Origin: Hemiscyllium ocellatum | Lineage: Eukaryota | Length of the DNA stretch: 64,000 bases | Reading direction: 5' to 3' | Assembly (NCBI RefSeq): GCF_020745735.1 | Contig: NC_083403.1 | Coordinates: 102,944,378 to 103,008,377, forward strand | Shown here: piece by piece, positions 1 through 64,000 of the stretch | Layout of the letters: each line of letters starts with the position of its first letter | Numbering within the stretch: position 1 is the stretch's first letter | Program-made: the position numbers and the translations under genes | The notes under the pieces: model-generated | Databases searched by the model: none | The model's input: only the letters and a program-made list of their open reading frames with translations | Told to the model about the DNA's origin: nothing

Positions 1-779
1 ACAGCAAGCCTGAGCCTATCTCTATTGAAAGATGAGTGCAGCAAGATTTTCTGCTATCTCCACCTGATTTAACATTCTTTACAAGTTATAAGGGACAGCA
101 TACATGTTCAGATATTTTCAAAAGTATTATGGTATTCTATTTTGTTGATTATAAAATGCTAATTGCTCTGCCTTGCAATCTTATCTGCTCTTTTGCATTA
201 CATTGGACAGTGATGGAGTAGAATAGTGGATGCCTCAAAATATTGCGATTTTATACAGCTATAATTAGTTTTAAAAGTATGACTTCAATGGTGCAAAAAT
301 GTTTGTTCTAATCATGTATTCAAATTGCAAAGGCTGAAGTCCTAAGCATTGAAATAAAACTATTATTTTGTAACTTGAAAATTTCCATTGGGGTTTCTCT
401 AAGCTTCAACTAAAACTTAGGTGGAAACCTCAGGGAATCCCACATATCAAAAGAAATCTTGTGAAATTCTCAAGTTTACGACAATTTGGGCTCTACATTG
501 CATTGATACGTTTGGTTGACATTTATATAAGGGAGCACTGCAGAGCGGAATGACACTTACTTTAATCTTTGTTTAAAGGTGTGACCTGTATTGCAATAAA
601 CTTGGAAGTTTAACGTGGTTTCTTCTGATCCTTGGAATTTACTGAGGTTTCCACCTACATGCACTTAATGCAAAGAGTCTTACGGGTAGATCTCTCATAA
701 TGTTCCTCAAATGAGACCATTCGGGTAGAATTTTAAAAGGGGGCAGTCACCTTGGAGGTGTGCTGTAAACCCCCAAGCA

Positions 780-1660
780 GTTGGGGAGAGATAGAAAGAT
801 GGATATGCAGACAAATATCAGCAGTGTAAAATTAAATGGGTTATAATAGTTGGGGATTTCAACTTTCCCAATGTTAACATGAATAGCCACTGTGTAAAAG
901 GCTTAGAGAGACAAGAATTCTTAGTGTCCAGGAGAATTTTTAAAGCCAGCACATAGAAAACCCTTTGAGGGGACAGTGCTGGACCTACTTTTAGGGGACC
1001 ACAAAAAATAGGAATAGGAGTAGGCTGTTCAGCTCCTCGAGCCTGCTCCACCATTCAAAAGGATCATAGCTGATGGACACTCCTCGTGTCTATTTTCCCA
1101 GCTTTCCCAATAATCCTGATCAAGAATCTGAGGCTTAAACATACACATAAGCACTGTGTTCCCCACATCGCTCTGTGGCAAGGAGTTGCAAAGACACTGA
1201 GAAAAGAAATACCACCTCATCTCCAACTTAAATTCTAAATTCCAATGAGTATAGTCTCAAATGGTCTAATCTTTGTTCATAAGAAAATTCCTCCATACTG
1301 AGCATCACTCTAAAGAATTTCCTCTGAACTGACTTTAATGAAATAAGAGGATCAAAACTGGTCCCAGTCCTTCAGATATAGTCTCACTAGCACCATGTAC
1401 AGTTGCAGTAAGACTTCCCCACTCTTATACTTCAATCCCTTGAAATAAGGACCAACACTTCATGCTTCTTTCTGACTACTTGCTTCACCTGTGTACTAGC
1501 TTTCTGTTTTATGTGTAAAAACCCCCAAGTCCCTTTGTATTGCAGCTTTCTACAGTTTATTTCCATTTCTTGTTATTTTTTTCTCCCTTCCAAAATGAAC
1601 AATTTCAAATTTTCTCAGATACTCCATTTACCAACTTTTTACCCATTTAATCTATCATTG
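780..1660. mobile_element. Decayed CR1/L2-type LINE fragments (+ strand endonuclease piece ~780-1000; - strand 3' piece ~1010-1660)
   Basis: IVGDFNFP-like endonuclease motif near 845-870. The ATAGGAGTAGGC..TTCAGC..CTCGAGCCTGCTCC tail motif recurs at ~5850, ~9135 and ~13770. Confidence 0.6.
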
Positions 1661-2065
1661 TTTGATACAAACAATTTATAGAGACAATTTTATAGTTTAA
1701 ATTTTAAAGGCACTGGTTTTTCCACTGACAGGAAAAGATTAATGATAATTACATGTACCTTTGATTTACATGCTAATATTAGTAAATGGGCAAAGGTAAC
1801 TCTTTCAGTGATGTGTGAGGAGGAATGCAGAACTAGGCCATAGAGAAGGAACCACAATACATAACACACAATGGTTTTTTTTATTTTATGGTGGTGCAGA
1901 CCCAATGGGTCGAAGCCCTGTTGTGTACTTTATGGTCCCAGCTGATGTTATTGTCAGGCAAGTCAGATCCCAGACTGAAACCTGGCTTGATTAAAAATGC
2001 TTTGATTTGGTTTATAACAAAATGCCCTTTTTCCCAAGCATAAGTGTGAAAAGGTGCAAATATTC

Positions 2066-2340
2066 AGCACAGTGGCTCAGTGGTTAGCGCTGCTGCCTCT
2101 CTGCCAAGGACCCGGGTTTGATTCCAGCCTTGGGTGATGATCTGTGTGGACTTTGCACATTCTCCCAGTGTCTGTGTGGGTACCCTCCAGGTGCTCCGGT
2201 TATAGGTTAGGTGCATTAGTCAGGGGAAATGTAGAGGAATAGGATAGGGGAATGGATCTGGGTGGGTTACTCTTCAGAGGGATTGGTGTGGACTTGTTGG
2301 GCCAAAGGCCTGTTTCCACAAAGTTGGGATTCTATGAATT
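2066..2340 (+). mobile_element. HE1-like tRNA-derived V-SINE (older copy)
   Basis: A-box TGGCTCAGTGG, B-box-like GGTTTGATTCC, V-domain-like TTGCACATTCTCCCAGTGTCTGTGTGGG, LINE-derived tail GGACTTGTTGGGCCAAAGGCCTGTTTCC. Confidence 0.8.
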
Positions 2341-2479
2341 CATGAATATTCACTTTTAACTATAAAAAATAAAGATAAAATAGAAGAAACCAAACTAACA
2401 ACTTTTAACACAAATTTTAAAGACTTTTTAAGCACAGTTCATTCATCTCAAAACACAGGTTTATAAATTGAAGAGGAAA

Positions 2480-3050
2480 AGGGGTGGGTATCTATTACAA
2501 GGGATTCTGAAGGACAGAAGTAAACTGCATTTGGAAGGCAGGAATTAATCAAGGACAGTCAAAATAACTTTCAGGGGAGGTCATATCTGACAAATTCTAT
2601 TGAATTTTCTTAAGAAATAACCAGTTAAGGGCAATTCTTTTGATGTAGATTACTTGGATTTCAGCAAAGCTTTTGATAAGGTTACATATGGGAGACTAAT
2701 AGCAAAGATAACAGCCCAGGGGATCCAATGAAATTTGACAAATTGGAACCATAATTGGCTGAGTGGCAGGAAGCAGGAGGTGATGATTAAGGAGTGATTT
2801 TTTTAGTCTATGTCCAGTGGGGTCCTACAGGGATCACTATTGCAGTTCTTGCTGTATGAGGTTTACATAAATGATTCAGATTTGATTGTGGGAGGAGGGT
2901 TAGTGATTAAGATATATTGTGAGGGGCAAGGACAGGGTAGACAGGAAGGATGTTTTTACCCTTGATGGAGGAATCCATGATCAGTGGACATAGATTTAAA
3001 GTAAGGTGTACAATGCTAGGAGTTGAGGTAAAAGATTTTCACTGCAAGAC
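2480..3050 (+). mobile_element. Decayed CR1 ORF2 (RT) fragment
   Basis: YLDFSKAFDKV motif at ~2650-2683 and an SGVLQGS-like motif at ~2815-2836. Confidence 0.7.
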
Positions 3051-3057
3051 TTGAAAC

Positions 3058-3270
3058 TACAAGACGACTCCCGTATCTGCAAGTCGGGTTTCCGCGGTTT
3101 CAGTTACCTGCAATTTTTGGGATGTAGGGAACATTCCAGAACCAAGGACCAGGAGGCTGCCAGAAAGAAACATTTCCTTTTAAATGAATGAGTTTGCACC
3201 TATCCAGGTTTCAGGCTTCCGCAGTAGATCTTGGAATGTATCCCCCGTGGGTACGGAAGGTACTATGGTA
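3058..3270. mobile_element. Possible pogo/Tigger-like MITE
   Basis: Degenerate terminal inverted repeats (TACAAGACGACTCCCGTATCTGC ... GTGGGTACGGAAGGTACTATGGTA) bounded by TA; CpG-rich relative to flanks. Confidence 0.4.
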
Positions 3271-4928
3271 TTTAATTTGCATGCTCAATTTTGTACCACC
3301 TTCTATTTGAATATATTACCATTCAGCAGATGCTGTCCAACTTAGCTAAAATGCTTGATTTTTTTTTCTGTACCTTGTATCAAACTGTATTAAAATAAGT
3401 GGGGATATGAAAAAAACTGTGGTCTTGTTTTGTTAATTGCTTATATAATGACACTGAATTGGATGTGAAATCCACCAGCTGCAATTATGCAACTTGATTT
3501 TAAGATGGAATATTGTTTCTTTGTGTTAAACAGTGCACTATCTCAATCTTATGGTTTGAGAGCAATATTTTGTTTCTATAATCTACATCAAGGTATATGA
3601 ATTGTTTAGACATCATATCATTTAAATGGTTTCTTTACTGAAACATTAAATACTTTAAAGATATGCAGTTCAAGGTTTTGCCCCTTTTTATGTTCTCTCT
3701 CCTTTTTTGATCTCAGCAGTTTTTTAAATGGGCCATGGCTACCCTGAAAATTAAGTTAATGCAAACATCTGTGACTTGAGTCAATCTCCTACATGAACGT
3801 TAGGTATCCAATAGTTCAATTGTAATTTTTGACCAGCTCAGACTCAGTGGTTCAAAGGGCCTTTTTCTGTGCTATAGACCTCTATGACTATTTTCATTGA
3901 ATTTGATTTGTAATAATTTTCTTTGCAAGTTCAGAAATTTGGCAGGGATGTGAGATTGTTTCAAACCTAATTCCTCGTCCTTCTGTTCATTAAGGTGGGG
4001 CAAGCTCCCAAATTCTGTCATTCATCACATCCTAATATATGTTGTATTTGTGTCTCCCATCATAGATTTGTATACTGTACATACCATCCATTGAGTTTTA
4101 TCGTGTTCAGTCTATTCCTTGTTTTCATAAATTTCCTCCGGATTTATTAGTTTTGGGAAAGGAGGAGTGCTTTACTTTTCTGAAAGCCCCAACCCTCCCA
4201 GACAGCCTTTTCTATTTATGCTCAAAAATGAAGTGGGAGAAAATAAAACAGAATTTTAAATTAACAACCCTCCATCTTCTCCAGTCTTGCAACTCGCTGG
4301 AATCTCTGCAATTCAATTCTGATATCATGTGTGCATCTCTTATTCCTATTGCTACATGTGACTTCAGCTGCATAGGCCCCAAGATTGGAAATTCCCTTCC
4401 TATGATAGCTCACCTCTCTGCTTCTCTCTCCTCCTTCCAGACACCCCATAAAACCTAGCTGGCCTAATATTTGGTCACCTGTCACATCTGTTTGGCTCAG
4501 GGTCACATTATGTCTGATCTCACACTTATGAAATTGGAATGTTATGATGTTAGAGGTCTTATGTAGATATAAATTATTGTCTGATAACTGATGGATTGTT
4601 ACCCTTTAATGAGTCAGCAGGGTGCCATTGTGTTAAATGTCTAATTCCTGATTTTGAACTAAGAATTAGGACAGCAATACTTGCCTACAATTATCCTCTT
4701 TTTCAAGTTGATTTTTTCATTGAGAAAGTGTGATTGGTTAACTGGTCTGTAATTTCTTTATCATATTGGCCAGGCAACTTCGAACATGTAAAATGTACAG
4801 AAGAATGTTGATTCTTGAATTGTTAAGTCAGTTTTTGGAAGACCAACATTTTTCATTAGAAGGGAAACAATGTTTGAAATACATTGCAATGCTTTCTTAA
4901 AGAAACATTTAAATACGTTTTATTTTAG

Positions 4929-5016
4929 AAATATAGTGTCCACTGTCAATCTGGGTTGTAAACTGGACCTGAAGACAATAGCTCTTCGAGCAAGAAATGC
5001 TGAATATAATCCAAAG
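4929..5016 (+). CDS. TBP: TATA-box binding protein, coding exon (equivalent to human exon 4); upstream poly-Q exon is outside the window
   Basis: Acceptor ttttAG|A and donor AAG|GTggg; 88 nt encoding [29 protein letters not shown], the TBP core repeat 1. Confidence 0.97.
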
Positions 5017-5829
5017 GTGGGTGGCTGTGCACCTGTGATTTTATGTATGTGTGCCTGAATGGTTTAGTGAAATATCTTCAAAAGATTTATAACAAAAAGT
5101 ATTAGAGGTGAATCCACTTCCCACATGCTTAAGAATTATTTAGGGACAGGAGCAAGGAAGGTTTGTGGTGGGGAAAAAGATATTGGAATAGGATCAAGTG
5201 AGAAGTCTTGATGTGATACTTTTCTTTCTCTCGTATTCAAAAATGCCATCTCTGTCACAGTTTTTCAAAATGTTGCTCTTCTCCTTTTAAAGTCTTTGTT
5301 TACATGACAGGCGCAATATCTTTCAGCCCAAGAAGATTAAATATAATTCCTGGAGATGAAACTGAAGCAGAATTCAGCAAAGAATAACTTCAGTTGTGTA
5401 GAGGTTTGAGCACCATAAACAACAACAGCCCTCTCCAAGCTTTGAGGGCAGTTGCTGAGTACGATTATTCCATTTCAATCACTCATTGAAATGTATAAAA
5501 TTCTTAACTGGTCAAGCATTAATGGGAACTGAGAGGCTGCTTCTCCTATGGGAGAGTCTATAATCTTGAAGGGGAGTTGATGAGAAATTTCATTTGTGTG
5601 GCCACTCTATGAAATTCTTAATCCCCCTGTTGTGCATGCTTAGTCAATGAGTATATTTAAGAGTGTGTTTTACAGATATTTGGCTACACTCGAAAGAGGG
5701 TTATAGAGGTAATGGGAAAATGGAGTTTATGGAGTCTCAAATATCGTGCAACCAAATGCAAAGTAAAGCTCCTCTCCTCTTCCTCAACTTTAATCTGAAA
5801 AGAACACCCCATTATTGTGATGAATAATA

Positions 5830-6740
5830 CGACCGTAAGACATAAAAGCAGAATTAGAACATTTGGCACATTGAGTCTGCTCTGCTATTCGATCATATAT
5901 TTTTTAACCCCATTCTTCTGCCTTCTCCTCATAACTCTTGATCCTTTTACCAATTAAGAACCAATCTATCTCTGTTTTAAATTCACTCAATGGCTTCTAT
6001 GGCAATGAGTTCCACAGATTAATGACCCTCAGGCTGAAAGAACTCATCCTTATCTCAGTCCTAAAGGGTAATCCCTAGACTGTGCCCTAGGATCCTAGTG
6101 TCTCTGTCTAGCAGAAACATTTTGTACATGTGGACTGTATCCAGGCCTACACACCCTGCACACCACCCTCACCCCTGCACACACCACCACCCCCACACAC
6201 ACTCAGTTCCTCATATCACAGGCGCTGGGTTAATTCTTGTCAACCATCTCCAGAATCTCTCAATGCCATAACATCCTTCCTTGGATACGGGGCCCAAAGC
6301 TGCTCACAATGTTCCATTTATGGAGATACCAGAGCCTTCTACAGCCTCAGCAGTACATTTCTATTCATCAGTTCCAACCTCTTGAAATTAATGCTCACAT
6401 TCTATTTGCCTACCTAACTGCAAACTGAACCTGTATGTTGACATTAAGATAATCCTAAACGTGGACTCCCAAGTCCCTTTGTGCTTCGGATTTCCAAAGC
6501 CTTTCCCCATTTACATCTCTAATTGTCCTACCAATGTGCATATCCTCAGACTTAACCACATATTCCATCTGCCATATCTTTGCCCACTCTCTCAGCCTGT
6601 CCAAGTCCTTCCGCAACCTCAACACTACTTTTGTCTCCACCCGTTTTTTTTTGTCAGCTGCAAACTTAACAATAATGCCTTCAATTCCTTTGTCCACATC
6701 TTTAATGTATAACATGAAGAGTTGTGTCCCTAAAAGAGTG
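5830..6740 (-). mobile_element. CR1/L2 LINE 3' fragment
   Basis: ORF 6455..6715 (-) has KFAAD..DLDRLREWAKIWQMEY..QRDLGV; LINE tail near 5830-5890; CA-rich low-complexity insert at ~6150-6200. Confidence 0.8.
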
Positions 6741-6857
6741 TAATGTCAGACTCTGAATGGGTTTTCCTCAGTGTTAATAGACAATAGAATTTCCAGTATT
6801 ACCAGGGCATACAGGGGATTATTGACCACCGTCTAACCCAAGACTTGTCTGTTCCAG

Positions 6858-6949
6858 CGTTTTGCTGCTGTCATCATGAGAATCCGGGAGCCTCGTACAA
6901 CTGCACTTATTTTCAGCTCTGGAAAAATGGTGTGCACTGGCGCAAAGAG
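6858..6949 (+). CDS. TBP: TBP coding exon (human exon 5 equivalent)
   Basis: ttccAG|CGT ... AAGAG|GTatg; 92 nt, [31 protein letters not shown]; phases compatible with both neighbours. Confidence 0.97.
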
Positions 6950-7029
6950 GTATGATCATTATTAATTTATCAATGCTCTGATTAAAATTACTATTCTTAA
7001 CTTGCTTTAGAGTTCATGGTAAAATATAA

Positions 7030-7250
7030 AATGAATTGCAAATGCTGAAGATCTGAAGCAAAACAGAAATTGCTGGAGAAACTCAACAGGTCTGACAGCA
7101 TCAACAGAAAGAACACAACATTAATGTTTCAAGTCCAGTGACCCTTCTTCAGAACACTGAGGAAGGTTCACCGGATTCTATATTTTAACTCTGCTTTCTC
7201 TCCACATGTTGCCAGACCTGTTGAGTTTCTCCAGCAATTTTTCTTTTTGT
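7030..7250. mobile_element. Short Penelope-like terminal-repeat element, inverted (tail-to-tail) structure
   Basis: Arms GAAATTGCTGGAGAAACTCAACAGGTCTGACAGCAT and ATGTTGCCAGACCTGTTGAGTTTCTCCAGCAATTT; hammerhead-like core on - at 7121-7152. Same family as the end of the GIY-YIG element at 35550. Confidence 0.7.
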
Positions 7251-8240
7251 TTTGGTTATGTTTATCATGCCTGTGCAATAATAACCTTAATGGATGCTAA
7301 TCTCCCTTTCTCCTTTTTCCTTGTCAAATGGCAATAACTGTCTGGGAACATTAATGTTAAGTCTTCAGTGAAATGTCAGTCTTGGTGCATGTTGCTCTTC
7401 TGACCTAACTTACTAAAAGAGGCACACCATCAAAGTGATTGTTATTTACATAGGAGGTTAGACCAGTGTTGCCTGATTCTTGCCTTTCATGTAAAGAACT
7501 ATCCCTTTCCATCATAGGGAGAAAAGAAGACTTTATCTTTCAAACAACTGATTTCTAGAGTCCAGGCATTGATTGCTTGATTATTTTACATTCATGGCAG
7601 GTTTGATTTAATTGGTTTAATATATATTTTGAAACAGTTTAAGAAACTAGGTAATGCAATTTTGTTTTAAGGATACATTAGTATGGATTTTGTTTTGTTT
7701 TCATTAAATTTATATGTAAAGGTGGTAGCACACTGGTAGGATTTTGCATAAAAGGACTTGTGGGAACAAAAATACATTACACTGCGATTGTGTAGAATTA
7801 CTTCATCCATTGTGCGCTCTGTCTACACTTTTTCTTTTCATTTTGAATTCCACAATTGACTTTTTAATAGTCACTTGCTGTAATACATTTTCTAATCTGC
7901 TAGTCCCTTGAATAAAAATATGCCCCTTGATCATTACCATGCCTTATGTTAACAATTCATATTGAGATAGTTATTTTTGTTAAGCAAATACAGATGAGAA
8001 CTTGAGCACTCTCTCTTTTTTCTCTTCCCATCCCCACCTCCACCTGCCCGAGTACTTTAGAATGTTTTAATTTGTTACTTAAATTTAATATTTTTATCTT
8101 TTTGACTTGATTTTAATGTCTTTCGTTAGAGGACAAGACTATCTAATACAACTTTTACAAGTTGTGCCTGGTAGCAAATGATTATTGTTTTCAGTGCTAG
8201 TAGAAAAATAATGAGTAATAAACCTTGTTTCCTGTTGCAG

Positions 8241-8408
8241 TGAAGAACAGTCACGTTTGGCAGCAAGAAAATATGCAAGGGTTGTACAGAAATTGGGATT
8301 CCCAGCTAAGTTTCTGGATTTCAAGATTCAAAACATGGTGGGCAGTTGTGATGTGAAATTTCCCATTCGACTAGAGGGCCTGGTGCTCACTCATCAGCAA
8401 TTTAGCAG
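8241..8408 (+). CDS. TBP: TBP coding exon (human exon 6 equivalent)
   Basis: ttgcAG|T ... AGCAG|GTaaa; 168 nt, [56 protein letters not shown]. Confidence 0.97.
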
Positions 8409-9425
8409 GTAAAAAAAAATGGGAAGATGTCAGAAGGCTTCAATTAGAGGACAATGTTTAAAACAGTAATGTTTACATATACTGATTTCTGTAGAGAAAG
8501 GAAGCTTTAAGTTTATCTGTTAAGTACAAAGATACATGAATCATTACAACAAAAAAATTAAGTTTTTGAACGTTCATTTCATGGGCTGCATGGCTGCCTG
8601 TTGAGTTTAGTGGGTTCAAGTCCCATTCCAAATGACTTCAGCACATAATCCAGGCTGACAGTCTGCAGTAATGTAACCTTCCCTCAATGTCAACTACGTT
8701 CATGGGTTTTTTGCCATCTTACCCAAACCTCATCTTGTTTAGTTTCTTACATTGTCGCATAATTTCTGGGCCTAAATTAGATTTCAAAAGAAAGGAAAAG
8801 CTCATCAGCAATGGATAATAAAAGTGGATAGTATTTGTTTGCAGCATCCCTACTAGAATGAAACGTGGTCTAAATCATTGCATTTCGCTCATTAAACGGG
8901 GAAATACATTTATATCTTGCAACTATTTCAGTCAGCATCTTTGAAGTGTATTGATATCATGTTTGCAGTGTTTAATTAATGTAGAATATTAAAATATTGA
9001 ATTAGGTATACAATTTAAACTTTAAATTCCAGTATTACACAACCCAGAATAAAAACGTGTTTAACCCAAAGGGACCTTGCACATATCCTTCTGATCTCTT
9101 CTGCTTTGTACTTCAGATACAAAGAAGGTACAAGAATAGGCCATTTGTCTCACAAGCTTGCTGTGCTATTTAATAAGCTCATAACTGATCTGATTTGTAA
9201 CATCAAATCCACATTTCGAGTCTACCCTTGATAACCTTTCATCCACTGTTTTCCAAAGAGTCTATTCACCCCAACCTTTAAAAATATTCAAAAACTTTTC
9301 AGGAAGTATTCCAAAGAGAGACAACCCTTTACAAGAGAATAATTTGCTGTAACTCATTTTGAAAATTATTCCTAATTTAAGATTCTCCCGTAAGAAGAAA
9401 TATCCTCACTACCTCTACTGTCAAG

Positions 9426-9986
9426 TGTGATGATGCTGTCAATTTAAAAAGGTTATTTTGTCATTGGTTTTCTTTTGAGAGGTTGGAAAGGCAGAGGTAC
9501 TGAAAGGCAGAAAGAAGATAATTTAAGAATGGAAGGGGAGTGGCCAGTTCTCCCAGTTCAAGTTTTTTCTAGTTTATTTTAGCTGTAGTAGTCACAAGAT
9601 GTGAGAGTCCATGGGAGTTGCAAGCTTCAGTAAAGAACTCCTCTGACCTTTTTCTGAATTCTCTTTGGACGTTGTTCCCTTCTGCCTGTAAGAATCTGTG
9701 TTTGAATTTGCCTTTTTGCCAAGGGGTATGTTTAAGGGATGTTATTGTATTAGAACTTTTAATTAGTAATAGTTACTGTATTAGGCCGATTACTTTTTCC
9801 AATTGCTATTATTCTAAATTCTCTTTTGTCATGTTTAAATAAATTCTGTTCTGCTTAAAGTTGAGTTGTTTGACAAGCTGCATCACACCTGGAATATCCA
9901 TTTCACACCTGCCTTTAAAATAAGAAAAAGTTTGGGTCTAGGCTACCTTTATTAAAATATTTTGAGGGGTGGCCTGGTCCATAACA
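9426..9986 (+). mobile_element. Gypsy solo LTR
   Basis: TGTGATGATG ... GGTCCATAACA termini, 4-bp TSD CAAG/CAAG, AATAAA at 9838-9843. Reverse complement of the LTR family at 30434-31040, 33453-34041 and 55190-56083. Confidence 0.85.
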
Positions 9987-10109
9987 CAAGATACCTCATG
10001 ATCTTCTATTTTCATTCAAGTCACCTCTTAGGCTTCTAAACATAATTGATTACAAGCCTAGCCTGTCCAAACTTCCCTCATAAGATAAGCCACCATTCTG
10101 AATATTAGG

Positions 10110-10310
10110 AGAAACTGAGGTCTATGGATACTGAAGTAGTCAGTCGAAAAGAGTGGCACTGGAAAAGCACAGCAGGTCAGGCAGCTTCCGGGGAGCAGGA
10201 AAGTCTATGTTTTAGTTATTCCTAATGAAGGGCTTATGGCCAAAACATTGACTCTCCTGCACCTTGGATGCTGTATGACCTGCTGTGCTTTTCCAGCATC
10301 ACCCTTTCCC
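10110..10310. mobile_element. Short Penelope-like inverted element (degraded)
   Basis: CTGGAAAAGCACAGCAGGTCAGGCAGC ... GACCTGCTGTGCTTTTCCAG arms; degraded core CTAATGAAGGGCTTATGGCCAAAAC. Confidence 0.7.
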
Positions 10311-11130
10311 ATTCTGATATTAGTCTGGTAAACCTGTTCTGAACTGCTTTCAGCACCTTCATTCCAATACTGTATGCAGTACTGCAGATGTAGTCTCATT
10401 GCACAAGGTATTAAAAAGCATGACTTCCCTCCTTTTATATTCAATTTCTCTTGCAATTAATAATATTCTATTCGCTTTCCAAAGTTGCTTGTTGTACCTG
10501 CATATAGGCTATTCATAGACAATTCATGCACGAGAGCATTAAGATCTCTCTGTAATCTGTCTCCATTTAGAAGCCATACTACTTTATTCTTCTCGCCAAG
10601 TTGAACCTTTTCACGTTTTCCCCCATTGTATTCCATTTGTCAGATATTGCCCATTCACTTGACCTATCTAATCTTTCTGTAGCCTCCTTATGTGCTCTGT
10701 GCATCAATAACATGTTTGGCAACTATCCCTTTTATCCAAGTTATTTCTATAAATGTTTAGCAGTGAAGTCCTATCACTCCTACTCGTGTGGCATTTTACT
10801 TGTTACCCTTTCCAATTTGAAAAAGATCCAATTATATCTGTTCTCTACTTCCTGTTAGCCAGTCAATCTTCTATCCTTGCTAATCCCTCCACCATGAACC
10901 TTCATTTTCTGCAATTACCTTTGTATTGAAGTTTGTTTACTGAAAATCTAACTACAGCATGTCAACCAGTTCCACTTTATCCACAGCGCATGTTATCTCC
11001 TCAAAGAACTCCTATATTAACTGAACATGATTTCCCTTCCATGGACTTGTTGGTATCTGGGTATGATACAGATATGCAAGAGATCCTGAGTTCAAATCCT
11101 AGGCAAGCCCTGATTGCTTGCCTTCAGTTT

Positions 11131-11470
11131 AAGGGTGGCTCAGCAGTTAGGACTGCTGCCTCAGCGCCAGGGATCCGGGTTTAATTCCAGCCTTTAGTGA
11201 CTGTCTAGTTTGTACATTCTCCCAGTGTCTGCATGGGTTTCTGTTAAGTGCTGTAGTTTCTTTCCACAATCCAATGATGTGCAGGTTAGGTGGATTGGCC
11301 ATGCTACATTTTCTGTAGTATTCAGGGATATGCAGGCTAGTCATGGTAAATGTAGGATTATAGGGTGGGGTAGGAGGCTGGGGCTGGATCTGGGTGGGAT
11401 GCTCTTCTGAAGATCAGTGCAGACTCGATGGGTTGAATGGCCTCTTTTTGCATTGTAGGGATTCTGTGAA
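11131..11470 (+). mobile_element. HE1-like V-SINE
   Basis: tRNA-like head GGTGGCTCAGCAGTTAGGACTGCTGCCTCAGC, V-domain and LINE-like tail. Confidence 0.8.
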
Positions 11471-11569
11471 ACCAGGGTAAAAAATGAGGTCTGCAGATGC
11501 TGGAGATCACAGTTGAAAATGTGTTGCTGGTTAAAGCACAGCAGGTCAGGCAGCATCCAAGGAATAGGA

Positions 11570-11605
11570 AATTCGACGTTTCGGGCATAAGCCCTTCATC
11601 AGGTT
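11570..11605 (-). ncRNA. Minimal hammerhead ribozyme motif (opposite arm)
   Basis: CUGAUGA-A-GGGC-UUAU-GCCC-GAA-ACGU-C with GUC triplet; stem I 5' strand is truncated by the palindrome junction. Confidence 0.65.
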
Positions 11606-11640
11606 CCTGATGAAGGGCTTATGCCCGAAACATCGAATTT
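11601..11640 (+). ncRNA. Minimal type I hammerhead ribozyme motif
   Basis: AGGUUC-CUGAUGA-A-GGGC-UUAU-GCCC-GAAAC-AUC-GAAUUU: 6-bp stem I (with GU pairs), 4-bp stem II. Stem III ACAU is a probable CpG decay of ACGU. Confidence 0.7.
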
Positions 11641-11849
11641 CCTATTCCTTGGATGCTGCCTGACCTGCTGTGCTTTAACCAGCAACACATTTTCAATTCT
11701 GTGAAACCATGTTGACTCTGCCTTGATTACTTTGGGCTTTTCTAAATGCCCAGTTTCAACTTTTTTAATGTATTCTAATTTTTCTTGATGATATGTTAGG
11801 CTAACTGGCCTGCAGTTTGCTGCTTACTGTCTTCCTTTATAGTCAAAAA

Positions 11850-12430
11850 GACATCAGAGCAGACATTGGCTTTTCAGCCCATTGAGTTTGCTGTGCGATT
11901 TAAAGAGCTTATGGTTGATGTGATCATTCTCAACTTTACTTTTCTGCCTTTTCCCTATAACCCTTTCTTCTCTTACAAATCTGTCTGTCTCAACCATAAA
12001 TATATTTAATGACCCACTCTCAGCAGACCTTTGCGATAACAAATTCCACTGATTCACAAGTCTCTGAGAGAAAAATTCCTCCCTATCTGTTTTAAGCGTG
12101 CATCTCTTTATTCTGAGATTATGCCCACTGGTCCTAGACACTCCCACAATGGGGGGGGGGCGGGGAAAAAGGCCTTTCCACATCTACTCTGTCAAGTACC
12201 CTAAGGATCTTATCTGTTTCAATAAGGTTGCCTCATATCCTTCTATATTTCAATGCGTGCAAGTCCAATCTACTCAACCACTCCCCATAAGGAATTCCTC
12301 AAACCTAATATTAGCCTTGTGAACTTTCTCTGATTGACCCCAATGTCAGTATATCTTTCCTTAGATAAGGGGCTCAAAACCGTTGACGGTAATCCAGCTA
12401 TGGTCTGTCTAGTGATTTGCGTAGTTTTTG
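11850..12430 (-). mobile_element. CR1/L2 LINE 3' fragment
   Basis: ORF 11854..12183 (-) SRTSGHNLRIK..FFSQRLVNQWNLL, a typical CR1 ORF2 C-terminus. Confidence 0.75.
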
Positions 12431-12624
12431 AATGAGTTATTAAATTTGCTATCTTCTAATAGAACCTTCCCTGAATCCTACTTTCTTTCAGACTAAAGAT
12501 CACCTTAATGTTTCATTTTAAAATAGTTAAAATAAATTTTTTCTATTGGTTTCTATTTTTCTGGCTAGCTTTCTTTCGTACTGTTAATTGGTCCGTTACT
12601 TGATCCGTTGCTGATAGTCATAAT

Positions 12625-13690
12625 CCTAGAGATGTACAGCATGGAAACAGACCCTTCGGTCCAACCCGTCCATGCCGACCAGATATCCCAACCCAACCTA
12701 GTCCCACTGCCAGCACCAGGCTCATATCCCTCCAACTCCTTCCTATTCATATACCCATCCAAATGCCTCTTCAATGGTGCAATTGAACCAGCCTCCACCA
12801 CTTCCACTTCCTCTGGCAGCTCATTCCATACCTGTACCATCTTCTGTGTAAGAAAGTTGCCCCTTAAGTCTCTTTTATATCATTCCCCTCTCACCCTAAA
12901 CCTATGTCCTCTAGTTCTGGACTCCCCCACCCCAGGGAAATGACTTCGCCTATTTACCCAATCCATGCTCCTCATACTTTTGTAAACCTCTATAAGGTCA
13001 CCCCTCAGCCTCCGACGTTCCAGGGAAAACAGCCCAGCCTGTTCAGCCTCTCCCTCACCCTTTCAAGTTTCACAACATCCTTCCGATAGGAAGGAGACCA
13101 GAATTGCACGCAATATTCCAACAGTGGCCTAAACCAATGTCCTGTACAGCTGCAACATTACGTCCCAACTCTGTACTCAATACTCTGACCAATAAAGGAA
13201 AGCATACCAATCACCTTCTTCACTCTCCTATCTACCTGCGACTCCACTTTCAAGGAGCTATAAACCTGCACTCCAAGGTCTCTTTGTTCAGCAACACTCC
13301 CTAGGACCTTACCATGAAGTGTAAAAGTCCTGCTAAGTTTTGCTTTCCCAAAATGCAGCATTTCGCATTTATCTGAATTAAACTCCATCTGGTCCAGATC
13401 CTGTTGTAATCTGAGGTAACCCACTTCGCTGTCCAGTACGCCTCCAATTTTGTTGTCATCTACAAACTTACTAACTGTACCTCTTATGCTCGCATCCAAA
13501 TCAATTATGTAAATGACAAAAAGTAGACGACGCAACACCGATCCTTGTGGCACTCCACTGGTCACAGACATCCAGTCTGAAAAACAACCCTCCACCACCA
13601 CTCTGTCTTCTACCTTTGAGCCAGTTCTGTATCCAAATGGCTAGTTCTCCCTGCATTCCATGAGATATAACCCTGCTAACCAGTCTTCGA
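12625..13690 (-). mobile_element. HER1-like CR1 LINE, 5'-truncated (~1 kb)
   Basis: ORF 13158..13601 (-) SGVPQGSVL..SKFVDDNKIGG..QRDLGV; 3' end matches copies ending at ~25520, ~29218 and ~42120. Confidence 0.9.
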
Positions 13691-13769
13691 AGTCCACTGT
13701 TTTAACCATTTTTATTCTTTATATTCTGTCCAGACTTTTGTGCTACTTGTCCCAAGAGCGTAAAAACTA

Positions 13770-15000
13770 GGAGCAGGAGTCGGCAGTTCAGCCTTTTGAG
13801 CCTGTTCCACTAATCTCATGGCTGATCTCATCTCGGCCTCTATTCCACTTTCTTGCCCACACTCCATAACCCTTCAACCAATCACTAATAAAAAGTCTAT
13901 CTACCTCCTCCCAAATTTAGTCAATGCCCTAGCATTCACTGCACTTTAGGGAGTTTCATAGATTCATGACCCTATGAGAAGCAAGTTCTCCTCATCTATT
14001 TTAAATTTGCTACCTCCCTTATCCTAAAACTGTGACCTTTTGATACCCAAATGAGACAACATCCTTTCTATACCTACATCGTTAATCCCCTTTAAGCATC
14101 TTAAGTACGTCAGTTAGATCTCCTCTCTCTATCTTTAGAGAGAATAGGCCAAGCCTGTTTAATCCTCTTCATAAAAATCATTTAAGTGAACCTCCTTTTG
14201 AACTGCTTCTGATACAGCTACATGCTTGCTTGAGTAAGTGGACCAAAATTGTATACACTATTCCCAGCTGTCGTCTCACTAATTATTTGACAATTACAGC
14301 AACAGTTCCCTACCTTTTATATTCTATTCCTTTAGCAATAAATACCAAATTTCCATTTGCTTTCCTCCATTACCTGCCAAACCTGCAAAGTAGTTTCCTT
14401 GTGATTCATGCAAAAGGATACCCAGGTCCCTCTGTACCAAAGCACCCTCAAATTTCTCCTCATTTAAAACATTAAGTTGTCTTTCTGTTCCTCTGACCAA
14501 ATTATATAACCCAATTTATCCATATCCATTTGCAAGTTTCTTATTTCTTCATTGCAAATCACTTTCCTACCTATTTTAGTGTAATCTGCACATTTGATTA
14601 CAGGATTTTCTATCCCCACCTTAGAGTAAAATAGTTGGGGCCTGAGGATTGAACCCTGTGGCACCCCATAAGATAGATATTGTCAGACAGAAAAAGATCC
14701 ATTTATTCAGACTATGACTTCTGTTGGTTAGCCAATCTTCTATCCATGCTGGTAAATCACCTCCTGATCTTTCTTTCTGTATTAAGCTTTTGTGCAGGAC
14801 TTTATCAAATGCCTTCTGGAAGTTCAGATATACTACATCTACAGGATCCCCCTTATCAATATAACTTGTTACACCTAGAAAGAACTGTTGTAAATTAGTC
14901 AAAGATAACTTATCCTTCATAAAACCATGCTGATTCTGATGGATTGTATTTTGACTTTGCACAATTGTTTTTGTCTTCAAGGTTAATACTACCTTTGAGC
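13770..15000 (-). mobile_element. Decayed CR1 LINE RT/3' fragment
   Basis: QHGFMKDKLSLTNL..VDVVYLNFQKAFDKV (ORF 14621..14980) and PQGSIL..KCADYTKIG (ORF 14464..14664). Confidence 0.85.
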
Positions 15001-15159
15001 TTTGCAGTTAACTATTTTTACGTTTTTAAAATAGTAGTGTCTGACCCATTCCCCTCTCCCTCAAATTGAATCATCTTTTGCTCATGGCTACTAAGGGGTG
15101 ATTTTTACATTGCAACCATTAATCCTGTTTCATTGCACCAGGTGTTGAACAGCCTGATA

Positions 15160-15555
15160 TTAAAAACTGAAAGTGCTAAAGAATCTCAGAAGGTGCAGCA
15201 GCATTTGTGGACAGAGAATCTGTTTATGTTGCAATCCCAATGTAACTCCTCTTCTGACTATATAGCCTGTTGTTCCAGAGCTGACCAGACATGCTTTTCT
15301 CTTCCTTCCAACTACAAAGCAGATCCATTTCCTCCCATTGACCAACCAAGCCTATTGCCTAACTGTATTGACCTATCATTACCTCACCACTCAGTCCTTC
15401 TACCCACCCAAAACTCATGCCTACTTCCCTTTATCTGCAGCTCCCCTTACACCCACCTCCAGTCCTGAAGAAGGGTTACACCCAAAACATTGGCTCCTCC
15501 ACCTGCTGATGCTGTCTGGCTTACTGGATTCTTCCAGCCTCCTGCTTGTCTTTCT
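15160..15555. mobile_element. Penelope-like terminal fragments
   Basis: Pyrimidine-rich pLTR-like tract followed by CTGAAGAAGGGTTACACCCAAAAC (degraded hammerhead core) and a CTGCTGATGCTGTCTGGC..CTTCCAGC end. Confidence 0.55.
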
Positions 15556-15589
15556 AAGAAACTCACGTAAAAATATTCTGAGAGATCCT

Positions 15590-15990
15590 AGTGTAGGGCC
15601 ATCTTTACCCATCTGATTTGTCCAATCTATATGTTGATTAATATCTCCTATGATTATTGCCATATTGCTCTGACAATCTTTCATTATTTCTTTCTTTATG
15701 CTCCACCCTACTGCCCGTGGCTGCTGTAGAGTGGCCTTACAGTGCCCCATAAGTGATTTTTTTTTTTTGCCTTTGCCTTTGTTATTTCTCATCTCAAATT
15801 AAACAGTTTCCACATCTGGTTTTGTGAACTTAAGTTATCACTCTCGATTGTGCTAATACCATAATTAACTAACAGAGCTACTACTTCACATGTTCCTCAC
15901 TTCCTGTACTTCCTAAGTGTTTTGTACCATTCCATATTTAGGTACTAAGCTGTCTTTCTGCAGTCATGTCTCTCATGAGTATTAGAGCAT
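15590..15990 (-). mobile_element. CR1 endonuclease fragment
   Basis: AIIIGDINQHIDW motif in ORF 15421..15792 (-). Confidence 0.6.
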
Positions 15991-16406
15991 ACTTACTTTA
16001 ATTTGGAAAGGTAACCTTGTCAGGAAAATATGAATGCCATGACTGTATACCTGACCACCCATTAAAATGTATAGAAAATATACTAAAGTTCCCTCTACTG
16101 TGCCCCAACTTCATATTAACACATACTGGTCCGTATTTTCTGCTGGAAAGATTATTTTTCATTCAGCAAAAGTCAATTTTGTCTTGTTTCCATTAGGAGC
16201 TGGATAACAACTGGATTGTGCCTTTAAAACTGTGCATTCGTTGGTCCATAACTCAGGGATGGAACATAATTAGGATCTGAGCGATGAATATAATTTCAGT
16301 TATAAAAATTAAAATTTGCATATTGAACCAGTTTCCTTGATCTATGATGTGCCACAATAAGTTATTATTGTGTATATGATCAGTTATCAACTTTTTTATT
16401 TTGCAG

Positions 16407-16501
16407 TTATGAGCCTGAGCTGTTTCCTGGATTAATCTATCGAATGATCAAACCAAGAATTGTACTACTGATATTTGTATCTGGAAAAGTTGTATTGACT
16501 G
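16407..16501 (+). CDS. TBP: TBP coding exon (human exon 7 equivalent)
   Basis: ttttgcAG|T ... ACTG|GTagg; 95 nt, [32 protein letters not shown]. Confidence 0.97.
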
Positions 16502-19500
16502 GTAGGTTGCATCACTTGTTTGCTTTGTAGATTGGTTTTCATAGCTGATTGCTTACCTGAGAGTTCTGCTCTATTTATTTGTTCTTCCCATTCGCTCAAC
16601 ATAGCTCACAAGGTGCAAAGGGGAAAATACTAAATTTGGATTTAACTACTTTACAAAGGTGATGAATATTGAATACTGCCAGGAAAGTTGAGAGAGCAAA
16701 GTTGACTGAGTTAACCAAATCGAACAGGAATTACAGATAATGCAATTTGAGGTATATTAGGGACAACTGCATTGTATTTTTAAAGCTTTCAGACTGACAA
16801 TTGGATCACAATGGCCCCTTCTTGTCCTGTAAGTTCCTATGACACAAATTGGATTGTTTACTTTGTCAAACAGCTGCACAAATTCAAATAAAATGCCACC
16901 TTTTTATTTCCTGATTTGCTTTAGTTTTGTTTTTCTTGAATCATTTCATTAGCAATAGAAAAATATCAGAATTGCAAGTGGTGTATTAAGACAATGCAGC
17001 TGAGCCTAGTGGAATCATCTTTGCATTTTGACTGCAATTCGCATATGACAAAATAAAATAACATCTTTTACATCAATCCGAGAAAACCCCAGTTGTTGCT
17101 CTTTACTCCACCATTCAGTTGATTAAGACATCCAATATTTATATTTCCTAGCCATTTATTCTTTTTTGTTGATAACTGAAATTCCTAATAGTTAGTGCTA
17201 AATTTTAGAATTAATTAATTTGATCTGTTCTCCAAATTTAAAGGAATTTTCCAGTTTCACCTCTTCTGTGCTCCTGACTATTTTGTGTTCATTTAAGATC
17301 AGTGTTTAAGGTGCCATTTCAGATTTAGTCAATCTTCTCATAGTTCAAGCCTATTGACAGTAGGGATCCACCAAGTGGCTGTTCCCTGCAATCCTGCTTA
17401 ATTCTTGACAACTTGCATTAGGATTTTTATTGTTTTGCATTATTGCCTCAGGTGCTCTGAATGGTTTAAAAGCAATCATTGTCCAGACTTTTTACTTTAT
17501 ATTGCTGTTTTTCTCACTTGCATTTTTTCTTTGATCTTTTCTCTGCTGACAAGTTCAACAGCACATTTGAGCTCAGCTCTCAAACCATAGCCACTTAGCT
17601 ATATAATCACCAGACTCCAGTTACAGCACAAAAATCTACGAGCAAGACCTAAACGTTCTTCAATGTTTGCAGCCCCAAGCTACCAAAATTGCCTTAACAT
17701 TTTTGAAGGATTTGATCTGACATTTTTGTGTTGAAATATGACAGTGTAATTATGTATGTGGTTAAAATGACACCAGTGCCTCATTAAAATTTGAGACGAG
17801 ACACTTGTACAAAAGTGAAGTCTATGTTAGACCACTTTTCACATCTCGTCCTTCGAAGGTCAACTTATAGCCTTTTTTTCAACTCCCTTCAATTACTGTA
17901 TTTTTCTTATAATTACCATTGAATACATCTTTGCCAATGACAGATGTAACGTCAAAATAATGTCTTTTGATTTAAGTCGTATCTCTAATTTTTTTAACTT
18001 AATTGTCTGGAAGGATTCAGCCAAAACTGCAACAATTCATCTGCCAAAACTTTCCTATCTTCTTGGCCTCAAGTGTTCTGTTTAATCTGCATTCCAATAT
18101 TCATTTCAAGTAATGTCATTTCTTCACACTAATGCACGTGGTATTCTATCTCCCATCTCTTCAGATTGACTGCGCCTTCCTGTTTTGTGTACTAGTTAGC
18201 ATCTGCAAACCTATCTTTTTTTAAATCAACCTGTTCAGATATAGAACATGGAACAGTACAGTACAGGCCCCTCAGCCCTTAATGTTGTGCCAGCCTTTTA
18301 TCCTACTCTTGAAATCCGACTAACCTACATACCCTTCATTGTACTATCTTCCACGTGCCTATCCAAGAGTCACTTAAATGTCCCTAATGTATCTGATTCT
18401 ACTACCACTGCTGCCAGTGCATTTCATGTACCCACTACTCTGAGTAAAGAACCTACCTCTGAGATATGTCATCGAACACCTCTGGAGCAGATGTAACTTG
18501 AACCCAGGTCTCCTGGCTCCGAGGTAGAGACACTACCTTTTAAACCACATGAGTTCTTATGCAAATTTAGACACCTTGTTCATTTTCCTGTCCTCCAATT
18601 ACATAAAAATGTTCATACAAATATACTTGTTAAGGCTGAATTAATAGGTTCTTAATTGACAAGAGTTGAGGCTACCATCTGATTTACCAGCTCTTATTAA
18701 ATAAAGGTCTGTTTGTCATTATTATATCTTTTCTGTTTTCACTTGCTAAACAGTGGGTAAAGCATGCATTATCAAGTCAATGCTTCATTTCTTTTTTGAC
18801 TTCTTAATTAGAAAATTCAAATATCTGTACTACCCTTCCAGAATGGGGCAAAACATTTCTGAAAAATTGTTTATTTTTATTTCCAATAGTGGAATTTAAA
18901 ATTATCACTGGTGCCTGAAGCATTGGATCCAAGAGCAACCATTGACACATTCAAGCTAATACTAAAAATTTTGTTCATCTTTTTTCACCTCTTCTGGTGC
19001 CTGAACTTCAGTTGTATTGTTTTTAATTTTGAAATATATAACCATGTGAATTTCATTTGGAGTTACACATAATTAGTCTAACAGCACAAGATTGTGTATG
19101 TGTAGATCTATTTCAAGTCACAATGTGGCTGTGGTAACAAGGCTGATGAGTCGGAATGGTATGGGGGTGTGTTCTGACTGCTAATTTTTATCACTTAAGA
19201 TAACCACAAATGTGAAATTTTTGCCTAACTTATGATCTAATTTATTAAGATTTCAGCACTGTCTCCTGGATTCAATAGATTTGAAGAAAATACACTAGAA
19301 ATGTACCATTTGACCAAACTGGTCCTTGTTCTTCATGAGCCTCCTAGTCAGCTTCATCTAACTCGAGCAGCACAACTTTCTATTTCTTTCTCAATCTTGT
19401 TTATCTAACTTTGCCTTAAATATGCTAATACTACTGACCGCAATCATTTTATATATGTTTAAAAATTGAAAAGCCTCTTGCCCTACAATTTATTATTTAA

Positions 19501-19561
19501 CGCATGAATCCACACTCAAGTTTGCCACTTGATCTATTGATATATAATTTCTGTTTTGAAG

Positions 19562-19641
19562 GTGCAAAAGTCCGTGCAGAAATCTATGAAGCATTTGAAA
19601 ACATCTACCCAATTTTGAAAGGTTTCAGGAAGACAACATAA
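19562..19641 (+). CDS. TBP: TBP terminal coding exon
   Basis: ttttgaAG|GT GCA AAA...; [25 protein letters not shown] then TAA at 19639-19641. This C-terminus is TBP-type, not TBPL2-type. Confidence 0.97.
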
Positions 19642-20083
19642 CTGTTCACAAGGACTTTCTACTCTCTGAAGGACCATTTCATTTGCCTGTTGCCTTGTAT
19701 AGTCTGTATAGTTTGAATGCTGTGTTCTGCTGCAATGTTTACATGGGGTGATTCAACTTTTTTATTTGCGATGGTTTAGGAGTAAATTTAGTACTTTTTA
19801 AAATAGTATCATTCTCGCCACCCTATGACAGCAATTTTTACAAAATCATTGTTAGGAACTTGAGTTATCTTTTACTTGGAATTTTATCAACCAATGAAAC
19901 ATTTTGTTTTGCATGTTATTTATATTGAACTTTTTATAAAATGTAAGCCATGTAAATGTATGTTAATGTATTTTCTCAAGTTCATTTTTTAAAAATTCAA
20001 TCTTACTTGAAAATATCTTGCTTTTCAAAGCAAGATAAAAGACTTCCCCAAATTGGCAGCCAATTTGCAACTGAGATTTTTAC

Positions 20084-20089
20084 ATTAAA
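20084..20089 (+). terminator. Candidate TBP polyadenylation signal (ATTAAA)
   Basis: ATTAAA about 440 nt after the stop, followed by T-rich sequence and upstream of the CR1 element; not verified. Confidence 0.3.
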
Positions 20090-21341
20090 TTTTTTTTCCA
20101 TGCAATACAGTGCATTGTAATGATTGTTAATGGCAATTTTCTTGTGGGTTACTGAATATTTAACATGGTGATGCTAGTTTCTTTGTAACAGAATAGGATT
20201 TCTATGAAGCTTGCTGATTGGCCACAATTTCATTTAATAGCAGCTTATGTTTGGTCCAGTCTTGTGTGTTCCTATGCAGCCAAAATTCTCTCTTTTCAAT
20301 GGTGATGGGTTCAAACCCTTCTCTCTTTGGGTTGGGAGCAGAGGATCATTCTGGGTAATCCAAGATGGAGGATGTGAAACATTTCTGACTGTAACAGGCT
20401 GCTCCTTTTTTATTGAGGTATTTTAGGTTTTGGAGGTAATTTCCTCGAATGCCAGGAGTAGCAATTACTGTTTTTATGTTGTTGCAGTTATTTTGAAACT
20501 TTAAAAAAAAATCTAAACTAAAGCACTTTTAAAAGGGAGAAATACAGACAAAGGCAGCAAGTACATAGTATGTAAAGGAGAGAGAGAAAGAAACCCACAT
20601 TGCTAACCTCTCACAACCATGAATCTGCACAGTAACTGCCTTTGCTGTTTGAATTTGTGTATCGCTGGACATCGGAGTGTATTTAGAAAAACTTAACAAA
20701 CAACAAAACTTACAACTGATCTGGGAGGAACCTGTTTGGGAGAGGTCACAGCACAGAAACAGTTACTTAAATAGTTTTTAAGTATAGCCTTGCTGTAAAT
20801 CTACAGTAGTGAGTAGACTGGGTTCTTTCTTGATTATATGTTTTTGAACTCTGTCTCCTGATTAAATAGTAAAAATATAAGCCATAAGTATTAAGTAAGC
20901 CTGAAGCAGTATTTTGTAGATCAATACGACGGTGCTATTTTCTGTGTCTGTAGATTGGAAGGAGCAAAATAACCTTTAGTAGTGTGATATGCTCTTCTTG
21001 TCAGATGTGGGAGTTTCGGGAGAGTTTAAGGGTTACTGAGGATTATATCTGCAATCCTGTCAGATCAAATGGATTGGTTGGAGTGGCATTGAGGAATTTA
21101 CAAGAGCCTGAGGGTATGATGGATGGCAGTTATAGGAAGGAAGAAAAGCCACAAATACAGTCACATAGATGGGTTAATTCCAAGAAAGGTAGAAGACGTA
21201 GAAGGGTAGTACAGGAGTCTTCTGTGGCTATCCCCATCTCAAACAAGTATGCTGTTTTGGAAAATGTAGGGTGTGATGGACTTTCAGGGGAATGTAGCAC
21301 AAACAAGCTTCTGGTATCAAGACTGGCTCTAAAGTAATCGG

Positions 21342-22009
21342 TGAACTTCACCAGTTTCTTCATTTCCCCCCCCCCCCACATCTTACCTCAGTTCCAACCT
21401 TCCAGCTCAGCACTGTCCTCATGTTGTACCTGCTAATCTCCCTTCCCACCTATCCCCTCCACCCTCCCCTCTGACCTATCACCTCCATCTCCACCCCCAT
21501 TCACCTATTTAAGGGCGGCATGGTGGCGCAGTGGTTAGCACTGCTGCCTCACAGCTCCAGAGACCCGGGTTCAATTCCCACCTCAGGCAACTGACTGTGT
21601 TGAGTTTGCACATTCTCCCCGTGTCTGCGTGGGTTTCCTCCGGGTGCTCCGGTTTCCTCCCACAGTCCAAAGATGTGCAGGTTAGGTGAACTGGCTGTGC
21701 TAAATTGCCCGTAGTGTTAGGTGAAGGGGTAAGTGTAGGGGTATGGGTGAGTTGCGCTTCGGCGGGTCGGTGTGGACTTGTTGGGCCGAAGAGCCTGTTT
21801 CTACACTGTAGGTAATCTAATCTAATCTAATCTAATCTATTGTACTTTTTGCTACCTTCTCACCAGTCTCACCCCCTCCATTCATCTCTCCACCCTGGCG
21901 GCTTCCTGCCTCTATTCCTGATGAAGGGCTTTTGCCCGAAACATCAATTTTCCTGCTCCTTCGATGCTGCCTGACTTGCTGTGCTTTTCTAGCACCACTT
22001 TGATCTAAA
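21342..22009 (+). mobile_element. Penelope-like 3' fragment inserted in CR1 ORF1
   Basis: Matches 29970-30300. 15-bp TSD CTCTAA(A/T)GTAATCGG at 21327-21341 and 22010-22024; hammerhead core at 21918-21945. Confidence 0.85.
21513..21840 (+). mobile_element. HE1 SINE nested in the Penelope fragment
   Basis: GGGCGGCATGGTGGCGCAGTGGTTAGC head, B box GGTTCAATTCC, (TAATC)n tail. Confidence 0.92.
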
Positions 22010-25000
22010 CTCTAATGTAATCGGGTTCCAAGCAATTGATTTATTTTAGGGGACTCTCTGGTCAGGGGCACAGATAGACGTTTCTGCGGCCAGCTGTGAA
22101 AAATCAGAATAGCGTGTTGCCTCCCTGCTGCCAGGATCAAGGATGTCTCTGAGAAAGTGCAGAATGTTCTCCAAGTGGTGAGGCACCAGCAGGAAGTTAT
22201 TGTACACATTGGTACCAACGACATAGTAAGGTAAAAAAGATGAGATTCTGAAGGTAGAATATAGAAAGTTAGGCAGGAACTTAAAGAGGAGGTCCTCGAA
22301 GGTAGTAATATCTGGATTACTGCCCATGCTACGAACTAGTGAGGGTAGGAATAGGAGGATAGAGCAGATGAATGCTTGGGTGAAGAGCTGGTGTATGAAA
22401 AACTGATTCACATTTTTGGATCATTGGAATCTCTTCTGGGGTAGAAGTGACCTGGACAAGAAAGATGGATTGCACCTGAGTTGGAAAGGGACTAATTTAC
22501 TGGCAGGGAGATTTGCTAGAGCTGCTTGGGAGGATTTAATCTGGTATGGGGGTGCGGAGGAGGGGCAGGCAGTGAGATACTGAGGAAAGAGATAAATCTG
22601 AGACAGGTACAGTTAAGAAAAGAAGCGAGTCAAACAAACAATCAGGGCAGGCAGGAACAAAGCAGCGACAAGGTCAGACTGATAAATTAAACTGCATTTA
22701 TTTCAATGCAAGAGGCCTAACAGGGAAGGCAGATGAACTCAAGGCATAGTTAGGAACATGGGACTGGGATGTCATAGCAATTACAGAAACATAGCTCGGG
22801 GATGGATGGGACTGCCAGCTTAATGTGCCAGGATACAAATGCTATAAGGAGGACAGAAAGTGAGTCGAGAGGAGGGGAGTGATGTCTTTGATAAGGGATA
22901 GCATTACAGCTGTATTTCGAGAGGATATTCCTGGAAATGCATTCAAGGAAGTTATTTGGGTGGAACTGAGAAATAAGAAAGGGATAATCACCTTATTGGG
23001 ATTGTACTATTGACCCCCTAATAGTCAGTGGGAAATAGAGAAATAAATTTGTAAGGAGATTTCAGTTATCTGTAAGAATAATAGAGTGGTTATGGTAGGG
23101 TATTTTATCTTTCCAAACATAGACTTAGACTGCCATAGTGTTAAGGGTTTAGATGGAGAGGAATTTGAGTGTACAAGAAAACTTTGAGTCCGTATGTGGA
23201 TGTACCTACTAGAGAACTTGCAAAACTTGACCTATTCTTGGGAAATAAGGCAGGGTAGGTGACTGAGATGTCAGTTGGGGAGCACTTTGGGGCCAGCAGC
23301 CATAGTTCTATTAGATTTAAAATAATGATGGAAATGGATAGATCAGATCTAACAGCCGAAGTTCTAAATTGGAGGAAGGCTAATTTTGGCTAAGGTATTA
23401 GGCAAGAACTTTCAAAAGCTGATTGGGGGCAGATGTTCGCAGGTAAAGGGACGGCTGGAAAATGGGAAGCTTTCAGAAATGAGATAATGAGAGTCCAGAG
23501 ATAGTATATTCCTGTTAGTGTGAAAGGAAAGGCTGGTAGGTGTAGAGAATGCTGGATGGCTAGAGAAATTGAGGGTTTGGTTAAAGAAAAAGAAGGAAGC
23601 ATATGTCATGTATAGACAGGAGAGATTGAATGAATCCTTAGAGTATAAAGGCAGTAGGAGTGTACTTAAGAGGGAAATCAGGAGGACAAAAAAGGAGACA
23701 TGAGATAGCTTTGGCAAATGGGGTTAAGGAGAATCCAAAGGATTTTTATGAATGCATTAAGGACAAAAAGGTAACTAGGGAGAGAATAGGCCCTCTCAAA
23801 GATCAGCAAGGTGGCTTTTGTGTGGAGCCGCAGAAGATGTGGGACATATTAAATGCATATTTTGCATCAGTGTTTACTATGGAGAAGGGCATGGAAGATA
23901 CAGAATGTAGGGAAATAGATGGTGACATCTTGAAAAATGTCCATATTACAGAGGATGAGGTGCTGGATGTCTTGAAATGCATAAAGATGGATAGATCCCC
24001 AGGACCTGATCAGGAGTACCATAGAACTCTGTGGGAAGCTAGGGAAGTGATTGCTGGGCCACTTGCTGAGATATTTGTATCATCAATAGTCAAGGTGAGG
24101 TGCCGGAAGACTGGAGCTTAGCTAACGTGCTATCATTATTTAGGAAAGGTGATAAGGACAAGCCAAGGAACTGTAGACCAGTGAGCCTGACGTCAGTGAT
24201 GGGCAAGTTGTTGGAGGGAATTCTGAGGGATAGGATAGGGATAGGTGTAATTGGAAAGGCAAGGATTGATTTAGGGATAGTCAACATGCCTTTGAAAATC
24301 ATGTCTCACGAGCTTGATTGAGTTTTTTGAAGAAGTAACAAAGAGGATTGATGAGGGCAGAGTGGTAGACATGATCTGTATGGACTTCAATAAAGAGGCC
24401 AACAAGGTTCCCTATGGGAGACTGGTTAAATCCTGTGGAATACAGGGAGAACTAGTCATTTGGATACAGAACTGGCTCGAGGTAGAAGACAGGGTGGTGG
24501 TGGAGAGTTGTTTTCAGCCTGCAGGCCTGTGACCAGTGGAGTACCACAAGGATCAGTGCTGGGTCCACTACTTTTCATCATTTATATAAATGATTTGGAT
24601 ATGGACATAAGAGGTATAGTTAGTAAGTTTGCAGATGACACCAAAATTGGAGGTGTAATGAACAGCAAAGAAGGCCTACTCAGATTACAGCAGGATCTTG
24701 ATCAGATGGGGCAATGGGCTGAAGAGTGGCAGATGGAGTTTAATTTAGATAAATGCGAGGTGCTGCATTTTGGCAAAGCAAATCTTAGCAGGACTTATAC
24801 ACTTAATGGTAAGGTACTACGGAGTGTTGCTGAACAAAGAGACCTTAGAGTGCAGGTTCATAGCTCCTTGAAAGTGGAGTCACAGGTAGATAGGAGAGTG
24901 AAGAAGGCATTTGGGTATGCTTTCTTTAATGGTCAGACCACTGAGTACAGGAATTGGGAGGTCATGTTGTGGCTATACAGGGCATTGGTTAGGCCACTTT

Positions 25001-25559
25001 TGGAATATCGCATGCAATTCTGGTCTCCTTCCTATCTGAAAGATGTGAAACTTGAAAGGGTTCAGAAAAGATTTACAAGGATGTTGTCAGGGTTGGAGAA
25101 TTTGAGCTATAGGGAGAGGCTGAACAGGCTGAGGCTGTTTTCCCTGAGTGTTGAAAGCTGAGGGGTGACCTCATAGAGTTTTATAAAATCATAAGGGGCA
25201 TGGATAGGATAAATAAACAAAGTCTTTTCCCTTGGGTGGGGGAGTCAAGAACTAGAGAACATAGGTTTAGGGTGAAAGGGGAAAGATATAACAGGACCTA
25301 AGGGGCAACTTTTTCATGCAGGGGGGTGGTGTGTATATGGAATGAGCTGCCAGAGGAAGTGGTGGAGGCTGGTTGCAATTACAACATTTAAAAGGCATCT
25401 TGGTGGGATAAGGTTCAAGTGCTGGCAAATGGGACTAGATTAGGTTGGGGTATTTGGTCAGCGTGGACACGTTGGACCAAAGGGTCTGTTTCCATGCTGT
25501 ACATCTCTGTGACTCTATACAGGTAGCATCTGTGGCTTGGATCATCTCACCTTTGTCGG

Positions 25560-27370
25560 AGTCGTGCTGCATAGAAATAGGCCCTTCAGTCCAGCATGTC
25601 TATGCCAACCAACAAACACCAAACTGAACTAGTTCCATATACCTGTACTTGGTCCATAGCTTACTATGCTCTAGCATTTTAAGTACTCATCCAGGTGATG
25701 CTTAAATATTGTGAGAGCACCTTCTCCATTGCCCTGTCAGGTAGCATGTTCCATATCTACTACCCGCTGGATGAAAAACATTTTTTTTTTCTCTTTGATC
25801 TCCTCTAAACCACTTGCTCCTCACCTTAAACTTGTACAGTCTGGTCTTAGTCGCAGCTGTCCCGGGGGAGAATTGTCTGTGCTTCTCAATTTTATATAGA
25901 AACTAAAGGGACAACATGTGCATGGAGCTCCATCATATTTCCCTCAGCTGTCTCTTCTCCAAGGAAAACAAACATAGTCTATCTGGTCTCATCTTATAAC
26001 AGACTTCTCATCCCAGGCAATATCCTGGTGAATTTCCTTTGTACCTTTCCATTGCAATCGTGTCCTTCAGAAAGTATGATGTCCACAGTTGCACATAGTA
26101 TTCCATTTGTGGCCTAACCAGTATTTTATAAGGTTATAACAAGACTTCCTGGCTTCTATATTCTACACCCCCATTAATGAAACAAGCATCCTATATGCTG
26201 CATTCATCATCATTTCTACCTCTGCTGAAGTATTCAAAGATATGTGGACTTGTAGAGCAAGGTTACTTTGTTTCTTAGCACTCCCTGGGGACTTGCCTAT
26301 CATTGCATATATCCTTCCCTTATTAGATTCCCAAAATGCATCACTCTACACATATCAGATTAAATTCCATCTGCCATTGCTCTGTCCAATTTACCAGCTG
26401 ATCGATATCAATCTGTAGCCTAAATCATTCCCCTTATTATAACAGTGCTCCCAACTTTCATGTCGTTTGCAAACTTATTATACCTTCTACGTTCACGCCC
26501 AGACTGATAATTTACATAACATGGAGCACTGGTCCCAATATAATCCCTGTGGAATAGTGCTGTTCACAGGCTTTTGGAGCCAGTTTGCCAAACTGCCTTG
26601 GATCCCATGAGCTGTTGCCTTTTGAACCACCCTTCCATGTGCGACCTTGTATAAGGCTTTACTAAAATCCATGTGAATCATATCAACTGCACAACCCTCT
26701 CCCTCTAACAAATCCATGCTGATCAATCTGGTCAATGCCTGCCTTTCCAAGTATTGAATAATCCTGTTTTTTTAAAGAGTGTCTTTCCAATAATTTCCCT
26801 GCCACTGATATCAGACTAATCTGGCCTATCCCTGCTCCTTTTCTTTTACCAAGAAACCACATGAGCTATCCTCAATTCTACTAGTACCTCGCCTGTGGCT
26901 AGCAAAGTATTAAATATATCTATCAGGGCCCTAGAAATTTCTCTTGCCTCTCATAGCAGCCTGGGACACACTCACCGGGCCCTGGGTATTTGTGCAATAA
27001 CATCTAATACCACCTCATTAATCTTAACATACGCCTGAACCTCTGTCTCCAAACTGAACATCCCAGTTATAATGCCTTTCTCCTCTTCTGAATACAGATG
27101 AGAAGTATTTATTGAGGACCTCACTCACATTCAATGGCTCCATGCACAGGTTGTCCCTTTGGTTTCTAATAGGTCCCACTAGACCTTTCCCTCGTAATCC
27201 TCTTGCTCTTCATATACTTATAAAAAGCTTTGCGTTTTCCTTGATACCATCAGCCAAAGATATTTCGTGGCCCCTCTTCGCTCTCTTAATTTTCCTTTTA
27301 AGAAACCTCTTCAACTCATTATACTTTTGAAGGGCATCCTCTGTTTCTAATGTGCTGTATCTGACATGCT
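25560..27370 (-). mobile_element. Decayed CR1 LINE ORF2 fragment
   Basis: AVDMIHMDFSKALYKVAH in ORF 26493..26750 (-); tail at ~25560-25620. Confidence 0.8.
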
Positions 27371-27380
27371 TCCTTTTTAT

Positions 27381-27676
27381 TAGATTAGATTACTTAGTCT
27401 GGAAACAAGCCCACACCGACCCGCCGAAGCACAACCCACCCAGACCAATTCCCCTACGTTTACCCCTGCCCTTAACACTACAGGCAATTTAGCTTGGCCA
27501 ATTCACCAATGCACATTTTTAGACTGTGGGAGGAAACCAGAGCACCCTGAGGAAACCCACGCAGACACGGGGAGAATGTGCAAACTCCACACAGTCAGTC
27601 GCCTGAGGCGGGAATTGAACCCGGGTCTCTGGCACTGTAAGGCAGCAGTGCTAACCACTGTGCCACCGTGCCGCCC
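27381..27676 (-). mobile_element. HE1 SINE
   Basis: Reverse complement of the HE1 copies at 21513 and 62434, with an internal deletion near the tail. Confidence 0.92.
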
Positions 27677-28189
27677 AAAACTTCCTTTTTTTTTATCAAA
27701 CTCTCTATTCCTTGACATCCAGGGTCCCTTCACTCTTAGAGGACAAGCTGGTCCTGAATTCTTACTTTTTTTTAATTCCCTTGTTCCAAATGTTGACTTA
27801 CCTGTCTCTGAATATAGAAATTTGTGGATTTCGAATCTCATTTTGGGGATATAAGCATAATCTAGGCTGACCTGCCAGTGCACCTTTGGATGGAAATGAA
27901 AGATCCAGGAATACAATTTTGGAGAAGAGTGGGGGAGTTCTGTCTGTACTGGCCACAAAGAACTAACATCCAAAATCAGATTTAACTGATCAATATACTT
28001 GTGGGAGCTTGCTAATTACAAATTGACTATGCACGTTGAAAGTTGCAATTTAAATTGCAATTTCACTGACTGTAAACATGTGAAGTGTGCTATTTTAAAA
28101 TGTTCAGGGCATCTCAAATATTTTCATTACGTGTAAAGATGCCGTATTAGCATATTTTGATTGCTTTCCATCCTATAGACTAACTGAAG

Positions 28190-29218
28190 AGGGTTGAATA
28201 CAGAACTGGCTCAAAGGTAGAAGACAGAAGGTGGTGGTGGAGGGCTGTTTTTCAGACTGGAGGCCTGTGACCAGTGGAATGCCACAAGGGTCAGTGCTGG
28301 GTCCACTACTTTTCATTATTTCTATCAATGATTTGGATGTGAGCATAAGAGGTATAGTTAGTAAGTTTGCAGATCACACCAAAATTGGAGGTGTCGTGGA
28401 CAGCGAAGAAGATTACCTCAGATCACAACGGGGATCTTGATCAGATGGGCCACTGGGCTGAGAAGTGGCAGATGGAGTTTAATTTAGATAAATGAGAGGT
28501 GCTAGGTAGTGTTGCTGAACAAAGAGACCTTGGAGTGCAGGTTTGTAGCTCCTTGAAAGTGGAGTCGCAGTTAGATAGGATAGTGAAGAAGGAGTATGAT
28601 TATGCTTTCCTTTATTGGTCAGAGTATTGAGTACAGGAGTTGGAAGGTCATGTTGCGGCTGTACAGGACATTGGTTAGGCCACTGTTGAAATATTGTGTC
28701 TAGTTCTGGTCTCCTTCACGTCAGAAAGATGTTGTGAAACTTGAGAGGGTTCAGAAAAGATTTCTAAGGATGTTGCCAGGATTGGAGGATTTGAGCTATA
28801 GGGAAAGGTTGAATAGGCTAGGGCTGGAGCGACAGAGGCTGAGGTGTGAGCTTATAGAGATTTATAAAATCATGAGGGGCATGGATAAGATAAAGAGACA
28901 AAGTCTATGTCCTGGGTGGAGGAGTCCAGAACTAGAGGGCATAGGTTTAGAGTGAGAGGGGAAGATATAAAAGAGACCTAAGGGACAACATTTTCACTCA
29001 GAGGGTGGTATGTATATGGGATGAGCTGCCAGAGGAAGTGGTGAAGGCTAGTAGAATTGCAACATATAAGAGGCATCTGGATGGGTATGTGAATAGGAAG
29101 GGTTTGGAGGGACATGGGCCAAGTGCTGGCAGGTGGGACTAGATTGGGTTGGGATATCTGGTCAGCATGGATGAGTTGGACTGAAGGGCCTGTTTCTGTG
29201 CTGTACATCTCTATGACT
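28190..29218 (+). mobile_element. HER1-like CR1 LINE, 5'-truncated
   Basis: [21 protein letters not shown] (ORF 28231..28440), KLERVQKRF; tail CTGTACATCTCTATGACTC. Confidence 0.9.
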
Positions 29219-29364
29219 CGAAGAGAGATTAATGAACTGAAAGTCCGCTTTGATCGTGTTGGTTCAAGAATAAATGTTCACTTTGGTACTGGATTGAGCT
29301 CCCCTCCTCTTCAAGAACTGCCACAAAAAACTTTTACCTTCACGAAAGAGGGTAGGTCAGGCCT

Positions 29365-30345
29365 GGTAAGGACAGAACTCCCTGGTGCTCACCTTCCACC
29401 CGACCAATCATCGCATAAACCACATCATCCAACGACATTTCCGCCACCTCCAAACAGACCCCACCACCAGGGATATATTTCCTTCCCCACCCCTTTCCGC
29501 CTTCTGCAAAGACAATTCCCTCCGTGACTACCTGGTCAGGTCCAAGCCCCCCCAACAACCCACCCTCCCATCCTGGCATCTTCCCCTGCCACCACAGGAA
29601 TTGCAAAACCTGTGCCCACACCTCCTCCCTCACCTCCATCCAAGGCGCCACAGGAGCCTTCCACATCCATCAAAGTTTTACCCGCACATCCACCAATATC
29701 ATTTATTGTATCCATTGCTCCCAATGCGGTCTCCTCTACATTGGGGAGACTGGACGTCTCCTACCAGAGTGCTTTTGGTAACATCTCTGGGACACCCGCA
29801 CCAATCAACCACACTGCTCTGTGGCCCAACATTTCAACTTCTCCTCCCGTTCAGCCAAGGACATGGAGGTCCTGGGCCTCCTTCACCACTGCTCCCTCAC
29901 CACCTGACGCCTGGAGGAAGAATGCTTCATCTTCCGCCTCGGAACACTTCAACCCCAGGGCATCAATGTGGACTTCACCAGTTTCCTCATTTCCCCTTCG
30001 CCCACCCCACCCCAGTTCCAAACTTCCAGCCCAGCACTGTCCCCATGACTTGTCCTACCTGCCTATCTTCCTTTCCACCTATCCAATCCACCCTCCTCTC
30101 TGATCTATCACCTCCATCCCACCCCCATTCACCTATTGTACTCTATGCTACTTTCTCCCCACCCCCAGCCTCCTCTCATTTATCTCTCCACCCTGCAGGC
30201 ACTTTGCCTCTATTCCTGATGAAAGGTTTTTGCCCGAAACATCGATTTTCCTGCTCCTCGGATGCTGCCTGAGCTGCTGTTTTTTTCCAGCACCACTCTA
30301 GTCTAGAATCTGGTTTCCAGCATCTGCAGCCCTTGTTTTTACCTA
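29365..30345 (+). mobile_element. Penelope-like element (Neptune-type), 5'-truncated: RT C-terminus/linker, Cys-rich linker, GIY-YIG endonuclease, pLTR
   Basis: LTFHPTN..FRHLQTDP..FPSPPLSAF..NSLRDYLVRS, then frameshift to FPCHHRNCKTC..NIIYCIHCSQCGLLYIGETGR; hammerhead core at 30216-30243. Confidence 0.9.
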
Positions 30346-32061
30346 GTTGATTTTTACCTCCTTGTTGTCCAAAGAATGACCCCTCTGAAAACGTAATCCT
30401 CCTTGGGTTCTGTACTTAGAATCCTGATGTCTTTGTTATGGACAACACCAAGCCACCTCAAACTATGTTCAAAAGATTGTCTAGCTCCTAATCACTTATT
30501 TTAAAGGTAAGTGTGAGGTGTTGCATTTTGGGTGCAATTTGATTGGTCAAACTACTTGACATTAAGCAAAACAAACTTTAGTTTTCACTACAATTAAAAT
30601 GGACAAACCAATGCTTTTTATTTTAATTTTAACTGTAGCTCTATTAAAATGCTTAACAAAATAGCAGATGTATTAATTAATTAACTGTACAAATATAATG
30701 ATCTCCCATAAATATGTCCTTGGCAAAGGTGAATTCAATAAAATAGATTGTTTCACATATAATTCTAAAATCCAACAGGACAAACATAAAGAGAAAACTT
30801 AGTAGCAAGATGTACTGCAGCTTCCAAACCCTGTTTCAAGACCCCAACAATCATTATTGAAAAACCAGAACTAAAGATCCTGGCACCCATTCAGATTTCT
30901 TCTATTGTTCCACCTTAGAAAAAATCCCAAGGCCTCACAAACTGTTTACAACCTTTGAAGCAATTTAATTGGCACTTCTGTTCGCAACCTTCACAAAGAA
31001 AGGACAAAATGCACCTCTCTAAAGCCATAGTATCATCACACCTCCCGCTCCCTGCTTTAACAAAAAAGAAACCATCAATGTACAAAGATGGCTTCATCTT
31101 TAAAGCATCTAGTCTTATGCTATTAGTACATTACAGTGACTGTAAGCATGTAAATATTCACTACTGTGATCCATTTCAGACTTTTTCCCACAAGCAAATG
31201 CCTCCATCTTTCTTCTTCAAATTTGTAACAATGCATCAGCAATTACATTCACTCATTCTGCCACATGTATAATTTTTTAATTGAATGGCTACAATAATAA
31301 GTTCCACTTTATAATCTGGTATTTTTATCCTTAAATTTTTCCAAAAACTTTAAGGGCTTATGATTAATATATACAATCGTCTCAGACACGTTACTGGCAA
31401 TGTAAATGTTGCAACCTCAACACCAAACTCAAGGTTTCCCTCTTAATCGTGGAATATTTCTTGATGAGTTTTCAATTTTCTGGAAAAATACCCAACAGGT
31501 CTTTCTATCGCCTCGTCACTTTCTTGCAAAAGTACAGCACTGACACCCCTTTGAATAACTTTGCATAATTAGGTATGGCTAACACATGGAGAGTGGCAAA
31601 CACAGTTTTCAGGCAGTCAGAATGCCTTCTGACATTCCCTTTCCACTGAAATTTTCTGCATTTCAACAAGTCAATCAGTGGAACAACACTACTAAAATTT
31701 GGTACAAACTTCTGATAAAGACCACTTAGTCCCAGGAATTGTAGTACTACTCTCTTCGTCAAAGGTATGGGAACTCCCCGACAACTTTTGATTTAGTTTC
31801 ATATAGGTCCATCTTTCCATACCCAAAGTGACTTGGGCTTTTGCAAACTCACTCTAAAACTAGGTTTGTCACCAAGCCTACCTCCCAAAGTCAATCAAAT
31901 AATTCCCTAGATGCTTCAAACATTCCTTCCATGTGTGACTGAAAATCACCAGATCATCAATATACACTACACAATTGGGTAAACCTGAAATAACTTTATT
32001 AATTAATCTTTGAAATGTAACTGGTGCATTTTCCATACCAAATGGCATGACATTAAATAAA

Positions 32062-32700
32062 TAGAGTTGAAAAGTGTGGTGCTAGAAAAGCGCAGCAGGT
32101 CAGGCAGCATCCAAGGAGTAGGAGAATCGACGTTTCGGGCATAAGCCCTTCTTCAGGAATGAGGCTGTTGTGCCAAGTGGGCTAAGATAAAAGGTGGGGG
32201 GGTGGGGGGGATTTGGGGGAGGGGCACTGGGAATACAATAGGTGGAAGGAGGTGTGGAAGATAGGCTGGAGAGGCGGTGGGTACGGAGAGGTCGGGAAGA
32301 AGATTGCAGGTCAAGAGGGTGGTACTGAATCTGGGGGTTGGGACTGAGATAAGGTTTTAGATTACTTACAGTGTGGAAACAGGCCCTTCGGCCCAACAAG
32401 TCCACACCGACCCGCCGAAGCGCAACCCACCCATACCCATACATTTACCCCCTACCTAACACTACGGGCAATTTAGCATGGCCAATTCACCTGAACCGCA
32501 CATCTTTGTGACTATGGGAGGAAACCGGAGCACCCGGAGGAAACCCATGCAGACACGGGGAGAATGTGCAAACTCCACACAGACAGTCGCCCGAGGCCGT
32601 TGGGGAAGGGGAAATGAGGAATGTCTGGCCTGCTGCGCTTTTCCAGCATCACACTTTTCAACTCTGGTCTCCAGCATCTGCAGTCCTCACTTTCTCCTAA
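32062..32700. mobile_element. Penelope-like pLTR element inserted in Gypsy RT, containing a nested HE1 SINE (~32357-32598, - strand)
   Basis: Inverted ends GAGTTGAAAAGTGTGGTGCTAGAAAAGCGCAGCAGG and CCTGCTGCGCTTTTCCAGCATCACACTTTTCAACTC; flanking TTAAATA repeats. Confidence 0.85.
32124..32160 (-). ncRNA. Minimal hammerhead ribozyme motif, intact core
   Basis: AUUC-CUGAAGA-A-GGGC-UUAU-GCCC-GAA-ACGU-C-GAUU. Confidence 0.7.
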
Positions 32701-33452
32701 TTAAATAGGTACTATCCACTCAGCATCACAAAAGCCAAAATTTCCTTAGGTCTTTTGGATAAAGCTACCTGCCAGTATCCTCTGAGTAAGTCCAACTTTG
32801 AAATATAAGTTGTTTGTCTCACCTTCTCAATACAGTCTTCCAAATGAGGAATAGATATGAATCAGATTTTGTAACTGCATCGACATAATCATTGAGCTTT
32901 TGGCACCATGAATATGAGTGAGTTCCATTCACTGTAACTCACACAATTATGTTTACTCTGAGTATGTGTTCAATCTATTTTTGAACCTATGCCAACTTTA
33001 AAGGATCTTGCTTAACTGGAACAGCCTATATCTACATCATGCATAATTAGATTAGTACATCTGAGAGTATTCCCACATATTTCCCCACGTGATTGTAATA
33101 ACTCTTTCAGGTCATTTCAATTTTCCTCTGAAAGGTAACTGCAATTTTTCACAATTTTTGAGAACTTTCTCATTGTCCAATTTAATCTGAGGAATGTTTA
33201 ATTCAGAATCTTTTAAACTTGGTTCTTCACTCTGTAACACATTCTCCTTTTGTTTTCTTTCCCTTTCAAATACCTTTACAGCATATTCACATGATAAACA
33301 GTGAGATTGCTTTCTATCTGAAATGCTTCTTAAATAGTTCACCTCAGTTTCCTGTCAATTTGAATATTGCCCTTAAAGGTTCACCTCCCACTGGAAGTAA
33401 CTTTATCTCCAGTAGCAAAATTATGAATACTTGATTTATTGACTGCTTCCTA

Positions 33453-34041
33453 TGAAATGGACTAGGCTAGACCCTAACTTTGCTAGTTGTTTTCAGCAGG
33501 TGTAACACAGATAATCCAGGAGGGATGCAGTTGGTCAAACCACATAGTTTTAAACAAAACAATTTATTTACAAGATTATCGAATGAAGCACCAACAAAAG
33601 GGAAGAGAATATCAAATAGTTAACCTATCTCAAAACCCAACAGATCATCCCAACTTAATGATGCTGTTCCAAATGCTTGCAATAATCCCCATAAATACCC
33701 CTTGGCACAAAAGGTAAAATCAAACATAGGGTCTTATAGGAGAGAAGTCAGAGAGAGAGGAGGATCAGCCTAGACCTGCTTCTTTGGATCCAGCAGCTTT
33801 TACTACTGTACTGTGCTAAAACCAAACCAGAGAAAAGATGAGCTGGGAGAACTGGCCACTCCCTTTCATTGTAAAAGTTTTTTTTAGACTTAGAAGCCTT
33901 TTGCCCAAGATAGTATCTGTTATCTGTAATCAAATTGGCCCAAAACCTCTTCAACTTAGACTTTTCAGAGACTGTGTCTTTCATGACATCTCTGGAAAAA
34001 AAAGGACAACATAACCTTGTTAAAGGAGCAGCATCATCACA
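33453..34041 (-). mobile_element. Gypsy solo LTR inserted inside the Gypsy internal region
   Basis: Same LTR family (GAGCTGGGAGAACTGGCCACTCCC core, ..GCATCATCACA end); flanks CCTA/CCTG. Confidence 0.75.
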
Positions 34042-34061
34042 CCTGTTTCATCTCAAGCTGT

Positions 34062-34190
34062 ACATTCCTGATGAAAGGCTTATGCCTAAAATGTCTCCTG
34101 TTCCTCAGATGCTGCATGACTTGCTGTGCTTTTCCAGCACCACCCTTTTTGACTCTGACTCTCCAGCATCTGTAGTCCTCACTTTCTCCT
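34062..34190 (+). mobile_element. Short Penelope-like terminal fragment
   Basis: Begins at the hammerhead stem I (ATTCCTGATGAAAGGCTTATGCC); flanked by AGCTGT direct repeats at 34056-34061 and 34191-34196. Confidence 0.75.
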
Positions 34191-35549
34191 AGCTGTCTAG
34201 CCAACTTACCCGCTCTATTTAACCATTCCCTAAAATTTGACACATAATCCAAATGTGTGGATTCTAAACTTTGGCTCACCAATTGTACCTTAATTAATTT
34301 CAGTGTCCTCTCACCTCATGCCCTAATTCAAATGAATTGAATTTAATTGATTTATTCGGTGCATCCCTAATTACAAAAGATCCAAATGGAATTTCTTTAT
34401 TCCAATCCTCTGAACAGTCTTGACTATAAATCCTATACATGATCTTTCAATTATGATGCCACCACTCTAATGCTGTGTGTATTTTGGATGGTACAGAGTG
34501 GATTTGAGTTGTTTTGTTCCTAAGCTATCTGTAACTTTCTTGAATAGCTTTGATGTAAAATTTTGCCCTTGTTCTGATTATGTCTCTATGGATAATCCAT
34601 ATTTATTAAAGAATTTGAGTAACTTTTCTACAATCCTTTGAGCCATAATACTGCATAATGGAATGACCTCTGGAAATCTAGTAGACAAATGCATTATGGT
34701 CAACAAAAACTAATTTTCACTTTTTGTTTTAGGCAGATGTCCTACACAATTGATTATAACTTCAAATGTGGAAATGGTTCTTAAGAGTGCTGATTTTATC
34801 AGTGCCTGAGGTTTTATCATTGCCTCATAAACTGTTTATGGGCTTTGAAGCAGACTAATTGGCACTTCCCACCTCAACCTCTCTTAACAAAAAAAAATAC
34901 TCCTATTAAAGCCATAGCGTGCTCACATCTTGAACCTGCAATTCTCTAAGGGAACTAAGAATGAATATGTTACTTTTAAAAATTGCTTTCTTTTCATTTT
35001 AAATACAATTAAAAATAGCATTTTTTAAAAGAAAGATATTCCTTTTAAGATTGTTGGAATGTTGCCCGTAAACCAAACCTATAAAAGGTCAGCTAAAGAC
35101 CAATTGGGATGTTTCTTTTCTTCTATAGTGGCACAATGTAATTTTTCTCACCATAGCCCTTGTCTGTCCCCAGCAGCCGCACATTCTCCTGTGGAGAGTT
35201 GAACATATTCTAAGCAGTTATGGTGAAAAGCACTCAATCATGCCTTCATTCCCACAAAATGTGATGGAACTAAGAGACAATGATGGCCAGATAGCTAATC
35301 CTGCCAATGGCCAACCTAACATCTTTATGTAGTTATTCAGTCACTAGAACTAGCTGTTTCTTCTATTGCACCATTTACGACTGCCAAAGCTTTCAGCTGC
35401 TCTTCCCTTATATCTTGGATTTTTTTTCTGAGCTACTTTCACATGCTGCCTCCATGTTCTCCTTTAAGAAGCCTTTTCACAATCATGTGATTTCCTATTT
35501 ATTTAAGGAAGGATGTAAATTTATTGGGAACAGTTATCCACTGCCTTCT

Positions 35550-36535
35550 CAAACAGAAGTTGAAGGAAAAGCTCAGCTGGTCTGGCAGCATCTGTGAAGA
35601 GGAATCATAGTTAATGTTCTGGGTCCAGTGACCCTTCCTCAGAACTAATGGTAGCTAGGAAAATGTTGGTTTATACATAGAAGATACGTTGGGGGAGGGG
35701 GTAAGGAGTAAACGATACGTAAGGATAGAGCCCAAAGTGAGACAAGAACAGTTGAACAGACAAAGGAATCGATAAGGATCTGGTTGGGAAGGTGAATAGC
35801 TGTTAATGGAGATTGTTAGTGGCTAACAATAGGTAGTATGTAATGGCAGACTGTGTGATAACAAGGCCTAGTGTATTTGGTAGGGGACTAGGACATTGAG
35901 TTCAGGCACTAAAATTATTGAACTTAATATCCAGAGGGCTTTAGGGTCCCCAGGTGGAAAATGAAGTGTTGTTCTTCCAGCTTGCACAGATCTTCACTAG
36001 ACCACTGCAGCAAACCTGAGACAGAATATTGGCTAGGGTACAGGGTGGTTGGTTGAAGTGACATGTAACTGGAAGCTCCGGGTCTTTTTTGTGGGAGAAC
36101 ATAGTTATCTGCAAAGCGGTCACCCAGACTACTCTTCGTTTCCCTGATGTCGAGGAGATCACATTGTGAGCAATAGATTGTGAGAAGTGCAGGCAAAGTG
36201 TTGTTTCACTCGGAAGGTATGTTTGAGCCCTTGAATACAGAGGAGGTAGGAGGTAAATGGGCAAGTGTTACACCTTTGGTGGTTGCTGGGAAAGCTGTCA
36301 TGGGGCTGTGATGGGTGTTGGGAGTGAAGGAAGGTGGACCAGGGTGTTCCGGAGGTAACAGTCCCCGCGGAAGATAGACAAGGGAGTGGAGGGAATATGT
36401 GTTTATTGATGGCACCTTGGGTGTTGATGCTGGCAGGATGGTAAATAAGGATAAAGGGAACCCTATCACTTGTGGGAGGGGAGAGAGGGGGAGAGAGCGG
36501 AAGTGCAGGAGATGGGTTGGACCCAGTTGAGGGCT
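35550..36535 (-). mobile_element. Second Penelope-like family, 5'-truncated, with GIY-YIG remnant
   Basis: TIYCSQCDLLDIRETKSSLGDRFA..KLEEQHFIFHLGTLKPSG (ORF 35924..36196); degraded hammerhead core at 35611-35642. Confidence 0.85.
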
Positions 36536-37149
36536 TTAGTGAACCAATTGGGGCTTTTATAATAATCTGATAGTTTCATTTCTGTTTTCTGATCCCAGAT
36601 ACTATTCTTTTTAAAATGCAACTGCAATTCTCATCACCATGTTGAAGTTCAAACTTCTGTTCCTTGTACAGTGCCTCTGAATCTTGAGGTGACCTCAAGT
36701 AAGTACCTAAAGTTTGCTGTAATGTATATTGATGAGTAGTTTAAACATTCCTCCAGATAATAGTTTTTCCATCATTGATTTTTGGCTGGCAATCTTATAC
36801 ATCACTCCCAACAATCTGTATAACAATCAGATGGATGACCTTCAATTCTTTGTGTGTACACTATGGATTGCTAGGTTGCTATTAGAAACCTATTTTTAAT
36901 GAATAATTTTAACATGCAGGAAGTCTTTTGATTTTCCTTTCCACCAATGCAAATTTCAATGTTCAGACTTAAATATGATTAGCTGCAATTATTCTTTAAT
37001 AATGCCAAGATGACAGATAAAAATGAGTTGAGGTCTGTAAAGTGCTGGATCAAAAAAAGATGGAAATAATAGCTACTCCATGCATGAAGCTGAATGAATG
37101 AAGATGATCACATGGTCCAGATGATTTGGTAAGCACAACAGCAGAAAAT

Positions 37150-37890
37150 AAAAGCTATCATATAGATGTTAAAGTATTATCATGGATAGAAGATTGGCTG
37201 GCTGACAGGAAATAGAGAAGAGGCATAAATGTCTCTTTTTTGGGGTTGGTAAGATGTAATGAATGATGTGGTATAGCGATTGGTCCTGAGACCTCAACTG
37301 CTTACAATTTATACAAATGATTTGAATGAAGGGATGGAAGGCATGTTTGCCAAATTTACTAATGGCACAAAGATAGGAAAGAGAAAGTTGTGAGGAAGAA
37401 AAAGGAAGCTGCGGAGGGATATAGATAGGTTAAGTGAATGGGCAAAGATCTATCAAATAGTTTCAAATGGAACAATGTGGAATTATACATTTTGGCAGAA
37501 AGAATTAAAAACAAAACTAAATGGAGATAGATTATAGAACTGAGATGTTGAGAGATCAGGTATGAATCACAAAAGGTTAGTATGCAGACACAGCAAATAA
37601 TTTGGAAAGCTAATTGAATGTTATAATTTATCATAAGGAAAATTAAATATAAAAGAAGGTTATTTTTCAGTTATACAGAGCACTGGTGAGACTGCAACTG
37701 GAGTACAGAGCACCATATTGGTAACCTTTATTTAAGGAAGAATGTAAATTCATTGAGAACAGTTCAGAGTAATACCTGGAATAAGTGGGTTATCATATGA
37801 GGAAATGATGAACAGGCAAGGCTTGTATCTGCCTAAGTTTAAAAGACTAAGAGGCAACTTGATTGAAACATATAAGATCATGAGGGGTGA
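37150..37890 (+). mobile_element. Old CR1/L2 RT fragment
   Basis: WIEDWLADR, IYTNDLNEG and YRALVRLQLEY-like motifs. Confidence 0.7.
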
Positions 37891-39357
37891 TCTGTTTGGC
37901 CAATATGGACCAACAAATAACTGATGTTTGAGAAATACAAGTCGCATTCCCTTTGTCAATAATAGAATACAAGTTAGTGAAAGTCATAATCAAATTATAG
38001 AGTATCTTCAACATTATGTCCATTTTGATCATCAAGGCATTGAAATGTTAGTGTCAGTGTTAAGGTTAGTTAATAGTTGAATAATTTAGGCTTGTCAGAT
38101 TTTCAAGAAGGGAGATGCATGAGATTCCAAGATTGTACAGAAAAGATTAAGCTGAAAAATTACTTCAAATCAAATTTCCTGTTTTTCTAGTTCTATGTGA
38201 CTAAATAAAGTTTGGTAGAATTTCTTAGCAAGGATACAATTGTTATAGGAAGTATAAAAGGGGGGAGCAACAGAGGAGGGGGAGTAGAGTTTTAATAGGG
38301 GATAGCATTATGCCTGGGAATACATTCAGGGAAGTTATTTGGGTGGACCTGAGAAATAGAAAGGGAATGATCACCTTACTGGGATTGTATTATAGACCTC
38401 CCCCCCACCCCACCCCCCGCAATAATCAGTGGGAAATTGGTAAACAAATTTGTAAGGAGATCTCAGTTAACTGTAAGAATAATAGGGTGGTTATGGTTAG
38501 GAATTTTAATTTTCCAAACACAGTAAGAATAATCAGGTGGTTATGGTCGAGGATTTTAATTTTCCGAACATAGACTGGGACTGCCATAGTGTTTAGATGG
38601 AGAGGAATTTCTTAAATGTGTACAAGACAATATTCTGATTGAGTATACGGATGTACATACTAGAGAAGGTGCAAAACTTGATCTACTGTTGGGAAATAAG
38701 GCAGGGCAGGTGACAGAGATGTCAGTGGGGGAGCACTCAGGGGCCTAGCGACCATAATTCTATTAATTTTTAACTGGTGATGGAAAAGGATAGACCACAC
38801 TTAAAGGTTGCAGTTCTAAATTGGAGGAAGGCCAATTTTGATGGGATTAGGCAAGAACTTTCAAAAATTGATTGGGGGCAGATGTTTGCAGGTAAAGGGA
38901 CAGCTGAAAAATGGGAAGCCTTCAAAAGTGAGATAACAAGAGTCCAGAGACAGTGTACAAGAGTCCAGAGACAGTATATTCCTTTTAGGGTGAAAGACAA
39001 GGCTGGATGACTAGAAACATTGAAGTTTTGGTTAAGAAAAAGAAGGAAGCATATGTCAGGTATAGACAGCAGAGATCGAGTGAATCCTTACAAGAGGAGG
39101 TGGTGCTGGATGTCTTAAAACACATTTAAGTGGATAAAACCCCTGGACCTGATCAGATGTACCCTAGAACTCTGTGGGAAGTGATTGGTGGGCCTCTTGC
39201 TGAGATATGTGTATCTTTCATAGTCACAAATGAGGTGCTGGAAGACTGGAGGTTGGCTAACATGACACCACTATTTAAGATTTTACAAGAGTATAAAGGC
39301 AGTAGGAGTATACTTAAGAACAAAATCAGGAGGCAAAAAGGGAACATGAGATAGCTT

Positions 39358-40029
39358 TTGCAAATAGGATTAAGGAGAATCCAAGGGGAATTTATAAATA
39401 TATTAAGGACAAAGAGGTAACTAGGGAGAGAATAGGATCCCTGAAGGATGAGCAAGGCAATCTCATGTGGGAGTTGACATGGGGCATGCTGACATGGGGC
39501 ACACAGACACAAGACAGCCACTGAGCAATAAATTGGTCGTTTCGCTCACAGGATGGTCACTGAGCCATTACGTGGAAAAATATAGCAAAGCATACACAGA
39601 TACTGCCTGAAGCTGACAGGATGCAAGCACTATAGACACAGAGCATGGATGATTAGTTTAAGGCAGGTGGGGGAGAGAATACATATCAGTAACGTCTACT
39701 GCTTGCCAAAGTGTCTGATTCCAGCCACTACCTTCAATAGAAATGTTAACTACCTGAGACTGCTTGTATACAAGTGAAAAATCACACAACACCATGCTTT
39801 GCTATATTTTTCCATGTAATGGCTCAGTGACCATCCTGTGAGCGAAGTGACCAATTTATTGCTCAGTGGCTGTCTTGTGTCTGTGTGCCCCATGTCAGCA
39901 TGCCCCATGTCAACTCCCACATGAGATTGCCTTGCTCATCCTTCAGGGATCCTATTCTCTCCCTAGTTATCTCTTTGTCCTTAATATATTTATAAAATCC
40001 CCTTGGATTCTCCTTAACCCTATTTGCAA
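39358..40029. repeat. 236-bp inverted repeat (39358-39593 / 39794-40029)
   Basis: About 6 mismatches by eye; also visible as the twin ORFs 39153..39521 (-) and 39866..40105 (+). Confidence 0.95.
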
Positions 40030-40376
40030 CACCGGCATCTCCAAATTATGTATACAAGTGTTAATACTTCAGATCTGCAGTAATGGAAAACAATCTTCCT
40101 TCTGAGGAAGAACGATCACGACCACTGAAACTGACAATGATTTTGTAATGGTTTTCTGTAAACAAACCATGCTGTACAAAGACTCAATACTTGAACTATT
40201 GTACCACAAAATGTATAAAATATCATGACATGTGCTCCAAGAGTGCGAGGAGGCTTGCAGCAGACTGCCATGCTGATGAAGTCTCTCCTCCCCAGAGCTC
40301 CGGTTCCTTTGTACAATAAACTCTGTCGTTCAATCCAGATTCTGACTCTGAGACTGCTAATTTTCCCCACTACACA
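39466..40376 (+). mobile_element. Probable retroviral solo LTR inserted in the CR1
   Basis: Interrupts CR1 collinearity; TGTGGGAG...CCCCACTACACA termini, TATAAAA at ~40214, AATAAA at 40315-40320. Layout resembles the ERV LTR at 60828. No clear TSD. Confidence 0.55.
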
Positions 40377-43300
40377 GCCTATTTGTGGAACCACAGGAGA
40401 TGGGGAAGATACTAAACGAATGTTTTGCACCCGTGTTTACTGTGGAGTAGGACATGGAAGACATAGAATGTGGGAAATAGATGTTGACATCTTGAAAAAT
40501 GTCCATATTACAGAGGAGGTGGTGCTGGATGTCTTAAAACACATAAGTGGATAAAACCCCAGGACTTGATCAGGTGTACCCTAGAACTCTGTGGGAAGTG
40601 ATTGGTGGGCCCCTTGCTGAGATATTTGTATCATTCATAGTCACAAATGAGGTGCTAGAAGACTGGAGGTTGGCTAACATGACACCACTATTTAAGAAAG
40701 GTGGTAATGGAAAGCCAGGGAATTATAGACTGGTGAGCTTGATATTGGTGGTGGGCAAGTAGTTGGAGGAAATTCTGAGGGACAGGATTTATATGCATTT
40801 GGAAAGGCCACGACTGATTAGGGAAAGACAACATGGCTTTGTGCATGGGAAATCATGTCTCGTGACCTTGATTGAGATTTTTGAATAATTAACGAAGTAG
40901 ATTGATGAAGGTACATCAATGCTTTACTGAAGTCCATATAGATACGTGATCTATATGGACTTCAGTAAAGCATTTGACAAGGTTTACCATGGGGACTGGT
41001 TAGAAAGGTTAGATCTCATGGAATAAAAGGAGAACTAGCCATTTGGATACAGAACTGACTTGAAGGTAGAAGACAGAGGGTGGTGGTCAAGGGTTGCTTT
41101 TCAGACTGGAGGCCTGTGACCAGTGGAGTGCCACAAGGATTGGTGCTGGATCCACTGCCTTTTTGTCATTTATATAAATGATTTGGATGTGAACATAAGA
41201 GGTATAGTTAGTAAGTTTGCAGATGACACCAAAATTGGAGGTGTAGTGGACAGTGAAGAATGTTACCTCAGAGTACAACGGGATCCTGATCAGATGGGCT
41301 AATGGGCTGAGCAGTGGCAGATGGAATGTAATTTAGATAAATGTGAGATGCTGCTGTTTGGAAAGGCAAATCAGCGCAGGACTTATACACTTAATGGTAT
41401 GGCCCTGGAGCGTGTTGCTGAACAAAGAGACCTTGGAATGCAGATTCATAGTTCCTTGAAAATGGAGTCATAGGAAGATAAGAGTGAAGAAAGCGTTTGG
41501 TATGTTTTCCTTTATTGGTCAGTGCATTGAGTATAGGAGTTGGGAGATCGTGGGGCTGTATCGGACATTAGTTAAGCCACTTTTGGAATATTGTGTGCAA
41601 TTCTGGTCTCCCTCCTATTGGAAGGATTTTGTGGAAGTTGAAAGGGTTGAGAAAAGATTTACAATGATGTTGCCATGGGTGGAGGATTTGAGCTACAGGG
41701 AGAGGTTGAATAGGCTAGGGCTGTTTTCCCTGGAGCGTCGGAGGCCTAGGGGTGACCTTATAGACGTTTATAAAATCATGAGGGGCATGGATAGGATAAA
41801 TAGACAAGATATTTTCCCTGGGTTGGGGGAGTCCAGAACTAGAGGCAGAGGTTTAGGGTGAGAAGTGAAAAATTTAAAAGGGACCTAAGGGACAACTTTT
41901 TCACACAGAGGGTGGTACATGTATGGAGTGACCTGCCGGTGGAAGTGGTGGAGGCTAGTACAATTACAGCATTGAAAAGGCATCTGATGGCTGTATGAAT
42001 AGGACATGTTTAGAGGAATGTGGGCCAGGTGCTGGCAAATGGGACTAGATTAGGTTAGGATATCTGGTTGGACCAAAGGGTCTGTTTCCATGCTGTACAT
42101 CTCCATGACTCTATGATTCTAAGCTGTATGGGATGTATATGAAGCAATCATATCTGTATTTTAACTCTGTTGTAAGAGTAGCACCAAGCAGATTAGTAGA
42201 TTCCATCACGCTAACTTTAATTTTGCTCATGGCATCCAATCTCTGGTTGAGTAGATATCTCCGCACCCCCCTCACTTTTGCTGGTTTGTAATGACCATAA
42301 TGGGCTTTGCATGTAAACTTCTAGTTGCCTGCATGGGTGATTACTAATGGTGACTTGGTGGTGGGAAAACCATTCTGTTGTGTGTATGAACACTTCTGGA
42401 TATAAAAGAAAACATAGGGAATGCAAGTATAAAATATGTAAGCTTTTAACTAAGTGGTCAGGAAGTATTTCTTTTTGTAGGGTCATTAACAGGTCAGTGT
42501 GTGGGTTCCTTGCAAATGGTCAGCAGGGAGTTTATTACCTCATTGATGACTTGGAGTTGTCAATTTGCTTGGATTAACTTTAGGAGTTGAAATCGAACTT
42601 GTTGGGATTATGGTATGCGAGCACCTTTGCTCCCATTGGATATTACCTGGCTGCTGGCATATGAAGAAGCTAAGCTTGGGGACAGGGCTGAGAGATTTTA
42701 GGTGTATCATGCCTTACATGTGTGCTGGAAATAGGTTCACTGAACCATCATTTCTTAAGTATGTATAAAGCTTCTGATTAAAATCATAACATAGTTAATT
42801 GGAAGTTCTGGAACATTATTAGGTCTTTATTTTCAGAAACTCATAAGTTCATTCCAAACAGTGGTGCCTGTATCCAAGACTGCACTAAATCATATTCACC
42901 CATCTTCCATTTGTTAACCCACACTGGCTATTACTTTAGTAATGCCTCAAGTTTTAAGACTTTCTTCCTTGTTTTCAAATTACTCCATGGCCTCAACCCT
43001 CACCATCACCCTTCATACTTCTTTAACCTCCTACATCTCTCTGAGGTCTGTACCCTCTTCTAATTCAGGCCTGTTATGCATTCCCCATTTTCACTGTTCC
43101 ATTGACAGCCAACTAATAGGTTGCCAGGGCCCTAAGACCTGGAACTCTCTCCCTAAATTTCACCATCTCTCTCCACTCCTTAAATAGATCTCTTTGACCA
43201 AGCTTTTGGTTATCTGTTCTAATGAAGTTTTATGTTGATGTTTTTTTGATATTACTGCCATGAAGCACCTTGGGATGTTTCAATCCATTAGAGGTACTAC

Positions 43301-45062
43301 ATAATTGCAAACTGTACTAACTAACACAATGGGTCGAGATTTAATAGAGTGATAAAAATTGTCTCTTTGAGCTGAGGAAAATGCATGAAACTCAATTTCA
43401 AAATAAACAGTATACCTGATGCTTTAAGACATCAATGGGCAAGATATGAAGCTTTGTGAAGTGAAATTCTCACTGAAGTTCACTTGTCAACATTTTATTA
43501 ACTCAAAATTGCCTTGTTAATATATACACACATTTATTATCGATTTCTCCATTCAGCATTGCATATGGTCATTGAGTTTTAAATAACTTGGATTTTGTAG
43601 ATGTAATAATGGTAAAATAGTCATATTGACAGCAAATTCTAGACTGCATATGTGGAGTTAAACATGAAAATCTAGTCTTCCTGCCAGAGATTTTACATTT
43701 CCTCATATATTATGCTGTTGAAGTTTCCACAGATTACAAGTTGTAAATGCAATCTTAAATATAAAATGATACTATGAAGATGTCCACACAGGCACAATCT
43801 TTAATGTATTATTGTTACTTTTTCTTTCAAACAGTAGAGTCAAACATTCATATTTGATATTTTTCTAAATTGCCAGTATTTACAAATGTGTGACAATGAT
43901 CATTAAAATTAGCATCACTGTAGCTTAGCATTGTTGCATTGTTGTATGTTATCAAAGACCTGATTTGTCATTCCTTTAAGCTTAATTACATCTATCATTC
44001 CTTGGCTAACAGGATGAACAGAGATTGTCAACCAGCCCTTTGGTAATATTGTTCTATAACCAGCAACTAGAATGCAGAACAGAAAAAAAAACGAGCAATG
44101 TACTTTTATTTTTTCTTCAAGAAATTCAAAGATCAGGAGGAAGTTACAAAGGTGAAGCGGTTGAAGCCATGGGAGGGAATTGAAAATGAGTATAAAGTGA
44201 TAAATGTAAGATAATGATGAATAAATCTGGTGGGAATTCAATAGAACGCCTTTGCTCAAAGAGTGATGAGCAACTTACTGTCAAATCAAGTACTTGATGT
44301 GAACAATACAGATGCCTTGGAAAGTTGAACAAAACATGGAGAACAGATTAGAAGGGTACATTAATAAAATGTGAGAAGAAGAATAGGAGTAGGTTCATGT
44401 GGAAGATAAATATCAAGCTGAATACCCTGTATGCACTATAAACTCTATATTTGATGTTGGAGATTATGAGTATGAATCCATTTAAATTCTCTGTGCAACA
44501 CAGTATGATTCTTTCTGTGATGTTTGTTTATTATTTTCTGAAAGTAAGTAACTACTTGATGTCTTAACATTTGTCACTCCATGTTTGGGCATGCTGTCTG
44601 GAACCTGGATGCTCTCCATGGGAAGGGGAGAAAATCATTTGGCAAATCTCCTATCCAACATTTCACATACTTCCCAGTGGCTAGTTACCAAACAAGATTG
44701 AACTTCAGAAATACAATATGCTCTATTAAGGTCATTGGAAAGCAGTACTCCAAATAATTAAATAAACCCTTAGGGGAAATGAAAGGAACAAACAATCAGT
44801 TTCCATCCAGTGACCTTGGTGAATAAACATAGCTGCTGTTTTCAGAACTGCACACTTGTATTTTTTCACCAGCAGGTGAAGTAAAAGTATGAACTCAATA
44901 GCTTTGCTTGGAAAATGAAAAATGGAGTTATAATTCTTGTTAGTTGCAAGTACGTTCAAAGCATTGAGCTATCATAGCATTAATGTCAAAATGTGCACTC
45001 ATTTTAAAAAGAAAACTCAACACCTATTTTTAAATATAATGTTTTCAAAGAGTAATTTCTAT

Positions 45063-45343
45063 CTAACAGTTGTGACACACAGAAGAGTGAACATGTCCAA
45101 ATTTTTGATAAAATTCATTCTGGGCACGAATCAAAGCCTCTTCATCTATGTACACTGCAGGTCGTTTGCCGCTTACAAAGTACTGAACTTTTCTAAGATT
45201 CCAACCAATTATGTACATTAGGTACCCACATACTGCAGCAGTCGATCTACCCACACCTGCATTACAATGGACATAGACAGTATGGCCATTTTCCAGCAAT
45301 CCATGAAGCAAGTACACAGCTTGAGGCAGCATCTTCACCCGAC
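45063..45343 (-). CDS. EPM2A: Laforin terminal exon 4 (catalytic HCNAGVGR)
   Basis: acatcAG|GT CGG GTG AAG ATG; [39 protein letters not shown]...[12 protein letters not shown] then TAG; intact CX5R motif. Confidence 0.96.
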
Positions 45344-48300
45344 CTGATGTGAAACAAGCCAGAGAAATCAAAAAAATGTGAGACAGTTTCATCGGATTGA
45401 AATGATAACTAATCAAAAAAAGAGCAAGTTGAATATTTTGTTGTTTATCTGCAACGGCAATTGAGGAAATGAAAGAAAGACTTGAAATATTTGTGGAGCT
45501 AGATATGTTTAACCCAGGTAGTGTTTGTATCACTGAGGATTTGTCAAAGGAAGCCTCAAATTTCATTCTTAATCCTTTAAATTGTTCAATGCAATAGAAG
45601 AAGGGAAAACTAACCGTAACAATTGTAATATTGCACTTTGTGCACTTTTGGCATTTTATAACTTGGACATATGCATTTAATTTATTAATTGCAGCTGAAA
45701 CATTACCAGGATGCTGAATGAATTTATGGAGTTTGTCAAGGCTATCACTGCAAGGAATTACATAATACGTAAGACAATTTCTTTATTCAGAGTACGATTA
45801 TAATTACCCCAGAAGGAATAGTTAAGATGAATAAGGGGAAGCTAAGTAAGTACGTGAGAGGTTTAACAATAAAGTATACAAGGATACAGCAAGATAAAAG
45901 TGGGATGAGTTTGTACTGAATATATGCTGTTGGGTCAAATTACTTCTTTGTAAAGTTCTGCATAATTTTCAGAATTTTCTTTCATTGATGATTACCAGGA
46001 AACTGGTCATTCATTAAATATCAGGAATTGCTGTTTGCAAGCAGTGCCCCTTCCCTATTTCAACAAGCAGTTATACGAATTAACTAACAAATCCCCAGAA
46101 ACTTTTGCTAAATAGAATTTTTTCATTAGAAGTGTCAGAACAGTGTAAACTTTGGCTAAGGTAAGTCTTGATAAGACAAACAATGTGAACAAATAAGTAT
46201 TTGTCTATTAAAGACACTGTATTCTTACTTACTATTTCATTCTTTGAAATTTCTCTCACAGTCAGGTGTTCTGCTCCACTGTGGTTTGGACAGTGTATGT
46301 TTTTTGTTCCAATTATTGGAATAAGGGCATTGCAGGTTGCGTCAGCATCAATCAATATGCTATCTGTCCCTGTGTCCCTATTTACTCTGCATTTTTCAGG
46401 AATCACTGCCTTGACTGCCCTTGAACATATCTTAGGAAAACCAAGATACTGTATATCTAGATTTCTAAAAAATATTTGATGAGCTGGATTAGATAGTGAA
46501 TTATAAACTAAGCAGAACAAATAGGATTGAGAGCAAACTGTTTACAAAGCAGAGAATAGAAGAAAATGATACTTTTGGAGTGTCAGAAGGTTTAATATGG
46601 TGGTTCATAAGGATCAGTGCTGAGACCATGATTTTTCACCATTTATATTCATGATTTAGACTTTGAAATCAAAACACAATTTCTAAACTTCCAAATGTCA
46701 TCTAATTCAGAGAGCTGGTCAATACTCAGGAGGATTGCAAGAATTTACAAGCATAAAAAAAACTTGCAGAAAGGCACATAATTTGCAAATTAATTTCAAT
46801 GTGAATAAGAAACACTTGTTGAGTACTATGTACAGTTCTGGTCACCATATTTTAAAGAAGATGTGGAGCATTGGACTGGATTAAAAGATTTACAAGTGTA
46901 ATAACAGAACTGTGAAATCATACTTATCAAACATAACTTGTATTTATACAGTGTTTCACAGAGAATGATGCCCAAGAAGTGAGAATTTGATGGATTTGAA
47001 AACAGGGATTTTAAATGTTAAAATGGAGGCACTGTTTAACCAGAACCATTGTATAATCAGTGAATGCAGGGGTGATGGGTGAACAGGATTTGATGCAATA
47101 AGGACAAGACAGAGTTTGGGAATAACCTCAGGCTTAAGGCATGTGAGGTGTTAGCCTGGAGGACATTAAAATAGTCAAGTTGAAATATAACAAAGGTAAG
47201 GATGAGGATTCCAGCAGGTGGGCTGAGGCACAGGTACAGTTGGGCAACGTTATGTTGTTGAAAATAGGTCTTAGTGATGCCTTTGATATGCTGTCTGGTC
47301 AAATACAAAATCAAGGTTGTGGACAGTCTGGCTCAGTCTCCAACAATTATTGTTGAGAGAGATGGAGATAGAAATAGAATTTGTAGTCCAGATGGAAGAT
47401 AAGAGCTTTAGTCTTCCTAATAGTAATTCAGAAGACATTTCTTTGCGAGGTCTCTGTAATTCTGAAATTTGTTTCTTAAATTCTTTCAGTATAATCAACA
47501 TTTGCAGCCACTCCCTGGTGACAACATAATGTTAATTCTCCCAAAACTAACTTTTAAAACAAAAAATAAGATTTAACAGTGTGTATAGTAAAGCTGTGGT
47601 GAATGATTTCTTTCAGTTCCAAAAAGTTCTCTCTGAATCCTGATGGATTACTCAACAGCAAAGACTAGGTTTCCAAGTCTGCTGTTTACTAAGAAAAACA
47701 AATTCTTGAGAGGATATTTTGTCTGGTGCCAGCCAAACTACCAGAGGTACAGACAATCTACAACCTGACAACAAGCATTCAGGTTAATTTTACTTTGTCT
47801 TTTAGAAGTTTTAATGTTTGAAATATCCTGGGAATTTGTGAAATAAGAACGTTCAAAGGAAGAAGTGAAAATTTCTTATATTAGAAGTTATATTTGCTGT
47901 ACTTGCTGGCTTTCACTGCCTCCTGATCTCAGGATGTCTTGATTTAAATGTTTTTTATCGTTATTTTCAAATCCCTCCATGGCTTTCCCACTGTTTAGTC
48001 TGTCACTCCTCCAAACCTATAAACCTCGATCTCTGTGCTCCACCATCTCTGAACCCTTGTCCTCCCTTCACTTCCTTCACATTAACATTGATGGGTGTGC
48101 CTTCCAGCTGTGTTGGCTTTCATTCAGGAAATCCGATCCAAACCTCTCTGCCTCTCCATCTTGACCGAGCTTTTGGTCATCTTCTTTAGGTCAGTGTCAA
48201 GTTAATGGTTTAATTACATTCCTGTGATGAAACTTGGGATGTTTCACTAGACTAAAGTCATTGTATATATAAAACTTTTACTAATTAATTGTGAGCCCAT

Positions 48301-48413
48301 ATAATATGTTCATCATTCTATTTATTTTCCTATATGTTGTAATCACTCACTCCTGAAGACTTTATAAAGTTTCTGGCAGTAAAGAACAATAGTTAAGACC
48401 AATGTGCATTCAC

Positions 48414-48655
48414 CTTCTGTACTCATGTCAGGAGTTGGCATCCATACGTAGGCTAAGCCTGCATCTTTGTACAGTTCCATCATAAATTCAGGTTTCATTG
48501 GTTCCGCTTTGCGGTTACATCCCCATGAATTGTGGTCCACATCCCATTCTGTCTGGAAGTTCATCACCGCAGTCACTCCCAGCTCATGCTTGAGTTTGAT
48601 GGTCACATGTTCCACCTGTCGTGGACAGCTGCCAAGCCAAATCTTGGGCAGAATC
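48414..48655 (-). CDS. EPM2A: Laforin exon 3 (DSP domain N-half, D-loop TPD)
   Basis: ttccAG|G ATT ... GAA G|GTgaa; 242 nt, [81 protein letters not shown]. Confidence 0.96.
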
Positions 48656-49279
48656 CTGGAAGGGAATCAGAACAATATTCAGCTCTTTGTGAATGTATTC
48701 CACTTGTTATGTCACATAGAAGCAACCCACTTTAAAATGAAAAACAAAAGGCAGTTTACACCCATTTAGAACTGAAGAAAGTACAGCATATGTTTAAAAT
48801 AACTAGATGGATACCTGCAGATTAAATTTCCAATATATGCTTTTCAAAAACCCCCTATTCAATTGTTAATAAAGGCATCTACAGCGATCTAGGTGTCTTT
48901 GTGTGTAAAACTTGATTTGTGTGATCTCCTGGTCTGGTCTTAATCACTTGAAGAAGAAGAATTTTCTAAAGTATTTTTTTCAGTTAGCGGCTTTGGGATT
49001 TATGCCTCTCACAAGATATTTTATGGCTAATGGTTGTTAAGGTGTGGAAAGGGTATTGAGTTTTGTGCCTCTGCCCATTGTGGTATGGGAAAGGCACAAT
49101 GAACCAAATGATCTTTTCTCTCAGTTTCATACACAAAGTATGATATTGTAACGAAACACAGCAACAAAAGTCAGCCAAAAGTCTTTCATGCCTACACTCC
49201 TCTATGTTGCCCAAGATAAATTAAATTGACGAAGAAGCAGTAATATAAAGCCTGGCTTTGTAAAATGAATAAGTCATCT

Positions 49280-50150
49280 GTTGAGATGCTCAGGGAAGTA
49301 AAGGTGGAAATTACAGAAGGACTGGCTATAATCTTCCAATAATTCTTAGATTATGGTGCCAGAAGACTGGAGAATTAAATATGCTACACCCTTGTTCAAC
49401 CAAGGCTACCAGGATAAACCCAGCAGCTACAAACCAGATACTTTAACCCCAGTTGGAGCAACAGCTTTCAGAAATGATAATTCAGCACAAGATTACTGTG
49501 GTTTAATTGAGAAAAAAACAGTACAGATGTGTTGAAGTGTTTAACTATTTGATTACATTTTGTTAAGATGACATGGAACTGAAGAGTGTATGAACTTCCA
49601 AGAGGTATTTGAAAATGCTACATAATTGGCTTGACAGCAAGGTTGGAGCCCTTGAAACTGAAGGGATAGTAGTAGCATGGGTGTGAAGTTTGTTGAGTAA
49701 TGGGAAGCAGAGAGTAGTGGTAAACAATTGTTTTTCTATCCTGAAGGAAGTTGAATTACTCAGTAGACATTTGATCTGCATTTGTGACCTAAACTTGCAT
49801 GTAAAGGTTCAATTTCAAAGTCAGCAAATGACACAAAACTAGCAATTGTTAGGAACTAAAAGGACTGTGATCAGACTTGCAGGAGATGAAAAGAGATTTA
49901 CAGATTGAATGTATAAATAGCAGATAAAATTTAATGCAGAGAAGCAAATCTGATGCATTTTAGATGAAACAATAATGACAGACAATATAACATAAACCTT
50001 GCAGTTCTAATGTTAATGCAGGAGCAGAGAGACCTGTGACAGTATAGAATAAATTGTTGAGGGCATGTGGTAGGTTCAGAAATTGGTTAAATTGACATAT
50101 GGGATCCTGGGCTTTATAATGTAGAAGTATTAAGTACAAAAATAAGTTAT
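49280..50150 (+). mobile_element. Old CR1 ORF2 fragment
   Basis: VPEDWRIK..TPLF..DKPSSYKP (ORF 49353..49535). Confidence 0.7.
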
Positions 50151-51644
50151 GATTAAAAAAAAGGGTTCCACCTTAACTGGGCCAGAGCCCAGGAGCAGGG
50201 GTTACAGAAGGTGATGATCACCAGGACTTATGTCTCTGGGGGGGTGCCTGTTTATTGGCCAACCACCCTGTTAATCTAGATCCAAAGCAACCAGGCATGT
50301 CCTTCTAAACAAAAGCTATTGTTGGCCAAGTGAGATACATCAGATTCTGAAAATCGTTTGCTTCTCACATGTTAGGACTGTTCTACTGGAAGTGGTTGGA
50401 AGTTGCTGGGTCACAAGATGAGGTGAGCTAATGTGCATAGTGACTCACACTACACAAGAAGTACCCTTTTGATCTCTGATGTGTATGAGCCTGCCCTGGA
50501 CCATTTGCCCTTGACATCTCAAATTCTGACCTTACTCCCTCTCGATAGTGTCAAATGATGCCTGATGATTTCTTTGCCAACTCTACACCCACTCACTATC
50601 TGGTAAGTGATTACGTTGATTCTATTTCAAAGGCTCAAAATAGTACATCTGATGTCACGAGCTACAATGTGATACTAATGCAGAAAAGGCACCTTATTGC
50701 TGAGTAGGATTGGTGAGTATTTCTTGTCTTTAAAGAAAAAAATAAGTTTTATTTAGTTTTGTGTTTCAGTTTCTATTCTGTTTTCCCTCTTACACACAGC
50801 TTATTAATGAAAGATTGATAATAATGTAATGAAAGTTAATTAGAATGAAGTGTAAAGAGTGGGGGCTTCTAGTGTAAAGAGCAGAGATATTACAATAGTT
50901 AATCAATAAATTAAATAAAATATAATCATGATGACAGAATGGGTGATGTATTCCTGTTGCAGCATGTGGAAGCTGCTAGACATCAATGTAATCCAGTGTG
51001 AACATAACTGTAATAATTGTTTACAAGTCCAGGAACTTCAGATCTTAGTTGAGGAGCTGATTTCAAAGCTGAAAACATTGCACCAGCTCAGGGAAGGGGG
51101 AAGTTACTTGAACACTTTTATCCAGAAGTCAGTCACACCCTCAGACTAGCTTATTCATATTTAGTTTGCAATGAGGCAGGTGTAAGAACACTGCGGGATT
51201 TGTTGAGGAGCCTCAGTCCCTACAATTATGAGATTCTTGCAAACCATGTGGACGAGAGCAGGGACTGCAGGGAGGATGGGTGAATTGTCATAGCACCTTG
51301 GTACAGAGAGCCAGTCAAGTGGCAGGAAAAAATTCGTATTCTTCATTGTCACTGGGTCAAAATCATGAAATTCAACTTCTAACACCACAGATTGCAATAT
51401 TGGAAAAACATTTACAGAGCATTTGAGAAGAGAGCAGATTAATTAGATAACTGTATCTTAGCCAGCACAGACACAATAGGCTAGATTGCCTTTCTGTAGT
51501 CTATCATTTCAAGAATTTATAACCACGGTTCTCACAGTTGAAGTAAGAATTGGAATTACAGAGTCACTGAATATAGGTGTAGAACAGTTAGAGCTGGTTG
51601 TTATTAAAAAAAATGGGTCCCAAGAATAACTTGAAGAATGGATG

Positions 51645-51775
51645 TCACGATTTGGATGTGCTGGTGTTGGACTGGGGTGGACAAAGTTAAAAATCACACA
51701 ACACCAGGTTATAGTCCAACAGGTTTATTTGGAAGCACTAGCTTTCGGAGCGCTGCTCCTTCATCAGGTGGTTGT
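51645..51775 (-). mobile_element. Short terminal fragment of a third Penelope-like family
   Basis: AAAATCACACAACACCAGG.. end shared with the remnant at ~39775-40050; terminates just past a hammerhead motif. Confidence 0.6.
51736..51770 (-). ncRNA. Minimal hammerhead ribozyme motif, second sequence family
   Basis: CAC-CUGAUGA-A-GGAGC-AGC-GCUCC-GAA-AGCU-A-GUG: stem I 3 bp, stem II 5 bp, palindromic stem III AGCU. Confidence 0.72.
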
Positions 51776-52379
51776 CAAATTAATAGGCGTCCAAAGCATT
51801 AGTTATCACACAAATTAAGATACATAGAGATATTTATAGCCATAATTCCATCTTTCATATCTTTATTTTCAATCAGCCATTCTCCCTTGCCAAGTTTTAA
51901 CAAGAATAATTCTTTGAACATTCTAGTTTAATTTTGATTGAAAAATTAAATAATTCAACTGCTGAGAGTAATCATACAATTAATTAAAAAGTCTCCCTTA
52001 CGTGTTATGATATCAAGTAACTACATTCCATTCCAGATGTCATTTTGGAAGAAACATGCTTGAAGAATCTTTAAGTTCCATAAAAATACTACCTAATTCA
52101 TATTTCTGCACAGTGAGATCTACACAGGAATGAAAGAAGCCTACATCATAATTCCTTATTGACAAAAGCTCTCTGAAACAACTTCTAATTCCTATTGACT
52201 AATTGGACTTTGCAAAAACATACCTATCCAAAATGAAGCAAACTTTTACAACATTTTTCATTCATTCTTTCAGTAGAATCTCACTTAAAAAGCAAAAGTT
52301 AATATGAAGAAATTGAGAACCAATCACTTCACTACAGAATTCAGCAGAAACATTTTAATCCAGAGAGTGATGAACGGTC

Positions 52380-54122
52380 CATATCCAAATGCAGCAGGAA
52401 CTGGACAATATCCAAGTCTGGGCTGACAACTGGCAAGTAACATTTACACCACACTACAACAGCAATGATCATATCCAACAAGAGAGAATATAATCATTGT
52501 TCCTTGATATTCAATGACATTACCATTGCTGAATCCCCCACTATCAACATCCTAAGGGTTACCATTGACCATAAACTAAACGAGATTAGTCGAATCTCGA
52601 AGTGAGTAACCCACTCCTGACTCCCCAAAACAAAACTCTCCCACTTGCCTGAATGATTGCAGTTCCAATAACACTCAAGAAACTTGACACCATCCAGGAC
52701 AAAGTAGCCCTAATTGGTACCACATGCACAAACATTCAGTCCCTCCACTAATGACACACAGTAGCAGCAGTGTGTACTACCTACAAAATGCATGGCAGAA
52801 ATTCACCAAGCCTCCTTAGACAGCACCTCCCAGACCTACATGCACCTCCATCTAGAAGCACAAGGGCAGCAGAAACATGGGAACACCACCAATTGCAAGT
52901 TCTCCTCCAAACTGCACATCATCCCGACTTGGAAATATAGCTCTTGTGCCTCTAGTGTCACTGGATCAAAATCCTGAAACACCCTCCCTTACAACACTGT
53001 GGGTCTACCTACATCATATGGACTGCAGCAGTTCAAACACCAGGTGTCACTACGTACTGAGGTTCTACCTGTCCCCGGCATTGTGAAGGGTGGGCCTGGC
53101 CTCACTGTCGTGGAATGCTCCAAGTAATTGGACCATTCCGTTTCACCTGTCCTTTGTGGAGAAATTTGTGAAGAAAAATACCTTTGACCACAAGTCCATA
53201 AGGAAGTGGTCAGCACGTGGTGTCCTGGAGACCCTTTGGGAAAAGGAGAGAACGGATCCTGTTGAGCAGTTCCCTGGGCAGACTGTCAAAGTCATTTGGC
53301 AGAATGCCTCATTGCCAGAACTTTCCAACAAGCACCAAGACATGGCTTGGCTAATAGTGAGGAGGGCTCTGCCTGTGAAATCCTTTCAGCATGCCCAGAT
53401 TTGTTGTGCTACCTCACACTGCTCTCGAGGCGGCTGTAGAGGGAATGAGACTGTCACACACCTCCTTCTGGAGTGTGTTTATAGAAGGTAAGTCTGGAGA
53501 GGAATGCAGTGGTGTTTGTTAAGGTTTGTCCTGAGCAGCTTTGTGATGTGGGACTCCTTGCTCTACGGTCTGTTCCCCTCGATGTACACTGAGACAAATA
53601 TCAACTTGCCTGGGGGATCATCAATTCTGTTTGGTCTGCCCAACCCCTTGCTGGTCTTCCAGCTGAAGAAGTCGACCCCTGACTGAGTGTTGCAGTCTGG
53701 CACATTCCAAAGGTCCAAGACTAACTGCTGAGATTTGCGCTGAAGCTTGGGACAGCTGCTGCCACAGCGCGGTGGGGAAAGACCACTGCATAAAGCCCTT
53801 TTGCCAACAAATAACAAGGGGTCCATTCAGTAATTGGGTTCCACTGATGCCTCAGCTAAATGCCAAGAGGCTGGATGGTTAACGTACAGAATTGTAAATA
53901 CCAATGACTCAGTCTGTTCTCTGAATGTAAAGACATGTAAAGTAAACATCTGAAAGGCATCATCAGCTGTACAGGTACCAAAGATTTCAATGAATAAAGT
54001 ATATTTTTGAAAAAAAATGGACTCCAGCAGTTCAAGAAGGCAACTCAGCACCACCTTCTCAAGGGCAACTAAGGAAGGGCAATAAATGCTGGCCAGCCAG
54101 TGACACCTACATCCCATAAATG
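52380..54122 (+). mobile_element. CR1/L2-group LINE 3' portion, split by a Tx1-like insertion
   Basis: QQELDNIQVWADNWQVTF at ~52390-52450; 3' end CACCACCTTCTCAAGGGCAACT..GGGCAATAAATGCTGGCC resumes after 54035. Confidence 0.75.
53037..54017 (+). mobile_element. Tx1/L1-clade LINE 3' fragment
   Basis: ORF 53090..53491 has a zf-RVT-like motif (IWQNAS..AWL..ALPV..C..C..ETVTHLLLEC); AATAAA then poly-A at ~53994-54017; 19-bp TSD ATGGACT(G/C)CAGCAGTTCAA at 53018-53036 and 54017-54035. Confidence 0.88.
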
Positions 54123-54404
54123 GTATGGTTAAGACAAGTAGCACAGACATATTTAAAGAGAAACTTGATAATTACGAAAGGGAGAAAGAGATAGAACATT
54201 ATAGTGTTATAGTGAATTAAAGAAATCTAGAAGGAAGGCTCTTGTGAAGTATAAATGTCAGAATGGGCTAGATGAGCAATTTCTGTGCTGTATATAATTA
54301 ACCATTCTATGTATCTATTGTAATCCCTAACCTGTCAGCATCCTGTATTAATGTGCAGCACTGTTGGACAGAGTGACTAGATTTGGTATTCCTGGCTGGT
54401 TTAC

Positions 54405-54579
54405 CTGGAGTAATGCATAGCCTGGTGATCAGCAATTTGAAAATAGAAATCGGTGGTGTGTTTCATTTCGTTTGAATACCCACTCTTCTCAATGAAATGC
54501 CCAACAGGGTAACAGTAAACACCATCCACCAAATTGCTGTCATCGTATTCACAACAGCGATCGTGTAGTGGTCCATTTC
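54405..54579 (-). CDS. EPM2A: Laforin glucan phosphatase exon 2 (end of CBM20, linker)
   Basis: Minus strand ttttAG|GA AAT GGA ... TCC AG|GTaaa; 175 nt, (G)[58 protein letters not shown], closely resembling laforin. Missed by the ORF track. Confidence 0.95.
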
Positions 54580-54659
54580 CTAAAACGGATAAAGAAAAGT
54601 CATTTTTCTGAGTTAAGCGGTGTGTTCAGAAATCAACCATTGTCAAGGAAATGCAGTCC

Positions 54660-54855
54660 TAATGAGTTGCTGCACTGGAGGAGATGCCATCTTCCAAATG
54701 AAATGCCGAACTGTGGCTCTAGCTGCTCTTTAAAGGTGAGCGTAAAGACCCCACTAGTTCAAAGAATTGCAGGGAGGTTCTCCCCGGTAAACTGACCAAT
54801 ACTTATCTCTCAACCAATATCTGTAAAACAAATTATCTGATCATCATCACTTTGG
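54660..54855 (+). mobile_element. Deu-domain SINE (SacSINE1/AmnSINE1-like) fragment
   Basis: GGAGATGCCATCTT..GTAAAGACCCC..GGAGGTTCTCCCCGGT..CCAATACTTATCTCTCAACCAA..ATTATCTGATCAT resembles the Deu core from memory; a similar decayed piece lies at ~27870-28100. Confidence 0.6.
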
Positions 54856-56751
54856 CAGCAATAAGCTCCTTGTTCTAGATTATTAGTCTGCTTCAGTAGA
54901 CAATTAAAAATTTACTACATTGCTGTGGGACTGAGTCACATTTAGGACAGACCAAGTAAGAATAGCAGATTTGCTTCCCTTACAGGCATATGTGAAGGCA
55001 TATAGACTTATTAAACAATTGCTGATAGCTTCAATGTCATCATTACTGAGACTTGCTTTCAATTCCAGATTTACCAATTGAATTTAAATTCCACCAATTG
55101 CTGTAGCAGGACATGAACTTGTGTCCTCAGAGCCGTTGTCCATGCCATCTCCCAGGGCAGAGCACAGGAGAGTTCCCATGCTCTTCTAATGTTGTGGACA
55201 AGGCCAGACCACTCTAAACATTCTTATACAGGCAGCCCTAGACCTAACTTTGCAACTTGTTTCAGTGAGTGTACGGCGAAAATTATCTGGAGTAAGATAA
55301 CTAGGTTGACTACTAGATTTTAAAACAGACAAAAAATTTATTCACAAAATTACACAATGAAACACAAAGAACAGAATAAAAAACTGCTACAGAACTCAAC
55401 CTATCCAGCTAGACTTAATTATACTGTTCTGAATACACAGAACAGTCCCAAACTCCCTTTAAAACCCAGTATAAATGGATCACATGCTTACAGGTTGAAG
55501 TTGAAGGGCTGACAAGGTCATTGCCAGATTACACAACTGTGCCTGTACATTGATGACCTGGTAATTTTTAGTCACTCGTAGAAGGAACATTTATCGGACT
55601 TATTCGATCGACTTCAGAAGGTAGGCTTGGTGGTAAACCTAGCTAAAAATGAATTTGCCAAAGCCTAAGTCACCCTCCTGAACCATGTTATTGGACAGGA
55701 ACAAAGGGCCCCACGAGATGCGAAAACGAAAGTAATTGGGGAATTTCCTACACCGTCGACAAAAAAAGCAGTACTATGGTTCCTGGGATCCACACAGCTC
55801 CCTGTTGAACTTCCCAGTTCAAGCCTGAACTAAACCTGCTCAGCTCAGCTAGCTAAAGAGCTGACCACTCCCCCCTCTTTACTCAGGTCACCTCTAAAGC
55901 ATGACCACTTTGGCCTGAAGTCTCATCTGTTTACAAAGGCATCTCAAAATCCTTTTCATCTCTATACCAAACCAGACTGATTGGAGCCCAGCCTGGTTTA
56001 TTGCCCCTCTGAAGGAGAATCAAGGACAGAGTCTCCTTGAACCACGACACAAATTTTAGAAAAAAAGGACGAGCTTTGTGACACCTCCCTCCCAAAAAAA
56101 ACATCAATATCAAAAGATGGCTTCATTTTTAACCCTTCAAAAACCCAGTTGGTGGTCTAAACACACATATACGCTATACTAACTATAACCATGCAAACAT
56201 GTGCAACTACATGAACATTCAGGCCGCAGTACACCCACCATTGAATGCCTCCATATCTCATTCAGGTTTCGATAACGCATCGGCAATCACATTTTCATGA
56301 CCTGCCACATGCACAATTGTCAAATTGAATGGCTACAATGACATCTAAACAGTCTGGCATTTTTGTCCTTAAATTTTCCACAATGTCATCATTACTGAGA
56401 CTAGCTTTCAATTCAAGATTTACCAATTGAATTTAAATTCCACCAATTGCTGTAGTAGGACATGAACTTGTGATCAGTGTAAGCGATTGTCTCAGATACA
56501 TTGCTGGTAATATAAAGATTGAAATGTTGTAATGCCAACACCAAGCTTAAAGTCTCTTCCTCCACCGTTGAATATTTTTGTTGATGAATGTTCAACTTTC
56601 AACTACCCGATGGGTCTTTCTATTCCCTTGTCATCCTCCTGCAGGAGCACTGCACCGACACCCACACCACTGGCATTGATAGCCACTTTGAAAGGCTTCG
56701 TGTAATCTGGTGTGACCAATACTGGTTATCACAGTTTTTAGGCTGTCAAAT

Positions 56752-59700
56752 GCCAGATCAACACAGCTGTCCCAAAGCCTCGAGGGCAGTCTCATGACAG
56801 CAATACCAAAGCCACACAAAGGTCAGACAGAGAGGCTCGAACTAGAGGTCCATGAGGTTGTGGGACCCCAACCCTTGGGAGAAGGACCGCCCCAGGGACA
56901 AGTCTAACTTGCCCTGCTGAGGCAGCGATCTGTGGACACCGACTTGCTCAAGGAAGTAACAAGCATCAGGGTAACCACTTACGCTCGGAAAGTGAGGTAG
57001 GGAATACCTGTTTATACAGGTCACCAGCCAATATTGTTTGGGAACAGAATAGGGAAGGTAGATTCAGCAACTCTTCATGGCCTGAGTTTTAAAAAGTTTA
57101 GGGAAGTGGTCAGCACTCCCCCCAAAATCATGGAGTCCCGAAAACTCTGAAAAACAAAGGACCCCCTCCTAGCCCCCTTCCCGCAGTACCCCACAGTTAC
57201 CTTGTTGTTGAGGAACTTGATCCTGGGGGGTGGGATGAGGTGGCTGCATTATTGGCTTCCCAGCTGCACAGGGCAGCAGAGAGAGAGAGAGAGACTAGCT
57301 GGCAGCCTGTCAGAATTCATGTTAGTACTCAACAGGGTCCTAGTGCCTGAATGCTTCTTCACTGAACCTTGGAGGAACTTTGACTCTTTGCGTTCAGCCT
57401 TGCATGCACATTTGCCTACTGGTGATTGAATGTCTGTTTCAATCCCTGCAGCTCAAGATCCAGAGATGACTTGATTAATTTTGCATTTTGGTGATCTAAG
57501 ATGGTTTTACTTTTAAGGAACCATCGGTGCTTATGAAATGAAAGTTCTGCATAAGTTTTATTAATAAGGTTTTAATGCTCCTACCTTTCTCTGCTTGTTC
57601 TGCAGTCACTGAGAGCTGTGATTGTTCAGTGATTCAGTGTTTGTTTACGTTGTGGTCAGGGATTACACGCTTGATTACCCTTTACAGTCTAACCTGTCAA
57701 CCACTTACTGCCTGTGTGTTCTGCCAGCATTGTCTCTGTTTTGTTTTCCTCGAAAGCCGAAGCACAGCACATAGAAATCAACCCAGAATGTCCAGGGCGC
57801 CACGAGGGCGCGGACATCCACCCTCTGGCCAGGAGATGCCAGCTGTGGGAGCTGGGAAACCCCAATCATGTGGTGAGAACGGCCCAGGGCCGAAAATGAA
57901 CAAGAATACACAGAAAAGGCATGGCAAATACGTGAACTTCAAAAATAAGATAGGAGATGTGCTTGTTACACCTGGTTCACCGGCAGACACTGTGCAGAAA
58001 GACAGGGGACAGGCAATACATTATCCCCTTCACAGGGACCTTTACACCTTGTTCCAAGGAAATTAGCTATATGGGGGGTCCTTTAAATTTGATAAAATAG
58101 ATTACTGGACCTCGGCCATCACAGGGGGGGTAAGGGGATCCCTCATGGAACACTGTCTACATGTTGCAGTGTCTCACAAAGTTTTGGGACATTGCTAAAC
58201 TCCATCAGCCCCCCCTAAGGTAAAAGACCGCTGCAAGAAACCCCAACAGTGGAGACCCCTACCACTGTGGACACTAATGCCATACTGACCAGCATCCCTG
58301 CCTCCGGCACCTGCTTTTCTGCAATCAACCACTGCTCAGCCTTTTTCTTTATTAAATTGTCCCCTGAAAGCCAGTTTTACGTATGGCAGCTGCCAGTACA
58401 CATGGACCAGGCTTCCCCAGGATTACACGGAGAGCCCCACAGTCTGTGATGCTGCAGTACACCATACCCTCTTTACTTTAGACCTGCAATATGCGGATGA
58501 TTTGTTACTGCCCTCCACCTCCATGGAATCATGTATGCAGGACACTGTCACATTGCTCTGCTGTCTGGCAAAAGATGGACATAGAGTTTCCATGGAGAAG
58601 ATGTAACTCTGCCAGCACACAGTACAGTACTTGGGGTACGAACCCTCGCATGGCCTCAGGGCACTGGCTAGAGAGAGAGTCGCAGCCATCACTCAGCTTC
58701 CCCTGGCCAGCCACAAGAACTCAGCTGCAGACTTTTCAGGGGGTGGTGAACTATTGCAGGCACTGGATCCCAGACCACCGTACCATTCATGAGCCCATAC
58801 GGTTGGCAGCTTCACCAAAGGTGACCTGGACAGCAAAGATGGGACAGGAACTACATTTAAAAAGCAACTGGCCTCTGCTCCTGTCCTGGGAGTCCCAGAC
58901 TACACCCAACCCTTCTACTTATATGTCAACGATTCTGAGGGATTTGCATTCAGCATCTTAACATAGCTTCACGGGGATCTCCAGAGCCCTGTTGCTTTTT
59001 ACTCTATGCACTTACCACCTGTTGTAAGGGGAATGCCAGCATGTTTGAGAGCTGTGGTAGCAGCTGTGGTAGCAGCCGTGGTAACAGTAGAGAAGGCAAC
59101 CCCCATTGTGCTGGATTACCCATGCACTGTTTTGGTTCCCTATTCGGTCTCCCTGCTGCTAAATTCAGCAGCAACCAAGATTTTACTGCCACCTGGAGAA
59201 CTGGCTATGAGGTCACTTTACTATCCAAAGCCAATCTGTCTCTACAACGTACTCCTGCCCTGAACCCCACCACCCATGTCCTGCAGGACCCACAATAGCA
59301 CAGGCCCCAGTATTCCCTGACCCCCATGGAGGCAGTGCGAGCTGCCCAACAGGCTGATCCCCCGCAAGAAAAGGACAGTTGGGCCCACATTGGGGCCATG
59401 CAGTCACCTTCCCTACAGCTGCTGGTACACCCCGATGGCTACATCATTTGCCCAAGAGCCCACCTACACACACTGACCCTAGCAGCCCACGGCACTGGCC
59501 ACACGGACAAGAGGGGCATGATACACACTGTAACGCAGCCCTGGTATGCACCAGGATTCACTGCCGCTGCCCTAGCCTTGCTGTCACAGTGCCTTATCTG
59601 CCTGCAGAACAACACAGGAAAGCCTGTTACCAAATATGACCACCTGCCAGTTCCTGAGGGGCCTTTCAGCCACTTGCAGATGAACGTCACACACAAGCCC

Positions 59701-61520
59701 CAAAAAAAACAGGGTGACAAGTACATCCTGGTCATCATGGACATATTCTCCAAGTGGGTGGAAGCATTTCCCACAAAAAAAAGGACGGCGCACGCACGGT
59801 ACTAAAATGCCTCCTAAAGGATGTCATCCCCAGATTTGGGGTCCCCAGTAGCATAGAGTCGGACAGAGGGACTCACTTCACTGCTAGGCTTACGACTGGC
59901 ATTAGCAAGACACTAGAGATACCATGGCGACACCACATCCCCTACCAACTCCAGTCATCAGACATGGTCAAACGGATGAAAGGAACCCTTAAGACCACAC
60001 TAATCAAAATCACCCAGGAAACAGGACTGACCTGGCCAGACACTTGCCACTTACTCTCTATACTATACGTGTGCAGGCAAATCACACGACTGCGCTCACC
60101 CCTTTTGAAGTGCCTATGGGACAGCCTATGCCCACTGCTACCAGACCCCCAAAGCTCTCCATGGATGCAGCCCTTCTCCTGATGCAAGAGGCCCTGCTAG
60201 ATTATGTCCAGGCCCTTAGCAGGAGTATTAGTGTTACACATGACCAGGTCAGGGTCATGTTGCCTACACCCCAATCAGTGCCCATTCATCTGTTCCGACT
60301 TGGGGATATGTCATGGTGAACTCACTAGAAAAGGATTCTCTCTCCCCTAGGTGGAAAGGCTGATGCTGATGATGACCCAGACAGCTGTGAAACTGGAAGG
60401 ACAGCCTGAATGGATACATGCCACCTGCTGCAAGAGGGGTCCACCATCAATGAACAGGGACCAGACAGACGAAGATGCCACTTGGAAAATCGAGGATGGA
60501 TCCAGCTGTTCGCTGCAGCCATCACCATCATCACCCTCAGCCTGACCTGTCTGACCATCACACTGTGGCTTGTTGGTAAACAGGGACAAGCGGCGAGACA
60601 TTTGCATGCCTTTGTGCAATACTAACACGTTCTGCCCCCCTCATCACTCAGCTAGCAGAGATCCACTGGGAGAACATCCCTGTCCCTGAGATAACCTCTG
60701 CTGAACCAGGCTCAGACACCGAGAGCTATCTGATGATACCAAGCACCCCCTGCCCACCTGACAATCCTCCAGGCTCTGACTACATTTCCCCTTTCTCATC
60801 ATTCCCCTAACAAAAAAAAAGAGGAATTGTGGGAAAAGATCTGTCACCCTGCCTACCCATAATAGGTCCACACAAAACATAGGAAAGCAAACTTGGCCAA
60901 ACTATACCAAAAACACCCATAATGCTTCAGCAGGGACCAAGCAGGCTGACAAGTGAAACCAGACCGCACTCACAAACAAGGGAATACACTTCCCAGAACC
61001 CACTAACAATACCAGATTAACACAACTATTCCAAAGCCCTGAGGGCTGTCTCATCACAGAGCAATACAAAAGCCACACAAAAGAAAGGTCAGACAAAGTG
61101 GCACTAAAGGACCCTACCCCCAGGATGGGAACAATGGAAGCAACTTACTCACCTACCTGTGAAGAAGACTGGAATCTCCTATCCATTGATACCATCAGGA
61201 TGTTGCACTATATCAAGAATTAGGACATTCATCCAATAACTGTTTTCCAATTATCATCACTGTAACTAGACTACTCCATTTCCAGATACACTGTATCTTT
61301 CCCCATTTTAATTAATCTTATTGTACAAGATTCCTATAAAACCTGGCTTCATCCTCAGCTTGAGGTAGAGAATCCTTGGTCTACCTGTACAGACTGTCAG
61401 TTCTGGGTCAGCCTAGTCAATTTCTCTTCCAGTGATATGGCTTGTAATAAACAGCTTGTCAATGTCACCCGATCTGGTTTGTGTGGTCTCTGCTTTATTA
61501 GGCTAATTTCTCTGATAAAC
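56752..61520 (+). mobile_element. Deleted class I (epsilon/gamma-like) endogenous retrovirus
   Basis: Degenerate gag knuckle ~57844-57890; RT YTWTRLPQDYTESP..LQYADDLLL (~58397-58510); tether; integrase H..H..C..C, WVEAFPT, IESDRGTHF, HIPY..QSS (59480-60000); C-terminal WIHATCCK; PPT 60812-60826; 3' LTR from 60828; 5' LTR remnant 56752-56841. Confidence 0.88.
60828..61520 (+). repeat. ERV 3' LTR
   Basis: TG start after the polypurine tract, TATAAAA at ~61335, AATAAA at 61446-61451; Gypsy sequence (matching ~33085-33140) resumes at ~61520. Confidence 0.75.
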
Positions 61521-61837
61521 CCCATGTGACAGTAATAATTCTTTCAGGTCATTTTGATTTTCTTGTGGAAGGTAACTCAATAAAATATCCCAATTTTTGA
61601 CAACTTCCTCATTGTCCAGTTTGATTTGATGTTGCGTAATGGGATTGCCTCATCCATTATTGCTAATAAATATTTATTCCCACTTTTTGTTTGAGGTACG
61701 GGACCCACGCAATCAATCAAGACACTTGTGAAAGGTTCCTCAAATCCTGGAATGTTATTAAAGGTGCAGGTTTTATTACTCCCTGTGGTTTTCCGATTAG
61801 CTGACATGTATGATGCATCTGGCAAAATTCAACTACA

Positions 61838-61964
61838 GGGAGAAAGTGAGGACTGCAGATGCTGGAGAAGAGAGCTGAAAATGTGTTGCTGGAAAAACGC
61901 AGCAAGTCAGGCAGCATCCAAGGAGCAGGAGAGTCGACGTTTCGGGCATGAGCCCTTCTTCAGG
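61838..61964 (-). mobile_element. Short Penelope-like terminal fragment with hammerhead core, inserted in Gypsy integrase
   Basis: 12-bp TSD AATTCAACTACA at 61826-61837 and 61965-61976; core CUGAAGA-A-GGGC-UCAU-GCCC-GAA-ACGU-C on -. Confidence 0.85.
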
Positions 61965-62132
61965 AATTCAACTACATTCTTGTGTAGTCCAGGCCAGTAA
62001 AAATGTCTTTGTATTTTAGCCTGTGTTTTCCTCACTCCTAAATGACCTCCAAGTGGAAGTTCATGCGCCACTCTCAGCACCTCCTTTCTATACCCTACTG
62101 ACAAAACAATTTGATGAATCTCTGCCTTTTGT

Positions 62133-62742
62133 GGGCGGCACGGTGGTTAGCACTGCTGCCTCACAGCGCCTGTAGACCCAGGTTCATTTCCCGACTCAGG
62201 CGACTGACTGTGTGGAGTTTGCACGTTCTCCCCGTGTCTGCGTGGGTTTCCTCCGGGTGCTCCGGTTTCCTCCCACAGTCACAAAGATGTGCGGGTCAGG
62301 TGAATTGGCCAAGCTAAATTGCCCGTAGTGTTAGGTAAGGGGTAAATGTAGGGGTATGGGTGGGTTGCGCTTCGGCGGGTCGGTGTGGACTTGTTGGGCC
62401 GAAGGGCCTGTTTCCACACTGTAAGTCTAATATGGGCGGCACGGTGGCACAGTGGTTAGCACTGCTGCCTCACAGCGCCTGAGACCCGGGTTCAATTCCC
62501 GACTCAGGCGACTGACTGTGTGGAGTTTGCACGTTCTCCCCGTGTCTGCGTGGGTTTCCTCCGGGTGCTCCGGTTTCCTCCCACTGTCCAAAGATGTGCG
62601 GGTCAGGTGAATTGGCCATGCTAAATTGCCCGTAGTGTTAGGTAAGGGGTGGATGTAGGGGTATGGGTGGGTTGCGCTTCGGCGGGTCGGTGTGGACTTG
62701 TTGGGCCGAAGGGCCTGTTTCCACACTGTAAGTCTAATCTAA
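62133..62742 (+). mobile_element. Head-to-tail HE1 SINE dimer (62133-62430, 62434-62742)
   Basis: Two near-identical, CpG-rich copies; the first lacks ~9 bp of the A-box region. Confidence 0.92.
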
Positions 62743-64000
62743 TTTCTTATCTGCTTGAATGTGTGATGGTCTCCATTTCCTCATTAAGACATCATTTGTT
62801 AAATAATAACACACAGGAATGCATTAACTTTCCTTCTCTGTAAATGCCTTTTGATATAATTGTTTTAAGTTCTCATCTTTTTGATGTAATTCAATCAGCT
62901 TAGCAGAGCTAAAGATACTTGCATGTTTACCTATTTGCTGTTTCTCTGTGCCATTTACCTGATCAAAAAAAGTCTCAGATAACACGAGGTCAGCTTCCTT
63001 ATTTGTGCCTTTTGCTTCCCTCCTGCATCAGCTTGTGACTCTGTGATTTTGTGATCACACAATCAGGGAAAATTTCTGGATAAACATTCTCCATATCTTC
63101 AGTTGCCTCCGTCTCCACTGGCTTTTCAATTAGAGTAGACAGCACACTTACCGGTGAATCAGCTCTATCATTTGCAAGGACAAATTGTATTCCTGGAGCT
63201 GAGAGTTTGTCTAGTTCTCCTACCACCAATTCTCCACTCTTCTCTGCACTCTCTAGCCTCACTTTACATAATTGAGCACTTCTTGTCTCACCATGAATTC
63301 CTGTTACCAGTACCTTTTCTGGCAATAATCCCTCATCCCACATATCTCCTCATTTTTCAATTTCGTAGACTGAGAGGATCCTGTGTCCCTCAATATTGTA
63401 ACCTCTTTACCTGCTACTCCTGGCCTATGTGAATAAGCAATACCCTTGCATGTATATTTTTTAAGCAGATCTGGCACTGCCTCCTTAATCAACCTCTGAT
63501 CATCTTGTACACTGTGAGGCAGTTGTTTAGCTTCCCTTGCGCTTTTTGTTACTAGTCCAAGAAAACATACAGGCTTGTCTGGATTTCCTACATCTGGCTT
63601 TCTGCTAGCCCACCAACCCTGTGGTTTCATGTGGCCCACTTTATTACAATGAAAACAACAAAGCTTTTTAACCTATTTTTCCCCCTCAAGGGTTTCTTTT
63701 TTACCCTACGGTAAATTATCCTTAAGATCGTCACTGAGATCTACCTTTCCTTTTTCACGTGAGGATTTCTCTTTTGACCTAGTTTCTATCCCTCATGGAC
63801 TGAAATTGATTTTAGAAGCCAAACTGTGTTTTATGCATCAGCTCATTATCATCAGCTACTTCAGCTGCTAACCTTGCTGTTTTAACTCTCTGCTATTCCA
63901 CATGGGTTTGCACTACTTCCTCACTGAGCCTACCTTCAGCCTTTATCTCCAGTCTTTTAAGCTGACTTTCCTTTTCGAGTGACAGTTTTTGAAGTTCAAA

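What the first reader, a model, noticed from the sequence alone, without database searches (positions are those of the whole stretch)
11570..61967. Dispersed hammerhead-ribozyme system: about a dozen Penelope-like termini from 3-4 families with covarying stems
Seen in sequence: the motif CUGANGA-A-[stem II]-GAA-[4-nt palindrome]-H recurs at 7121 (-), 10222 (+), 11570 (-), 11601 (+), 15465 (+), 21918 (+), 30216 (+), 32124 (-), 34068 (+), 35611 (-), 51736 (-) and 61932 (-). Stem II changes sequence but keeps pairing (GGGC/GCCC, GGAGC/GCUCC, GGGUC/GACCC, GGGU/ACCC). Stem III switches between the palindromes ACGU and AGCU. All copies carry one extra A between A9 and stem II. Two copies sit downstream of GIY-YIG endonuclease remnants. 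Established: Penelope-like elements carry minimal type I hammerheads whose tiny palindromic stem III is thought to work as a dimer. Inference: these are ribozyme-bearing pLTRs of shark Neptune-type elements. Cores at 11570, 32124, 51736 and 61932 look intact.
Basis: partly seen in the sequence, partly recalled or inferred. Interest (0 to 1): 0.8.

Follow-up and report, generated by a model that had tools for sequence, protein, structure and literature searches.

The report
Penelope-element ends carrying minimal hammerhead ribozymes
The window holds 13 real copies of a minimal hammerhead ribozyme motif, all sitting in old end-fragments and 100-130-bp mini-copies of Penelope-like retrotransposons; this is a published kind of element and has been noted many times in this genome, so the find is sound but ordinary.

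Summary
Thirteen hammerhead-like motifs from 11 insertion events occur in 64 kb. A strict descriptor finds 4 intact copies against 0.001 expected by chance.

All copies carry the extra A after A9. Helix II and helix I keep pairing with different sequences in four families (A, A', B, C). Helix I was not part of any search pattern.

Families A and B lie 230-280 nt downstream of decayed GIY-YIG endonuclease remnants. These remnants match full-length RT + GIY-YIG proteins and carry the CX4CxxC linker of Neptune-type Penelope-like elements (PLEs).

Every ribozyme feature matches the published "min-HHR" of PLEs (Cervera & de la Peña 2014). Inverted head-to-head copies and 5'-truncated copies are known PLE hallmarks (Craig et al. 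2021).

None of the Rfam families matched, there are no direct tandems (so these are not retrozymes), and catalysis is inferred only. Copies are 73-94% alike and decayed at CpG sites.

One point may be under-described. Five or six events are TSD-flanked mini-copies or palindromes whose 5' ends fall within 6 nt of the ribozyme start.

The scan has already noted this on other DNA of this genome, with 352 notes. Verdict: new member of a known kind, modest interest.

The parts
7061..7155 (-). Family B mini-copy, left arm of a head-to-head palindrome. The hammerhead motif is at 7121-7152: core intact, helix II GGGUC/GACUU with two G-U pairs, ACAU in place of the palindrome.
7157..7246 (+). Family B right arm of the same palindrome. 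The hammerhead is decayed (UAU in place of GAA).
10150..10212 (-). Family A arm truncated inside the ribozyme; it starts at the GAAAC box. Left half of an inverted pair.
10217..10305 (+). Family A arm beginning 5 nt before the core. The hammerhead at 10222 has a mutated core (CUAAUGA, AAA).
11475..11603 (-). Family A arm with a fully canonical hammerhead (helix I to helix I 11570-11606) plus the long tail carrying the roughly 40-nt extension. It is the left half of a 221-bp palindromic insertion flanked by a 14-bp TSD (11461-11474 and 11696-11709).
   Evidence: (I14)
11604..11695 (+). Family A right arm of the same insertion. C3 is at 11607, the palindrome has decayed to ACAU, and the tail is the short form.
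15460..15563 (+). Family A' copy. Helix II is GGGU/ACCC, a compensatory change relative to family A. G12 is changed to A, so the core is dead. The tail is related to family A.
21341..22013 (+). Family A PLE 3' UTR + hammerhead (C3 at 21918) + tail. It is interrupted at 21510-21836 by a tRNA-headed SINE.
29370..30350 (+). Family A 5'-truncated PLE. It comprises an EN linker and GIY-YIG remnant with stops and frameshifts (29370-29985), a 3' UTR, a hammerhead (C3 at 30216, helix II decayed) and a long tail.
32073..32356 (-). Family A copy with at least 200 nt of PLE 3' UTR, a fully canonical hammerhead (32124-32160) and the short tail. It abuts a SINE at 32357-32596.
32622..32687 (+). Tail-only fragment of family A, in the opposite orientation.
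34064..34195 (+). Family A mini-copy starting 4-6 nt before the core. G12 is changed to A. Long tail. Weak 6-bp TSD AGCTGT (34056 and 34191).
35551..36473 (-). Family B 5'-truncated PLE. It comprises an EN remnant (36473-35918), a 3' UTR, a hammerhead (35611-35642; helix II GGGUC/GACCC, helix I 5 bp, GAA box mutated to AGA) and a tail.
51650..51772 (-). Family C singleton with a fully canonical hammerhead (51736-51767). Helix II is GGAGC/GCUCC, the palindrome is AGCU and H17 is A. The tail is unrelated to the others, the ends are not sharply defined, and no PLE coding remnant is nearby.
61838..61964 (-). Family A 127-bp mini-copy with a fully canonical hammerhead. It starts 1-4 nt before the core and is flanked by a 12-bp TSD (61826-61837 and 61965-61976).

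Best explanation
These are dead copies of the 3' ends of at least three or four families of Penelope-like retrotransposons (PLEs). Families A and B belong to the Neptune type.

Anatomy. In each family the 3' UTR carries a minimal type I hammerhead. It lies about 170-280 nt after the RT-EN reading frame and 95-130 nt before the element's 3' end. Its parts, in order, are:
- a 3-5-bp helix I
- CUGANGA
- one unpaired A
- a 4-5-bp helix II closed by G10.1-C11.1
- GAA
- a loop-less 4-nt palindrome in place of helix III
- a cleavage site after C17 or A17

Proposed ribozyme action (inferred from published work, not tested here). In transcripts of active master elements, two such motifs pair through the palindrome to build a shared helix III. 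They then cut the RNA 3' of H17, which processes PLE transcripts.

How the copies arose. The copies in the window were made by target-primed reverse transcription at a staggered GIY-YIG nick, which gives the 12-14-bp TSDs. Some are ordinary 5'-truncated copies that still hold endonuclease remnants. Others are 90-130-bp mini-copies that start within 6 nt of the ribozyme's first base. Several of these are head-to-head palindromes within a single TSD. The palindromes are best explained by priming from both nicks on short template RNAs whose 5' end lay at the start of helix I.

Shown versus inferred. Shown: motif, pairing, covariation, linkage to PLE endonuclease, TSDs and insertion architecture. 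Inferred: dimerisation, cleavage, and the short-RNA template.
For: Enrichment over chance:
- 8 hits against 0.38 expected with the relaxed descriptor.
- 4 against 0.001 with the strict descriptor.
- 12 against 0.03 for the tail motif.

Anatomy of all 13 copies is given.

Helix I was never part of the descriptor. It pairs in 14 of 16 cells across the four families at the predicted register, against 2-6 at slid registers, with a binomial P of about 5e-5.

On the model-fitted alignment of 11 copies:
- 88% of cells pair, against 12-50% when the partner is slid.
- 5 of 8 pairs have changes on both sides.
- The covariation score was reached by 1 of 500 shuffles.

PLE linkage:
- tblastn of full-length proteins (RVT_1 + C-terminal GIY-YIG) finds two endonuclease remnants upstream of 30216(+) and 35642(-).
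- phmmer with the 120-aa remnant gives 871 hits, the best at E=8e-20.
- The CX4CxxC linker is visible.

Insertion architecture:
- A 12-bp and a 14-bp TSD, the latter enclosing a whole palindrome.

Other genomes:
- In assembly GCA_040954835.1 the same design sits 174 nt after a PLE C-terminal reading frame, with yet another helix I sequence.
- In assembly GCA_028641065.1 similar motifs occur.

Literature:
- PMC8557442 describes adjacent inverted 5'-truncated copies, 30-40-bp tail extensions, and hammerheads near PLE 3' ends.
Against: - No Rfam hammerhead family matches, even at E up to 10.
- Helix I is short, and in most family A copies it has a U-U or U-C mismatch at the third pair.
- Thermodynamic co-folding does not favour the ACGU/ACGU dimer helix. 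In 61963(-) an overlapping GUCGAC palindrome wins. The whole mini-copy folds no better than shuffles, with z = -1.1.
- Published in vitro activity of metazoan min-HHRs is low even as dimers (PMC4209133).
- Within family A helix II hardly varies, so covariation rests on only four families.
- Family C has no PLE coding remnant here.
- No RT domain and no full-length or tandem copy lie in the window.
- Hammerhead cleavage happens 3' of the motif, so it cannot by itself explain why mini-copies begin at its 5' edge.
Confidence: 0.82

Rival explanations
1. The mini-copies are a separate, self-sustaining non-autonomous lineage, SINE-like or retrozyme-like. A small RNA made of ribozyme plus tail is transcribed or processed as a discrete unit and copied in trans by PLE reverse transcriptase. 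On this reading they are not by-products of full-length PLE transcripts. This overlaps with the best explanation and differs only in the source of the template RNA.
For: - Five or six of 11 events start 0-6 nt before C3, whereas ordinary 5' truncation should scatter.
- Symmetric palindromes are centred on the ribozyme start.
- The bases before the core fit an initiator-like YYANWYY (TCATTCC, CTATTCC). The family B long copy has TATAAA about 33 nt upstream of C3. These are sequence readings only.
- The preprint 10.64898/2026.07.22.740005 argues that animal retrozymes derive from PLE pLTRs.
Against: - No direct tandem of units lies in the window, which retrozymes need in order to give circular RNA.
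- Mini-copies would not carry an upstream promoter.
- Their sequences match the 3' ends of the long copies of the same families.
- Only about six events are available, and there is no transcript evidence.
Confidence: 0.3
2. The conserved hairpin and boxes are a recognition structure for the PLE reverse transcriptase at the RNA 3' end. On this reading it is hammerhead-like in sequence but not used for cleavage.
For: - The motif always sits within about 130 nt of the 3' end, where TPRT starts.
- Published min-HHR cleavage is weak (PMC4209133).
- Craig et al. (PMC8557442) note that PLE clades without hammerheads proliferate well and that the function is unclear.
Against: - Families with unrelated tails (A versus C) share exactly the 11 catalytic-core positions, the G10.1-C11.1 pair, the A15.1...U16.1 ends of a palindrome and a non-G H17.
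- A protein-binding hairpin would not need helix I at the hammerhead register.
- PLEs of plants and fungi carry canonical, active hammerheads (PMC4209133).
Confidence: 0.1
3. The motifs are chance matches to a short, loose pattern in a repeat-rich genome.
For: CUGANGAA alone is only about 1.8-fold enriched, with 23 hits against 12.9 expected. Most hits belong to one repeat family, so they are not independent.
Against: - The strict descriptor gives 4 hits against 0.001 expected.
- Four sequence-distinct families each keep helices I and II paired.
- The same design follows PLE reading frames in two other genomes.
Confidence: 0.01

Closest known systems
Minimal hammerhead ribozymes (min-HHR) of metazoan Penelope-like elements (Cervera & de la Peña 2014, PMC4209133; dimer cleavage by Lünse, Weinberg & Breaker 2017 is cited in PMC6765202, and the paper itself is not held)
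   Same: - Type I topology with CUGANGA and GAA boxes.
- One unpaired nucleotide between A9 and 10.1.
- G10.1-C11.1 closing pair.
- No loop 3, with a palindromic 15.2-16.2.
- Short helix I.
- Several sequence families per genome with compensatory changes.
- Mostly dispersed single motifs, some pairs on opposite strands.
- Location in the terminal region after the RT-EN frame.
- Found in fish Neptune, Poseidon and Xena elements.
   Different: - Helix II is 4-5 bp here, against 6-8 bp in the Schistosoma and Drosophila virilis examples described in the text.
- Density is about one motif per 5 kb in this window. Published counts for whole genomes are in the thousands (coelacanth about 4,000, Xenopus about 9,000).
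- The clustering of mini-copy 5' ends at the first base of helix I is not described in the papers I could read.
Neptune-clade EN+ Penelope-like elements (Arkhipova 2006; Craig et al. 2021, PMC8557442)
   Same: - C-terminal GIY-YIG endonuclease preceded by a CX2-5CxxC linker.
- Heavy 5' truncation.
- Adjacent inverted 5'-truncated copies forming inverted repeats.
- An optional 30-40-bp tail extension at one end.
- Hammerhead near the 3' end.
   Different: Only C-terminal remnants survive in the window. There is no RT, no full-length copy and no tandem pLTR, and the clade was not placed on a tree.
Metazoan non-LTR retrozymes (Cervera & de la Peña 2020, PMC7229834; Li et al. 2026 preprint 10.64898/2026.07.22.740005)
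   Same: Small non-coding units with a type I hammerhead, proposed to be non-autonomous derivatives of PLE pLTRs. Monomer copies are dispersed through genomes.
   Different: Retrozymes are direct tandem repeats that can give unit-length circular RNA. Here there are no direct tandems, only single copies and head-to-head palindromes.
Rfam hammerhead families (types I, II, III, HH9, HH10)
   Same: The same catalytic core.
   Different: No match at gathering score or at E up to 10. The curated models expect a real helix III and a longer helix I.

Membership tests
PLE min-HHR (Cervera & de la Peña 2014) | Core boxes C3-A9 (CUGANGA) and G12-A14 (GAA), A15.1...U16.1, H17 not G | tested here: met
   8 of 13 copies pass; the other 5 have point changes in otherwise aligned copies. 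With paired helix II and an intact palindrome added, 4 copies pass, against 0.001 expected by chance.
PLE min-HHR (Cervera & de la Peña 2014) | [quoted passage not shown] | tested here: met
   An A is present in 13 of 13 copies across the four families.
PLE min-HHR (Cervera & de la Peña 2014) | G10.1-C11.1 closing pair of a paired helix II that covaries between families | tested here: met
   Ten copies from all four families keep the G10.1-C11.1 pair. The other three are A-U in 34068(+), G-U in 7152(-) and unpaired in 30216(+). Four helix II sequences occur, with compensatory changes at 10.3/11.3 and 10.4/11.4.
PLE min-HHR (Cervera & de la Peña 2014) | No loop 3; palindromic 15.2-16.2, allowing a shared helix III in a dimer | tested here: met
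   ACGU occurs in three family A copies and AGCU in family C. ACAU or AUGU in the rest is consistent with CpG decay.
PLE min-HHR (Cervera & de la Peña 2014) | Short helix I (about 4-5 bp) flanking the motif | tested here: met
   14 of 16 cells pair across the families at the predicted register, against 2-6 when slid. Helix I is 80% paired on the model alignment. Family A has a mismatch at the third pair in most copies.
PLE min-HHR (Cervera & de la Peña 2014) | Lies in the terminal repeat or 3' region of a PLE | tested here: met
   Families A and B follow GIY-YIG remnants by about 230 and 276 nt. Family C is not linked in this window.
PLE min-HHR (Cervera & de la Peña 2014) | Self-cleavage 3' of H17, as a dimer | not testable with these tools
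   Co-folding neither supports nor excludes the dimer. This needs in vitro transcription.
Neptune-clade PLE | RT followed by a C-terminal GIY-YIG endonuclease | tested here: inconclusive
   The endonuclease remnants align to the C-termini of 813-946-aa proteins, most of which hit both RVT_1 and GIY-YIG in Pfam. The RT part itself is missing from both truncated copies.
Neptune-clade PLE | CX2-5CxxC linker before the GIY-YIG motif (absent in Penelope/Poseidon) | tested here: met
   The 30-kb copy reads C-x4-C-x2-C. The 36-kb copy has the same spacing with the first C changed to S. The criterion comes from PMC8557442.
Neptune-clade PLE | Placement within Neptune on an RT phylogeny | not tested
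   There is no RT sequence in the window and no named reference set was available.
Metazoan non-LTR retrozyme | Direct tandem repeats, each unit with a hammerhead, able to give unit-length circular RNA | tested here: not met
   All adjacent pairs are inverted and no direct tandem of units exists.
Rfam hammerhead families | Score at or above the family's gathering threshold | tested here: not met
   There are no hammerhead hits at gathering score or at E up to 10.

The most novel reading that the evidence does not exclude
The 90-130-bp units are not random truncations. They would be copies of a discrete small RNA whose 5' end is set exactly at the first base of hammerhead helix I, by a start site or a processing event in the PLE terminal region. 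This ribozyme-plus-tail RNA would be copied in trans at very high frequency, often from both nicks at once. That would make a ribozyme-headed, SINE-like parasite of Neptune elements and one of the most abundant ribozyme motifs in any vertebrate genome, at about one per 5 kb in this window.
Probability: 0.3. Interest if true: 0.5.

Novelty: new member of a known kind. Interest (0 to 1): 0.27.

Why it matters
The window gives a clean, statistically supported example of PLE minimal hammerheads in what appears to be a cartilaginous-fish genome. Support for helix I is independent of the search pattern, and two families are physically linked to Neptune-type endonuclease remnants.

It adds no new principle. 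The motif design, the dimer idea, the dispersed single copies and the inverted insertions are all published.

Two things could matter if followed genome-wide. One is the very high density of the motif. The other is the sharp 5' boundary of the mini-copies at the ribozyme. That boundary bears on the still-open question of what the hammerhead does for PLEs and how their template RNAs are made.

Tried and rejected
- Rfam scans at gathering score and at E up to 10 gave no hammerhead. The sub-threshold hits (mir-1-like, mir-61-like and others) are unrelated.
- Pfam on the longest mechanical ORFs near the motifs gave nothing, because they were in the wrong frames. Pfam on the correct-frame pieces also failed, as they are too decayed. 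The endonuclease was shown instead by phmmer and tblastn.
- Two full-length PLE homologues fetched with DNA (L001, L002) showed no convincing hammerhead in the short flanks available.
- The locus of the closest full-region homologue (P0008) could not be fetched, and P0001 is not on record.
- MFE and co-fold predictions do not single out the hammerhead dimer fold.
- I considered a type III or permuted hammerhead, or an upstream tandem hammerhead, to explain 5' ends at the ribozyme start. The long copies have no second motif and no matching 16.x strand upstream, so I rejected this.
- I considered a 3' splice site at the start of helix I, as in Drosophila virilis Penelope. The only splice-acceptor-like site is about 20 nt further upstream and is not conserved.
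- Lünse et al. 2017 could not be read.
- tRNA scan: none found.
Full report
**Observation**

A thirteenth, decayed copy lies at 7157(+).

A relaxed descriptor (core, 0-1 extra nucleotide, helix II of at least 3 bp, GAA) gives 8 hits against a mean of 0.38 in shuffles. A strict one adds the extra nucleotide, a helix II of at least 4 bp, a palindrome bounded by A and U, and H17 not G. It gives 4 hits against 0.001 in 1000 dinucleotide-preserving shuffles. The 19-nt tail motif that follows the ribozyme at a fixed distance occurs 12 times against 0.03 expected.

A covariance model built from eight copies recovers 11 copies at E<1e-4, and nothing else is credible. With 7157(+) and the family C copy, the census is 13 motifs from 11 insertion events.

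Rfam has no match, at gathering score or at E up to 10.

**Anatomy**

parses every copy. All 13 carry the unpaired A after A9. The G10.1-C11.1 pair is kept in ten copies from all four families; it is A-U in 34068(+), G-U in 7152(-) and unpaired in 30216(+).

Four families can be told apart:

| Family | Copies | Helix II | Loop | Palindrome |
|---|---|---|---|---|
| A | 8 | GGGC/GCCC | UUAU | ACGU |
| A' | 1 (15465) | GGGU/ACCC | UAC | decayed (ACAU) |
| B | 3 (7152-, 7157+, 35642-) | GGGUC/GACCC | ACUG | decayed (ACAU) |
| C | 1 (51767-) | GGAGC/GCUCC | AGC | AGCU, H17 = A |

Family A' is a compensatory change relative to A, and its tail is related to A. Family C has an unrelated tail.

In the rest, ACGU has mostly become ACAU. 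G12 is lost in 10222, 15465, 34068, 35642- and 7157+. This is ordinary CpG and point decay of copies that are 73-94% alike.

**Helix I**

Helix I was never part of any search pattern, so it is the most independent test. The four bases before C3 pair with the four bases after H17 in 14 of 16 cells across the four families. When the 3' strand is slid by 1-3 nt, only 2-6 cells pair. The binomial P is about 5e-5.

On the model-fitted alignment of 11 copies:
- 88% of cells pair, against 12-50% when slid.
- Five of eight pairs show changes on both sides.
- The covariation score is reached by 1 of 500 shuffles.

Two caveats apply. The alignment was fitted to the structure, and the copies are related.

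Another genome adds a further helix I sequence (CACA/UGUG) around the same design.

**What the carriers are**

Translating upstream of 30216(+) shows a decayed endonuclease. It has a C-x4-C-x2-C linker, then an ...IYCIHCSQCGLLYIGETGR... block, and a C-terminal ...LGTLQPQGINVDFTSF.

- A 120-aa piece has 871 homologues in the representative library, the best at E=8e-20.
- The long homologues are 813-946-aa proteins. [quoted passage not shown]
- tblastn of those proteins against the window finds exactly two remnants: 29370-29985(+) and 36473-35918(-). Each lies upstream, on the same strand, of a hammerhead (30216 and 35642-), at about 230 and 276 nt.
- The 36-kb remnant keeps the same linker spacing.
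- Craig et al. 2021 state that this linker marks Neptune/Nematis and is absent from Penelope/Poseidon. "Neptune-type" is therefore supported by that motif, though not by a tree.
- Copy 21918(+) is a third long fragment, split by a SINE.
- Copy 32156(-) carries at least 200 nt of the same 3' UTR.

**Insertion architecture**

- The copy at 61838-61964(-) is a 127-bp unit between perfect 12-bp target-site duplications.
- The 221-bp palindrome at 11475-11695 sits as a whole between 14-bp duplications.
- Three head-to-head pairs exist, at 7.1, 10.2 and 11.6 kb. Each is centred on the ribozyme starts, with the tails pointing outward.
- Tails end at two alternative points, about 60-65 nt and about 100 nt after H17. 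The longer form adds roughly 40 nt.

Craig et al. describe all of this as typical of PLEs: heavy 5' truncation, an adjacent inverted 5'-truncated copy, and a 30-40-bp tail extension at one end.

**Comparison with the literature**

Cervera & de la Peña 2014 defined the min-HHR of PLEs. [quoted passage not shown] They found these in Neptune, Poseidon and Xena elements of fishes, and reported only weak in vitro cleavage as dimers.

A 2019 review summarises the dimer model and cites Lünse et al. for dimer cleavage. A 2026 preprint reports retrozymes in one chondrichthyan and derives them from PLE pLTRs.

The copies here fail the retrozyme definition, because there are no direct tandems.

**Mechanism**

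Shown:
- the motif
- pairing and covariation of helices I and II
- linkage to a Neptune-type endonuclease
- TSD-flanked insertion, including whole palindromes

Inferred from the literature: in master-element transcripts, two motifs dimerise through the palindrome and cleave after H17.

Inferred from the anatomy: the mini-copies and palindromes were copied from short RNAs whose 5' end lay 0-6 nt before C3. Palindromes arose when both nicks primed cDNA that ran to that 5' end.

Hammerhead cleavage cannot itself create that 5' end, because it cuts on the 3' side of the motif. An initiator-like sequence at the boundary, and a TATAAA about 33 nt upstream of C3 in family B, are suggestive only. Co-folding does not favour the ACGU dimer helix, and the unit is not unusually stable.

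**Earlier notes of this scan**

Earlier notes on this genome already describe the same thing on other DNA. There are 352 notes, and follow-ups called it a known kind that is unusually abundant. I confirmed independently the two notes that touch this window, the palindrome at 11.5 kb and the TSD-flanked unit at 61.9 kb.

**Verdict**

This is a real, well-supported and correctly interpreted feature. It belongs to a published class and consists of old, mostly decayed copies. Interest is modest. The only thread worth pulling is the sharp 5' boundary and the sheer density of the mini-copies.

Noticed in passing
window 21510-21836; also 62174-62738 (two tandem units, period 307), 32357-32596(-), 27510-27677(-), 2102-2214: A roughly 310-nt SINE with a tRNA-like head, a LINE-type 3' tail (GTTGGGCCGAAG.GCCTGTTTC...) and a (TAATC)n end. 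One copy is inserted inside the PLE 3' UTR at 21.5 kb. ARAGORN calls no tRNA in the window.
   Followed up: partly
window 24460-25518, 28249-29222, 41099-42114, 12600-13690(-): Four copies of a LINE 3' part. They have a reverse-transcriptase domain (RVT_1, E=3e-15 for 24460-25161) and the same 3' tail motif as the SINE, which suggests a LINE/SINE partnership.
   Followed up: partly
window 39358-39593 and 39794-40029: A 236-nt inverted repeat, 97% complementary, with a 200-nt spacer. It lies inside a region of duplicated LINE-like sequence (39119-39280 resembles 40536-40697).
   Followed up: no
window 40909-40984 (-): A near-perfect hairpin scoring 33.6 bits against Rfam mir-1, below the gathering score of 45.6. 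The arm sequences do not resemble mature miR-1, so it is probably a repeat-derived hairpin.
   Followed up: no
window 53090-53491 (+): An ORF with a zf-RVT match (E=8e-6, just under the Pfam threshold). It is a further non-LTR retrotransposon remnant.
   Followed up: no
window 61929-61934 (- strand copy): In the 61963(-) copy the cleavage-site region reads GUCGAC, a 6-nt palindrome overlapping the ACGU palindrome. Co-folding prefers this pairing, which would compete with the hammerhead dimer helix.
   Followed up: partly
L004 3762-3809(+), 8088-8115(-), 8361-8409(+); L003 7462-7510(+): Loci from two other assemblies (GCA_028641065.1 and GCA_040954835.1; the tool does not give the organisms) carry the same min-HHR design. 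In L003 it lies 174 nt after a PLE C-terminal reading frame.
   Followed up: partly
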